Shown: positions 1-64,000 of the stretch, piece after piece
Numbering within the stretch: the first letter of the stretch is position 1
Layout: each line of letters begins with the position of its first letter
Source: Eremomyces bilateralis CBS 781.70
Lineage: Eukaryota
Length of the DNA stretch: 64,000 nt
Assembly: GCA_010015585.1 (NCBI GenBank)
Contig: ML975181.1
Reading direction: 5' to 3' (one strand)
Program-made: the position numbers and the translations under genes
The notes under the pieces: model-generated
Databases searched by the model: none
What the model was told of the DNA's origin: nothing
What the model saw: the letters and a program-made list of their open reading frames with translations, nothing else

Positions 1-1007
1 AGTTAACGAGACCTGCCGGGAAGTACATCGAGCTATATGTGGTGAACCCTGGTTAGACGTCCCTACCTCGGATGGCAATGTGGAGTGGTCCTGGTCTGGT
101 GGAGCTTGACTGGTCGGTTGACGTATCACTGGCTGGCTCCTGTACGATAGAAGGCGTTGTTGATACATGTTGAGAGAAGGCGCTCGATTGCTTGATTGAC
201 TTTGAGTTGAAGTAGAACGCGACTCGGAAACAGTGCTTGAAGTGGAATCGCTGACGTGACGGGGTTGAGAAAAATTTGAGCGGGGCTTGCGAAAACTAAT
301 ATTCTCCAAGTTGTTGAACGTAACTGAGACAGGATTCGTACCCTTGCGTTGCGGAACCTGATATTCCGCGGCCGGATGGGATTCTGCCGAGCTCATGGGA
401 CGGCCGGCTCCAAGATGATGCGACTGGTTCCTCGCGTGAAGCTTCGAGTGCGTAGGTCGGTGGTGGCCTTGGACGGATGCTGACCGCGAATGTGCTCCAA
501 CACTTTGCGACAAGTTGTGGGCGGCTCCCCTACCGCTTGGAGGGGCCATTCGAGATAGGCCTGATGAAGAGGAGGGACCAGCACGAGCGGCAGTTTGCGG
601 AGGGCGGGTTTGGCTGATCAGAGAGCGACCGGGTGTAGTCATCGGGAGGTTCGGGCGTGATATCTCTCCAGCGCGGGCGACGAGGGTTCTTCTCTGCTTA
701 GCATCGGGCTCCGGTACTGTGGTTGTGTATTTGTGAGATGTCTGTCCTTCAAGGGGGCCTATAATATAGTGCAAGAACATACAACCCATTGGCCGGTGTT
801 TCAGGTTTGTCGTCGGTGGAGGCATAGAGGATGCAGCTCGAATATTATTCTCCGACTCAGATATCTCGTGCAGCGAACTTGAGGCTCCCGGAGGAGGTAT
901 TCTGCTGGGAGGACGAATCCGCGACATTGTCGACTATGGGAAGAACCCGTTAGCTGGACTCAAGTTGCGCCCGGGGAAAGACATACAACATTCTCCTCTG
1001 AGGCCAT
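1..1007 (-). CDS. klpA: 5' part of a probable kinesin-14 (KlpA/Kar3-like) gene, disordered N-terminal tail; gene runs off the window edge
   Basis: Not in the ORF track because it is open to the edge. ATG at 1007, exon MASEENV, GTATGT..CTAAC..TAG intron, then STMSRIRPPSRIPPPGASSSLHEISESENNIR..., a second GTATGT..CAG intron, then LPEPDAKQRRTLVARAGE...HARNQS...RPMSSAESH...PQRKG. These motifs resemble my recollection of Pezizomycotina KlpA N-termini. The motor domain is not in the window. Confidence 0.5.
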
Positions 1008-1223
1008 ATCGGGCGGATTCGGAATATGCGGAACTTTATATCATCAATGCATTGAAGGAATGGATAGATACAAGATCGGATGCAAAGAAACACAGGTTGC
1101 GACAAACCGAATGTTAGGAGTGAGATGTAATACCAACGGTTATTCCAGAATCCGGAGTCAATCCGATGTTCTGTTTACTGGAGGTGTAAACATTGCAGGG
1201 GTTCGTAACCAGGGTCTGTGCCA

Positions 1224-1232
1224 GTCACGTGA
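1224..1232. promoter_or_regulatory. Cbf1/CDEI-type bHLH E-box (GTCACGTGA) in the divergent klpA/LOA1 promoter
   Basis: Exact match to RTCACGTG between two divergent ATGs (1007 and 1593); function untested. Confidence 0.3.
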
Positions 1233-1592
1233 ATCATCTTCAGCCACGATCTATCCTCAGCCACATTTCACATGTCAGGCCAGGCATCGTTAAGGCACCA
1301 ATCAGGCACCAACATTTTCCCGTGCAACCTCCGTCACTCCGGCCCTTGTTTTTGCAATCCAGGACATTTGAGCGATTCCTCCTCTCCTCTTCCTGTATCC
1401 AGGATATTCATAGACCTTCGCTCTTTCTTTCCGGTGGAACCTACGGCGGCAAGGCCTGCTTTGCATTTTTCAGAGACCGTGTGCCTTCGTGGCTTCATCC
1501 ACAGTCCCTCGATATCTTCACAGTCTTCATCCAAACTTTAGCTTGTATCGCCTCTGTGTTTGACCAATGGACCACTAGGGAAGCGACTCACC

Positions 1593-2998
1593 ATGGAGAA
1601 GTTCTCCCAATATCGGGATAGAGGTATTCGATGCCTTATTTCATCTTCTGTCCAGCAGACAGTGAACAAGCTTTGTGATAGTAGTACTAACCTTGGTATC
1701 TGCACCACAGGATCTGGAATCGCTCCATTCTTCCCCGTCACCACGAGTACTGCGGCACTTGCGTTACCGTTGCACATATTCCTGTTCACCATACGCATAC
1801 CCTTACTCCTGACCGTCGCACTGTCCTATTATCTCTTTTTTGGGTGGCTGCCGATACGCTCGCTTGGGAAGAAGGCCGCTCTATGGTTGATATTGGGGAT
1901 CCCGGGCATATGGTGGGTTGATTTGCAGATCGATGGGGTCAAACGAGGGTAAGTCTGGATTCCACAAGTCTTTCCGCCCTTTACAATACATCGTTCCGCC
2001 TGCCATATGTTTTGATAAGGTCTATTGTCGTCGGAGTAGGCCGTAGAGTTGCATGTATCCGCTTCATGGAACACAGATATCCCACTCGATCGTGCAACAT
2101 CCCACCCTCTCAACTTAGCGATGACATCTAGATTCGCGGTAAATGGCTCTTATCTTAATTAACCACCACTGACATCGTTTGCAGATCGCTAGCAAAACAA
2201 CATTTGAGCCGACTTCCTCACCCCGGAACCATCATCGCGTCCTCGTTCACCTCCCCGATTGACTCCTTATATCTTGCTGCCATCTTCGATCCGATCTTCA
2301 CGGTGTCCTACCCGAACACACCCCTTGTTCGGCCCGTGTCTCTCCTATCCTCCATACTCCGCGCCTTCCTCTCTCCACGTCTCTTACCGTCCGACAAAGA
2401 TGCAGCCGCCCTCATGACCCTGGCACAGCTCCGCGCCAAGCACCCCGACCGAATCATTGTAGTCTTACCAGAATGCACCACATCGAACGGCCGAGGCATC
2501 CTTGCTCTCTCTCCATCTCTAACGACGGCACCGGCGGGAACGAAGGTATTCCCCGTAAGCCTGCGGTACACCCCTCCCGACATCACGTCTCCTCTGCCCG
2601 GAATTCGATCCGGCATTGCCTGGCTCTGGCGGCTTTGCAGTCGCCCCACGCACTGTATACGCGTCCGCATCGGCGCGGCCATCGATCCCGCCGACATGCG
2701 GGCCGCCGTTTCTCCACGAGGCCTATCGTCCAGCTGGGTAGACGTCGCGGAAGAGACGTCGCCGGCACGTCGGTCTAGCGCCCAAGCGAAGCCAATGAAG
2801 GGTGATGTGGTGCCGCAAGTCAATGGCGACTCGGGCGAGCGGCTACTGGTCGGGCAAAGCGGGCTGTCCAAAGACCAGGAACGCTTCCTGGAGCGGGTAG
2901 GGGAGGATCTAGCGCGGTTGGGGAGGGTCAAGAGGGTTGGGCTTGGCGCGAAAGAGAAGGTGGATTTCTTGAGGTTATGGGAGAAACGGGGGCGATGA
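1593..2998 (+). CDS. LOA1: Lysophosphatidic acid:oleoyl-CoA acyltransferase (Vps66/Loa1 family)
   Basis: Family-typical start MEKFSQYRDRG-SGIAPFFP, a TM segment, ILGIPGIWWVDLQIDGVKRG, IIASSFTSPIDSLYLAAIFDP and LPECTTSNGRGIL. Exons 1593-1623, 1711-1948 and 2185-2998 with GT-AG introns. Confidence 0.9.
1995..2102 (+). ncRNA. Candidate intronic box H/ACA-like RNA in LOA1 intron 2
   Basis: Two hairpins: GCCTGC 1998-2003 / GTAGGC 2036-2041 and GTTGCATG 2048-2055 / CGTGCAAC 2091-2098, ending at ACA 2097-2099. The host intron is 236 nt, much longer than its neighbours. The H box is imperfect (AGAGTT). Confidence 0.3.
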
Positions 2999-3463
2999 GG
3001 CTTGTTGGGCTCGGGGGTATCATGATGACTGGAATGATTTACGGCTTTCTTAAGGTGGGCTCGGAGATGTTGGGCGAAGATAAGAAGGACGACATAGCGC
3101 GGGACGGAATCTGGGTCAGGAAGAGTTACATTGTCCCTTCACGGGGAGCTGGCTTATTTGTTTGGATGTCCTCTATCTACCTAGCATCGATAATGTAGTT
3201 TCGCCAAAACATTTCAGTGAATTTGTCTGCCCAAGTGGTCTCCTCACTATATCCTTATGCTGAATTGATAGTAGGAAACGTGCTACATCACACTGTACAT
3301 ACTCATCAAGCTATAAATGTAGACGACGAGCCCAAGAATCGCTAGAAAATACGGTCAATGACATCTACTTCATAACGACACCAGAGTGCCCATCCCACCA
3401 CAACACCAGGCGATCATCTTCGCACCAAAAGATCCGTCTCCCCATTAACTCCTCATCCCCCCT

Positions 3464-4786
3464 TCAGAAAATCTCCAACCCATCAAACCTCACCTTCAAC
3501 ATCCCCCCCCCATCTCTTTCCTCCCTCTCCTCCTCAAACAAACCCGATCCACCCATCCGCTCTGCCACGCTCGCCGGCCGACTCGCATACACCCCCACCC
3601 GAATCACCTTATCTTCCACCCCGAAGAAAAACCAGGTCACCTCCCGCAGCTTCACCCACTCGCCAGGGCGCGGGCCCGCACTGGGCGCATTCGATGGGTC
3701 GGAATCGCAATATGGCGTGGACGGTGCGGGGAGCGGCTGGTACCAGAGCCAGAGCGCGTCGCCGAGGCGCTCCATTTTGAGGCGGAGGGCAGCGGGGTGC
3801 GTGGGGCGGGGGATGTGGATGTATGGGGGAGCGTAAGGGGGGGAGGAAATTGGTCCGGGGGCGAAGTTGGTGGGTGATATGGCTCCGAGTGGTAGGTGGG
3901 GGAGGTAGGGGGGGGGGAGGGAGAGATCGGGAGTCAGGCCGGAAAGCGGCGGGGCGGAGGTCTCGTAACCGTCGTCGTGTCTACGACGCTCGGTTCTGCG
4001 GCGCTGGCGATGGGAACGTCGAGATGGCTCTGGATGTCGGACTGGGAGGCCGAGAGTTGGTACGGGTGAAGATACTGGCATTAAGGACGTCAAGGGCTGT
4101 AGTGGCACCGCGGGCGTCGCGGACATGGCCGGTCGCGTACTGTCAGGAAATGCCGGGCCGTTTTCAAATCGTCCTTGGCCGGGGAGCGTGGTGGCAGACC
4201 AGTCGGCGCCATCGGGGGTGGCGACGACAGCGGTCGCGTGAGGAGCATTGGAGGAGAGTTCCAGAGAGAGTTTGATCCATTTTGATGCGGGGACAGCGTG
4301 AGGGTACGGAGGGGGTGCTTGGACGTGATCAACAAGTTGATCTATCTGAAGAGTCGCTGAGTTCATCGAGTCAGGTGTCCTCGGTGGTGGAGTCCCACTG
4401 GTTGACAGTGGGGACGGAGAATCCGAGTCAATGGAAATAGCAGATACTAAGGATGACACATCGCGCTCTGTAGCCGGGATCGAAGGTACGATTACCGTTT
4501 CCACCCCTCCGGGTCGCTCTTCCCGTCCCGGAGGCGCCCCGGCGAAGATCACTAATCCTGCCTGATCCCACTCGAACTCCAGGTCAGCGCTCACCGTCAC
4601 CTCAGCAGATGTGAAACGGTGCCGAAGCGACGTGTACAGAATCGGTGCGGTGGAGGTGTCCCGGCAGGGCGGTTTCCGCCATAAATCGGTGTTTGGAGCT
4701 GCCGACAGGTCGAACGAGCCCATCCATTGCGGCACTGATTCCTGAGGGGTGTTCAAGGCTTTGAAGGAAGACCGGTCCGGAGGCAT
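3464..4786 (-). CDS. DUF1349 (Ree1-like, concanavalin-like fold) protein with long Pro/Ser-rich insertions
   Basis: Intronless 440 aa. Motifs FDLSAAPNTDLWRKPP, TAPILY, AEVTVSADLEFEWDQAGLVIF, KWIKLSLE, DGADWS and WVKLREVTWFF...IRVGVYASRP. Confidence 0.85.
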   Translation of the reverse strand: MPPDRSSFKALNTPQESVPQWMGSFDLSAAPNTDLWRKPPCRDTSTAPILYTSLRHRFTSAEVTVSADLEFEWDQAGLVIFAGAPPGREERPGGVETVIVPSIPATERDVSSLVSAISIDSDSPSPLSTSGTPPPRTPDSMNSATLQIDQLVDHVQAPPPYPHAVPASKWIKLSLELSSNAPHATAVVATPDGADWSATTLPGQGRFENGPAFPDSTRPAMSATPAVPLQPLTSLMPVSSPVPTLGLPVRHPEPSRRSHRQRRRTERRRHDDGYETSAPPLSGLTPDLSLPPPYLPHLPLGAISPTNFAPGPISSPPYAPPYIHIPRPTHPAALRLKMERLGDALWLWYQPLPAPSTPYCDSDPSNAPSAGPRPGEWVKLREVTWFFFGVEDKVIRVGVYASRPASVAERMGGSGLFEEEREERDGGGMLKVRFDGLEIF

Positions 4787-7688
4787 GGCTGGTGACTTGC
4801 GGTGTGAATGACGGGATGTCCGAACAATAGCACCAACCCACTAATGATGCGGATTGAGGGACACTTATGTCCGCGGCTTGGGTAACCGATATGCCTCCAC
4901 GTGCTGCCTCGTAGATACCCCAGCGTTATAGGAGCCCAAGGTGATGATCGGTCCTACGACGCGCCCCTAAGGCTCTAACACAACCCCGTTTGGGTCTTGA
5001 GCCTTGGCGCCTGATGGTGGCGTAGGAGAAAGGCAATAGAATGGATCGAGGGTCTCCGGCTATGGCATGAGGCAATGGATCACGGGCCGGGATGTGACTA
5101 AGCGGACGAGGTTGTCTCGTAGGTGATTCGAGTCCATTGGACGGACTCGAAGATTAAAATAAGACTTCTCCTAGACTCTGTTCTCCAGGGACCTAGACCA
5201 GGGAATCGGGAGATGCAATCGAGCCGTGCCGTGGTGGATTGTAACGACACAAGGGACGATATCCCCCCCTTCCGAACGGAGTTAGACCAGGCTTTGATGA
5301 TAATTTAGAAAATCGAGACGAGTCAGACTGGGATTCTGAACCAATCGACGTAGAATTCCAGTGGCTAATAGAATATATAAGCAATTGTTTTAGACCATGT
5401 GGACTTGGACTAACCTTAACAGTTGGTGGGCCTGATAGAGCTGGTTGTATAGTTTTAGAAATGCCCAGCTCCTATCCAGTGACGATAAAACGTGGAACGA
5501 AGAACCGAATTTGATGAATGAATTAACAGTGCAGACGATGAACTTCTCTTTTAAAAGAACAGCAGCAACTTAAAAGAAATAGAGAATAAAGCAAGCGGTA
5601 AACATTGAGGGGGAGTTCGCTTCAGGGTCAGCACTAAATGGATCCGACGAGCGGCGGTATTTAACGCAGCGGTCATCTTCAAGAGTACCTTGCTATTACC
5701 AAGAAAGGGCAATCCGCAATCCGGATATCGTATCCAAACTTGCTAGATCAGGACAAATGGAATACTTTATTGGGCACTGGGCTGTATTGGGTCAGTCCCC
5801 TCCCTGACATCCTCAAACTGGCGGTATTTACTGGCCAGCCTTGTGAGGATGCAGTCCCGCATCAGCGAGACGCTTGCCAGCCACCCGATCCGTGGACCCG
5901 GCTGGCGTCCGTCTACCACCAAGTGGAGCTCACTCACGACAACCTCAAACTTAATGCGGAGTGCGGATCCATCGTTTGACTTCAGAAAGTGCGGTCATTT
6001 ACGTCCGTAGATTAGCCAGCTCTCAGCGAGGATGCAGATTGCAGATGGCGCCGAATCCTCCCTACCTGGCGGCGCCATGGTCGTGGATTGGTGGTGACCA
6101 GGGTGAAGGAGGCGCAGGAACATTCCCCTCTCCGTTCCACAGAGGCAAAGATGAAAGGGGCTTTCTGTTGGGGCCGTCCAATTAGTCCGAATTTCATGGA
6201 GGTTCTGCAGTTAGCGACGATGCGGAATAACCGAATCCCACGACGCAGGCGACGTGCTCGGTTGCTAGGTTGGCAAAAGGGGAGGTGCCACGATGATCGA
6301 TGGAGTTGGCGGCAACATAGAACAGATTGGAGAAGCACAAGAGAAGACACTATCGGGTGTGGCAGCCATAGAGCGTATCTGAACGGTCGTCAAAGGATTT
6401 ATTCTGTTTAGACTTGCCACTTTGGACATGTTCTATAGTTCTACAGTCTTACTCCGTACGTTGGAAAGAATCGACCTTTCAAGGGCTAGCCCTGCAGCTC
6501 CTTTGCCGCCGCCCTCGACCCGCTACCGGTATTTCGGACATTGCAACGTCGCTCTGCATGGCTATAGCAGTACAGCTTGCTGCGTCTAAAGTCTGCAAGG
6601 GCAAAGGATCCGGAATTTCAGGATGGTTCTGGCACGCCAATGGAAATTCCAGCTCTTTCATGCCGGCTGAATCGTATAGAGTGGGGATGAAGCCGTTGAA
6701 AGTCCGTCCATGCTCGCAAGATACGGACGTATTTCTACGAACTCTCAATTACGTACTTACTCGGATACTCACCTCTCGCCAGCCACTCCCATAGCGAGGC
6801 CGTAGGGCTGCTATCATGCCATCAGCTAGGCAGCTGGCGTCCTGGTGGGGCATCCTGAGCCGCCACAGGCTAGCGATGATATGCATGCGATCGCCGCGAA
6901 TCACGACGAATATGCGATGCTGGAGGACATTTGGAATGATCCTCAGCAGGGCTGAAAATTGTGCACGAGGCACACCAGACCGATGATTGATCAAAATTCA
7001 AAACGACTCCAGCGTCAACGAAAATCGGGCAACTGAATCGTTAGTCGAGAGAGCCAATAACAGAGTGGAATTGACATTTCACAATGATGCCGACCTGATC
7101 AATCCAAGCTGAGAATATCAAATGTCTCACAATGAGCCATCGTCTCTTGAATTGTGCTAACGATCATATCTGATTATGGATCAATAAATACGAATTGGAT
7201 ATAGGTAGGTATCCATCGCGTAACCTGCTGCTAACTAATTAAGGTTCCAGCTGCCTCTCTTCCATCTCACTCCGCTCACGAGCCCAATAATATCTAGCGG
7301 TGGCAAATCCTTTCGGCTTATATTGACTCAGTACTGTACAAAATCGAGCAAACGCGATGGATCCAGACCTTGTCTGAATTGATGGCGCTGATAGCCGATC
7401 GGAGCTGCCATGTTGCTAATGCTTACACCATATAGCTGGCAATCATCCCTTCGTGTCGGACGAGACTTTCCTATTTCCGTATATGCTCATCGGTGGCGTG
7501 ATACATGGACGGATATCTGAGTAGGAGAAACAGGGTGAAACATGTCATCAATGGATACACTCTAATCATCATGCAGAAGACTCTTCATCCTAGTAACGAT
7601 ACAAGAAAGGCCAAATCTCGTGGCCTCGACAACCCAAATATCCGCGGATCAACAATTTCTGAACCCAATCAAAACAATTCACTCATAT

Positions 7689-9418
7689 TCAGTCTGGCTT
7701 GGGGACAATTGGATTCATATGTTCGTGTCCCTGAATCAATTCAAGACAGGCCCGCTTCATCATCTCAACCAAAGCGCGGAAAAGGGGTTGACCCGGATTA
7801 GAGATCCTGACGACAAGCAAAGTGAAAATCGCGGAAAAGACTCCGCAGCGAAAATCAGTAGAGAGAAAGAAACTCAGTAACCCGGACGCTTCCATCGACA
7901 ACGTGAGAAGCGCCACCGCGAAGGTCCAGATCGAGGCCAACGAGATTATGCCTAACATCAACACGACACAGTGGACGGGAAGGGGCGGTTGAGGGGTCGA
8001 TGTCGGAGTTGTCGGAGCGGGATCTATTGTGCCAGATTAGTTAGCACTTGTCAAAACTCCTAGACCATAAAGAAGAAGGGTATGTATGCGAGGAGCGAAT
8101 AAAACAACTAACCTTCAATAGGCTGTCCCGCACCCTTTTCATTGGCACCATGCTGGTCTTTGCCGGTAATGACGACGGGGAGTTTCTTGCTCCGTCTTGT
8201 CCGGCCTCGGGGCCTATCAGCTGAAGGTTTCTCTTTCGACTTGCGACGTTCACGATCCGAAGTTTCTGCCTCTCGATTGTCGTGCTGAGTCGGCATGAAC
8301 CCTCGCCCTCCACGAGTCGAGCTGACGGGTTCCCGAGGCGTCTGGCCAGGGGGCACGCTTCGGGGACCATTCCCTGCATTTGATGCCGCGGGTCTGGTAT
8401 CACCAGTGCCAGCTTTGTCACTAGAAAGGAAGTTCCAAACACCTTGCCATGAATATCGAGGTTTGTGCGGTCGAGTCGAGGCATGCGGATGATCACGCCG
8501 GGCCGACGCTGTTCGATCACCGGGCCGACCTCGATGACGTTTTCTGGGGCCCTCGCCTCGGATACGCTCCTCCGGTATCCTGTGACGACCATCGCGAGCG
8601 TTATTCGGTGTCGCGGGACGACCACCGCGAGTGCCGTTCCGTGTCGTATCTACATCGTCTGGTTCTTCGCCGGCCTCGACTTGTTTAAGGTCATGGAACA
8701 TCTCCTCACGGTCGGGATCTGTCCCTTCATCCCCCCCAACAGCACCACCCACGTGGGCCAGATTTTCAATGCTCTGGGCCATCAAATCCGCCGGGTCATC
8801 CGGGAGCGCTCCGCTCATATTGGGGTCATCGCCGAGGTCCTCCACGGTTGCTTGAACCCTTCTCTTTCCGCTCGTGAGGCTTGTGGCCTTAGTACTTCTC
8901 TCGGCGTTCTCGCCATTCTCATCTATCGCGCTGAAAACTTCATCTCCGAGAACCCTTCTGGTATTGGCTCTGGACGACCCCGACTTCAATGTTTGTGCTG
9001 GTGGATGTCGGCCATGGTGGTTGGGGGGTGATGGTGGTTGGGCATGGGTAGAATCGGTGAAGGACACACTGATCGGGTGGTATGGTTCGGGATGAGATGC
9101 TAAATCCGGGATGGAAGAAGCCGCTGTGGAAGAGCGACCACGGTGCGCACGACTGGATTCCATCCTTTGGGACTTTCGATCGGGATTATCGTGACCGGAC
9201 TCGGCTTGGTGCTCAGTGCGGATACGCCGCGGCGTACTCGTCTGTTTAAATCTAGAAGAACGGGCTTCCTGCGAAGGGCCAGTACTAAAACGCGGACTGG
9301 GACTGGAGTTGGGCGCTGTATCCAAGGTGAAGCAGTTAGCACACACTCAAAATCGGGGGAGGAAGAACGAGCAGTTATTGGAAGGTGATTCGGAGAACTC
9401 ACGGTGAGCGGACGACAT
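7689..9418 (-). CDS. Hypothetical protein: long disordered charged N-terminus with C-terminal hydrophobic (TM) segments
   Basis: ATG 9418 (ACAATGTCG), MSSAH, GTGAGT..GCTAAC..CAG intron, long exon (frame of the 8108..9346 ORF), GTTAGT..GCTAAC..TAG intron. The last exon reads DPAPTTPTSTPQPPLPVHCVVLMLGIISLASIWTFAVALLTL... to TGA at 7689, and splice phases are consistent. Confidence 0.7.
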
Positions 9419-10304
9419 TGTCGTGGTTGTTCAAGGTACTTGATCGGCACCGTACGCAGAGGTCGAGCACTAATAGAAGACAATAGCAAGGACACACGCA
9501 ACAGCGCAACAGAAAGGACGGCTCGAATTAAAGGAATGCCATTGCGTGCACTCAGGCGCACCATGGGGATACCAGTAATTACCTGAATCAGTGTGGTAGC
9601 AACAGCACCAGCGAGCGGCCTCTGACACCGGAGGATAACACGGCCTCAGGTGGGCAGGCAGCAACTATACCACCAGGTCGAAGTCCTCGTCCTCCGTCCG
9701 GTGAGTATATCATGGCCCAATCGAAGGACAGGACAGCTTCACGTCGCTGTCAACTGGGGGGAACGTCGCCCCGCCAAGGGGATTGAGGCCGTCTTTTACA
9801 CGTCGACATGCAGAGCCACACGAAACACTACTTTTCCATTCGCTCGACCACTTTCTAGAGGAAGGGACAGATCCACAAGCGGCCACGACGTCATTGATCA
9901 TATCGAGTGTGAAATGGTGGGAAAAGTACGTACCATCCAGGAAAGGGAGCGAGGCTGGCGTGGAGTTATCAGTTATATACCTTTGAGGCTTCGAATCGGA
10001 GTGGTAGCTAGCACACGGTCCGGTCCGATTGTCCGTGAGATGGTGAGACGGTAGCCATACTCATGTTCCGTCCCGGTTAGCCTATCAGGTCACAGGTGTT
10101 AATGGGCGTTCACGCTAAGGCGTGATCCGGTCATCATTCAAGCCACCCAGAAAACCATACTACTTCCGTACAATCGCGTGTCGGGTCAGTTGGTACGAGG
10201 GAATTGCAAAAGAACGCTTGTTTCAAACGGCATGGATACGAACAAATGCGAAGTTACATTCAGAATACGCACACATCAGGTTCTGGACCAGCTAGCCAGA
10301 TGAG

Positions 10305-11959
10305 CTACGCATCATAAAGTCGTCCGCTACGCTCCACCAGCAGATCGCCGCCCACGCAAGGTGTGCACCAGAGGGTATTCGTTGGATCGTACTTCTTCTT
10401 CACTTCCAGCAGACGCGCGTAATGTTCACCACCACCGAAGAACGTTGTTTTCCAATCCCGCTCACTCGGAGAAGCTTCGTTGAGATACGCCCCATGATTA
10501 GCACTCAGAGGATCCATAGCTGATACAGGGGAGCCCCCGATGCCCATCACAATCATGTGCATAACCGCATCGCGCCACGCAGGGTTCAGTCCGGTGTCCA
10601 GATCACGGTTCTGCGCGACTCTACCTCCAGCATTGGGATATGGAAGGACGCTAGACAGGCCGCCGGTCACGGAGGAGAGCATCTTTCGAATGGCTGGGAT
10701 ATTGCCCTCATTTAACGCATCGCGAGCCAACAACCTTGAGGTCATCAAACCGCCGAGCTGCCTCGCCTTGAGCTTCTCCGATTCCGCGGCTTCTTTGAAC
10801 AATTCCCGCTTGGAGGTGGTACCTCTATCGACGACCTGGTCCAACGAAACAGTGACGCCGAGTTGGCGCATTCTCTCCGCAATTGGATTGAAGAATTCAG
10901 AGATCTCCTGAGCGGTTTTGCCGGGTGCACGTAACCTGGACGAGTAGGATGATCCGCTCATGGTAGGGTAGCCTGAGAGACCGAAGTCGGTCATATTTGG
11001 CGTCATGGCGAAGAGGTATGCCATTGCATCGAGATAACCCCGTCCACGAACTGATATCTGGATTCCGTTCATGGTGGGAAGCGGGTACGCTCTCGTGATC
11101 AGTCGAGTAACGATGCCAAATGTGCCGCCACCACCGCCGCGGAGTGCGAAGAAGAGGTCCTGATTCTGGTAGTCGTTCGCAATGAGAATGGCTCCGCTGG
11201 GGACGACGATTTCGAATTCCAGGGCGTTATCACAACCCATGCCATACTGATTTGACAGAGGACCATGGCCACCGCCTTGGATCCATCCACCGGCTGCTCC
11301 GACTGACTATCCCGTTTATTCAGTAATGTCCTGTCTTTCCAGGGCGAGAATTCTTACTGCCGTTGCACCATGAACGATCATCAGACGTTCCCGTTCAACA
11401 AAAGGATAAACCTCCTCAAAAGCCGTCCCTCCTGCTATGCCGACCGCTGCTTGAGGTGCAGTGCCATTCGGAGCCCCGGTAGCCACCCACTCAGGGACAA
11501 TTTGATATCCTTTCATAGTTCGTGTGTATATCAAAAGGGACCCTGAGCCTCCATTTCTGTTCTGACTGTTAGAAAAGTAGGCGCTGTTTGTCAGGAACAA
11601 GCTTATACCTTGACATGAAGTCATGCCCCGTGCCTTTCACAGAGACGCGGACTTTATTCGCCGTTGCGAACTTCATCCCAGCGCTGACATCTTGGGCTGT
11701 CTTTGCGGCAAGCACATAGGCTCCTTGAGACGAAGTGCACTCCGTGGCCGGACATTTGGACAGTCGGCCACCGGTTGCTTGACCCAACTCTTGCCATGCT
11801 GCGGAGGTTGGCCAACCAGCGGCTCCAGGATACTGTTCTCCAAAATCAGATGCTATTAACTCTCCCTCAGTATGAATGTCTCACATTTTTCGCTTGTGCA
11901 TTTACTGACGAACCCCACGCTGATAATGATATGAGAAAGAGTGGAAACAAAGAAATCAT
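10305..11959 (-). CDS. Secreted FAD-linked oxidoreductase, berberine-bridge-enzyme/VAO superfamily (FAD_binding_4 + BBE)
   Basis: Signal peptide MISLFPLFLISLSAWGSSVNA; VKGTGHDFMSR (covalent-FAD His); SVGAAGGWIQGGGHGPLS; DLFFALRGGGGGTFGIVT; GAYLNEA...YARLLEVKKKYDP...CTPCVG. Three GT-AG introns. Confidence 0.93.
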
Positions 11960-13119
11960 GGTGCCGGAGACCTGTAATGTTGAGAGTGTGTATCAGAGTT
12001 AGGTTGGAAGCGGGACAGCTCCGGTAATGTGTTCTTCATATCTGACTCTGTGAGCCCTCAAGCTCGGGTCAAGATAAAAGATTATATGTCTGATTGGATC
12101 CGCTAATGTCATTGTCAATACCAAGGGCAATGTAGATGGCCTTGACGCATATCTGGTGAAGTATAAAAAGCTGTTTCTGCCTTATAGCTAGAACACTATT
12201 GGTAGATCGCGTAAACAGCGGCACTACTTTCAACATAAGGACTATACTTCTAATAAAGAGTAAGCCAATCAGTTATTCCGGAGACGTTTATGCCGCGGGA
12301 GAAAGGTAATGTTTGATTAAAATACCCCTGGCTTTTTTTCATAACTAGGGTTGACTGCCGGAATAGGGGAATCCACAATGGAAATTAAAGCTTTCCCAAT
12401 ATCGCGAATAACTTTGAAAATAAATACTTATTTAGGGATACAGTCCAACAATTCAACGCTGAGAGCACTGAATTATGTGCATATCAAAGGAGGTACCCGC
12501 CTTGGGCAGGAAAATGCAATGCCGTTATTGCATCATTACTTGCACATACCTACATTCCAAGCTCCTCTCAAAGCGTACAAGAGAGTGTGGATTGCCTTTT
12601 ACAAGGGAAACAATGACGAACAACATCCACTGTTTAGGCGTATGAAAGAACTTATCGGCCAACAGGCAGGATCTCTTTTTTGAGGTTATTGTGGACAATG
12701 AGGCGCGAACCCAAAGTCTTTCTTTTTTCAGGAATCTTGCCCAGCTTATCTCGACCTCTTTCACAGATCTAATCCCGCTTGTCAAAATGTTTTGTTTTGA
12801 GGAATTTGTCGATCATGGAAAATGGGCTAAGAAATCCAAGTTAGGTGAGGTAGGTGTTCAGTTTCAGTCATTCACTGTTTACTCGGAGATTTGTGTTGGC
12901 GACAAGCACTTCGAGTTTGGTATGCTGTTGACAAGGCGTTTGGTTCAAGGCGTCTCAGCGAGGGGATTGGCTTCTCAGTTTGGACGCGTCCCTTTTAGTT
13001 GTATTAGCATTGTTCAGTCTAAACTGGAGTTCAATAACCTCCACTGACGCAAAGCTAAAGACCACCGTTTTCGCATGCATCTCAGTCCGATCACTCAGTC
13101 TTCCGTTGACTAAAGGTCA

Positions 13120-14160
13120 TCACTCCATTTCTGCAAATACCCGTTGCTCAAATGATAACAGTGACATCTTGAGAATTAACAAACTAATAGAGGCAGCTAG
13201 AACAGGTTCGAACATACACCAACCTCCAGCGGGAGAAATGGGTGGGGTAGACGTCCGACACACACTGAGCACATCTTCACTGCAGCATGGTCCGCAGTTT
13301 ATGCACACGACCTTTGGTATGCTGAGGATGGAGGACATTCATGTGAAAGCTAGGCCATTTCGAATGTCGGTAAGGTTAACCTGTTTAGTACGTATACTTC
13401 CGTGTGATATAATTTAGGAAATGTCCATCGGCAGTCTATGTTCCCTGCGCAATCTATGGGGCATGTTCTCGGGGGGAGTGGGGGATAACTCCATTCCGGC
13501 TGTAGATAGGATCCTATATCCAGTGAAAGGAAGCCATCGCTTACTGATACCGGTATGTTCGGCAACAGTTTGATAGGCGGGGACGTTCCATGTCATCAGC
13601 ACATCAGAAGATGCCGGAAGTCCGCAGGGCAAACACAAGCAAAGTGCTCATGTCAGAGTTAACACTAAATGGTGGGTAAAACCGGCATTCCTAATTATAC
13701 CTTACCTATCAGTCACACCGACATGCTGGCATCTTCAAAGATCCCTAACACGTTATCCGTGTGGGGCAACACTATTATGGACCTAGAGTTCCCCCTAGTC
13801 GGCGTTGTCGACAGCAACGACAGGCCGCCAACCCCCGACTTTGAAGCACTCTCGCTTGCGAAGAATAAATGAGGGAAAGCCATGCAGCCCCGACAATGAG
13901 CCATGATGCGGGGTTGACACCCTCCTTGTAGGGGAAAGGAGGATTCCCTGGATATCAGTCATCATCCCTAGTCGGACAGGGAGAGATGCAAAGATTTGTG
14001 AGTGGATAAATGAGAGTTTCCTGGTTCACAAAAGGAGGACAACACACTGTAGAGGCATGAGGGGTTACAGAAACTAGATGAGGGGTTTGTGAAGGGGTGG
14101 TTCATGCAGGCATTCGGTGGGCAGGGCAGATATCGAGAGTTTTGTGTCCAAGGACTGCCA
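13120..14160 (-). pseudogene. Heavily decayed F-box-protein-like remnant
   Basis: LSISALPTECLHE (14139-14101) continues after a frameshift as FTNPSSSFCNPSCLYSVLSSFCEP, resembling an F-box. Broken protein-like fragments follow with many stops and frameshifts. Confidence 0.3.
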
Positions 14161-17100
14161 ATACGCTTGCTGTAGCTCGTCTTTCTGCAGACAAAGAGGG
14201 GAGTTGGTAGGGAATAGTGCAATCCGAACTATAGAAGCTCAGGAAGCTACTGGTGGAAAGTATCGACATGTCGAACAGGGGATCTCCGGTAGGGCAGCGG
14301 TTGTGACCGACTGCATAACCAGTCCTCCCACTCGGCCTGAATATCTCGAGGGCAACAACGAGGAGTTGCCAGGGTTACAAGGCCATTGAGAATCTCAGAA
14401 GGATGGTCCCGCTGGGAGCGATATGGAAAGAAACCTGATGATGTCCAACGCAGTTTAGGAGCCCACAGGGAGGACATAGGAACCATCATTTAATATTCGT
14501 TGGAGGCCACTATTGCATTCGAGTGTAATCCGAAGTTTGGCTCGATACTCAACGCTAGTTCATCCCGTTAAGATCCAGTGATCTGTACGACTTAGTCTTC
14601 CCTTCTTCGGCCCGATCGTAGCGAGAGAGCCATGATAATCATATATCCTGCCTCATCGAGTTTAGTTGCATGTAAGCCATATACGATTTGAAGAAGGCCT
14701 ACAGAGACGACATCTTGAATTCATGGCGCAATATACCACCGTAGACGCGCAACATACCTGTACTTGGGCATAGTCAACTACCGAAGGGTTTCGCGGCCGA
14801 GGTCATTAGAGGCCGCACAGTAATACTTGGCAAGATTGAGATACGCTTTCAATTGCTGCCTTCCTTGATTGATACAGGTTCCCTGCGCTCTCGCTGATAA
14901 TTTCCAGCGGCTCCGGCGCGTTCAAAATGGGCAGATTTCCATATCAAAGTATTGGACGAAAAAGTGAGTCTGTATAAAGGCAGGTGAAATTCACCGAGGC
15001 CCGTGCAGATGAAAGGTTGATATGGATATCCTGCTGGAGATCGACCGTATCTTTACGCCACGGAGATCAAGCTCCAGAGAAATCCCAGGCTTCTCATCGG
15101 GCTACCCCACGCACAATTCGGCGACCTCAAACCGCAGATTTGAGGTTTGATGAATGAGGCTGGGGTTGGAAATATGGGAACCAGTTCAGCGGTACCGTCA
15201 CCAGCAGAAACCCGAGATTGGAAGGGACAGATAGGTAGCTTTAATATTGAACTGGTACTGCAATGAATAATCGCAATCCGGGGGACCGCCGAATGATTCT
15301 CTCCGGAAGCCTTCATTGGTTACGAAGTCCCCTGGTGCTACCAAGCGGGATGAACGGAAACCGGACAGTGCTGTTCACATGGTCTTTTCTAATCGCAATG
15401 ATGGGCTGATTCAGGAATTCGGCGGAAGGAACCGGGATATTTGATATCGATCGAAAGAGGAGTCAAGCATAGCCTTGATAGAGAACTTGAAGCTGCGGTT
15501 ACATCTCAGATAAAGTGCATTAATTCCATGTACCATCTGGAATCTCTTTAGACTGTCGGCGTATCGGGGTTTGAAGATAGGAAAATTCGATATAGACCGT
15601 CAAACTAGGACTTGAACGCTGCTCGGCAAGATATGAACCTCCGGAAAAATTGTGAAGCACGGTACACACTTCTGAGGTTGTAGAATACCACATCCAAGAC
15701 GCCATTTGATCGGCGCGGAGTTCATTTTCCTGGTCCGGTGATTCTGCCTTGGTTGTACGTATCCAGGTCCACGTATGAGGACTGATCAGGCCAGTCCGGT
15801 GCCCGTAAAACGGCCTTCGGAGCAAATCTGTGTTGGAAATGAAGAGTGACTTGGACCAGGACAGGGTCCATGGCAATATACCAAACCCTGTAATATGTCC
15901 GAACTTCAGGGCTTCCAGAATCTTTCGGCTTTCAAGGCAACAGGTGTTGCAGGTACGTCATGGCTCGGGGCAATCAAAACGTACCTGAAGGTCTCGGAGC
16001 TCCGGAGCCGGAATCGTGAGACGAGTACGAATATGTCAAGGCTAGACGTCCCTTCACCGTCAAAACATTAATCTTTTGTTAATATAGGCAAGGGCAGGAC
16101 TGATTCTGATGGTGGACATCCTTCTCGAAGATCGCTACATTCCGAATATACCAATGAGTGGTTGTTAATTTCCGGTTCCAGGGACGATGTACAGACGAGC
16201 ATGGGTGGTTTCATCTGAGTTCATTGCCATCCCATGCTCTCTCGTCAGAAGACAAACCCGGTATATGGCAGTCGCTTCTGAAAGGATCATGCATGTCCAA
16301 TCATCATGCCCTTGTCCTATCAGTCGAAGATGCATCGCTGTTCGAAGCAAACGCACAGCGACAGCCTGATCACAGCCCGAAGACAAGGGAATTAATCCAT
16401 CCAGGGCTGTTGATTTTGTGAATACCCAACACACTGGGTAATCTGACTCTTCGTAGTTCATCATATGTCTTCCGGGTGTTTTGAGTTCAGAAATCAGGAC
16501 AGGATGAACACGACTCGTTTCGTCTCATATTATCTGTGGAACAGGTTCCATAAAATCAGATGCTTCAAGGAACAGCTCAGCCATTCATATTCCGTGGAAT
16601 CCTCAAAGATTAATGCCGAGCTGCAATTTCGAGCTCAAGCACTTGACAGGTGTTATGTATTCCATGTGCGTGAGAGGAGGAATTCAAGAATAACAGCCAT
16701 CAGATGAAGAGAGGTGAGTGCCTAAGTGGTGGCTTGTGATGATGTGGGTGGCTGGAATACGAGAGGCCTGGGCTTCAATGCTGGTTGAAAATATGAAATC
16801 TATCCCCCACAACATCAGGAATGGATCGCTGGGTTGTGGACATATCATCTCGTTGGTGAATCTCTGCGATTCTGATAAATGAACAGCCTATAACGGATGC
16901 AGATGCTGGAAAGAGCTTTTGTTACATGTCCCTTTTTAGAGGTTTCCCACTGCCTAAACAGGAGGTGACTGAAGAGGCGCTTGACGGAAACTTTCCACTG
17001 ATATAACTACATGAGTTTTGCTTCTAAAGTAGGGTATATTGTGTATCCTACCGGTATTGATGTGTGTAATCTTTCACCCCAATGCTTTGTTGGCATATCT

Positions 17101-19493
17101 TTTTACTACAATTTCCTTTCGATCCAAAGATATTCCTTTGCAGAATTCCTACCAGCAAATGTGTCAATCTTCAAATACTTTCCAATAATACAAGCTAGGA
17201 TTACGATACTGTCTGGGTTCAGTTAGTATTCCTTTGGCTTCGGTGGCCCTATTTCATCGAGTTAATCGCCGGCATGCTTGGATTCGACGCCTCCGGGCGA
17301 CGATCCACCATTCCACCTGAGGGCAAGTGTCCGGCCCCAGCCACCGGGAAAAGGTCCATATGCAGCCATCATCACGTTCATGTTGGCTGTACGGAGTACG
17401 GAAGTATGATCATACATATTTGATTGATGATATAGAACAGGATCGAGACACAAGACCGGTTTCGCACCTAATGTTTCGATATGGAGTCATAGCTTTACCG
17501 GGGCGGCTCAACACAAACTGAACGATGCATGCAAGTCTCAGCTTAAAGGCTTGAGGATCAAAGCGAAGTCCGTGATGCCTGTCACGAAGTGACCCAGGCA
17601 CATAGATCTTACATTTCGGTGACAGGATCTCTGTGCAATCAAGGCAATTGGTCAATACAGCATTCGAATTCCAGATTGGCCTCTCAGCAACGATTTATCA
17701 CCTAGATCAGGCCAGCATATCACTCAGAGCCTCACTTTCGATCTCTGTTCAACTGCGACAGTGGACCAAACGGCGGCTGTAGCACGTTGTTGGACTGTTC
17801 CTGGTATTTCATGCAGCGCCTGTCCGAACAAGCTGAGACTTCGATGAGTTCTAGCAGGCATTTTGCTTCTAACGGTGTTACACAACCTATCTCGACTGGT
17901 CTTGATTGCACTGATATCCACCTGTGCTCCGCAGCGGAGACTGTCCCCCGACATTGTGGCTTGCGAGCGGTTTTAGGGCAACACACGCTGGTCATCCGGG
18001 TGCCCGGTAGAAGGTTCTGTATACACGTCTGTTCCGATGTCTTCAGGCATGGCGCGGCAGGGATTTTGTGGTCGATAACTGCCTGGTGTACGTCTCTGAC
18101 CTGACGTGTTTCCGCCCGCGATGCAAAAGTGTCACATTCCTGATCCATGCTGTCCCTCATCCCAACCATGACACTTTGGAATCATTCAAGCATCTGTTAC
18201 GCAAGGTTTTGATAGCGTTTTGGACTCCAATGTCGAAGGGATACTCTTGCGGGTGCGGAGTCTGGAACCAGGACCGTGTAGCCTGGAAGTCCATCGTGTG
18301 GACGTTGAAGGCCATGCCGGACTTTTCTGTTTTTGTTGAAAGATGCATCTCACATGTGGAGCAAAGCAGAGTGTTCTGTCACATCCACAGTATCTGCATG
18401 ATTCATTGTCCCGGGTTGCCACCTTACGCCATTTGCAGATTTGCTAGCGAAGACGCGCATGCGTTCTTATTGACGGCTTTTGGAACTTGCATTCACGTTG
18501 CATGCACGCTCCGATTTCACTCCACCTCATACCAATCTACTCTACTGCAGACATTCAGAACAACGATAGCCCGCGCAATGGGTGCAGGGTAAAGATTGGA
18601 CCAGCCGTGCGATTGACGTCCCCGACTCTGAGCCTAGAAGACGGGTTCCCACCGGGGACACCCATTCCCGGGCGGATCGTGGGACGCTTCGCTTCGCTGA
18701 CCATCCCCCATGATGAAAACCGTCGCGACACGGCGACACAAGATGTCCCTGCTCATACTTGGGGAACCAGTCCTCGCATTTGTGCCCCGCAGATGACGGG
18801 CCATTTCCCCCAAAACAATTCATAAGCACGTAAGTGAGCATATCCTTGACAGCGGGCGCCGAGTAAGGGTCTGCCACACGCCCTCTTTCAACATCGATGC
18901 CCATCAACTCACGATCTATCAACATCCGATTTCTATCTCCCCAATCGCCGTTGGATCCTAGCCCTGCCAACTCCCATAGCTGCCCAGCCTTAACGTTGTG
19001 GACAGCCACCGTCATTGGAATCAGACCCTGTCGAAAGGGTTCATCTAGGATCAGCCTTGTTTCCTCACCTAACAGCTACATACGACAAGCCTCGGTTGCT
19101 TCATGACAACATGCCCGGGGATAGTTGACCTCAATCCTGGAAAGTACCCTTCGTTCCATCGAAGGTCGGCGCCTGTACGGACGCCGTTAGCGATTAGGTG
19201 ACAGCCGGCTCTAGGTCTGACGATCCCTCAGTCCGTCGATCCAGATACACCATTGATAGAAGGGCTGGTTCGCAGCCTTCAGCGCTTGCACAAGAGTCCT
19301 TCCATGTCCGCCGTATATGGGAAAATCGAGTATTGCTGGCTTTGTTCCCAGACACGATTCACTCTTAGAACGGCCCTTTTTCCCTTCGTCTTATTCTCCC
19401 GCCCCTTCTGACATCGGTTTGCTGCAGACTGGATTTCCGGATGTGGTATTTCCCCAAGACATCCGGAACTGAGTTTCGTTAAATTCGTCACGC

Positions 19494-20957
19494 ATGTCAA
19501 AACCTCCCTCTCTTCCGCCTATACATGCGCAGCACACAACATCGCCGATGCCCACCATGACCGAAACTCAGAGCGCTCCCCAGTTCCCTCCTCCAGCATT
19601 CTTGGATTATTCGCAACGACGGCTTCCACAGCCGATCCAACTCCCTCCTTTGACCATCCCCCCTCCGCCACCTTCTCGATCCGACTTTCAGTATAGCCCG
19701 ACTGTCCAGCATCTACCATCCATCCATTCCAGACCTCCCCCTCCACCACCTTCGCTATCGGGTCAAGTTCCGAGTCCTATCCCCGGACCGCCGCATCACA
19801 CTGCCCCCGCTCGGTATCATCATCCTCGTTCGCACTCTGGTTCAGCTGCCCCGCTTGAGAAGCTGCTATCACCGCATCCATTCACTCCCCCGAGGTCAGA
19901 TCCTGCGTACTCGCCCCAATATGAACCGAAAAGATCCCCTCCAAGATCCGCTGTGGACACCCGTCCTCCCCCAAGTCGCCTAACTGAGAAGTTCCATCTG
20001 GATGATTCACGCCCTTCAACAGCCGAATCCGTCTTCGCATCTCCTGTGGAGTCCCAAAGACATCCCTTTGCATCTTTCCCCTCGCCTCAAGGGACCTCCA
20101 ATTTCCCTTCTAGTTCGACGACCTACCGTGGATCAGTGGGCTCGCATCGCGGTTCCACAGGTTCAGCGTATGCCCCCCCTGGGTATCCAGAACCGGTCAC
20201 GACGGCTCCCAAAATGGTCTCCATGGTGCCCCCGCCGCCATCATCTACGGGAAAGGAGTAAGTTTATGGGGAGAGGAAAGAGAAATATCAAGGACTGATT
20301 TCAACCAGGAGACCACTGAAATATGAACTGCGAGTCCGGCAACAGCCGGTCGCAGCGCGTGCCTGCGGGTTCGGTGAACGAGACAGGAGAGTGATCGATC
20401 CTCCGCCAATCGTCCAGCTTCATGTCACAGATACGCAAACGGGAAGCGACAATCTGGACGAACTCCGATACTCTCTCAACGTCGTCCATTGCACCCTCTA
20501 TAACGCCGACGGAACGTCTGAAGAAACGGCCCTGATACAGCCCGATCGTCGAACGACCCGAAGGCTCATGGGGCAACTTGTCGCCAGTCCCTGCGTCGCC
20601 AAGGATGAGCACGACATCGAAGGCTGCTTTTTCTGCTTCCCGGACTTATCTTGCCGAACCCATGGGCACTACCGTCTCCGATTCGTGTTGATGCGGATAG
20701 ATCCGACCGACCTACATGTTGGCGGATCCACCCCGATCATTACCGAAGTGCTGAGTGACGTGTTCACGGTCTATACGGCCAAGGATTTCCCTGGCATGCG
20801 TCCAAGTAGCGCTTTGACGAGGGCACTGAAATTGCAAGGCTGCAACATTCAAGTCAAGAAAGGGAACGAGAAAGCATTGACCCGGAAGCGAGCATCTACG
20901 AGCGACGACGACGACGCGGGCGGAGATGGACGGCGGGATAAGAGAAGGAAAGAGTAG
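19494..20957 (+). CDS. velC: Velvet-family regulator, VelC type
   Basis: Pro-rich N-terminus, intron 20258-20308, then velvet domain YELRVRQQPVAARACGFGERDRRVIDPPPIVQL...RRLMGQLVASP...FFCFPDLSCRTHGHYRLRFVLMRI...SDVFTVYTAKDFPGMRPSSALTRALKLQG. A C-terminal velvet domain is the VelC architecture. Confidence 0.9.
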
Positions 20958-21906
20958 TGCGCATGTCCCATCCACTGCATTCCGCCTTGGGGGTGCACTA
21001 CTCAGCACTATTTTGCAGCATTTGACGGGTTTCGGATATGTTGCATTTGCGAACATTCGACAATAGACAGGCGGTGTGGCTAGCTGCTGATGAATGTTTT
21101 TTTGGTTTTGGTACTGGCATGGAGTGAAACGAACTCAGAGATGACTTTTCAACGGCTGCTCACCTCAAGCGATTGGGCATCTTGGCTCCATCGGACGAGG
21201 CACGAGCATACTTTTCTCGTTCTTGATGCGTCTTCGATTCTTCTCGGGGAGCGATAGGGGGGATCGTTGCCCACGCAAATACCCACCCCCTTTTCTTTCT
21301 TGCTTTCGTTTTGAAAACACAATCCTCGAATGCCGTTCAAGAATGCTGGTTGTCAGGACAGATTGCATCCTCGAATTCCTTGTCGATGACGCCCACGTTT
21401 GTTTTGCGGTTGGCGTGGTGCCGGTCTGCTGTTACGATTGGCGATGCCAGGCACGAGATCGCACGACAGTACCGTTGTTGGTTTTGCACGATTGGTGATT
21501 GTTGAACGATCTCCATTCCCCCTGAAGGGAATACTTGTAAACAACGCTCCAGTCTGTCGTTCCTGGTCATTGGCATACATGTAGCTTTCCGTAGCACTTG
21601 GCGGTCCATGGAATTGACTTGTATGGAGCTGAATATATGAGCGATCACAATTGTCCAATGTTGCTTTGTGTCTGGTATTCGTACCGTACCATGGCGCATA
21701 CCATTACACAATGCTTATGCTCATGATTTTCATTCAAGTTCTTTGTGTTGTTGGAGTACACTCCCCCCAACTACTAGTTTAGGCACGCTCACTGCTAATA
21801 CCTGCGCATGAATAAGGATACACTGTATCATTCCGAGCAGCATCACTATCGCACCTAAATCATCCATACCTACCCCTGGATCTATGTCCCACAGGGCAGA
21901 CGTCTC

Positions 21907-22905
21907 TCATTTGAACACCGCCCATCTTCTTGCCAATTCCAGCCCTTCCGCCATCGTTCCCACTCGCGCATCGATTCCATACCCTTCCTTCTCCAGCCTC
22001 AGACATTCCGTGTACAAGTCCTTTAGCGGTACTTCGAAGCATTCGATGAATTCATTATCCTCCAACTGCGGCGTAGGGTTCTGGTTTGTAGGCAGAGACA
22101 TATCCACTTGGATATGCACCATCTGAAGGTTTGTATCGCAGAATCCCGGGTCTGGTGGGCATGGGTGATTGTCAATGCCCCATCTCGAGATGATGAAAGA
22201 AAGTGTTGGACTGAATCTGGAGGAGTGTTGTAGGGATGGATAAACTGGAACCACATACCATTGAACATCACAAAGCCCGCCCCATCACCAATCACCTCCC
22301 CGACATATCCCGTCTCCTCCTTCAGCTCTCTCAACGCACACTCCTCGGGCGTCTCGTTCGGATCAATAAGACCTGCAGGGTGCTCGATACAGATCCTCGT
22401 TGTCGGAGGCCGGAATTGTTTCTGCAACAAAATGGTCGGTTCGTCTGATCCTTGGCCTGGCCGGTTGCGCAGGATGGCTACGATCCCGACCCCGTCGATC
22501 TTGGAGCCGGCCGGACGGGTGGGACGACGGGCATGTTCCCAGGTTCGTTTGACGCCATTGGGATCGATGTACGTTGTTCTGGTGGATGATTAATAGACGA
22601 ATTTTGGAGAAGGGGCGCGTTGGGGATCTTGAGAAGGGGGTGATACAGGCAGGGTAGGGGCAAGGGCCAGGGGGCTTGAGGTAACCATTCATCAGTTGTA
22701 TCTCAAAAGCTACGAGGCATCATACTTAATAAGACCAGTCCAACGAGCTTCGGAGGCGTCCTATATTATATATTGTTAGATTCTATATTAGATCTCCCCG
22801 TAGGCCGCAAGGTGCAGAAAATGTACCGAAGTCACTTGAAGCGGAAGTGTGGGTACGACTCACCAGTGGTTCGGTAGACAGAATCTTAGATTTATTCGAA
22901 TCCAT
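21907..22905 (-). CDS. YSA1: Nudix hydrolase, ADP-ribose pyrophosphatase (Ysa1/NUDT5-like)
   Basis: Four exons: MDSNKSKILSTEPL / DASEARWTGLIK / TTYIDPNGVKRTWE...QKQFRPP...PAGLIDPNETPEECALRELKEETGY (Nudix box) / DPGFCDTNL...EFIECFEVPL...IDARVGTMAEG. Confidence 0.92.
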
Positions 22906-25900
22906 TGTGGCAGAATCTCTGGTTTCACCACTACCTAGATACTTATTGTTCAATTGAAACCAGAAGAGTTGGGTGAAGGTCTGATGTTTGATGTCTGATA
23001 TGACGTTGTGACAAGCGCGATCGAAGTGTGACGTGCACGGATTCTCTCTTCCTTTGATCGACGCCAGTCAGCACTACAGAGCATTTCAACATTTAAGCTT
23101 CAGCCATACTTCTAAGTTCTACGTCTAAGACCTAGTGATCAGCAAAGATCGAGCTTTAGAATAAGTGCGGAATATTGTAGTTAAACTCGAATGTCAATTA
23201 GTTATGCCTACTTCGAGATTATCCGAAATCCAGTGTGGCGTAGGAGGATTCCATGTCCAACACACGCAGGTTGGAGATGTCTGCCACTAGACTTAGGAAT
23301 ACCTTTTATTACAGCTCTCTGTGCACTTCAACAGTCCAGCTTGACGACGCTGGCCAGCTGTTCAATTAATTACAGGGAGCATCCTATTGATTCGACTGTA
23401 AGAACAAGAGACTGGGCAACCCATTGATACACCAGAGGATGATATATGCCGTTCCCTGAGACTTGTCCTTTCTCCATTCGTGGCATTAGAGCTTGCTTCA
23501 AAAGACGACAACTCATCGTCGCAATACATAGTAGGACATGTTTAGACATCGATTCCTTTTTCCTTTTTCTTCAGCTTTAGTTTCAGGAAAGAAGGCGTTG
23601 CTTGTCCTCCATAAGCGAGGGGCTGAGAACGTGGATGACCAATGACCGTGCGAACAAACGAACTGAATTAGAATTTACAAATAATTATCACAGGTCAGAA
23701 CTTAGAAGTCAGAACTCATGGCTGGCGGACATCATTGCGCGTGGCGCCGTGTTGCTACATGAACGGTGGACTCCTCTCTCGGAAATCGACAGGAGCCAGG
23801 AAGAGCCATTGGCCCACCATTATCCGTACCACTATCGATGATTCGGGTGGACTGGGGACGTATTTGACAGACGCCAACTAACATAATACGCCAAAATCCG
23901 AAAACTCTGGGAGAAGGGAAACAAGTTGAGCGCCTATTGGGCGGTTAAGTACATAACGATGAGGGCTCAATCTCGAACCAGACCCCAAGTTCAACCTGTG
24001 GAGCGAAAATTTCTATTGCCTAGCTAATGGCAATTGGCTGGTGCTCACAGGCTGCTCTATTCCATCGAAAAAGCCAGATAATATTGGTATGTATTGGTGG
24101 CAGGAATCGCGTGATCCAGGCCCAGCATTCTAAAGGGGGATTTCAACAACTGAGAACAGTGTGAAGTCTAGAACTCCAATGAACGACAGGCAGAAGCGAG
24201 CAGCAGAGAGTGTCTCTTTGCTGCCAGCCTCCTCCGGCTTCTAAGAGTTGAACTGTGGAGAGGAATGGTGAAGGGAGCATAGAGTTCACAACATCAACTG
24301 TCAAACGCCGGTGGCTTTCATAGAGTGGCCAAAATGCAGCTGGAAGAGTGACAACTTGACGTGACAACTTTTGACGTGCTTCACGGAGGAAACAAGGATA
24401 ACGGGCCGGAATCGAGAAAGAATCAGTTGACATTTCTCCTGGAATTCGGACGCCATTATCAGACTTCCTGCAACTCCGTAGCCCCGCAGGATTTGCCCAT
24501 CTTCCATGCTTCCCACTTTCCCAGTTCCTGCACGCTAACATTCCCCCATCCGGTATTTCCTCCAAGCCCCTTGGTCCAGGCCAATACGGTTTGGCCCATC
24601 GTAGCCATCCTCGACCTCTGACTTTTCTCTGCAACTGGCGCAACGCCGCGCAAAAGGATTTATGAGGATCCACGAATTGGATTCATAATATTAAGTGGAG
24701 GGCAGAGACGCTCTTCATCTTGCGACAACCACGCGATGGTGGGGAAGCGCCTCCTTTCTCCTTGTCCAAACCAAAGCCAATTAAGTGCCCCTTTCGGAGC
24801 TAAAACTCTGTTTGGCGGATGGTCAAGTCGGGATCGAAGCTACGACACCCGTGGCGCATCCGCTTTACCTGTTCCTGAATGGTGCTGGACGAAATATCCT
24901 GGTGATGTGCTGGCCGTCTCCGGCCGACGAATTAACGATGCGCGCCCGGTGCGCCTCACCGTCCACTCGACGCTCTTCTGGGAATGGCGCATCTCGTCTC
25001 CGTCCAGTCCGGCGCATTGGCCGCCATCCATTCCAACTTCGTTACATCGAGTCTCTGCACGTGCTTCTCGTCTTTGTCCCCGTGGACAGCGTATGCAATC
25101 AATTTTGCCCTAGAGGGGGGAAGAGGACCAAGAGAAGAGGTGGACATGAGAATATTTTCACTGATTTAGACATTTATGAGTTGGGCGTTCGATGCTGTGG
25201 TATATCACTGGCTGGACAACTATAGGCGGTAGGACTCTGTCGTCCCGTTTCTGGAATGGAGCATCGACGGGCGAGGTCCACATTAGCACCTTCCAGTCTT
25301 CAGACCAATGCAACGAGAAGAAAGCCTTTCTTTAAGCTCGGAGCAGAAACCCATCCGTACGCCGAAACTCTCGTGCGGGGGATGGCTTGCCATGGGTCCA
25401 TGGCTTGCGTTCTTCTCAAGCGAGAAGCGACAGAAGCCATTCATGCTTCCAAATGTCTACTCGACCGGACGTTTCATTCGCTCGGCACGAACCTGGTTCC
25501 TTGGCACCAATCCAAACTTAGCTCGATTGTTTCTAAACTGTCGGCAACTCGAGAATTCGTCCATTTGGTGTGATCCAAAGAGGCAACAGCGCAAGCGATG
25601 TGGCTCGTCCTTTGGCAAAGACGCCTTGTCCAGTCCAAGGTTTCTGGAATATGGCCCGTCTTGCGGTTGGCCAAACTTGAAGTATGGGACCTCTCCTCCA
25701 GTCTAAATCGTCTTCTGATCTCTTGGACTTCCATCTCTTCTCTCCGAAGTCTCTCGTTTCTGGTCACACGTCTCTCTCTGTTCCGATTCTGCTTGCGCTT
25801 GTCATTCGTTTGTCTGTATTTCTAATACATAGTTGCGCCTCTGAGCAATTCCCTTTCCTACTCGTTAATTCTACTGGGCCTAGCGTTACCATCCAGTAAT

Positions 25901-26170
25901 CCATCATCCAGATCACGCCGGAATCCATGTCCATGGGATCGTTCATACTGTAATGATCCTCGGCGATCTCCTCACAAAAGTATCGCATATATAATCACTG
26001 TCACTACTGTGTTACCTGTCCTAGCACTCTGGACCTCGATCATCGGTGGGATGTTCCTATAATCCCCGCGATTATCCGCGCGTGGTTGCTTCTCATCTCG
26101 TCCGTTGTTCGAATCGACCGTTGGTTGGCAAATAGGACCCATATCTTGAAGCTCCTGCTTTTCATACACA

Positions 26171-27921
26171 ATGGGGTCGTGGTTCGGGAACCTAGGATTA
26201 GCATACAAATATTGGTAAGTGCCTCTCGCCGAAAGGAAACGATTGTATGTCTAACCGAACACTTAGTCTTGTATTTGGTTCTCTGCTCTTGGGAACGCTA
26301 GTTTTGGGTTGCATCAAGCTCTTATTTGACCGCAAGAAGTTAAAAGAGCATATCCGGAAGCAAGATGAAGAAAGGGCGAATAAGAAAGATGACACAGTCG
26401 AGCTCAATACCCGGGAGCGAGACGAAGGAGATCTATTCGGCGTTCGTGCCATCGAAGCCGGTTATTTCGGAGGCGTATACCAATCACGGCCCACATCAGA
26501 AGTCAACACACCATCCCGAGCCATGTCGCCTTCGGCGAGCCAGAACACGCTCGTCGCTGAACAACTATCACAAAAACTGAGGGAGATCCCTTCTTCGGCG
26601 AGCAGTGTGAGAAGCCTTGCGATCAACGAGCATTCAAGGTCCGCCTCTCGCGACGTCGAATCCACTACACAGCGCCGACAACTTCCCCACCTGGTGCTTC
26701 GTCCTTCTGAAGCCGAACTCAGTGGGCGGATCAACCACAATGGTAGTGCCGTGAACATGACCCTCGATGTTCCGCCGTCGCCCATACTCGCCCAGCATCA
26801 ACAACAGAATGCCCATCACTCCGGACATCTCAGTCATAACAGCCCTACCAAGGGGAATTTCGAGGACTTGCGGCGAGCAGATGGATACGATTCGACTGGA
26901 AGAACCAAATCCGAACAGAGAATGGCCCAGGTTGCGCATTCCAGAGAGGGTTCAAACTTAACATGGGATGACCAACATTCATCAGTCGGCACCAGTCCAA
27001 GGGGAGGAAACCTAAGGAACTCTCCCGAATCCACTGACTACCCCTCCTTCCCCAATGGTTCCCGGAGTCCACCGCGAGTTCACTCAAGGTCTCTCACACC
27101 GACGGGCAACCAAGCTAGCGATAGGCAGCGTATGTAACAGGTTTTTCATTGAATGACGACCTTGTGACGAGGAACCATGTCACAAGCAGCGATGTACACG
27201 ACCAAGATGTTTCATTTCTGTGCGACAGTAACGAGGACGATGGCCGAATGCTAAACCACCACTCCTTCTAGCTGGCTATTTAAGTCACCGCACTCCCTCC
27301 GACACGACGCCACCCATCCAAGAACCTCCACGAATCCATTCATCGAATCCGAGTGCCTCTTCACACGGGTATTCTCCTCACTATCGAGTTTCGTCGCCGA
27401 TCGATCCCCACGGCCTGAACTTAGCCCAGGATCGACTAAGACCGAACGACCGCGGCATCAGCGTTTCCAGCAGTTACCTCGACCAACCACCCCGCGACTC
27501 TTTCCGCTCCTCGTTCTCATTCTCGTTCTCCGATGCCGACGCTGAGTACGAACTAGCGAATCCATCGCGCGAGAACCTATCTACCAATCCTCCACCGCGT
27601 TCCTACATTGCGTCCACTCCTGCATCCACATCCGGGTACGGCTCTACTCTACCGAAAATCCCACTTCCAGCCGGCCTCGCGGAGCCATTGGACTTGGAAA
27701 GGCCCGGAACCGGGCACGGTCATACGCGCGGAAGTTCCTCACAATCGCTTCAGAAACAACGATTTTCCCGGTACTTCGCGTCGAATATCGAAACTGCTCA
27801 GCGGAACAGCATCCAGCAACCGGCAGCGCTCAACATCTCGAAGCCGCAAAGTGCGGTTTTGGTGGACGTCCCTCCAAGTCCTAGCTCGCGAAAGGGCAGC
27901 CTTCCAGGGACGGCGGTGTGA
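26171..27921 (+). CDS. Fungal hypothetical protein with N-terminal TM helix and Ser-rich disordered tail
   Basis: MGSWFGNLGLAYKYC, intron 26215-26266, then LVFGSLLLGTLVLGCIKLLF (TM) and EGDLFGVRAIEAGYFGGVYQSRPTS, a motif I recognise from fungal hypotheticals. After a second intron (GTATGT ~27130 to TAG ~27271) the frame is open to TGA at 27921. Confidence 0.75.
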
Positions 27922-28310
27922 AGCGGCAGAGCAATATCCGTTGCACATGGCGTGGTCGAGGGTTCTGACATTGAATTCCGCAGCGCCGGGAGCATCGAGG
28001 CGTAATGAATGGTTATAAGATTTGGTTGGCACGAGTTGCTCATGTTAATCCACGGATTGCGGCAATTTAGGGGTCGTTGGTATGACGACACAGGGAGGAT
28101 CGGGATGACAAAAGCGGTGATGATGGAGGACAGATTCCCATGTGGTCTGGACAACACAACGATGGTAAGGGGATGTCCCAAGTCAAGTGATTGTATATAT
28201 AATACCAATTAATTAATATTGTTTATTGATCCATCATGCAAGAAAAGAAGGCCTAGAGGTTAGATGCAATAGGTCTCCTATTACTTATCTGGAGCAAGGG
28301 ATGCAAGAAA

Positions 28311-29131
28311 TCAGCCTAGCTTTGTAGTTCGTCTCGCCTTCTTCTCAAAAGCGCACACCTCCACCATACACTCCAACGTCCTCAACTCCCTACTTATCGA
28401 ATGCTTCTGCGGATGCGGCATTCCGTTCCCATCCGTATTCATCACATCGTCCAGCAACTCCTTCACCATCCCCACCATCGTCCCCTCCTTCCAATCACTC
28501 CCCTCATGGCTCCCCCAGGCCTCGCCGCATCCTACAGCAACCCCAAACTCGTGATCTGCTGAGCCATCGCATGCCCACCGTCGTCCACAATCACATCGAA
28601 CGCCCCGCCGCTCTCTTGGACCATCTTATTCAGCACGCTCACGTCCGCATGGTCGCCCGTGAAGATGGTCGCGCCCGTGATCTCGTGCGCCCATTTCTCC
28701 GCGCACGCCGCGTCGTATCCGAGATAGTACAGGTCAACATGCTGCGGGCCACCGAAGTAGTCTAGCCACGTGTGGTAGGAGGCGCCGGGCCCGCAGTCCA
28801 TGCCGCAGCCGAGACTGATCTCGAGCATCTTGATGCGACGGCAGTGGCGGAGGCGGGAGTGGAGGGCGGGGAGATGCTTTTGGTACATGAATTCGAAGTG
28901 GTCGGCGGTGACTTTGTCGGTGTTGTGTTTGGCGGCGACTTCGTAGAAGGTGGATCTGTGTGTGGTTGTAAGCGATGAGGACACATAGGGAGAGGGTAGA
29001 GCTGATTGTGCTGTGAAGGACATGGGCTCATGGAGGGAGACGGTCGTGTGTAGGAGGGTGCCGTATGCCAGGTGGAGCCCGAAGGAAATGATAATCCGCG
29101 GAGTCCATTTTGACTGTAGTATTGATGACAT
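28311..29131 (-). pseudogene. Disrupted SAM-dependent methyltransferase-like gene ('hard-surface-induced protein 5' type)
   Basis: Motifs TDKVTADHFEFMYQKHL, KMLEISLGCGMDCGPGASYHTWLDYF, YDAACAEKW, IFTGDHAD and FDVIVDDGGHAMAQQITSL. An in-frame TAG at 28532-28534 sits where Trp is expected. The segment after RPGG (normally IYF.EDL) is missing, and the C-terminus (TMVGMVKELLDDVM...LECMVEVCAFEKK) lies in another frame, ending at 28311. Confidence 0.75.
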
Positions 29132-29365
29132 CGTGGATCGACAGAAAAATCTAAACACTGGATTATGGATGAAATTCGAAGATCAAGCATATAATAAAGG
29201 GATGGCACTGTGAGGTGCTTTTGAAGGGATGGATTCAGGGACGTTCCACAGAAGCCTTTCTCGGAATCGCGTCCCTCACGCGTTGATCGCGACATGACAA
29301 TTCCATACTTCTGAGAGTAATAATTTAAAATGGAGAAATTATCTTCAAATATTTGTTCAAATAAG

Positions 29366-31048
29366 ATGGACTCCTATCATGCAACTTCCATTGGTCTGCT
29401 CTTCAGCGCTGCTGCTGTGCCGGTATGGAAGATCAGAGGACAACTGATCGGTTGGGCTGGCTTGGCTGGGAGTTGGTCGCTCATCGAAGATGGTACGACA
29501 CAAGGAAACCGAGACAATAAAGCATTAAATTGATTCAAACTGGACTTCTTCCCGGTATACCTGCTTGTGGTGGGCTCGGATTGGTTACAGGTCATCACGT
29601 TGCAATCGCAACGTCACGCAGTACTGATAGCCTCCACCTAGGGACCGTACATTTACGCGCTTTACAAAGATGAGAAAGGTCTAGTGGAAGAAGTGGTCGC
29701 ATCTCTCTTCATGACCGGATTCTTTTCCGGTGTCTTCTCGTCTTTCTTCATCGGCTCGCTCGCGGATCGATATGGCAGAAAGGCGGCGTGCCTTGGGTTC
29801 TGCATCGCGTACTCAATCTCATGCCTCACGGTCCTGTTCAATGATATTATCATACTATTCCTGGGTCGAGCGCTTGCTGGCATCGGCGCGAAGCTGCTGT
29901 ATAGCATTTTTTTTAAATCTGGATGGTCCATGAGTATCACAGTCGGGGGCTCGAGAACGAAGAACTGCGGTTGAGTACGGTTTTTGGGAGCCTGGCCACG
30001 TTGAGCAGTATGGTGGCTATCTGTATTGGATTCGTGATCCAATGGTTAATGGATTCGACGGGGACTGACGCTTCTCCATTATGGCGAGCATTGTCTGTCT
30101 CGCCCTGGCCTTCATCTTGATACTGTTCCGATGGGTAAGTGCGTTTATTCATGTAAATGAGGAATACCTGACGGTGCCTCAGAACGAGAATTATGGAGAC
30201 ACCTCCAAGGAGCCAACATCTGTCGAGTCCATCAGCGATGGATAGAGAACTATCCTCAAAGGTGCGCACAGCGGTACACCAACCAGCCAAAAAGCGAGGA
30301 AATAACTTGCTGAATGAGATGCGCAACAGACAAGTGAGTGTTAATTATCGCACTGACATCGTCGATCTTTGAAGGACTTATTTATCTCTTCATTTTCTTC
30401 AAAACCCCTGCCATGACGGCTGCATGACAAGCGTCTGGCCGACCTGGATTGCCACCCTTTGGTCTCATCTTTACGTGTTTGATGACTGCCATGATGCTTG
30501 GCTCCATGGTCTTTACCCATGTGATGCCAGAAGGGGATATCAAGGAAGATCAGACACAGAATGGGGCACATGATGGCATGAACAATATCGACTTCGAAGG
30601 TAAGGACACGGAAATGACTCGTCCATCAGAGCCGTGTTGCGATCTGCAGTTGGCTTCGCAGCTCCTCGTGACCGTAATAGCCATGGGAGGGGTAGCATTA
30701 ACCTTGCCGGTGCTGTTCAAATCGGAGAATGATCACCTTTGCCGCTTTCTGCATGTATGAGTCCTGCGTCGGAATTTACTACCCGAGCTTGGGGCTGGTG
30801 AAAGGGAGGATTGTCGAGGAAGGAGTTCGAGCGAAAGCATATGCATCGATGAGATTGTCCTTGAATCTCTTCGCTGTCGAAGGATTGAGCATCACCGAAG
30901 AAGATATGTCCACCATTGCCCATCCAGAATGCTTTTGATGAGTTAACGTTGAAAAGGAGATCGACATCGAGACCATATGTTCACGATATGCGGAGGGCTT
31001 TTGCTTTGTGTGGCTGTCGCGGTCCATAGATATCCGACACTGAAGTAG
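29366..31048 (+). pseudogene. Disrupted MFS_5 / MFSD5 (molybdate-anion transporter family) gene
   Basis: Motifs FFPVYLLVVGSDWLQ/GPYIYALYKDE, FIGSLADRYGRKAACLGFC, LGRALAGI, WMVHEYH, ENYG, SSIFEGLIYLFIFFKTP, PFGLIFTCLMTAMMLGS and YESCVGIYYPSLG. In-frame stops at 29531, 30243, 30335 and 30425, plus frameshifts (e.g. T-run ~29907-29914). Confidence 0.88.
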
Positions 31049-31376
31049 TTTTTGTACTCAGAAGTAGATGTAATAGCAGACTCTTCATCAGCCATAGTAC
31101 ATAATAATGCTCTGATAATACTTGATGATAAGTTGATAGAGTCGAATGATGGTATCGTGATAGCAGCAAGATCGACGAAACACATACGACGTTTTCCGGA
31201 AGTCGATCAACTCCGGTTCCGATTGGCCAATGGCTTAGGGACTGACGACGCTACGACGCTCAACAATTATTTCTCCTATTGGATCCCCAAAACGATATTA
31301 ATATAATAATTCCGTATGCACATCCATCTCCTCCCCTCCTCCTCTTCCCTTTAAATGCTACCGATGAATAGACGAA

Positions 31377-32963
31377 ATGCCGTTGATACTTGACTCGGCC
31401 CCTTCGTCAACGTCCAGCGAAGACTCCCCCGATGCGCGTGAGGAGCGGCGTCGTCTCCACCATGAAGCGGACGTAGTGATCATCGGGGCGGGCGTCGCGG
31501 GATGCGCCATGGCCGTTGCGCTCGGAAAACAGGGTCGGAGTGTGATATTGCTGGAGAAGAGTCTGAAAGAGCCGGATCGGATTGTCGGAGAACTTCTCCA
31601 GCCGGGAGGAGTAGTGTCCTTGGATCAATTAGGTCTACTAGGTATGCGTCGTTCACCGCATGAGGACGAATCCTTTCAACCGGTCGTGGCGGAGGAGCTA
31701 ATCTACTTGAATTGATAGACTGTCTCGAGGACATCGACGCGATCAGAGTCACCGGTTATACGATTTTCTATTTCGGCGAGAAGGTCTTCATCCCATACCC
31801 AGCGAACGCTTCCGCTCTCCCCGACCAGCGACCCGAAGGTCGCTCGTTCCACCACGGCCGCTTCATACAAAAACTGCGTTCCGCAGCCTCCGCCACCCCG
31901 AACGTCACCATCGTCGAGACCACCGCCGTGGATCTGGTCAAGAACGGGTGGACGGGTCAAGTGCTAGGCGTGGAGTGCGAGTCAAAGGACAAGAAAGACT
32001 GCTATTTCGGTCATCTGACCGTGGTCGCGGACGGATACGCGTCGAAATTCCGAAAATCATATATCAGCCGGCAGCCACAGTTCGGGTCAAGGTTCTGGGG
32101 TCTGGAGCTCAAGAATGTGAAACTGCCGTCACCAGGCCACGGACATGTAATCTTGGGAGATGGGGCACCGATATTGCTCTATCAGATCGGTTCGAACGAG
32201 ACGCGGGCACTTGTGGACATTCCCGAGGGCTGCCCGACTGCAACCATCGCAGCGGGCGGCGTAAAATCACACCTGCTGAACCACGCGCTAAATGATATAC
32301 CGGAGCAGGTCCAGCCTGCCTTCAAAGAAGCGTTGGAGAAAGGAGCATTACGAAGTATGCCGAACAGCTATCTTCCACCCACGTCAAATCGGACACCCGG
32401 CCTCTTGATTCTTGGCGATGCTCACAATATGCGGCATCCTTTAACAGGAGGCGGGATGACCGTTGCATTCAATGACGTGGTGGTGCTGCGGGATCTCCTT
32501 GCGCCAGAGAAGTTACCAAATTTCGAGGACACCAAGGCTGTATTAAAGGCTCTCAAGTCCTGGCACTGGCGACGGAAGAATCTCACCGTAGTCATCAATA
32601 TCCTTGCACAGGCGTTATACAGTCTCTTTGCGGCAGACGGTAAGTTTCAGCTCGCCATTCTGTCCACTCCTCTCTAACATTCCTTCAGACGCCGACCTCA
32701 AAGCCCTCCAACTCGGCTGCTTCGCCTACTTCCAACTCGGCGGCATGTTCGTTGACGGTCCCGTCAGCCTGCTCGCCGGAATCATCCACAACCCTTTCGT
32801 CCTCTTCATGCACTTCTTCGCCGTGGCGCTCTACTCGATGTGGATCTACGCCACTAAATGGAACATCTTGCTCATGCCCGTCGCCCTCGCCATGAGCGGA
32901 ACGATTTTCTTAAAGGCCTGCGTGGTCATCTTCCCATACATCTTTTCCGAGCTTCGGTCATAG
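31377..32963 (+). CDS. ERG1: Squalene monooxygenase (epoxidase)
   Basis: DVVIIGAGVAG FAD motif, EPDRIVGELLQPGG, EGRSFHHGRFI, VVADGYASKFR, LGDAHNMRHPLTGGGMTVA and C-terminal TM helices. Introns 31642-31718 and 32640-32688. Confidence 0.97.
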
Positions 32964-33486
32964 CGTGGGCGGATTTCGGGTGTTCAGTGCTTTTTGGGGG
33001 GACGTTGGGTCAACTATGGGGATATAGAAATCCATGTGGGTTAAGCATACCACCACCTGTGGAATCTTCAAGGGGATGTAATGGCGAAAAGGCATGATCA
33101 TGAGTCCCGTTCTATACGCTCTTTCATATCCGCCGCTTTTAATGCGGAGCTCGATCTGAAGTTCTATGATGATAGACATGACTGAGTTTTTTGTTGCGAA
33201 AATCATTAGCGTCGCTAGCACTATTAGCTGGATACCCGAATGAGACGGGCTCCAAACTATTAGACACTGCCCTGTATATGCACAGGCACCGGACCGTACG
33301 CAGCACGCAACTCGTTGGCTAGTACGCTCCTAGAGCTGTAAAACCTATCTACCTGTCTTCTTGAAGTAAGGGAGCACCAACGTAGACCATCACGGGTAGG
33401 TGAAAAGGCTAGTACTAAGGACACCATGTTCATATGCGAAGCAACACATGGGTATCTCACAACCGTTCCCGACCCAACGCCCTGGA

Positions 33487-36400
33487 CTATGCGAACTTAA
33501 CCTCCGAGAACAAACTCGCGCGAACCTGCATGACCGCGACCACCTCCATGACAAACTCTTGCAAGATCACTACGTTCGTCAGCACATGGCTCAAGCTGAC
33601 CTCCTTCTCCCACCTCTCCTCGCCCTCCTCCACCTCACTCTCCTCCTCCGCGTCGTCAAGCGGAAACCGCACCATCTTCCCCCTCAACCCCTCCCCAGCC
33701 AACCTCACCACATCCCCCAACAATCCCCCCCGACTCGCCGAGCTCAACCGCCCCGCCTCCTCCCCATCCCCGCCCGCCTCGGCCCGCCCGACCCGTCCGC
33801 GCCCCAGCCCACCCGGACTCCCCTCCCGCTCCCTCTCGCCCTTCATCGCCTCCCCACTCGCGATCTCCGCCCCCAAATCCGCCATCATGTCCGCGAACGC
33901 GCGCAGCCCGTTCCGCAGCCCGCTTCCCGCGTTCGGCGACCCGCTACGGGGTGTCGGCTGCCCGCTGCGGCTCGGGGTGCTATCTAGAGCGTCGAGCATG
34001 CGTTGCGGGAGCGATCGAGCAGGGGAGCGGGGATCGGGGAGGGTGGTCGGGGAGCGCAAACTGGGGACCAACGATGGTGATGAGGAGCCAAGGGGGCTGG
34101 TTGGGGATTTGCGTGAGGGGGTGCTTGATCGCGCTGGGGTGGCGGGGGTAGCGAGGCGGGGGGGCGGGGCGAGGGGGATGGAGGAGGGGGAGGTGGAGAT
34201 TTCGTCGTGGAGGCGGAAGGCGTGGCGGCGGGCGGTGAGGAGGGAGGGAAGGGTGGGGATGCGGGTGCGGAGGAGGTGGAGTTCTGATTGGACGGATTGG
34301 AGGGTGCGGAGGAGGAGGGGGGCGGCGTCGGGGGACCAGGTGGGCGGGGTGCGGGCGCGGCGGAGGCGTGCGGCGGGGTCGAGGGTTGGGTCGCTTGGGT
34401 TTGGGGTGGATGAGGGAAAGGTGTAGGAGGTTGGGGAGACGGCGAGCCAGGTGTCGAGTTGGAGGGAACGGCAGCATGCCAGGTTGATAAGTGTCTCGGT
34501 GACGCTGAGATTGACCTCGACGTCGTTGGAGAGGAATGTTCGGAAGAGGTTCAATATGTTCCTCAAAAGACCATCGCTGGGGTTAAGATAGTGGGGCGGG
34601 ATCTTCGTATGCTGAAGTCTTGAGACCGTGGCGTTTGATGATGACGGAAGATTTCCTGTCGCTGCAAGAACGCTCTCAGGTAGAACGTGCGAATAACAAG
34701 AATGTGTCTCCAATAGCTTCATCGCATCTTTAAGATGTGAATCATATGCATCGTCGACATTGGAGTCCACGCCGATATCTTCAGCGATCTCCATGTACGC
34801 CTCGATTTCAGCATTCAAGCCGCCATGGGTCCTCTGCGGCTCCGGGTCCGCCATGGGAATGGTACGGAGTAACGACCCGGACGCGTACTCGTGGTTCTTG
34901 CTCATGATGACCGTGACCAGTTTCAGCGCCGCTACCACCGTCTGAGGATTTGCGGACCGCACGCTATTCACCACCAGATCGATGAGGTTGAACAACGAAG
35001 GATTCGGCCGGTCATCTTCGCTTTCGATCTGGGTGAGAAGCATCAGCGACCGTCGTCGTCGGAAAGAACCAGGTCGGATCGAGGCCATGCTTTGGGATAG
35101 GCTGCTTGGGGCCTCCATTATCGCCAAAAGATAGGTTAGGATCATATGGACGAGCTCAGGGTGATCGAGTGCGTCAAGGATGTGTCGTAGATACGTGAGG
35201 ACGGCAACCGAGGAGCCTCCATCTATATCGGATGACTCTAGTAAAGATGGATATCTGTTTCCAAAGTCAGTGGCTGCTGCACATCCCACAAGTGGACACC
35301 TACAATAGCTGCTGGAGAAACAGCACGCGGAAGTGCTCGACAAGTGTCTGACGAACCTCCAGAGAGTGACAGTGTTCGAGCACATCCTGCCAGAAGGTGA
35401 GATACGATAAGAATGTCTCCATGTGGTTATGGAACGCGGGAGAGAACAAGCTTTCGGCATCGGAGGGGGACGACAGGTTCTCGTAGTCCGAAAGCGCGAG
35501 GATGATCGGCAACTCGTCGATAGGATGAAGAATGGAGAGCTTTCTGCATGCGATTAACCCACCGATCGTGAAAAGTCCCCAACGTCGCCACTTACCGGCT
35601 CAATTGGCTATACAAGGCCCCTAGACCGCTCGCCATCAGCGTGGGGAGGTCACTCTCGACGATCCAGCTCTCCAGGTCCTCCGACTGCGACGCGGACTCG
35701 AAGACGTACAATAGCCCTGTCCGCGCAAAGTCCCCGATCCGGCCTTCATGATGCACATGGTCGATCAACTGATAGCATAGCGGAAAGTCCTCCTTCTGCG
35801 TGACGCCCACGAACTCCGCCCGGCTAATTTTCCTCGCCGTCGGTCCGTCCACCGCAACGCCGAACCCATCCGTCGCCGCCGCCCCCTCCTCCTTCCGACC
35901 CCCCTCCCCCTCCCCCTCTTGCCCATCCCGCCCAGCCTTCCCCGTAAACCACACCCCCAACAACCCCGGCTGCAACCGTATCTTCGCCGCAATCCCAAAG
36001 AGCAACTCCACGATCTCCCCCTCTGTATCCTCCCCCACAAACACCCCGCCCCCCGCGGTCGTCCGCTCCACGCAGCGCATCAGCGCGGTGGCGAACCGCG
36101 GATCCGCCAAAAAGTCCTCCTCCTCGCTGTCGACCAGCGCGGCGAAGAGGGTGATGGTCTCGCGGATAATGCCCTCGTCGTAGGAGGCGGCGGCGAGGGC
36201 GGAGATAGGGTGGTAGATGGCGGAGCTGGAGGCGAAGGCGAGGCAGAGATGGGGAGATGGGGCGCGTGTTTCGGAGGTGAGGAGAGCGGTGAGGCGGGCG
36301 AGGAGGGAGCGGAGGTGGGTGGAGGTGGTGGGTGAGGGCGGGGAGGATGCGGTCTGCCATGTTTGCTGTGCGGGATATGTGGTTAGCTTGGGGAGGGACA

Positions 36401-36603
36401 GCGTTAGGTGGAGGGAGGGTGTACAAGTATCTGGTCGTATACCCGCTTGAACTTTGCGAGTCTTTGTTGTGGGTTGTTCGAGGTCGTCGTCTGTCGCGAG
36501 GTTTTGGATCCTCCGATCAAGCGGGACCACTGCAAGGACCCTGTTAGGCGTCATGTTGTCGTCTTGAGATTAGGGACAGGATCACAATACTCACGAAGTC
36601 CAT
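33487..36603 (-). CDS. fhipA: FTS/Hook-interacting protein (RAI16-like / FAM160 family)
   Basis: MDF/WSRLIGG...RLAKFKRVYDQIL, LFGIAAKIRLQP, DFPLCYQLIDHVHHEGRIGDFARTGLLY, SDLPTLMASGLGALYSQLSR, YPSLLESSDIDGGSSVAVLTYLR and SLSHVLTNVVILQEFVMEVVAVMQVRASLF. Four GT-AG introns. Confidence 0.92.
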
Positions 36604-37022
36604 GATATTATACTACTCTCATCCTACAAATCAATTGGATCTGTGGAACGGAGCACTACGATATATATTGAAGAAGCAAGGTGGTAAGAGGGGTCGCACA
36701 CAAGCTGGGGATCGTCCTGAACTACGATGCTGGTATTATGGAGTATATTTCGACCACATATCCTGGGGGTCATGGTCAATTGGTCAAAGCTGCAAACAAC
36801 GATTGCACAAAGAACTTAGTTTAGGGGTTTTGAACATTGCACCATTAATTTGACCCTCTAATACGACACTAATAATACTCCTTAAGAAGCAATTCGTACA
36901 AAGCAAGTGCATAGCTCAGTAGGGGTATTAAGCATAACAATCAGGCGCCATAATGCCGCTCAATCCACATTGGAGAACCATTACCACCCGCATCCGGCTT
37001 CATTAGCCCCCCAAACCACCAC

Positions 37023-37884
37023 TCAGACCTTCTTCCCCTGGAGGTGCCACGCCATGATCTTCTGAAAGATCCCCTTCCCGTCCGTCTCGATCACGTCGCC
37101 ATGGCAAGGGATGATGCGGTCGAAATCCCACGCGTTGATCTTCGCCATGCTCTTCGCGAATCCCGGCCGATCGCCCGCGCTCATGGCGTGCCAGACGATC
37201 CGCTGCTGCCCCTTGGCCGCGCCGGACGTGTGGCCTAGAGTAGTGAACAACTTGGTGAGGATGCCGCTGGTGGGCGATTGTCCGGTCTTGCTGAACTGTT
37301 CGGTGGCAGGAAGGTTGAACAGGAGGTCCGCCTCGATGAGGGTCTTGCCGGGCTTCCAGTTGAACACGATCTCTTTGTTGGCGTGTGAGTGCACGAATTC
37401 GAATTCGAACTCAGCGTCGAATTCGGGATCGACGGTGATCGATTCCTTGTCTACCGCTCGAAAGACAACAGAGAAAGGGACGTCGTCGTTCTTCTGCTTC
37501 GCGCGCTTCCCAGGAAGACCTTCAGGACAGAGGACCTTCGCCTGGGGATAGGCCCGGTTCCATGGGCCGAGGAAGATGTGGTGCTCGATATCCAGGGCGG
37601 TGATGTACTTGACTTCGCCCATGGAGTCGACCATCTCCTTGACCTCCGGGGTCAAAGCAGTCGGTGAGAAGACGGCGAGAGCTCCCGATTGCATCTTGAC
37701 TACAGTTGCCTGTCAGTAACATATAATCAACGAGCGTGTGTTTAAGCTTACCGATAGTGCCCCGACCCCCGAACTTGATGTGGCCAAACCGCAAAAACGG
37801 AACCGAGCAGGTGACGATGTTGTCATTGAGTTTGCGGATGACCATCGTCTCGGATGGGTCCGAGGGGTTTGGTTTGGAGCTCAT
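37023..37884 (-). CDS. DUF4336 / metallo-beta-lactamase-like fold protein
   Basis: MSSKPNPSDPSETMVIR...SVPFLRFGHIKFGGRGTI, one intron, then ALAVFSPTAL, YITALDIEHHIFL, TLIEADLLFNLP and WDFDRIIPCHGDVIE. Confidence 0.85.
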
Positions 37885-39004
37885 GCTTACGAACTGTGAC
37901 TTGGAGGATGAAGTCAATTGACGGAGCGAAAGTTGGGAATGAAAAGTAGTTCGCCGCGATGGGATATCAGACGGTATGAAGTGGAGTGGAGAGGTGGTGA
38001 GAAGGCGAAATGTGATGTTTGCTCGAGCAGGTGAACCACGCCAACCAAACCGGAAGTTGGATGATGAAAGGGGAAGTGACGACTGACAGCACAACACACG
38101 ACACGTCTGGCTGGGGGAATAGCAGGAGGTCAGGTCGATGGTCTTTCTGATTGACCTCAAGTCCATTCTACATCCAAATGCGCCGCTCCTATGATTTATA
38201 TTATCAAGAGCTGGGATTTGGGAATGATGACTATCCCAGGCTGGCTATCCTAGGCTGTGGATATCGAGTGGTGGAGGACTAGCATCGGCATCTGTATCTG
38301 TCATATCTATCATATCTGTCATGCCTTGATCCAGACCAAGGAGACCGGGAGAGGGATGATGCAAACAGAGGAGACCAATTCACTGACCGGCTGACGTACT
38401 ATGTGGCGTGATTATTCAGCGATGCATGCCAAATATCGATTCCCGCTGCCGATGGCGCCGCTTCCTCGTCACGGCACCCCACGTCTGTTGGCTGTCCACA
38501 GTAAATCTTGGGGGATATTAATTGCCATGAGATATTTTAGCTCTGAACAAGTCCGTTGTGGCTGTGTCTGAATAATCACAATTTACGGATGCTCGTCCCT
38601 GTTTCGAACACCCCCGAGTCGCCAGACGGCCAGTGCCGATGCGCATATCCATTGATTCCAAATTCCCGATCATTCTGAAAACGGATGCATCAAACAGGAC
38701 TAATTATACCGAATTGATTCCGGTCGATAGAAATATAGAAGAGTCTAAAATCTCAATGATATCACTGGATATGAAATAGCTCGAAACTAGAGATGGCAAA
38801 GCTGAGATGCAATTTCAGGTCACGTGGAGCGTGTCATGCACGCGATTCCATTCTCCCCACTCTGTCGCGTCTCCAATCCTCCGCCAAATCTGCCATCTGG
38901 ATTTCACATCTATAGATGGTTGTTTTATCCCATTGCACAGCTGTAGATGGCTTGGATGATTCGCTGATCCGGTTAAACGACGTCCCTACTGACCTGGAGA
39001 TGCC

Positions 39005-40636
39005 ATGATTTCCACCATCTCCCAACCACCATCGACCTTCACTGTTCCGCCCTCGCAAAACACGGCCCCAGTGAACGAGTTCCGATGTCTCTACACCCAC
39101 GACATCCAGCGCAAGAAGAAGCGGTGGCAAGATGGGTTCCTCAAATTCCACACCTTCAACAAACGCGTCATGGTGTACGACACCGCGCGCAATTTTGTGG
39201 GCGACCTACACTGGAAAGATGTGGCCGAGGTCCAGGAGGGCGTCGAATTAGAGCTGGACATAGGCGTCCTGGTCGAAGTGACCGAGAAGCTGGGGACGAC
39301 CACCACGAATCTGGCCCCGATTTTCCAGAGGAAGGCGAACGTGGCATCGAGCAATCGGCCTCGACCGACGCCGGCTCCGGCGACCGTTAGACAGCCGATC
39401 GCGATCCAAGGAACGATCCCCGCACAGATGCGACATAAGCCGTTGGCGAGCTTGCTGGGAACGCCGACGGGCAGACATGGCCGAGCGATGTTGCCTATAC
39501 ATTCTCCGTATACGGAACGGCATGGGGATGGTGAGCGTCAACCAACCGGAGAGAGTGCAAGGAAGAGGCAAAGGATAGAAGACCCTGGCCAGGAGCCCGG
39601 ATGGTCTGTCACTCGAGTCTCGAAGCCAGCCAAGAATACGCCGCTACAGGATACGAACCGCCAGCCTACTGGAGCAACTGGATCTACCGCTTTGCGATCC
39701 AAGAAGACAAAGACCATCCCTCATCGGCGGCCCCTGGGCCTGACTCGAAGCCAGAAGACGTTGGCCGTCAAGGAGGTCATCGATATCATTTCATCAGATT
39801 CAGAGCGCTCTCAACCGCCTCCCACTACACCTACAAGAATCTCAACCTCTCCTAGGTCAGGTCCAATCAGATGTAGTAGTCCGGGTCTAGTGCAGATGCG
39901 GATCCTCGAAGTTGAGCCTGTCGAAGAATTCGTCGATATCTCGACCATCGAGTCAGACGAACCAATTCACGGGCCGGAATATCGCATACCCCCAAGGCGC
40001 CCGCCTGAGTCTACCCGGCCGAGGACCCTATATGGAAGAACGGCAGATGTACCCTCACCAGACAATATTCTAGCTAGACGACCTGTTGCAAGGCTCCCAA
40101 GGAGGAATACAAAACCGATCCGTCTTGTGTCCGGAAAGCAGAGGAAAATGCTCGTTTTCGGTTCGGATAACGACAAAGCATCAACTGCCCAAGGACGTTC
40201 CAGCGATCCCCTACAACCGCCCCAAGCAGGCGACGAAGCGCGCCTCTCTCAAGAGTTATTCGACTTCGGCCTCTCCGATGATGACGGAAGCGCACTCCAA
40301 GGTCATCCTCCAATAGCGCAGCAACCACCCGCCCAACCTCCACATAACCGAAATGCTGCCCTCTCTCTCAGCCAGGAACCCACTGCATCACCGAAGACCA
40401 AATCGCTACTCCATCGCTCTCGGAGCGACATATCTGGAGTGCGGACACGCAACACCGCAACATGCGCAGTCGATCCAACTGTACCCCTACTCGCCGAAGT
40501 CGAAGAAGAGGAAATCCTCGGCCCCTGGAGCATCGAGGCACTCTATTTATTCGATTGGCGGCCCCCTGGGTTTACCGAAGAGCAGGAAGCGACGGCAGAT
40601 GTGGCGGCGCTTCAGAGGCTAGCGCTACCCGTGTGA
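39005..40636 (+). CDS. DUF2439 (ZGRF1/Mte1-like N-terminal domain) protein
   Basis: Intronless 543 aa. N-terminal EFRCLYTHDIQRKKKRWQDGFLKFHTFNKRVMVYD...ELELDIGVLVEV, disordered middle, and C-terminal GPWSIEALYLFDWRPP. Confidence 0.88.
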   Translation: MISTISQPPSTFTVPPSQNTAPVNEFRCLYTHDIQRKKKRWQDGFLKFHTFNKRVMVYDTARNFVGDLHWKDVAEVQEGVELELDIGVLVEVTEKLGTTTTNLAPIFQRKANVASSNRPRPTPAPATVRQPIAIQGTIPAQMRHKPLASLLGTPTGRHGRAMLPIHSPYTERHGDGERQPTGESARKRQRIEDPGQEPGWSVTRVSKPAKNTPLQDTNRQPTGATGSTALRSKKTKTIPHRRPLGLTRSQKTLAVKEVIDIISSDSERSQPPPTTPTRISTSPRSGPIRCSSPGLVQMRILEVEPVEEFVDISTIESDEPIHGPEYRIPPRRPPESTRPRTLYGRTADVPSPDNILARRPVARLPRRNTKPIRLVSGKQRKMLVFGSDNDKASTAQGRSSDPLQPPQAGDEARLSQELFDFGLSDDDGSALQGHPPIAQQPPAQPPHNRNAALSLSQEPTASPKTKSLLHRSRSDISGVRTRNTATCAVDPTVPLLAEVEEEEILGPWSIEALYLFDWRPPGFTEEQEATADVAALQRLALPV

Positions 40637-41388
40637 AGGCGGTCGCTGGGGCCTTGAAATGGAAAGGATGGCGAGCTGGTGATTTGTGACGGCTGGATCA
40701 TGCATGTGCAATGGGAGCAGCATCATAAACATAAAGCCTGAGGCTCGATTTCTAAGTCTTCACGGCCTATGCAGCTCGGGAGAATTGCCACGGCGCTTGA
40801 GCACTGGCATCATAATGAGGTACGACATGATCAACGAGAGTTTAGGGAGAAGTCCAGACCAGCCCTTCATCCTCCTAGTCTGAAGTCCACCGTTGTGTTT
40901 CTTTTCGCATGAGAGCATCTTCGTCGCTTTACTATCAGTCCAATCAGGGGTGCCTGAAAGCATACCGTCACCCGCAATAACAGCACTATCCTATTAGCTC
41001 TACGATATTTATCTGCAACATGTCCCCTTTGGCTCTGATCTTTAGGCTTCCTCATTTGCCAGTTCACGGTGTTTTCGATACTTCATGTGTACAGCCCCAG
41101 CCTTACCAGATGCCCAAACTTTCGGCCCCCATTTCTTTGCTACTGCGCCATGCAAGCCAGCACCAGCGTTGAGACGCCCCTCTCTACATACCGATATCAT
41201 TCTTGTGGCGAGTGACCATATCACGCGGCTTCACCATGCTAGGCAGTGCCGCCCTGAAACTTATATCCCGCCTCTCGGGTTCCCCCTATAAAACCACCAT
41301 TGTCTTCCCGCCTTCCCCGTTCTCCCCATTCGATTCGATCCCCTCTCCCTATCTCATCCTCGTTGCCTATCCCTTCTTCCCCCTCACC

Positions 41389-41772
41389 ATGGCCCAAGAC
41401 TGCTGCTCCCGCGCCGCCAAAGCCTGGCAAGAAGCCAAAGCCACCGTCCACAGCTGCCGCGCCGAGGAAACCGTCTCCCATCGCGGCTGGACGGCGGCGC
41501 GGGATTACCTGCAGTCCGTTCTGGGTGCGAGCCCGCCTCGGTCGAACGCAACAGGTACGCCGCCATGTCAACTAGCTAGAAGCGGCCGGAACTCCGTACT
41601 AATTGCGAACGATCCAGTCAAGAAGGCTCGGCAGTCGCTGGAGAAGAAGCGGGAGATTTACGAGTGGGCGAAAGATCGGCGGGTGCAGGCGGAGGGGAGG
41701 AGGGATGAGGCATTCCGGAGGCTCGAGGCGGAGGAGGCAGCGAGGTTAGTGTCATGGTCCATGGTTATTTAA
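41389..41772 (+). CDS. Small hypothetical helical/coiled-coil protein
   Basis: ATG in CACCATGG context. A plausible in-frame GTACGC..CTAAT..CAG intron (~41555-41617) joins MAQDCCSRAAKAWQE... to VKKARQSLEKKREIYEWAK...; no known domain. Confidence 0.45.
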   Translation: MAQDCCSRAAKAWQEAKATVHSCRAEETVSHRGWTAARDYLQSVLGASPPRSNATGTPPCQLARSGRNSVLIANDPVKKARQSLEKKREIYEWAKDRRVQAEGRRDEAFRRLEAEEAARLVSWSMVI

Positions 41773-42470
41773 TCGACTGAAAGCTGATGTTTTGCTGCAG
41801 CAAGAGACTGGCCCCGGAACTTGGAATCCAAGTTGCTGAAGGGGCGTATCCGTATAGACATCAGTGGGATGGCAGGCGCAAACAATAATGGAATTCTGCT
41901 CATTACGGTACGAAGAAGACAGTCGAGGTTTGATGAACCTGGAAGGGCACTAAAGGAGGAAAGAATTCCGCGCCTAATGGTTTCTGACTTGGTGATATGT
42001 TTCCGATGCGATTTGAGGCAGAGTTCCGAATCGAGTTCCCACAGCAGAGCGCAAGATAGGGTTTTTTTAACGGTTAAGTAGCCAAGTACTTGGTTCATCG
42101 GTCTGGTTCTTCTTGAACAGTCTCCTAACGGTCTTTGAACGGTTGGTTAACTGGTCATAGACGGTCTTGCTATTTTCGACCGTTGTTGAAGGAAGGAAAG
42201 GCTACATAACGAGTGCAAAGAACAGGGTCTGCGCCCTGCTGCATCGTTGGCCTATTAATAGCTCTTATTAGGGAAGTCTCAAATTACAGCACGGCTGCCT
42301 GCCGTATTACCTGCCGTCTGACGACGATCCAGTCGATTCATAAATCGTTCAAATTGAAAGAAGATTCTCAAGACATTCCACACTCTGTTTCTTCCAGCAA
42401 ACTATTGCCAGATCTTGAGTCAAAGTTTTGCAGCTACCGGTATTCGCAATACAGCTTTCAAATTTCACTG

Positions 42471-43295
42471 ATGGCTTCAGAGGCACAAAAGCCGCCGCTG
42501 TCCCCGGACTGGGTCTATTCGAATCAATCCAATGTCCAGTATATTTCGATCCGTGGTAGTTTGAATCTGGTTTCCGGTATTTACTTACGGTTGAACAGCG
42601 TCGCCAAAGACAAAGGGTGGTTCACAACTTACACTCCGTTCGATTCAAAAGTCGGTTGCATATACCATGACGGAACATCCAAGGTGGTCGGAATTGGGAC
42701 CGTTACTTTGTCAGTCAACAGAGCCCCAAGACTCAAAGGCAGCGAGTCACACAACACTATCGTACTGAACGATGTCCTCCATGTTCCTTCATTCCTCTCC
42801 AACGTTATCGCCATGCACGCGGTTGGTTTCAACCATACCTGGGCATGCAGAAAGGGTCTATTCGACAAAAACGGACGGTACATCGCCTACTTCGATCCTA
42901 AGTGCACCTTCGACGTTCTCAAATTGAGCGGCCCTCCAGTCGGACCCGTCGTTGGACGCTCGATCTTTCTCATATCCGAACTAGAGAGGCGACGAGTCCA
43001 CTATCTGGTCAACGCCACCTGGTCGAATGAAGAATATAGGAGATGGAAGCACCATCAACAGGCCGAGGCATATGCCGGAAATACCCCCTATACCAAAGCT
43101 GAGCGAGCGTGGATCAGGAGGCATTTCAGAAGCGAATTCCATTTCCTTCTCTCGTATGGCCTCAAGATCTACGACGAAGAGGATCATTTGGAGGGCAGAG
43201 CCATCGCCCGTGCATTGATGGAGGACTCAGAAGATGAGACGGATCCTGAGGACAAGGACGATGGCGAAGGTGGAGATGAGGGTGAAAGTGACTAA
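42471..43295 (+). CDS. Stand-alone protein with a Ty1/copia Pol protease-like beta-barrel domain and acidic tail
   Basis: After removing the 60-nt intron 42539-42598: PDWVYSNQSNVHVAKDKGWFTTYTPF...VVGIGTVTLSV...IVLNDVLHVPSFLSNVI. This aligns by eye with the copia protease pattern W.lDSGas.Hm......F..y...v.G.G.V.l....l.L.dVL.VP.l..Nl. It is followed by a fungal C-terminal motif (FRSEFHFLLSYGLKIYDEED.LEGRAIARALM). Confidence 0.75.
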   Translation: MASEAQKPPLSPDWVYSNQSNVQYISIRGSLNLVSGIYLRLNSVAKDKGWFTTYTPFDSKVGCIYHDGTSKVVGIGTVTLSVNRAPRLKGSESHNTIVLNDVLHVPSFLSNVIAMHAVGFNHTWACRKGLFDKNGRYIAYFDPKCTFDVLKLSGPPVGPVVGRSIFLISELERRRVHYLVNATWSNEEYRRWKHHQQAEAYAGNTPYTKAERAWIRRHFRSEFHFLLSYGLKIYDEEDHLEGRAIARALMEDSEDETDPEDKDDGEGGDEGESD

Positions 43296-44106
43296 TACTT
43301 GCTCCATTGAAAGATGAGAGAGGACAATTGAGGACATGCGGGCGAGGGGGTTCGAAAGTTCGGAGATGAGCCATATTTCGGTTTAAGATGCACTCCTTCC
43401 CCACGGTAATGGTAGTCTAGAAAGTAGCATAGAGATAATAGCCGTCTTAACGAAAAATTCAATGTTGTCTCGAAGCAAGCCTGTTGCTATGGATGGCAGC
43501 TTGTCGAAGAACTCGGAAGTATCAACAAAGTTATCTGTCCTGTCTCAACCGCCGCTGAGTCCGCCGACCGAGATATTACAGGTAGGGTATGCTACTTCCT
43601 ATGGATTCTTATTGATTCCCCTCATATCAAGGATGGGTTCTGGAGGTATAACTAGCTGAACTTTGTCACAGAATATCTGTGTTTTATTGACGTATCATTG
43701 GCGTATCGTTGGCGTATCACCACTGTCTCATCTCATATTCGATTCTATGCCTTCTGTTTCCTTTATCGGGGAAAGGATCATCATAAAAAACCACATAAAT
43801 AGCTGCAGGAACAGCCTGTTTTCGTAGGATTCAGGCGAAGAAAGGATCAAGTTAAATCTATCTATTGCTCTTTTGGAATCTAACGGGGTTTTCCACCGTA
43901 TCGCTGCATTAATCACCGGATTGAGCGAAACCGCTATTTATCTCACAAACTTTAATTACCGATAATAATGATTGGGGTTAGAGGGTGAGGGAATCAAACC
44001 AATAAGCGATGGTAAAAAACTAGTACGGCGATGTTGCGCTTCTTATAGTATCTATTGATTACAAAGCGAGTCATATACTATGTTTGGCAGTATTTCTCAA
44101 TAACAT

Positions 44107-44187
44107 GGTTTGGTGGTCTAGTGGTATGACATCTGCTTCACATCACCGGTGCGCAGAAGATCCAGAGTTCAATTCTCTGTCTAACCA
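44107..44187 (+). tRNA. tRNA-Val(CAC) with a 9-nt intron (44143-44151)
   Basis: Acceptor GGTTTGG/TCTAACC plus A; D arm GTC-TAGTGGTAT-GAC; anticodon stem TCTGC/GCAGA with loop TT-CAC-A; intron after position 37; T arm CAGAG-TTCAATT-CTCTG. Confidence 0.93.
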
Positions 44188-44189
44188 AC

Positions 44190-44210
44190 TTTCTTTTTCA
44201 TCTTTTTTTG
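44190..44210 (+). terminator. RNA polymerase III oligo-T terminator of the tRNA
   Basis: TTTCTTTTT and TTTTTTT runs immediately after the tRNA 3' end. Confidence 0.75.
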
Positions 44211-44302
44211 TTTGCATTTCAATCAAACCTTTCACAATCAGCCAGGACTATGCGACGTATTAGGAGATTCAAAAGTGGGTTTATTCCGAAAGTATCTATA
44301 GA

Positions 44303-45478
44303 TTATATTTTACTAGCGGCAGGCCTCCCAAACTCCTTCGCATGTGGATAGTCGGTGTATCCAACTGGGTTCTTCGGGATATAGAATGTCTTCCGATTGT
44401 ACTTCGTGAACGGGATTCCCTTCATTGTCCGAAACACAAGGTCGGGATTGGAGATGAAATGCCGCCCAAAAGCAATAACGACCGGCTTGCCTTTATACTC
44501 CACATCAACCGCCTCTCTCGCCTTCTCCGCGGTATATCCTCCTGCGATAATAACCGGTTGCTCGCCCCAGGCATCCACAAACGGATGCAGGCTACCGGAT
44601 GGCGTGATATCGACAGGGCCGGTGACTCTGCTCTCCGTCAGATGGATATAGGCAAGCCCGATCTTCTTGAGCTCGCCAATAAGGTAGGTAAACTGTGGGA
44701 TCGGATCGTCCATCAGCATGCCTTGGAAAGTACCCCAAGGCGACAACCGAATGCCAGCTCGATCGGACCCCACGGCCTTGACAATGGCCTTGGCTATTTC
44801 AATAGCGAATCGCGATCGTTTCTCGATGCTGCCGCCCCATTGGTCGGTCCGTTTGTTGCATGTGTCTTGCGTAAATTGGTCTTGAGGGTTTTGTTAGCTT
44901 ACTTGTATTGAACTGGTTCGCTCGGAATAACACCGCTTACCGATAAGATACCCATTCGCACCATGGATCTCAACTCCGTCAAACCCTGCCACTTCGACTG
45001 CGTTCTTCGCCGCCTGCGCGTACACCCCCACAAACTCCCAGATCTCCTCCTCACTCAGTGCCCTCGGAACAGGTGCCTTCTCCGTCATCGGCACAGCGCT
45101 GGAGCTGACGATCTCCAGCCCCTTCGCCTCCATGACCGGCTGGGCCGCCGCTCGACCCAGTGCCCACAGCTGGCAGTAGATCTTGCTTCCCTCGGCATGC
45201 ACCGCATCAGTGATCTCCCTCCATGCAGTGAGCTGCTCGAGGGACCATAAGCCGGGCACATTTGGCATCCCGGACGCCTTGTCGGAAATGAAGGTGGCTT
45301 CGGAGATCAGAAGTGTTCCGGGGACGCAGGCGCGCTGCGCGTAGTAGGTTGCCGAGAGTGGGATGGTAGGGACGTGGTTGTCTTGCGCTCGAAATCGGGT
45401 GAGCGGTGCCATGGCAATGCGATGGGCGAGGTCACATTTCCCGACGGTAAGTGGTTTGAAAAGGTTGGAGTTCTCCAT
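44303..45478 (-). CDS. Old yellow enzyme (NADH:flavin oxidoreductase), classical type
   Basis: LFKPLTVG..LAHRIAMAPLTRFRA, YYAQRA..PGTLLISEATFIS, CQLWALGRAA, AGFDGVEIHGANGYLI/DQFTQDTCNKRTDQWGGSIEKRSRF, GIRLSPW and AFGRHFISNPDL. One intron at ~44883-44940. Confidence 0.96.
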
Positions 45479-47030
45479 GACGAGGGCTGTATCCTGTCGA
45501 AATATGAAGACTTAACGCAGTATTCTAGCTTCTATGCTGCAGAGGAATGAATGACAAACTCGGCGCTATGGGACAGTTGAAGAGAAGCATGAAAAAATAA
45601 ATAGTACACGTTCAAGTTGCCAGCAGAAAGTCCATATACTCTACCCACATATATAACTATATATATTCGTTTTTTACAGAGTAGACATGTCTACCGAAAG
45701 GTGGCTCCGGTCCATTGAAGCCAATTAGTTCGTACAAGCATCCTCGGCAAAGCAGGGTCCATGAATATCTGGTCCCTGAGCAGTGAGAGCTTGAGGACGC
45801 TGTCAAACAAAAGAATTCCAAATGCTAATCGCGATCCAGCTTCAATATGGCGACAGACCTCTAAAACCACCAACTCACCTCTTCTTCATATATTATCAAT
45901 ACAGTACTCTCGGTTATCTTATTTCCTCCATAGGCTTGTGTCAGCGTGCGGTACGCGTCCCTACGTAAATAGGGTTTCTTCGGTTGGATTCCGCTGGGAC
46001 GTGGAACGCAAGCTGGCACCAAAGCCTGTGGAGGAGAAAAGGGAAACGAGAGTACCGCGCGGTATTTCCGCAATGATATTAACGATTGCAAAGCATAAAA
46101 TCCGGTAGTGGCCCATAGGAGAGGACTCCGCACTCAGGCCCGTAGTTCTCAGTCTTTTAACCCCTCAGATAGGAGATGGCGCAGTGCATTAACAATTGCG
46201 CTCAGGGTTTCTGCCAAATTCCAATTCATGCGAAAGAAAGCAGCGAATGGGGGGTTTGATGGAGTTGATGACAAGAACTAATGTTGCTCACTGTCTATTA
46301 TTATTTATTAATATCATTTACGGAGTACGGAATATGGAATACAGATTTGCTGAAGCTTCAAGTGGGGTCGCATTTCATCACTAGACAGTGGGAAGATCTA
46401 TACGGTACAGATATGGATACTATATGGATACTCGATTCTCAACATCACTGCTTCCACCATTTAACTATTATTTGTCAATTTTACACTGGGAGCCCTCAAC
46501 CCCGCATATGACTGGCGCATATGACTGGTGACTATTAATAGAGCCCATGTATTCGTGCGAACCAGGCTCATGCCCCAGACCCGCCAGAAGGCTGCCTCTC
46601 GAAGTTTGCAGGGCCCGCTAGAATACTTGTTCCAGAGCTCGGATGAGCAGCTTCACGAGGCCTGTAGGTACCTTACCATTGCTTAAACGCACCTTAGTAA
46701 AGCTTCAGTAGGATCGAGGACGAGGTATAGGTAATTTTGGACCATGGTACGCTCCAACACTATAAGAACCTTTTGGTCGGTTGGCCTGCAGGAAAATCCG
46801 GGGTAGGAGCAGCTTGATGTCTGTACTGACAGCAGGTGAGCCCGAGACAGAGGATTTCTACAAGAGGTTGGAAATTCCCCCGAATCACGATGAACCACTT
46901 GGGAAGGAATCGACACTGGAGGCCGATTCGTGGGATCTGAGTGTCCAACATTCCAGGGCAGGACAGTCTTCAACTTCGTTGCTAGATTTTACTTGTCAGC
47001 ACCGGTATCAATTGGACATCGACTATCATT

Positions 47031-49742
47031 ATGACCGACAATCGACCGACCAGTGGGCGATCGGCTCCAGAACAAGCTCCGCAAACCCGCGATATACCGC
47101 CTAGCGATCAATCCGCTCAGGAACCAGGTCCGGAACGCGATAGACCACCCAGCGAGCGATCAGCTCAAGAACAAGATCCGCGACGCGATAGACCGCCCAG
47201 CGAGCGATTAGCTCAAGAACAACCAGATCTGCAACAACGCGATAGAGAGCGATCAGCTCTAGAACTAGATTCGCAATACTGCGATGGAGAGCAATCAGCT
47301 CAGGAACAAGACCCGCAACATGGCGATAGGCCGACCAGCGATCGATCAGGCCAAGAGCAAGACGCCCGACAACACAATACACTGTCCAGCGAGCGGCCAG
47401 CTCAAGACCAAGAACCGCAACACCGCGATAGACTAGCCTCGGAAGGAGAAAGAGCTGATTTAACTGCCTCCAATCCCTCCAAGGATGTCCGTCCACCAGA
47501 ACATGTCGAGCTCGGTGAACGTTCCGTCGATGTCCGTGAACTTTCCGCCGATCCAGCCCGCTGGACGCAGCTATCTCCCTTCCACCCAGAACGGTTGAGC
47601 CAGCCAACCAACCCGCATCAGATTTCCCAACAAGGTCCGCAACATAGACCGACCTCAGAAGGAGAAAGACCTGATCCAACTGCCTCGAATCTGGCCTCTA
47701 ATGATGTCCGTCCACCAGAACACGTTGGGCACCGTAAACCCTCCGCCGATCTAGGCCGGTGGACGCAGCCATCTCCCTTCCATCCAGACCCGTTGAGCCA
47801 GCCAACCAACCCGCATCAGTTTACCCAACAAGCACCTCCCGCCCGACAACAGAGTAGACACCTCCCGGAACCACTACCAGACCACTTTCGACCGGTCCTA
47901 CCGCCTCCCTTCCCAGCGTGCATGGGACTTCCATCTACCCCCAACTACAACCCCTTCAATCCTCCACCCAATACCGACTACTCTCTACCCAGTATCAACG
48001 TCCCCTTCAATCCTCCACCCAATATCAACTACCCTCCACCCGCCCCCGAAAGCCCTTTCGAGCATCGCTCAGCCAGCTCTTCAGCAGTCATCTCCCCTAC
48101 CTCGGCCGACCCCGACGAAATTGCCGGTTTCGTCCCCCGCCCCTTCAAGCCCCGCCGGCAAAAATACACACCCAAACCCCAACCCACGGGTTGGAGTCCC
48201 GTCCCTCAGTTTTGCTCCCTCCCACCGACCGCGCGGCCCGGCAATACCCGCCCCGGCCGAGTCACCATGTCAGGTCCGCCTATGACGGATACCGAGCCGC
48301 CCGTCAATCCACACCCCGGCCAAGACGACATGTCAGGCCCGCCTATGGCGGATACCGAGCCGCCCGTCAATCCACACCCCGGCCAAGCCGCCATGTCAGG
48401 TTCGTTTGTGCCGAATGCCCGACAGGGCCCGTCCAGACCCTCTCGGCGCGACGAGTTCACGAGACTGCGCGAGCAGCGGAGGATGGAACGGGTAGAGAAG
48501 CTGGGGACGACGGTCATAGCCTTGGAGAGCCGGTGGCGGAGGGAGCCGACTTTGCTGAGGGCTCCGAAGTTCGAATCGCTGGGGATGCCGATGGGCTTGG
48601 CGGTGAGGAGACAGTATGGGGAGTGGGTGACGGAGCACGACATAGAGCCAGTGACACGGAGATCGAGCGCGCTGCAAGTGATGGACATGGCGACTCTTTG
48701 GCTTGTGGCTATGGAGGAGGATAGGGAGAGGTTGACGGGTCAGAATATTCGGCTGGCGAAGGATAATTTGGTGTTGTGGAACTGGGTCATGGAGAAGGAA
48801 ATGGGGGCGACGGCGGCGGCGAGTGGTATGAGGAAGAGAAGAAGAACAGGAGAAGATAAAGAGGAGGGGGGAGTGGGGGTGGAAGAAGGAATTGAAGATG
48901 AGGTGGGGCTGGCGCTGGGACGACGGGAGACGGAGTCGGAAGCCGGAGGTGAAGAAGTCGTCCCACAACAGGCGGAGGGGAGTTGTAGAATGAAGAGAAG
49001 AAGGACAGGAGAGCATGAAGAGGAGGGGGGGGTGGGAGATGAAGAAGTAGTCGAAGAGGAGGACGAGTGCGAGGATAGGGAGCCTTGGTCAAAGGGGAAG
49101 GGGAGACGGGAAAGTACCAGATCAGGGGCAGGAAGAAGACGAACCGAGCAAGAAGTTGGGGTTGGCTTCGAGCAAGAAGCGGAGCTTGGATTCGAGCTGG
49201 AAGCGGAGCTTGGATTCGAGCTGGAAGCGGAGCTTGGATTCGAGCTGGAAGCGGAGGCTGGCTTCGAGCAGAACCTGGCGTCTGGTTTCGAGAAAGAAAT
49301 AGAGGTCCGTGTCGAGCAAGAAGTAGAGGTTGGTGTCCAACAAGAAGCGGAGGTTAGCGTCGAGCAAGAAGAGAAGGAGGTTGAGTACGAGTACGAATCG
49401 GTTGACTTCGACGAATTTGGCGAGGAGAATTATCATGACAGGGAAATCCGAGAATGGCACGGATATCTTGAGAATGAGCTCCCACAGAAGGTCGCGTTAC
49501 TCAATAGGGAACCTTCGTCAAAGGGGAAGGGGAGGCGGGAAAGTAACAGATCAGAAGGAGGAAAACGACGAACCGAGCAAGAACAGGAGGTTCCAGTCGA
49601 GCAGGAAGAGGGGGATTATAATGACAGAGAAATCCGAGAATGGCACGAATATCTTGAGAATGAGCTCCCACGGAAGGTCGCGTTTCTCAAGGAAAACTCC
49701 CCCCTACCACAATATCAGAATTTACCAGGTTACCGGTATTAG
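47031..49742 (+). CDS. Intronless 903-aa low-complexity orphan protein built from internal duplications
   Basis: 2.7 kb uninterrupted ORF whose repeat units keep the reading frame. Q/E/R-rich repeats, Pro-rich middle, a central helical/coiled-coil stretch (~aa 470-590) and a Glu-rich C-terminus. Confidence 0.75.
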   Translation: MTDNRPTSGRSAPEQAPQTRDIPPSDQSAQEPGPERDRPPSERSAQEQDPRRDRPPSERLAQEQPDLQQRDRERSALELDSQYCDGEQSAQEQDPQHGDRPTSDRSGQEQDARQHNTLSSERPAQDQEPQHRDRLASEGERADLTASNPSKDVRPPEHVELGERSVDVRELSADPARWTQLSPFHPERLSQPTNPHQISQQGPQHRPTSEGERPDPTASNLASNDVRPPEHVGHRKPSADLGRWTQPSPFHPDPLSQPTNPHQFTQQAPPARQQSRHLPEPLPDHFRPVLPPPFPACMGLPSTPNYNPFNPPPNTDYSLPSINVPFNPPPNINYPPPAPESPFEHRSASSSAVISPTSADPDEIAGFVPRPFKPRRQKYTPKPQPTGWSPVPQFCSLPPTARPGNTRPGRVTMSGPPMTDTEPPVNPHPGQDDMSGPPMADTEPPVNPHPGQAAMSGSFVPNARQGPSRPSRRDEFTRLREQRRMERVEKLGTTVIALESRWRREPTLLRAPKFESLGMPMGLAVRRQYGEWVTEHDIEPVTRRSSALQVMDMATLWLVAMEEDRERLTGQNIRLAKDNLVLWNWVMEKEMGATAAASGMRKRRRTGEDKEEGGVGVEEGIEDEVGLALGRRETESEAGGEEVVPQQAEGSCRMKRRRTGEHEEEGGVGDEEVVEEEDECEDREPWSKGKGRRESTRSGAGRRRTEQEVGVGFEQEAELGFELEAELGFELEAELGFELEAEAGFEQNLASGFEKEIEVRVEQEVEVGVQQEAEVSVEQEEKEVEYEYESVDFDEFGEENYHDREIREWHGYLENELPQKVALLNREPSSKGKGRRESNRSEGGKRRTEQEQEVPVEQEEGDYNDREIREWHEYLENELPRKVAFLKENSPLPQYQNLPGYRY
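48267..48404 (+). repeat. 63-bp tandem duplication (MSGPPM.DTEPPVNPHPGQ) x2 plus a partial third unit
   Basis: Near-identical units start at 48267 and 48330; a third start (ATGTCAGGT) is at 48393. Confidence 0.9.
49176..49271 (+). repeat. 24-bp coding minisatellite GAAGCGGAGCTTGGATTCGAGCTG (EAELGFEL)
   Basis: Three identical units at 49176, 49200 and 49224, one diverged unit at 49248, and more degenerate 8-aa units flanking. Confidence 0.92.
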
Positions 49743-50379
49743 CTGGTTAATGCGGATTTAGCATATTCGACTTGGCTGCGGCACGAGAATCATTATCAAT
49801 CCCTACGAGCGGTTCCGCTGGAGAGCAGCACGGAACGGCCGTACCGACAGCAGTGCGACGGATACAAGTATCAACATTGCTAAGTAACCATGATTTCCTT
49901 TCAGCGTTTGATTTCTTTCTAAATTGCAGTCACTCTCTTTGATCAAGCAATTGGCTCTCCTGGCTTCCGTTTCGTATTGCCCAGCATTTAACAGCAAAAC
50001 TATATTATTCTACATTCTCCAAGGCCGCGTTCGTTCCATCTCTTGAGCGTTCAGTTACATCCGTGGATCTGGCTGGTTTGTGTGTACGTTAGGATGGATA
50101 CAAGGACAGTAGTAGTCCGGTTGGTGGAAGATACTTATCATTGGCGAGGTAGGTTATCGTTAATGAGCAAGGTGAGGGATGGGAAGCTGGCCGACGAGAG
50201 GAATAGAATAGACACGAGCTGGATCCGAAAATAAAAATCTTCCGGTCAATGACCGAAATCCCAGATTGCATTTTGCAAGTGATCTATAACATCCACGACG
50301 ACAAAAGAACCTGTCCGTGTCCTTCTATCGCGCACAACCTAACCGAAAACCATCATCTCTCCTAATCCACCGCGACTCA

Positions 50380-52965
50380 TCACCCACCACTCCCCTCCCC
50401 CCCTCGCTCCGCCGCCCGCCAATTACTCACCTCCGTCTCCACGCTCTCAAACATCTCCCGCGCATCCTGAACCACCCCCTCCTCCCCGGGATTGAACATC
50501 ACCGCGTTCACCAACATCCGCACCAGCTCCCGCTCCAGCTGCGCCGAGTTGACGATCGCCTTTGGTGGCACCACCTCCGCACTCAACGGCAACACGACGC
50601 TGGCGCTCCCGCTCCCGGCCGCGGCCGGCGTGCCGGGGCTCGCTGCCGCGCCGATCCCGGAATCCGCTTGCGACGACGCCGCGGCCGCGACGGTGCGTGC
50701 GCCCGCCGTGATGGCGGCGCGGATGCTCTTGAGGTCGGTGGGGCGGTGGATCATGTCGTAGTAGCCTTCGGCGTCTTTGGCCTTGACGGGGTGGGCGAAC
50801 AGCGACGCGTGCTTGTGCGAGGTGATGGTCTGCATGACGGGGTTGCTGACGCGGGAGAAGTTGCGGGTGGCGAGGACGAACTGCGGGCGGACGCCGGTGC
50901 CGGGCGCGGCGGTGGGCGTGGAGCTGCGCCGGGCGTCGGTGGCTTCGGAGGTGGAGCGGACGCTGCGTTTGCGTTTGGGTGGGGCGGGGCGCTGGGTGGT
51001 GGCGAGGGTGCCGCGTCGGCGGCGAGTGCTGATGCCGGTGGTGGGAGTGTGCTCAATGGTGGAGCGGATATCTTCGCTGACTTCGGCGGGGGTGCTGGGC
51101 TCAGGTTTGATGGGGCGGCCGAAGCTGGATTCGGCGTCGATGGATATGTCGTCGGCTTGGGAGACGATCGATTGGCTGCGGGTGCGGCCTCGGAGGGAGC
51201 TACCGACGGCAGAAGATGCTGCGCTTCCGCGCCTGCGTGGTCTTCCCATGGTCCTTCGTGTTTGACGAGGTTCGGGCTCGGTGAACACAGCCTTTTGGTC
51301 TTCCGTTTGCTTCGGGGTTGGTTGTGTACGCGTTGGTTTGCCTCGTCGAGACCGTGGGGGTGGAGAGGGCGCTCTCTCGCTGATAGGACTCATATGTCGG
51401 GGTCGTTTGGGCATGTGGGCGTCAGTGCTTCCTGCTGGCAAACCATTTACCGTCTGTGCAGTCTTGGCCGCCTTCATGATCCTCGATGGTGGAGTGTCCC
51501 GAAGCCATCCGATGATCGTATTCGATAACTGAGGTGGGACGATTGGCGTGGCCACTGGAGTCGGTGGTTTCGTAACCTGAGGGACGGGTGCCTGGTTCGG
51601 CGGAGATGTTGCGCCAGGTGGTCCAACTGGTGCACCTGGTACCTGCTGAGATTGTGGCTGTGTGCCTGCTCCTAGGTTGACCTGGAATGGGGGGAGCATG
51701 TAACCTCCTTGAAGATTGTGCTGATAGTTCGACACGTAAGGGACCGTCTGAGGGGACTTCTGGGGGTTCGGTGGAGGTTGCTGGGGCCATGCATTTGGGT
51801 GGATAGGTGCAGCTTTTTGAGCAGGACTAACGGCATACTCGGGAGAGACGGGAGGCCGGGCACTAGGCTGCGGAATCGGAGGAGTTCCGGAGCCCATATA
51901 TGCCGTGATTTTGGCCGGGTCCGGACTCGGCCCAGGCGATGTTTGAGCGGTAGACCTGCTCGGAGGGGATGGAGCCACGCCGGCTGGTGTTCGAGGTAAT
52001 TGCGATACCAAGGCCGGAGATCCTCCAGTCGTAGGGTTCTGAGCATATTCAGGAACGGTTCCAGAGGTCGGCGGTTGTTGATGTGGAAGTGATGGTGTCG
52101 TAGAGGGGCTAGGCTGTGTCGGAGTTGCTTCTTCAGGCCTATGAACGTCTGTAATCGTCGGAGACGGCGCGTTGATTGAAGGGATCTGGCCAGGCTGACC
52201 GGCCTGAGGTCGAACATCGCTAGGTTTCTCAGTGGGCGGCTGTTTCAGAGGAGCCGTTTGGGGACCTGGGGACAGACCAGGAACAGTGAATGGCTGCTCC
52301 TGTACGTCTTTTGAAATGTCCGGACCCAATCCTGCCTTTGGAGTCTCGGATGGAGCCTTAGGACCCGTTTTGGCTCCAGTTGGTGCTGGTGAATGGCCGT
52401 TTTCCACGGGCTTGATACCGTTTACGACTCCTTCTCTACCTAAGAACCCTTTCCATTCCCCTTCCTCAATCTCCCGTCGCAATCGCTCATCCCACTCTCC
52501 CTTCTGGATCTCCTGGAGCTCTTTTTGCAACCGCGTGTAGGCTCGTTCCTGATCGCGGATTTCGCGGATGGCATATTGTCGGTATCGCGTGTACAACTTC
52601 GTGATCAATTGCGGAATAAGATGCGCCGCTTGACTCGCTTCCTGCGCGCTCGGGAGGGACGGACTGGGTGCTTTCCGTTTCCTCGATGGGGATGGACCAT
52701 CTGGACGAAGGCTATCGTTTTCATTCGCGGAGGGATGTTGCAGATCGCTCTGGATCTCCTCCTTCAGCAGACGAGAGTACAGGTCTCGAAGCGCATCGGC
52801 GCTGAGTCTTCCGGTGTCGAAGGTCGCGGCATTCTTGATAAGCGGGTTGGATTGCAGCAGGCCGGAAACTCGATCGAAGCTCGCATGGTCGACGCCGTAG
52901 GACGACAGATACTGGAAGAGCAAAAAGGACTCGAGCGGGGAGTACGAGGTGAGGTTAGTGGTCAT
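50380..52965 (-). CDS. Bromodomain-containing protein (BRD8-like, probable NuA4/SWR-associated)
   Basis: Likely start MTTNLTSYSPLESFLLFQYL at 52965 (the ORF is open to 53061), LITKLYTRYRQYAIREIRDQE coiled coil and a Pro/Gln-rich middle. C-terminal bromodomain HKHASLFAHPVKAKDAEGYYDMIHRPTDLKSIR...IVNSAQLERELVRMLVNAVMFNP. Confidence 0.88.
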   Translation of the reverse strand: MTTNLTSYSPLESFLLFQYLSSYGVDHASFDRVSGLLQSNPLIKNAATFDTGRLSADALRDLYSRLLKEEIQSDLQHPSANENDSLRPDGPSPSRKRKAPSPSLPSAQEASQAAHLIPQLITKLYTRYRQYAIREIRDQERAYTRLQKELQEIQKGEWDERLRREIEEGEWKGFLGREGVVNGIKPVENGHSPAPTGAKTGPKAPSETPKAGLGPDISKDVQEQPFTVPGLSPGPQTAPLKQPPTEKPSDVRPQAGQPGQIPSINAPSPTITDVHRPEEATPTQPSPSTTPSLPHQQPPTSGTVPEYAQNPTTGGSPALVSQLPRTPAGVAPSPPSRSTAQTSPGPSPDPAKITAYMGSGTPPIPQPSARPPVSPEYAVSPAQKAAPIHPNAWPQQPPPNPQKSPQTVPYVSNYQHNLQGGYMLPPFQVNLGAGTQPQSQQVPGAPVGPPGATSPPNQAPVPQVTKPPTPVATPIVPPQLSNTIIGWLRDTPPSRIMKAAKTAQTVNGLPAGSTDAHMPKRPRHMSPISERAPSPPPRSRRGKPTRTQPTPKQTEDQKAVFTEPEPRQTRRTMGRPRRRGSAASSAVGSSLRGRTRSQSIVSQADDISIDAESSFGRPIKPEPSTPAEVSEDIRSTIEHTPTTGISTRRRRGTLATTQRPAPPKRKRSVRSTSEATDARRSSTPTAAPGTGVRPQFVLATRNFSRVSNPVMQTITSHKHASLFAHPVKAKDAEGYYDMIHRPTDLKSIRAAITAGARTVAAAASSQADSGIGAAASPGTPAAAGSGSASVVLPLSAEVVPPKAIVNSAQLERELVRMLVNAVMFNPGEEGVVQDAREMFESVETEVSNWRAAERGGEGSGG

Positions 52966-54169
52966 CACCTTGCGATGGAAGAGCTGCTGCTGCCGTCCCG
53001 ATGGGAGGATGGGCGACGACGGCGGTAGATGGGGTTGGGGGAGAAGCAACAGAGAAGCCACGATGGAGGACGGGTCTCATGATAGCACGAGAACTTGGGA
53101 GCGGAGGGATTCCCTCACACCATTTGATGGACTGATGGTGATGATGCGCGATCGGAGTGGTCGAGATGTGGAGGGATCCACGGGAGGGAAAAGCGATGAA
53201 GGGAGATAATATGGAGGTGGAGGGGTTTGTAAAATTGATGGAGGCGATGATTTTCGAGATGGACTTGATTGAGAATTGAAGATTTGAGGTGGATGGGTTG
53301 ATAGGTTGATGAGTTGAGAGGTGTGAGATGTTGAATGTTGAATGGTGGATGGTGGAAAGTCGATGAATGGTGGATGGGGTTTGCGACCGCCGACCGTAGC
53401 CCGTAGGAGCCTGACTGCCTGAGATTTTGGGAGGCGTTCGGGGGGGGGGCAGACCGGGGGGTGCCGCCTATGATCGGCGCTCAATACAGGGGGTCCCTTT
53501 TCAGTCCTCACACTTCTCGCCAGATCATCACTGGATCACTGCTCAAATGTTCAGATAATATTATTTAGGCTGAAATATTCTTGAACGATAATAATTCCTT
53601 GGTGTTCTTTTTCATTCATCAGATGCATCATGCAGTACCTCTCACATGCCGGCTCCGTGCCTGCCCAGTGACCCATCCTAGTGTTACTCATTTGTACTGA
53701 GATATAATGATATATAAATCTGTAGCCAGACATGAATCTCAACTTGAACCAGATGACTCCCATGCAATTGGAACACGGCCTCAGCTGTTCAGAAATCATC
53801 ATCAATCCAACGTCGATCATTTGGGACCGAGAAACGGCTCCCCGTACCGTCCTTAGTGTCACACTCCCCCCCACACCTTGACCCTTTCCCTCGTGCCTCC
53901 ATCATCATCCCGAATCTCGACTTCTCCTGACCCTTTCCCATGAACAATTTCAAATCCCCCAAACACTACAAGAATCCCATCATCTACTCTAATATCCCTT
54001 TTCCATTGTCCATCGATATCATTTCTGAGCAAGCGCGCAGAACCAATCCTTAAGCTTCGGATTGTCCGTTCTCAGGAGAGCGTGAAACGTCCCCGACTGT
54101 TGCTTTGACTACTTCCTCCTCCCCTTTCCCGTTTGATATATTGCATAATCCCACCCCCCCACCCCAACC

Positions 54170-54844
54170 ATGACCGAACCCAAAGACCCCGAAGGCTGGC
54201 AACAAGTCCAAGAAGCCCAACCCGAGAAGTACTCCCGCCACCCTCTCCCCTCCTCTCCTCAGCTAGCTAACCCTCCCCAGCCTCGGCGCGGCCCTCGACG
54301 ACATCTTCAAAATGGACACCGGCCTCGACAGTCTCTCCCGCAACGTCGACAACAAGTAACCCATCCCCGGACCTCCCCCTGCCCTGCTCCCGTGTTTATT
54401 GTGCAATACCAGAAACTTACATGTCCACCCTCTCATAGACGCCGCTCCGTCACCTTCCAGAGCCGCGAGCTCGAAGCCCTCGAGGCGCAACTGCGCGCCG
54501 CGGAAGAGCGGTTGCAGAAGGCAGGTTTGGGCCCCTCGTCCGCCTCACCGCCCGCGCGACCTGTCGCAAGGGAAATACAGGCGCAGATTCTACAACGACC
54601 GGAGACGGTATCGGAGGAGGAAGAGGAGGAGGAGTCGAGTGAGGAGGAAGTCGGGAAGCCGGTCAGGAGAGACGAGGCCGAGAGTGAGGAAGAGGAAGAG
54701 AGCGAGGAAGAGGACGAAAGCGAGGAGGACGAATCGGAGAGCGACGATGAGCACGCGCCCGTCACCTCCCGGGTACCGCTTCGCAAACCCCCGGCGCAAC
54801 CACACAGTCTGTCCACCCCGTCCACCGAGCAACGCGTTTGTTGA
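54170..54844 (+). CDS. Small fungal coiled-coil protein with an acidic tract
   Basis: Three exons via GTACTC..CTAAC..CAG and GTAACC..TAG introns give MTEPKDPEGWQQVQEAQPEN-LGAALDDIFKMDTGLDSLSRNVDNK-RRSVTFQSRELEALEAQLRAAEERL, then an E/S-rich tract. Confidence 0.75.
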   Translation: MTEPKDPEGWQQVQEAQPEKYSRHPLPSSPQLANPPQPRRGPRRHLQNGHRPRQSLPQRRQQVTHPRTSPCPAPVFIVQYQKLTCPPSHRRRSVTFQSRELEALEAQLRAAEERLQKAGLGPSSASPPARPVAREIQAQILQRPETVSEEEEEEESSEEEVGKPVRRDEAESEEEEESEEEDESEEDESESDDEHAPVTSRVPLRKPPAQPHSLSTPSTEQRVC

Positions 54845-56027
54845 CTGACGCGCTAGAGACCTCGTCCACCGTGAGCAGCGAGTTCGAGCTGGTTGATGCG
54901 CCGCATGCGCGCGAGAACGGGAAGAACACGAAGTCTCCGGGCTGAGGATACGGGGGAGGATGCGAGCTGGGGGGATGGGGTTCGGACCGGTCGTTCTTGA
55001 ATCACTGCTGATGCGTGCGGTGGGTCGCGGGAATGGGTGTCGACGCTGCGTGGGTGCATTGCGATGCTGTTGGGAGTTCCCTGGTGGAATTACTGCTGCT
55101 AGGTCGACACGGACAGGCTACATAGGTACAGACATACAGATATGCTTCGGTTCTTCGACATTGTTTGATCACTAACCACATGTAATTTCTAATACCCGGC
55201 ATTCCATGCCTCTCCTTGTACACGTTCGGCTTCCTCCATTGCATTCGATCCATGAACACGGCGGCATGCTCTCGCCTCTAGGCACACCCATGCCACAACC
55301 TCGACAACGAAATGTCGGAATCCGCGTTTCTATATCGGCTCATGATATCCTCCTAGTAGGAGTCGAATTATCATCATCGGAAGCTTAATGCTTCAACCGA
55401 TGTCCCTCATGATGATTGGAGTCCAAACCTCCAGATACCAGGGATACCAGAAGATGAAAAAACCGGAACTGCCCGAGCTCGAATAACCCCCACAGCATTG
55501 ATATTACAAGGAATTTAATGAATGATGAGGCTCAACCGCTCAAGTTCTATCTCGCGGTTCTCGCCCAAAGCTTCCGTTGATGAACCAGGAGACTGGGATT
55601 GCGAGTTTTCGATTCCCTGCCGCTCCCGGCATCGAGGTAATTATGACGTAGAACCGTTTTATGTCAACTTTTGGACGTCCGATAAGGTAACGTTGAAACT
55701 TGGCCCAATAGGCCAATTAACGGATAGGAAATAAAGGGAGCATACATATCCGACTCTTCTCCGCAAGATCGGGCTAGGATAGAGAGCCGATGTCATCATT
55801 AGGAAGCATGTTGTAATTTGTATGGATGCGAGAAAGATCGCCATGAGCAGGACGGATATTTAGGATTGTTCCATATACAGCAAGAACGACTTTTATAATT
55901 CTACCGCAAGACTTTCCTATACACAACTCACACGAATCAAGATATTCTCCTAAATATCTTTTCTCCTCAACATCTTTTCTCCTCTGCGTATAACTTCATA
56001 TCCCAAGAGATTGAATCGACCATCACC

Positions 56028-57327
56028 ATGTCACAAGCCAAACCACCCCGCCCACCAGCGCCGTCAACGAAGATCGAACTCTTCTCCCCCACCTACTTCG
56101 CCGCATGCACAGTAGGAGGCATCATCGGTATATTATCCCACCTCATCTGGCCTTCTATCACAAGCTAACCCGCCCTGCCAGCATGCGGCCCAACCCACAC
56201 CGCGGTCACCCCTCTCGACGTCGTCAAAACCCGCCGCCAAGTCGACTCCTCCCTCTACAAATCCAACCTCCAAGGTTGGCGCACGATCTACCGCGGCGAA
56301 GGCCTCCGCGGCGTCTTCACCGGCTGGTCGCCCACGCTCGTCGGGTACTCGTTCCAAGGTGCCGGAAAATACGGGTTCTACGAGCTGTTCAAATACACGT
56401 ACGGCGAGCGATGGTTTCCGGGGGCGAATAAGACCGTGGTGTACCTCGCTGCATCGGCATCCGCGGAGGCGCTGGCGGATTTGGCGCTGTGTCCGTTAGA
56501 GATGGTGAAGGTGAGGATGCAGACGACGATTCCGCCGTTCGCGAGGAATATGCGGGAGGGGATGGGGAGGGTGATGCGGGAGGAGGGGGTGAGCGGGTGA
56601 GTGGGACGGGTTGATCGGCGTGAACGAGAAGCGGTGCTGATCGGAGTGAAGGTTTTATAAGGGGTTGTATCCGCTCTGGGGTCGGCAGATACCGTATACG
56701 ATGGTAAGATATGGTCCGCAAGACGATTTGACTCGGTGCTGATGGACTCGCCAGGTCAAATTCGCGACCTTCGAGAAGGCGGTGGAACGGATCTATAAGT
56801 TCCTCGGGAAGCCGAAGGAGTCGTTCAATAGCCTCCAGCAGACGGGGGTCTCGTTCGCTGGCGGATATATTGCTGGTATTGGATGCGCAGCCGTGTCGCA
56901 TCCGGCTGGTAAGTTCAGTCGCCGTGAAACATCGAGGATATTACTGATTCGTTTAGATGTGATGGTATCGAAGTTGAACTCCGACAGAAAAGGTGAGCGA
57001 ACACCTGAAATGGGTTAGCAGTGGTTACCGTACTGACATCGAAAAGCCGGCGAAGGCGCAGTCCAGGCCGTTTCAAGGATCTACAAGAACATAGGATTCC
57101 CAGGCTTGTGGAACGGACTCCCGGTCCGAATCGTCATGATCGGTGAGTATCCAGAGCGGAATATATACAGTCTGAGCTCCGCTGAACCGACAAAAGGAAC
57201 TCTGACCGCCTTCCAATGGCTGATATATGACTCGTTCAAAGTATATCTAGGGGTAAGCAACGTGAATCCTCGGATCCCATCATCCTAAGCTAATGTTTGC
57301 CAGCTTCCGACAACGGGAGGACACTGA
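56028..57327 (+). CDS. Mitochondrial phosphate carrier (SLC25A3 family, Pic2/Mir1-like)
   Basis: Eight exons give [92 protein letters not shown] and [25 protein letters not shown], with carrier PX[DE]XX[KR]-type signatures. Confidence 0.96.
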
Positions 57328-58114
57328 GACCCTGAAGAAGGGTGGTAATTAAAGGTCTTTTTGAACCCCATTATAATTGGGGGTTAGTTGTCATCGTTCT
57401 TGAAGTGTTCGCATCATTTGGTAGGGCGTGGCAAGGTGCTTCGGTGTTCGCGAGGGATATGTACTCTGTATCGGGACTTTAGATCAGATATAAATCAAGT
57501 GCTGGAATATTAGCAATAACGGCTGGAATTTATCGTTGCGGGTGCGGATATCGATCTGATGGTTGTCAGGCGTGGAAATGGCCAGCCCCGTTGATGGGCG
57601 ACACGTCAGCTCCACAAATGCTTTTCCTCCTTTCACCCGCCATTCCAGCTCCCAGAGGCCAGGGCATCATCACCAACCACCACAGCACGCAATCTGTCAT
57701 CGAGCCACAATTGAGTGCAGAATCCCAGCTTAACTGCATCTTACAAATCCTGCCATTCTGCCAAAATGCCAATCACGTAGAATCATGGAATTTCCGGTGC
57801 TCGCCAATCTTAGGACCACTATTGATCGGCGAACCTGTCGGTGGATGGTGACGGGTAAGAGTCAGGGGAGATAGCCGCTACGTCCGCAGGACTCAAATCC
57901 ATCGATTTGAATCATATCCTACTTCTTACTTAAACGTCAGAGTCCTGTCCTCTCGTAATTACAGCCATATTTCTTCTTATCACCATCGGATGGAACTAAG
58001 CATGCCCTGATAGCCTGCTTAAAGACATTAGGATAAACGTACCGGTCTGAGGGCAGCGCGAGACAGGAGACGTTCACCTGGCCTCCTTTGGCCAGACGTT
58101 GAGAAGCTCCGTGA

Positions 58115-59993
58115 ATGTTCCGCCGAAAGAGATGGCAGTTGAATGATTCTGCTTCCCCTGCCGAATCAAAACCTCCGTCGCAGCCATGGGATGTTCCCGG
58201 CACAGTGAAACTTCCCATTTTCTTTCTCCGTCTACGTTTCCTCGTCTGTCTTGTTGTCCTTGCACTAGTCTTTACCGTCATTCTGGTTGTTCTGGCCGTG
58301 ACCAATGTCTTCGATGGAACCGAGGAGCAGATCCCGACGGTGACAGTGCGGAATGGTACCGTTGAGGGTGTATACCTGAAGGGATATGATCAGGATCAAT
58401 ACCTGGGGGTTCCATATGCCGCTGCCCCTGTTGATGACCTCCGATTTCGCAATCCGCAGCCTCTCGCTGAGGGATGGGGACCCGAGTCGTTTAAAGCAAG
58501 GGAACACCAGAAAGCATGCATCGGCTACACCCAAGGGTCTCTGGACCAGTCCGAAGACTGTCTCTACCTCAACATCGTACGAACTAGAACATGCCAGGGC
58601 GGTTGTCCGGTCGTGGTGTGGATCCATGGCGGAGCGTATACCAGCGGCAGCCCGACGGACCCGCAATACGACATGAGTTTCATAGCGCATCAAGCCGACA
58701 GAATCGGGAAGCCCATGATTGCGGTGTCCATCGCCTACCGTCTCAGTGTCTGGGGGTTTCTGTTCTCGAACCAGACGATCGAAAGCGGAGATACGAACAT
58801 GGGCCTCCGTGACCAGCGCTTGGCGCTTCGATGGGTCCAGGAGAATATCGCCGCGTTCGGGGGAGATCCGAGTAAGATTACTCTTATGGGTGAATCGGCA
58901 GGCGCGTCGTCAGTTGGCTATCATTTGACGGCTTATGGTGGTCAAGATGAGAAGCTGTTCCGGGCTGCGATTATGCAGAGCGGGTCACCTATTTTCTATG
59001 GCTCAATCAACGACATAGAGACGCAGCAAATATTATACGACGACCTTGCGAATCAAACAGGTTGCGGACTTGCGCTCGATAGTCTGCGATGTCTCCGCGA
59101 GCAACCTTTCGAGCGGATCGATGGCGTTGTTCGAAATAATGCGACGCTTTGGCTCTCATGGAACCCAGCCATCGATGGAGACTTCATACAAAACCACACC
59201 TCCACCCAGCTTTCCGAGGGTGCGTTTGTCCGAGTTCCGATCCTGACTGGCGTCAACGCAGACGAAGGCACAGGATTCACACCGTATGGGATCTACGACG
59301 ATGCGGATTTCTTCTACGCTCTGACAAGTACGAACTCCTTTCTCGACCACTGTACTACCACTAACAATTTTTGTAGACAAAACCTATGTTCAAGGCGTAT
59401 CTGAGGCCTTGGCAACGGAACTCGGCAGAATATATGCGGACGATCTATCCCAGAACATCCCGGCGACTGCCGGGACATATCGACCCCCTTATCCCCAGGG
59501 GAACCAATGGCGAAGAGCCGCAACCTACTTCGGAGACGCGACGTTCCACGCGAACAAGCGTTTAACTTGCCAGGCGTGGGCCTCTCACGAGGTTCCCGCC
59601 TACTGCTACCTCTTCGATGCGTTACCGAACGCCTCCACTGAAGATATAATGGGGGTCGCCCACTTTGTAGAAGTGCCATATGTGTTCTACAACCTCCAGG
59701 GCAAAGGGCATGAGGGCGGCCCCAGGCCGTTCGACCATAGCGGGGCGCGATATCTGGAGTTGGCTCGGTTGATGTGTCACTCATGGGTCAGTTTTATAGA
59801 TACGATGGACCCGAACGGCTTCCGGCAGGATGGAGGTGAATTTAGCGATTTGGAAGCCTGGCCGCGCTATGGCACTGATGGACGGAACTTCGTCTTTACA
59901 GCGGAGCGGCCGTGTCGGGCGGAGTTGGATGATTATAGAGCGGACGGAATTGCGTTGATCAATGAGGATCCAGCGAATACATATAATAGATAA
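58115..59993 (+). CDS. Type-B carboxylesterase/lipase (COesterase) with N-terminal TM anchor
   Basis: YLGVPYA, SEDCLYLNI, VWIHGGAY, NMGLRDQRLALRWVQENIAAFGGDPSKITLMGESAG (Ser), NADEG (Glu) and GVAHFVEV (His). Intron ~59328-59376; hydrophobic stretch at aa ~33-62. Confidence 0.94.
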
Positions 59994-60152
59994 GGTTTAG
60001 ACGAATTTTAGACAATAATTAGAGGTTCATTTCTCATTCTACGATTAGGGGGCTCTGATACGAGTGCGTGGGTAAACTATGGTACATAGAATCAGTCTAG
60101 GATGACCTCAAGGGTGAGAACCAACTGATCCCATTCATCATCATTTAAGAAA

Positions 60153-63100
60153 TTATTCGGGGGCTAGCCCTGATTCCCGCGGACGGTGATGGCCAACCTT
60201 AAACTCCAACATATCTGCATGCCCGCCCCCAATCGCACTACTGTCTTTCTTCTGCTTCTTAGATAACTTTCGCTCACTCGCATCATCACCCTCCAACTTC
60301 ACTTTCGCGGACCTCCAACCCCTTCTCCCAAAAATCTGCTCGTTGATCGAAACGCGCGCCATCTGTCGCTCCCCAATCCCCTCCTCCGCCGTGACAGGCA
60401 GACACCTCGCGTTCTGAATCACCCCCCGCACCCCGTCGTCCTCCTCAATCCGCCTCGCGGTATCGTGCTCCTTCCTCGTCATCCGCTTCGCCCGCTCAAA
60501 CATCCCCTCTTCAATCGTGCCTTTGAGAATCAAGGTCTCCACGTGGACTTCACGGGTCTGCCCGATCCGATGAGCTCGCTTCACCGCCTGCGCCTCGATG
60601 CTGGGCCGGTTGCATGGGTTGATGAAGTAGACGCGGGAGGCCTTGTTGACGTTCAAGCCGAGCGCACCGCAGCGGATGTCCATGAGGAGAACGCGTATGG
60701 AGTCGTCGGTGTCGAATGCGACGATGTACTTGGACCGGAGCGCGGTGCGGAGCGTCTTGGCGTAGATGAGGTGGCGGATGTGGAAGATTTCGAGGCACTG
60801 CGCGAGGTAGAAGGCAGCGTTATCGCCGTCGTAGAAGATCAGGAGCTTTTCGTGGGGGGAGTGGAGGAGGATTTGTTCCATGAGGTAGGAGAGCTTGGAA
60901 GACGTGGTTCCGATGATGCGGGTGTTGGATAGAGGACAATCAGGCGGGAGAGTTGGCTCTTCCGTGGCGGAGTTAGATCGTTTGCGCGATGGGGTCTGTT
61001 TCTGGGCTTCGGTCGACAGATCGGACGCTCCGGCGCCCGTAGATGACCGTTTTCGAGGCTTTGAGGGGGGGCTGTTCTTTGGTGTGTACGCGTGATACTT
61101 CTTCGGTGAAGGTTGGCCGGCGCCGATGCTGGATTCAGGCACTCCCTTCAGCGTCATCTTCGATGATGTACTCCTATCTACCCCGTCGCCACCTGCAGCA
61201 TTCTCAGCATCGACCTGCGCGAGGGCAGCGACTCCAACTTCCGCAAGGCCCTCAGTCGGATCTGCATATGCCAGCCTTGAATTAATATATGCTTGGGCTA
61301 AAATAAGCTGTTGAGTCCCAGTAAAAAGCGGTAGAGTGCTTTCGCCTCTCATATCCCAGTGGCAACAGGAATGTGCTGGCCAATTGTCCAAGAATATTCC
61401 CATCTCGTGGCTGTTGCTAAGAGCTTTCCAACCGGGGGATTCAAGCAGAATCGTCGCGAATTGCATGCATTCTTTGAGAAGAACTCGATCCTCTTCGCTA
61501 CACATCGTATTCTCCTTCGCCAAGTATTTCTCGCCATTCGCAAGGGCATCGCGCACATTCTCCTCGGTGAAACCGGTCCAGAAGAAATTGCTTTGTCGAA
61601 GATTTGAGATCAGGGTGTGGCGTGGTTTCGCACTATCCTTATGGAACAAATAATCCCGATCTGTTCGCTCACTCGTCACAGCGTTCGTTGCTAGGACGAG
61701 TGTAAACAGATTCGCGGTCAACTTGTCGTAGAAAGACGGCTCGAGATAGACGACTTTGTGCTTCAGTGGTGGAAGTTGAATATCTCTCTCGACGTCTTCA
61801 AGCCGCGTCTTGATCACGAGTGACTCTAACGTCCGATGCATACACGACGCAAAGCCACTGTACGTCTTCTTTGTTCGATCTTCGTGCACGAAGACGTGGT
61901 CAACCCAGTCCACCTTCGGCACCCCGGATTTCCGAGCCCATGGTTGAGCTTGTAAGAAATGGGAGACAAGGAGTCCGAGGCTGACCGCGGCACCATTCTT
62001 CTCTTCCTGTGAATTGAAACGCTTTCTCATGGCCAGAGCCCGTTCACGCCGAGACGCGTGGATGGAAAAATTGTCTGACAGAATGAGCGGCGAGCCACTG
62101 TTCCCAGATGTAGAGTCCTGTAAAGGGAGTTGGTACGGCTTCTCATCGTCGCATTCATCGTCGATCGCGAGATCAACCTCGACTCCGAAGAGGCGGTCTC
62201 TTGCGGGCGTTCCGCTAACAACCCATCGCCTTTCAGCTGTGACTAACTCGCTTGCCACTTTGACAGCATTTGAAGTGCGAGAGGAAAATTGGTGTCCTTC
62301 GTCAACGATCAATCGGAGGAAATGCAGGTCCTTCAACGGGCTCTCGTAGATTCCCTCTTTTTTTATGCATGTACAATTCTTTCTTCTTGTTGCGCCCATG
62401 TATTGGCAATAACATAATTTAGGAACAGTGCCTCGATAAAACCGTCTGCCAGCTGCATCCGAGCCGTCGGAGATCTCCATCTCAAATCGTTTTCGGCTTA
62501 TTAGAAGTATGTCATATTTCGAAAGCTCATCGGAACTTGGAAGCTTCTGAGAATGGTCCTCGACAACTAACACTTCAAGATATAACTCATGGACGTGTTC
62601 GGAGATCTGAGCCTGCCATTGATGCATGAGGTTGGAAGGAACCACGATGATTGTGGCACTACACAAGCGCTTGACCCTCGGCGGCGGCGTTATTGTATAG
62701 CGATTCAAACGATAAGGAACCTGGGGAATGCTGTAAGTGGGCGGTATGGAATTAACCAGTTTTACGCAAGATTCAAATTCATTGCCGGTTTCTTGATGGA
62801 TCCGGTCGAGGTGAGCTCTTGCTGGAACTCCATGTCTGTTTGCTGAGGCTATCGCCATCTCAGCCAGGCTGCCTACTCTGGGTCGAATCCGCCGTGGGGT
62901 TTCGTACAGCGACGGAATCTGTGGAAGATGGTGCCTGGTGGCTAGAATGACCGCAAGACAAATGATCGATTTTCCGAGGCCCATCGTTTCAGCTAATATG
63001 CCGCCACGACAGCAGTCATAATACTGAGGATGTTTGAAGAATGACATGTCTCTCGGGCCATAGTAGTACTCTTGCCCCGTTGGACTTCGACGGGTTTCTA

Positions 63101-63785
63101 ATCGGGGGTCTAGCTGAAGCCCAGGAGTTGACTCTCGTTGGATCATTTGCGCCACCGAACGTGCTTGGTAGTTGTATAGCGTTGACTTGAGACCAGGAAC
63201 ATCGCCTTGGAGGAGTTCCACAGCAGCAATCTGAGAGTAACAATCGCTGATGAGAGAAGGATCGGGATTGGGTGATGGCAGAGTGTTGAACAAGTAGAAC
63301 AATGAGATATTCTCCGATGTCGACCAGACTGAGAAAGGTAAGCGCCTACCACTGATTCCATGCCAGGAATCAGGAGAGACATCTAATTCTTGAAAGAGGA
63401 CGTCGAAATGACGCTTAACCGCCATGGACTCATCGCTCAGTTTCCGTAAGGTTCGGCCCCGGACGTCCTCTGGGACGATATAGAGGCGGATATACGATCT
63501 CGAATCGTCCTCCAGCCTGTGCGGAAGACATTTGATGCGACCTGAAGTTGCCAAAAATTGCAGAGCTTGATGGATCGAAGTTGAACCGTCATCATTCGAA
63601 GTCATATCAATCGCACTGTCGATTGATCCAGGGGAAGCAGCATCTTCAGCATCGTTCTCATTGACACAGATAACGCCGAGGGGTATAAAATCGTCAAACG
63701 ACTTGTCATGACTTTGTTTAGGAACCTCACATTCCGAATTCAGAGGAGGTTGCAAATCGGAGATGGGAGCCCGGATGCCCTCCAT
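60153..63785 (-). CDS. SNF2-family ATPase/helicase (Rad5/Rad16-like clade, no obvious RING)
   Basis: Intronless. LYNYQARSV, GGILAETMGLGKS (Walker A), TIIVVPSNLMHQW, RLIVDEGH (Walker B), RWVVSGTP, VLLMDIRCGALGLNV and EAQAVKRAHRIGQTREVHVETL. First ATG at 63785. Confidence 0.93.
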   Translation of the reverse strand: MEGIRAPISDLQPPLNSECEVPKQSHDKSFDDFIPLGVICVNENDAEDAASPGSIDSAIDMTSNDDGSTSIHQALQFLATSGRIKCLPHRLEDDSRSYIRLYIVPEDVRGRTLRKLSDESMAVKRHFDVLFQELDVSPDSWHGISGRRLPFSVWSTSENISLFYLFNTLPSPNPDPSLISDCYSQIAAVELLQGDVPGLKSTLYNYQARSVAQMIQRESTPGLQLDPRLETRRSPTGQEYYYGPRDMSFFKHPQYYDCCRGGILAETMGLGKSIICLAVILATRHHLPQIPSLYETPRRIRPRVGSLAEMAIASANRHGVPARAHLDRIHQETGNEFESCVKLVNSIPPTYSIPQVPYRLNRYTITPPPRVKRLCSATIIVVPSNLMHQWQAQISEHVHELYLEVLVVEDHSQKLPSSDELSKYDILLISRKRFEMEISDGSDAAGRRFYRGTVPKLCYCQYMGATRRKNCTCIKKEGIYESPLKDLHFLRLIVDEGHQFSSRTSNAVKVASELVTAERRWVVSGTPARDRLFGVEVDLAIDDECDDEKPYQLPLQDSTSGNSGSPLILSDNFSIHASRRERALAMRKRFNSQEEKNGAAVSLGLLVSHFLQAQPWARKSGVPKVDWVDHVFVHEDRTKKTYSGFASCMHRTLESLVIKTRLEDVERDIQLPPLKHKVVYLEPSFYDKLTANLFTLVLATNAVTSERTDRDYLFHKDSAKPRHTLISNLRQSNFFWTGFTEENVRDALANGEKYLAKENTMCSEEDRVLLKECMQFATILLESPGWKALSNSHEMGIFLDNWPAHSCCHWDMRGESTLPLFTGTQQLILAQAYINSRLAYADPTEGLAEVGVAALAQVDAENAAGGDGVDRSTSSKMTLKGVPESSIGAGQPSPKKYHAYTPKNSPPSKPRKRSSTGAGASDLSTEAQKQTPSRKRSNSATEEPTLPPDCPLSNTRIIGTTSSKLSYLMEQILLHSPHEKLLIFYDGDNAAFYLAQCLEIFHIRHLIYAKTLRTALRSKYIVAFDTDDSIRVLLMDIRCGALGLNVNKASRVYFINPCNRPSIEAQAVKRAHRIGQTREVHVETLILKGTIEEGMFERAKRMTRKEHDTARRIEEDDGVRGVIQNARCLPVTAEEGIGERQMARVSINEQIFGRRGWRSAKVKLEGDDASERKLSKKQKKDSSAIGGGHADMLEFKVGHHRPRESGLAPE

Positions 63786-64000
63786 TGCGCTCAATGAAAA
63801 TTAGACGTTTCAGGTTCGTTCCTCTCCTTCTCAAGAAAATCATCACGGGAATGGCACTATAAATTATCCAAGATAGTTTGCTCTTGCGGAAGTAGATTTC
63901 TGAGTTCAATATGACCGAAACCAGTAGCACGGTAGGCAGACGTGGGTCTAGGGAGTAGGAGGCTAAGGCTAAACACGGGAGGATGAGGAGACACCAAGCG

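Follow-up and report, generated by a model that had tools for sequence, protein, structure and literature searches.

The 64,000-nt window of Eremomyces bilateralis CBS 781.70 studied here, by which we mean the whole stretch of contig ML975181.1 that was analysed, contains repeated patches in which a C-rich block is followed by a G-rich block, and analysis of this filamentous ascomycete sequence confirmed that these patches are real. They lie wholly within transcription units, read C-rich and then G-rich on the coding strand, and involve mainly silent positions. Very probably, these patches represent a gene-anchored, block-like extreme of the skew already published for fungal genes, and not recombination hotspots or replication origins.

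Skew jumps in GC-rich DNA

The main scan (W = 300, skew jump of at least 0.5) found 16 C-to-G and 15 G-to-C jumps in the 64-kb window when no GC filter was applied, and 15 C-to-G versus 0 G-to-C jumps when both flanks had a GC content of at least 0.55 (sign test, p = 6e-5). GC-rich DNA shows only the C-to-G direction because the return jumps fall in AT-richer intergenic DNA: 11 of the 15 G-to-C jumps are located outside coding sequence, between genes. When 300-bp blocks were randomly strand-flipped in place, a mean of 9.2 C-to-G and 7.2 G-to-C jumps was obtained, and none of the 200 trials reached either 15 C-to-G or 0 G-to-C jumps. The preference is not absolute, as 17 C-to-G versus 3 G-to-C jumps were counted with W = 150 (jump of at least 0.5, GC of at least 0.55). 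An independent sample was drawn from 36 environmental fungal contigs, using their flanks after removal of 1 kb to either side of the bait gene (178 kb in all); here, 10 C-to-G versus 1 G-to-C jumps were found at a GC content of at least 0.55.

A first-pass annotation of this DNA had named 12 switch points and had claimed that the order in GC-rich patches is C then G. The scan bears out this order, and all 12 points have negative GC skew to the left and positive skew to the right at W = 200 as well as at W = 400, with a flank GC of 0.51-0.77. For eleven of them, a scan peak with a jump of at least 0.6 lies no more than about 115 nt away; the exception, 22450, is weak and escapes the scan at W = 300 with a jump of at least 0.5. 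The scan adds one switch at the 0.6 level (45224) and weaker jumps at 8990, 27850, 32948 and 40495. That the pattern had been described as orientation-independent is uninformative, because a C-then-G order is left unchanged by reverse complementation. The patches stand out as islands by their high GC at third positions (GC3 of 0.75-0.95 versus 0.45-0.6 elsewhere), and each patch is GC-rich because of the local excess of one base. The units are listed in Table 1.

Table 1. C-rich-then-G-rich units in the 64,000-nt window of E. bilateralis, with their position in the modelled genes.
Unit	Coordinates	Strand	Details
3' unit, acyltransferase-like gene (terminal ORF 2159-2998)	2400..3238	+	C-block to ~2796, G-block to 240 nt past stop; switch 202 nt before stop
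3' unit, DUF1349 gene (3464-4840)	3238..4060	-	In gene direction, C-block 4060-3661, G-block 3661-3238; switch 197 nt before stop; 4-fold counts G2 C24, then G19 C1
Weak unit over NUDIX gene (Pfam match), claimed point 22450	22150..22750	-	Skew -0.30, then +0.29 at W = 200
Unit in truncated methyltransferase-like gene	28309..29131	-	G-block crosses premature TAG 28532-28534
3' unit, RAI16-like gene	33452..34643	-	Switch 33973, 486 nt before stop; 4-fold counts G1 C36, then G17 C1
5' unit, RAI16-like gene (two units in that gene)	35661..36560	-	Switch 36140, 414 nt after ATG, within conserved domain
Unit spanning small spliced gene (ATG 41236, stop 41888)	40853..41900	+	Switch 41482; RNA contig with two introns
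5' unit, Old-Yellow-Enzyme-type gene	44941..45631	-	Switch 45224, 254 nt after ATG
Mid-gene unit, 903-aa gene without Pfam match	47850..49742	+	Switch 48444, 1298 nt to stop; G-rich run reaches stop
3' unit, bromodomain gene	50237..51330	-	Switch ~50620, 240 nt before stop; 4-fold counts G0 C28 A2 T3, then G21 C9 A3 T0
Unit spanning small acidic-protein gene (ATG 54170, stop 54945)	54000..55169	+	C-block holds two C-rich introns
5' unit, mitochondrial phosphate carrier gene	55875..56720	+	Switch 56339, 311 nt after ATG; G-block crosses G-rich intron
3' unit, SNF2-family gene	60192..61133	-	Switch 60596, 443 nt before stop

Position of the units in genes

Gene models were built in this analysis; they have RNA-contig support only in the 41-61 kb region, and some 5' ends are uncertain. 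All 16 C-to-G jumps fall in modelled coding sequence, whose share of the window is 49% (p = 1e-5), and 15 of the 16 lie at most 490 nt from a coding-sequence end, where 10.7 would be expected (P = 0.005). The patches had been claimed to be independent of transcript position, which these counts do not support. Position within the transcript explains the pattern largely, though not fully; the other outcomes that the first-pass annotation had named as speaking against its own reading, i.e., jumps in both directions alike within GC-rich patches, loss of the signal at 4-fold and intronic sites, or a full explanation by amino-acid composition, were not found. In gene coordinates every unit reads C then G from 5' to 3', with a unit length of 0.7-1.4 kb and about 0.4 kb for each skew block. 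Most units occupy the 3' end of the gene; here, the switch is located 140-490 nt ahead of the stop codon, and the G-block extends into the 3'UTR. Five 5' units were found, in which the C-block begins upstream of the ATG and the switch follows 250-415 nt past it. A counter-case to end anchoring is the strong unit at 48444, 1.3 kb from either coding-sequence end and the sole unit far from such an end. Among the modelled genes of the window, the carboxylesterase, BBE and velvet genes as well as a low-complexity gene (8108-9346) have no unit.

The 3' signal is also visible in an unselected metagene of 17 modelled genes, in which the 4-fold skew was taken by distance from the stop codon. It amounts to +0.32 in the last 150 nt, +0.12 at 150-300 nt and -0.15 at 300-450 nt, followed by -0.25 (450-600 nt), -0.25 (600-750 nt) and -0.35 (750-900 nt). 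Upstream of that it is weak and of mixed sign, with +0.15 at 900-1200 nt and -0.08 at 1200-1800 nt. The 4-fold GC content is highest over the final 750 nt (0.67-0.70) and drops to 0.61 at 750-900 nt and to 0.54-0.59 at 900-1800 nt. G exceeds C at 4-fold sites in 13 of the 17 genes when the 150 nt directly ahead of the stop codon are considered. The 5' signal is weaker than that at the 3' end: the 4-fold skew rises from -0.26 to +0.12, the first value being that of 13 genes over the first 150 nt past the ATG (C in excess in nine, G in three).

Composition of silent sites, introns and untranslated regions

Composition was pooled over 10 units and compared at 4-fold sites with the background (n = 607 for the C-block, n = 479 for the G-block, n = 3368 for the background). 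The C-block has A.120, C.667, G.137 and T.076, the G-block A.077, C.152, G.676 and T.094, and the background A.219, C.298, G.266 and T.218. Once reverse-complemented, the C-block composition matches that of the G-block (chi-square p = 0.53), and the 4-fold sites are first pyrimidine-rich (74% C+T) and then purine-rich (75% A+G). Two-fold codons shift only where the favored base is synonymous. In the C-block, 80% of NNY codons end with C and 43% of NNR codons (39/90) with G, versus 55% and 54% in the background; in the G-block, 85% of NNR codons end with G and 55% of NNY codons (81/147) with C, versus a background of 54% and 55%, respectively.

Introns carry the local skew as well. The Spearman correlation with the skew around them is rho = 0.74 (p = 0.01) for the 11 RNA-supported introns and rho = 0.41 (p = 0.057) for all 22. 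Their GC content inside units is 0.54-0.67, which is below the 4-fold GC of about 0.8, versus 0.38-0.56 in other introns; the latter set includes two predicted introns of the RAI16-like gene (GC of 0.53 and 0.56) that lie between the two units of that gene. The first 100 nt past the stop codon are G-skewed in 13 of 18 genes. In the truncated methyltransferase-like gene the skew runs across the premature stop, which lies in a conserved methyltransferase motif, and the solved chain 3ssm_A aligns across this stop (E = 1.2e-5). It is supported, as the first-pass annotation had proposed, that the skew is not due to protein selection, as it is strongest at 4-fold sites and is also present in introns, 3'UTRs and a truncated gene.

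In other fungi, the skew returns in the corresponding part of a gene. Orthologs of the phosphate-carrier exon were compared from 64 environmental fungi, a non-redundant set with a median third-position identity of 0.45. Along the exon, the 4-fold skew of the 64 orthologs climbs from -0.64 to +0.19; it is higher in the second part of the exon in 50 of the 64, and the sign flips in 27 of the 64.

Possible causes of the units

The cause that we tentatively favor, as a possibility rather than a probable answer, is a strand-specific repair or mutation bias near both ends of the transcription unit. Such a bias would replace any base by G on one strand, which would be the coding strand for the G-block and the template strand for the C-block. 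A candidate process comes from yeast, where Rev1/Pol zeta place C across from abasic sites, an accumulation of R-loops raises the T>G changes that originate on the non-transcribed strand, and transcription-coupled repair acts on the transcribed strand, as far as the portion of that study used here goes (Owiti et al., 2018; PMC6063437). In E. bilateralis, abasic sites on an unrepaired or single-stranded strand might likewise be bypassed with insertion of C opposite to them; R-loops would raise this bypass on the non-transcribed strand, and transcription-coupled repair would clear the transcribed one. As a G-rich non-transcribed strand favors R-loops, the process could reinforce itself and give sharp blocks. 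A change of any base to G on the lesion strand, with a bias for the non-transcribed strand, matches the enrichment of one base in the G-block. However, the yeast data used here concern reporter genes in repair-deficient strains and not the shaping of a genome, and the process alone leaves the C-block unexplained (PMC6063437). A gain of G on the non-transcribed strand fits the G-block but not the C-block, because both are traversed by sense transcription; to account for the C-block, antisense transcription or another repair regime would have to be assumed. Moreover, selection for G or C as such yields a composition identical to that of a mutation bias.

A more specific version of the repair or mutation bias, which we consider rather unlikely, is that the units may be a readable footprint of strand-specific lesion bypass near the ends of transcription units. 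Abasic sites on a habitually single-stranded or unrepaired strand would be copied with C, possibly where the G-block lies in a sense R-loop and the C-block in an antisense one, and the exposed strand would drift to pure G, which favors still more R-loops. If this is true, the blocks would map sense and antisense R-loops in the fungal germ line, and the mirror relation of the 3' units to the 5' units would reflect antisense transcripts that begin at, or enter from, the 3' end.

The units could also be adaptive, which we likewise hold to be improbable. A G-rich coding strand at gene ends would be selected because the G-rich nascent RNA forms R-loops, by which RNA polymerase II is slowed ahead of the poly(A) site, and the C-block would do the same job for polymerases that enter antisense from a convergent neighbor. 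This would agree with the change from pyrimidine-rich to purine-rich 4-fold sites, and also with gene arrangement, since all 3' units with a skew step of at least 0.7 in genes >1 kb belong to convergent pairs (G3, G12, G18, and G23); G2 (step of 0.74, 582-nt model) and G10 (0.57) are convergent as well, and the stop-to-stop gaps are 160-640 nt. A skew step of at least 0.8 is present in four of eight convergent versus none of five tandem genes of at least 1 kb, a contrast that is not significant (MWU p = 0.22-0.24). In human, genes that lie close together show terminal GC skew, which forms R-loops and is linked to termination, according to the sections drawn on here (Ginno, 2013; PMC3787257). 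However, in the 5' units the G-block comes 250-800 nt into genes, a position at which it is hard to see what pausing would serve, and the G-block persists in the truncated gene.

The first-pass annotation had suggested as a cause recombination hotspots plus GC-biased gene conversion (gBGC), an explanation that we regard as very unlikely. Each switch would be a long-lived meiotic break site at which gBGC enriches GC and asymmetric resection or repair flips the skew. A raised rate of crossover or conversion would be expected there; only one run contains this DNA. Conversion tracts are on the scale of about 1 kb, as are the units, and the composition is mirror-symmetric about the center, with a raised intron GC inside the units. 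However, gBGC raises G and C alike at every AT/GC site. A drive of this kind was rejected, because a single base is enriched per block and the other two-fold codon class is at background: G at NNR codons of the C-block deviates from 0.80 with p = 2e-14, and C at NNY codons of the G-block from 0.85 with p = 6e-18. The two-fold codon classes contradict any generic AT-to-GC drive. Furthermore, the units are tied to coding-sequence ends, the trend is seen at the same gene region in 50/64 fungi with saturated silent sites, and we reason that damage to resected 3' tails should produce the opposite order, G then C, around a break. For Zymoseptoria, the part of the study considered here reports intragenic hotspots and high recombination in coding sequence, resembling our kilobase-scale GC-rich patches within genes, but describes gBGC as "extremely weak or absent" (Stukenbrock and Dutheil, 2018; PMC5844332).

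It is hardly credible that the C-block pairs with the G-block as a selected, functional long hairpin of the mRNA, a further cause that had been proposed. In minimum-energy folds, 140-231 of 196-271 pairs do join the two blocks, but shuffled sequences pair across the blocks just as much. For 6 of the 13 listed units, each compared with 20 within-block synonymous shuffles, the native folding energy is no lower than that of the shuffles (z = +0.24, -1.81, -0.64, -0.13, +0.73, and +1.33), codon shuffling over the whole unit alters the energy little (z from -2.9 to +1.5), and introns and UTRs share the skew. Selected fold-back is thereby largely refuted. Equally far-fetched are the replication initiation or termination sites that had also been proposed, translational codon selection, and amino-acid composition: bacterial origins and, on a scale of 100 kb, mammalian ones are marked by C-to-G jumps (cited in PMC3315797), but the 64 kb studied here hold 16 jumps, every one of them in coding sequence and with blocks of about 0.4 kb, which stands against replicon-arm domains of tens of kb; the preferred codons of fungi usually end with C, but G-ending codons make up 68% of G-block 4-fold codons and NNR codons of the C-block are not enriched in G; and against an effect of amino-acid composition, the signal peaks at 4-fold sites and is shared by introns and UTRs.

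Comparison with known systems

At the 3' ends, the positive GC skew of the coding, i.e., non-template, strand is like that of the human terminal element, for which R-loops and a link to termination are reported. However, human 5' skew is G-rich and therefore opposite in sign to that of E. bilateralis, and a preceding C-block is not part of the human element as presented in the sections we refer to (PMC3787257). A C-rich coding strand at the transcript start is shared with the C-over-G skew around transcription start sites of plants and some fungi (Fujimori et al., 2005; PMC555766), a report that, in the part relevant here, describes neither a subsequent G-block nor 3'-end units.

The closest known system is the skew of fungal genes, whose coding strand favors C at the 5' end and G at the 3' end (McLean and Tirosh, 2011; BMC Genomics 12:638, PMC3315797). 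According to the portion of that paper on which we rely, it is present at 4-fold sites, continues into UTRs, shifts amino-acid usage and occurs in many filamentous ascomycetes. The 5' C bias, the 3' G bias, the involvement of 4-fold sites and the extension into UTRs are the same here. However, McLean and Tirosh describe averaged, gradual ramps with a skew that correlates negatively with GC content, in contrast to the discrete units found here, in which at a GC3 of 0.75-0.95 a strong C-block directly precedes a G-block (PMC3315797). Going beyond the ramps as described there, some genes of E. bilateralis have a full C-then-G unit at the 5' end too, with two units in the RAI16-like gene, and the two blocks are mirror images of each other at 4-fold sites.

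The C-to-G asymmetry of GC-rich DNA

The C-to-G observation in the window is real. All twelve switch points listed in the first-pass annotation have an excess of C on their left and an excess of G on their right side, the point at 22450 being a weak one. An unbiased 300-bp scan for jumps of at least 0.5 in the skew (G-C)/(G+C) along the + strand gave 16 C-to-G and 15 G-to-C jumps, and the same scan restricted to jumps with a GC content of at least 0.55 in both flanks gave 15 C-to-G versus 0 G-to-C jumps (sign test p = 6e-5), which bears out the one-directional order reported for these patches. When 300-bp blocks were strand-flipped at random in place, the means were 9.2 C-to-G and 7.2 G-to-C jumps, and neither 15 C-to-G nor 0 G-to-C jumps were reached in any of 200 trials. 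With 150-bp windows the count was 17 to 3, so that the asymmetry, though strong, is not absolute. In 178 kb of flanks from 36 unrelated environmental fungal contigs there are 10 C-to-G jumps and one G-to-C jump.

Since the reverse complement of C-then-G is again C-then-G, a C-to-G feature that follows the transcript looks identical for genes on either strand, and the “orientation-independence” put forward in the first-pass annotation carries no weight as evidence. C-to-G switches along transcripts also turn all intergenic junctions, whether divergent, convergent or tandem, into G-to-C jumps. As intergenic DNA is richer in AT, only C-to-G jumps are seen in GC-rich DNA, which accounts for the central regularity.

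Gene content and gene models

The window belongs to a filamentous ascomycete and is gene-dense, with 52.6% GC, no CpG depletion, one tRNA gene and Pfam matches to velvet, squalene epoxidase, SNF2, bromodomain, RAI16-like, ZGRF1-N, carboxylesterase, BBE and NUDIX. The Pfam ORF scan covered the 150 ORFs of the first 25.8 kb, four of which had matches. One public run contains DNA of the window. Eleven short stretches with GT..AG or CT..AC ends are missing from its contigs, which shows that the run derives from spliced RNA. These contigs provide introns for the 41-61 kb stretch and carry no information on strand, transcript ends or expression level. Our gene models combine long ORFs, Pfam matches, RNA-contig introns and the output of a simple exon chainer, which was usable for some genes; a gene finder based on codon log-odds performed poorly, and the phosphate carrier gene, for which the chainer was unsuccessful, was modelled by eye. 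Modelled coding sequence amounts to 49% of the window, several 5' ends being uncertain. Single loci are compiled in the table.

Loci of the window with individual observations
Feature	Coordinates (strand)	Observation
Methyltransferase-like gene	28466-29131 (-)	Premature TAG at 28532-28534, within a motif conserved in solved macrolide O-methyltransferases
Patches with false reading frames	33400-34600, 35780-36520, 50290-51530 (both strands)	False long reading frames in GC-rich units, also in other patches; up to five overlapping ORFs of at least 150 codons per patch, a possible source of error in gene calling
Intron, RNA-supported	41555-41617 (+)	63 nt, in frame, no stop codon; retention adds 21 residues to a 177-aa protein
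Copia-type Pol beta-barrel ORF	42210-43295 (+)	Transposon relic covered by RNA contigs; spliced 60-nt GT..AG intron at 42539-42598; no skew unit
Introns with AAG 3' ends, RNA-supported (2 of 11)	44881-44940 (-), 57143-57196 (+)	AAG instead of CAG/TAG
Gene without Pfam match	46986-49742 (+)	Transcribed, 903 aa; sole mid-gene unit, strong (switch 48444), followed by a 1.3-kb G-rich run up to the stop
Phosphate carrier G-block	56340-56594 (+)	Residues rare or absent in 64 orthologues, with G-rich or G-ending codons (e.g., A107M, V131M, N121R, L77W, A132R); rare changes to Met, Arg, Gly, Trp
Introns with AAG 3' ends, predicted (phosphate carrier)	56597-56651, 56993-57046 (+)	AAG likewise
Carboxylesterase/SNF2 convergent ends	59993-60153	Stop codons 160 nt apart; RNA contig over the SNF2 3' end begins at 60025

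The stop spacing and the contig start indicate that the 3'UTRs of carboxylesterase and SNF2 probably overlap.

Position of the units within genes

Every one of the 16 C-to-G jumps falls within modelled coding sequence (p = 1e-5), and 11 of the 15 G-to-C jumps fall outside of it. Furthermore, 15 of the 16 C-to-G jumps are at most 490 nt away from an end of the coding sequence (expected 10.7, P = 0.005), as are four out of five in genes longer than 2 kb (P = 0.04). Independence of position within the gene, as proposed at first pass, is thus not supported, although the strong unit at 48444 lies in mid-gene. In seven gene models (G2, G3, G10, G12, G14, G18, G23) a 3' unit, i.e., a C-block followed by a G-block, switches 140-490 nt before the stop; in two weaker cases the distance to the stop is 71 nt and 15 nt. 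The 5' units, found in the RAI16-like, the OYE-type and the phosphate carrier gene and in two small genes, switch 246-414 nt after the ATG. Both classes are represented in the RAI16-like gene, with one unit each. No unit at all is present in the carboxylesterase, BBE and velvet genes and one low-complexity gene. The outer block, from the switch to the flanking G-to-C boundary, measures 358-629 nt in 11 of 12 cases, with 358-521 nt in nine of them and 629 nt in one more; over the small g54 gene its length is 712 nt.

The trend is also present in a metagene of all 17 modelled genes, for which units were not selected. Ordered by distance before the stop, the 4-fold skew is +0.32 (0-150 nt), +0.12 (150-300 nt), -0.15 (300-450 nt), -0.25 (450-600 nt), -0.25 (600-750 nt) and -0.35 (750-900 nt), and further upstream it is weak and of mixed sign (+0.15, -0.08). 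At 4-fold sites, GC amounts to 0.67-0.70 over the final 750 nt, 0.61 between 750 and 900 nt before the stop, and 0.54-0.59 from there to 1800 nt.

Composition of the two blocks

The patches stand out as islands by their high GC at third positions (GC3 0.75-0.95 versus 0.45-0.6 elsewhere), and within them codons ending in C give way to codons ending in G. The 4-fold counts along the bromodomain gene are G0 C28 A2 T3, then G4 C32 A0 T0, then G21 C9 A3 T0, and those of the RAI16-like gene G1 C36 A1 T1, then G17 C1 A1 T2.

Composition of 4-fold sites, pooled over 10 units
Class	A	C	G	T	n
C-block	.120	.667	.137	.076	607
G-block	.077	.152	.676	.094	479
Background	.219	.298	.266	.218	3368

In composition, the G-block mirrors the C-block as its reverse complement (homogeneity p = 0.53 mirrored, p = 5e-81 unmirrored). 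In each block one base gains and the three others are all depleted; T is not raised, which rules out a signature of cytosine deamination. Two-fold codons of C-blocks end in C in 80% of NNY and in G in 43% of NNR, and those of G-blocks in G in 85% of NNR and in C in 55% of NNY, compared to a background of 55% C (NNY) and 54% G (NNR); unaffected and affected classes differ with p < 1e-13. The enrichment is therefore limited to one base on one strand, which is the sole reason why the patches are GC-rich.

Codon positions 1 and 2 follow the skew more weakly than silent sites, and disordered protein parts shift from Pro/Ser/Thr-rich to Gly/Glu/Arg-rich along the unit, for example in the tail of the RAI16-like protein. 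Skew pressure thus appears to push amino-acid composition as well. Compared to the orthologue consensus, the summed G-minus-C change of the phosphate carrier at codon positions 1-2 is 0 over the 11 differences of the C-block and +5 over the 21 differences of the G-block.

Skew outside coding sites

In the 11 introns with RNA support the skew correlates with that of the flanks (rho 0.74, p = 0.01), the value for all 22 introns being rho 0.41 (p = 0.057), in a comparison in which two coordinates are off by 1-3 nt. Introns inside units have a GC content of 0.54-0.67 versus 0.38-0.56 for the others, and two predicted introns of the RAI16-like gene (GC 0.53 and 0.56) sit between its two units. The phosphate carrier intron inside the G-block is itself G-rich and lacks a pyrimidine tract. 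Downstream of the stop, the first 100 nt are skewed to G in 13 of 18 genes. In the methyltransferase-like gene the G-block passes through the premature TAG, across which a solved homologue aligns and past which it extends by ~100 residues; the read-through had no match in Pfam and was matched in the solved-structure search. The methyltransferase-like gene is probably truncated or a pseudogene. Since the skew is present beyond coding sites, protein selection is not its cause, as the first-pass annotation had concluded. A restart of the skew at introns was rejected for the window, downstream skew being lower than upstream skew in only 3 of the 11 RNA-supported introns, and anchoring on exon ends is unsupported, as the phosphate carrier G-block crosses an intron into the next exon.

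Phosphate carrier orthologues in other fungi

Eighty environmental orthologues of the phosphate carrier exon were fetched, of which 64 are non-redundant. Their median third-position identity is 0.45, which means that silent sites are saturated. The 4-fold skew of the orthologues climbs along the exon, from -0.64 up to +0.19. Of the 64, 50 have a higher skew in the second part of the exon, 27 show a sign change and 13 have a strong unit. The position of the change point varies, with a median near exon codon 96 in the orthologues versus ~52 in the window. Recurrence of the trend at saturated silent sites indicates a widespread process that is still ongoing and is linked to the gene region.

Possible causes

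The units could be adaptive elements for R-loop formation or termination, and among genes longer than 1 kb all 3' units with a skew step of at least 0.7 are found in convergent pairs. However, the contrast between convergent and tandem genes is not significant, and we regard an adaptive element as improbable. GC-biased gene conversion is a general drive from AT to GC and should increase both G and C in all classes of sites. The two-fold classes of the non-favored base stay unenriched (NNR 43% G in C-blocks, NNY 55% C in G-blocks), so that conversion at recombination hotspots is not supported; in Zymoseptoria, for which intragenic hotspots are reported, such conversion is described as weak or absent (PMC5844332). 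Translational selection was rejected as well: 4-fold sites are 68% G in G-blocks and there is no G preference at NNR in C-blocks. Selected fold-back of the mRNA, another early suggestion, is not supported either, because the native energy of six units is no lower than that of 20 within-block synonymous shuffles (z -1.81 to +1.33), which pair the two blocks equally well. Local replication origins are unsupported, with 16 jumps per 64 kb, all in coding sequence, and skew blocks of ~0.4 kb each.

Taken together, the mirror spectrum, the two-fold codon test and the shuffles leave as candidates strand-specific processes that are linked to the ends of transcripts. The mechanism that we favor, though at less than even odds, is a strand-specific substitution bias, for which Rev1-type bypass would be a candidate. 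Any base would then be changed to G on one strand, which would be the coding strand close to the transcript end and the template strand in the preceding block; at 5' ends the two blocks have the same order along the transcript. According to PMC6063437, Rev1/Pol zeta of yeast put C opposite abasic sites, changes that originate on the non-transcribed strand are transcription-dependent and increase with R-loop accumulation, and transcription-coupled repair clears the transcribed strand. This abasic-site bypass is thus a documented process with the same spectrum as the proposed any-base-to-G bias. A G-rich non-transcribed strand favors R-loops (Ginno 2013, PMC3787257), and therefore feedback could sharpen the blocks. 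The weak point of Rev1-type bypass is the C-block, which would need antisense transcription or another repair regime.

Relation to known skew

Silent sites of ordinary housekeeping genes are pushed here to 67-90% of one base over several hundred bases, which is one of the strongest biases in local composition known from nuclear genes. In practice, such blocks give rise to false reading frames on both strands, with many overlapping ORFs in the patches, and will bias inferences from codon usage, dN/dS and GC3 in fungal genomes. No description of the mirror spectrum or of paired blocks was found in the literature searched, the supplementary figures S1-S3 of PMC3315797 (skew by codon position) being outside this scope, and nothing further on block-like skew in filamentous fungi, or on its mechanism in papers citing McLean and Tirosh, was found there.

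The pattern of the window is the intragenic skew of McLean and Tirosh (2011, PMC3315797) in a strong variant. That study of Aspergillus, Neurospora, Fusarium and other filamentous fungi describes a C bias at 5' and a G bias at 3' ends of genes, an effect at 4-fold sites and a reach into the UTRs. Compared to the skew described there, which takes the form of ramps, the window has discrete GC3-rich units, a full unit at some 5' ends and two blocks that are mirror images of each other in composition.
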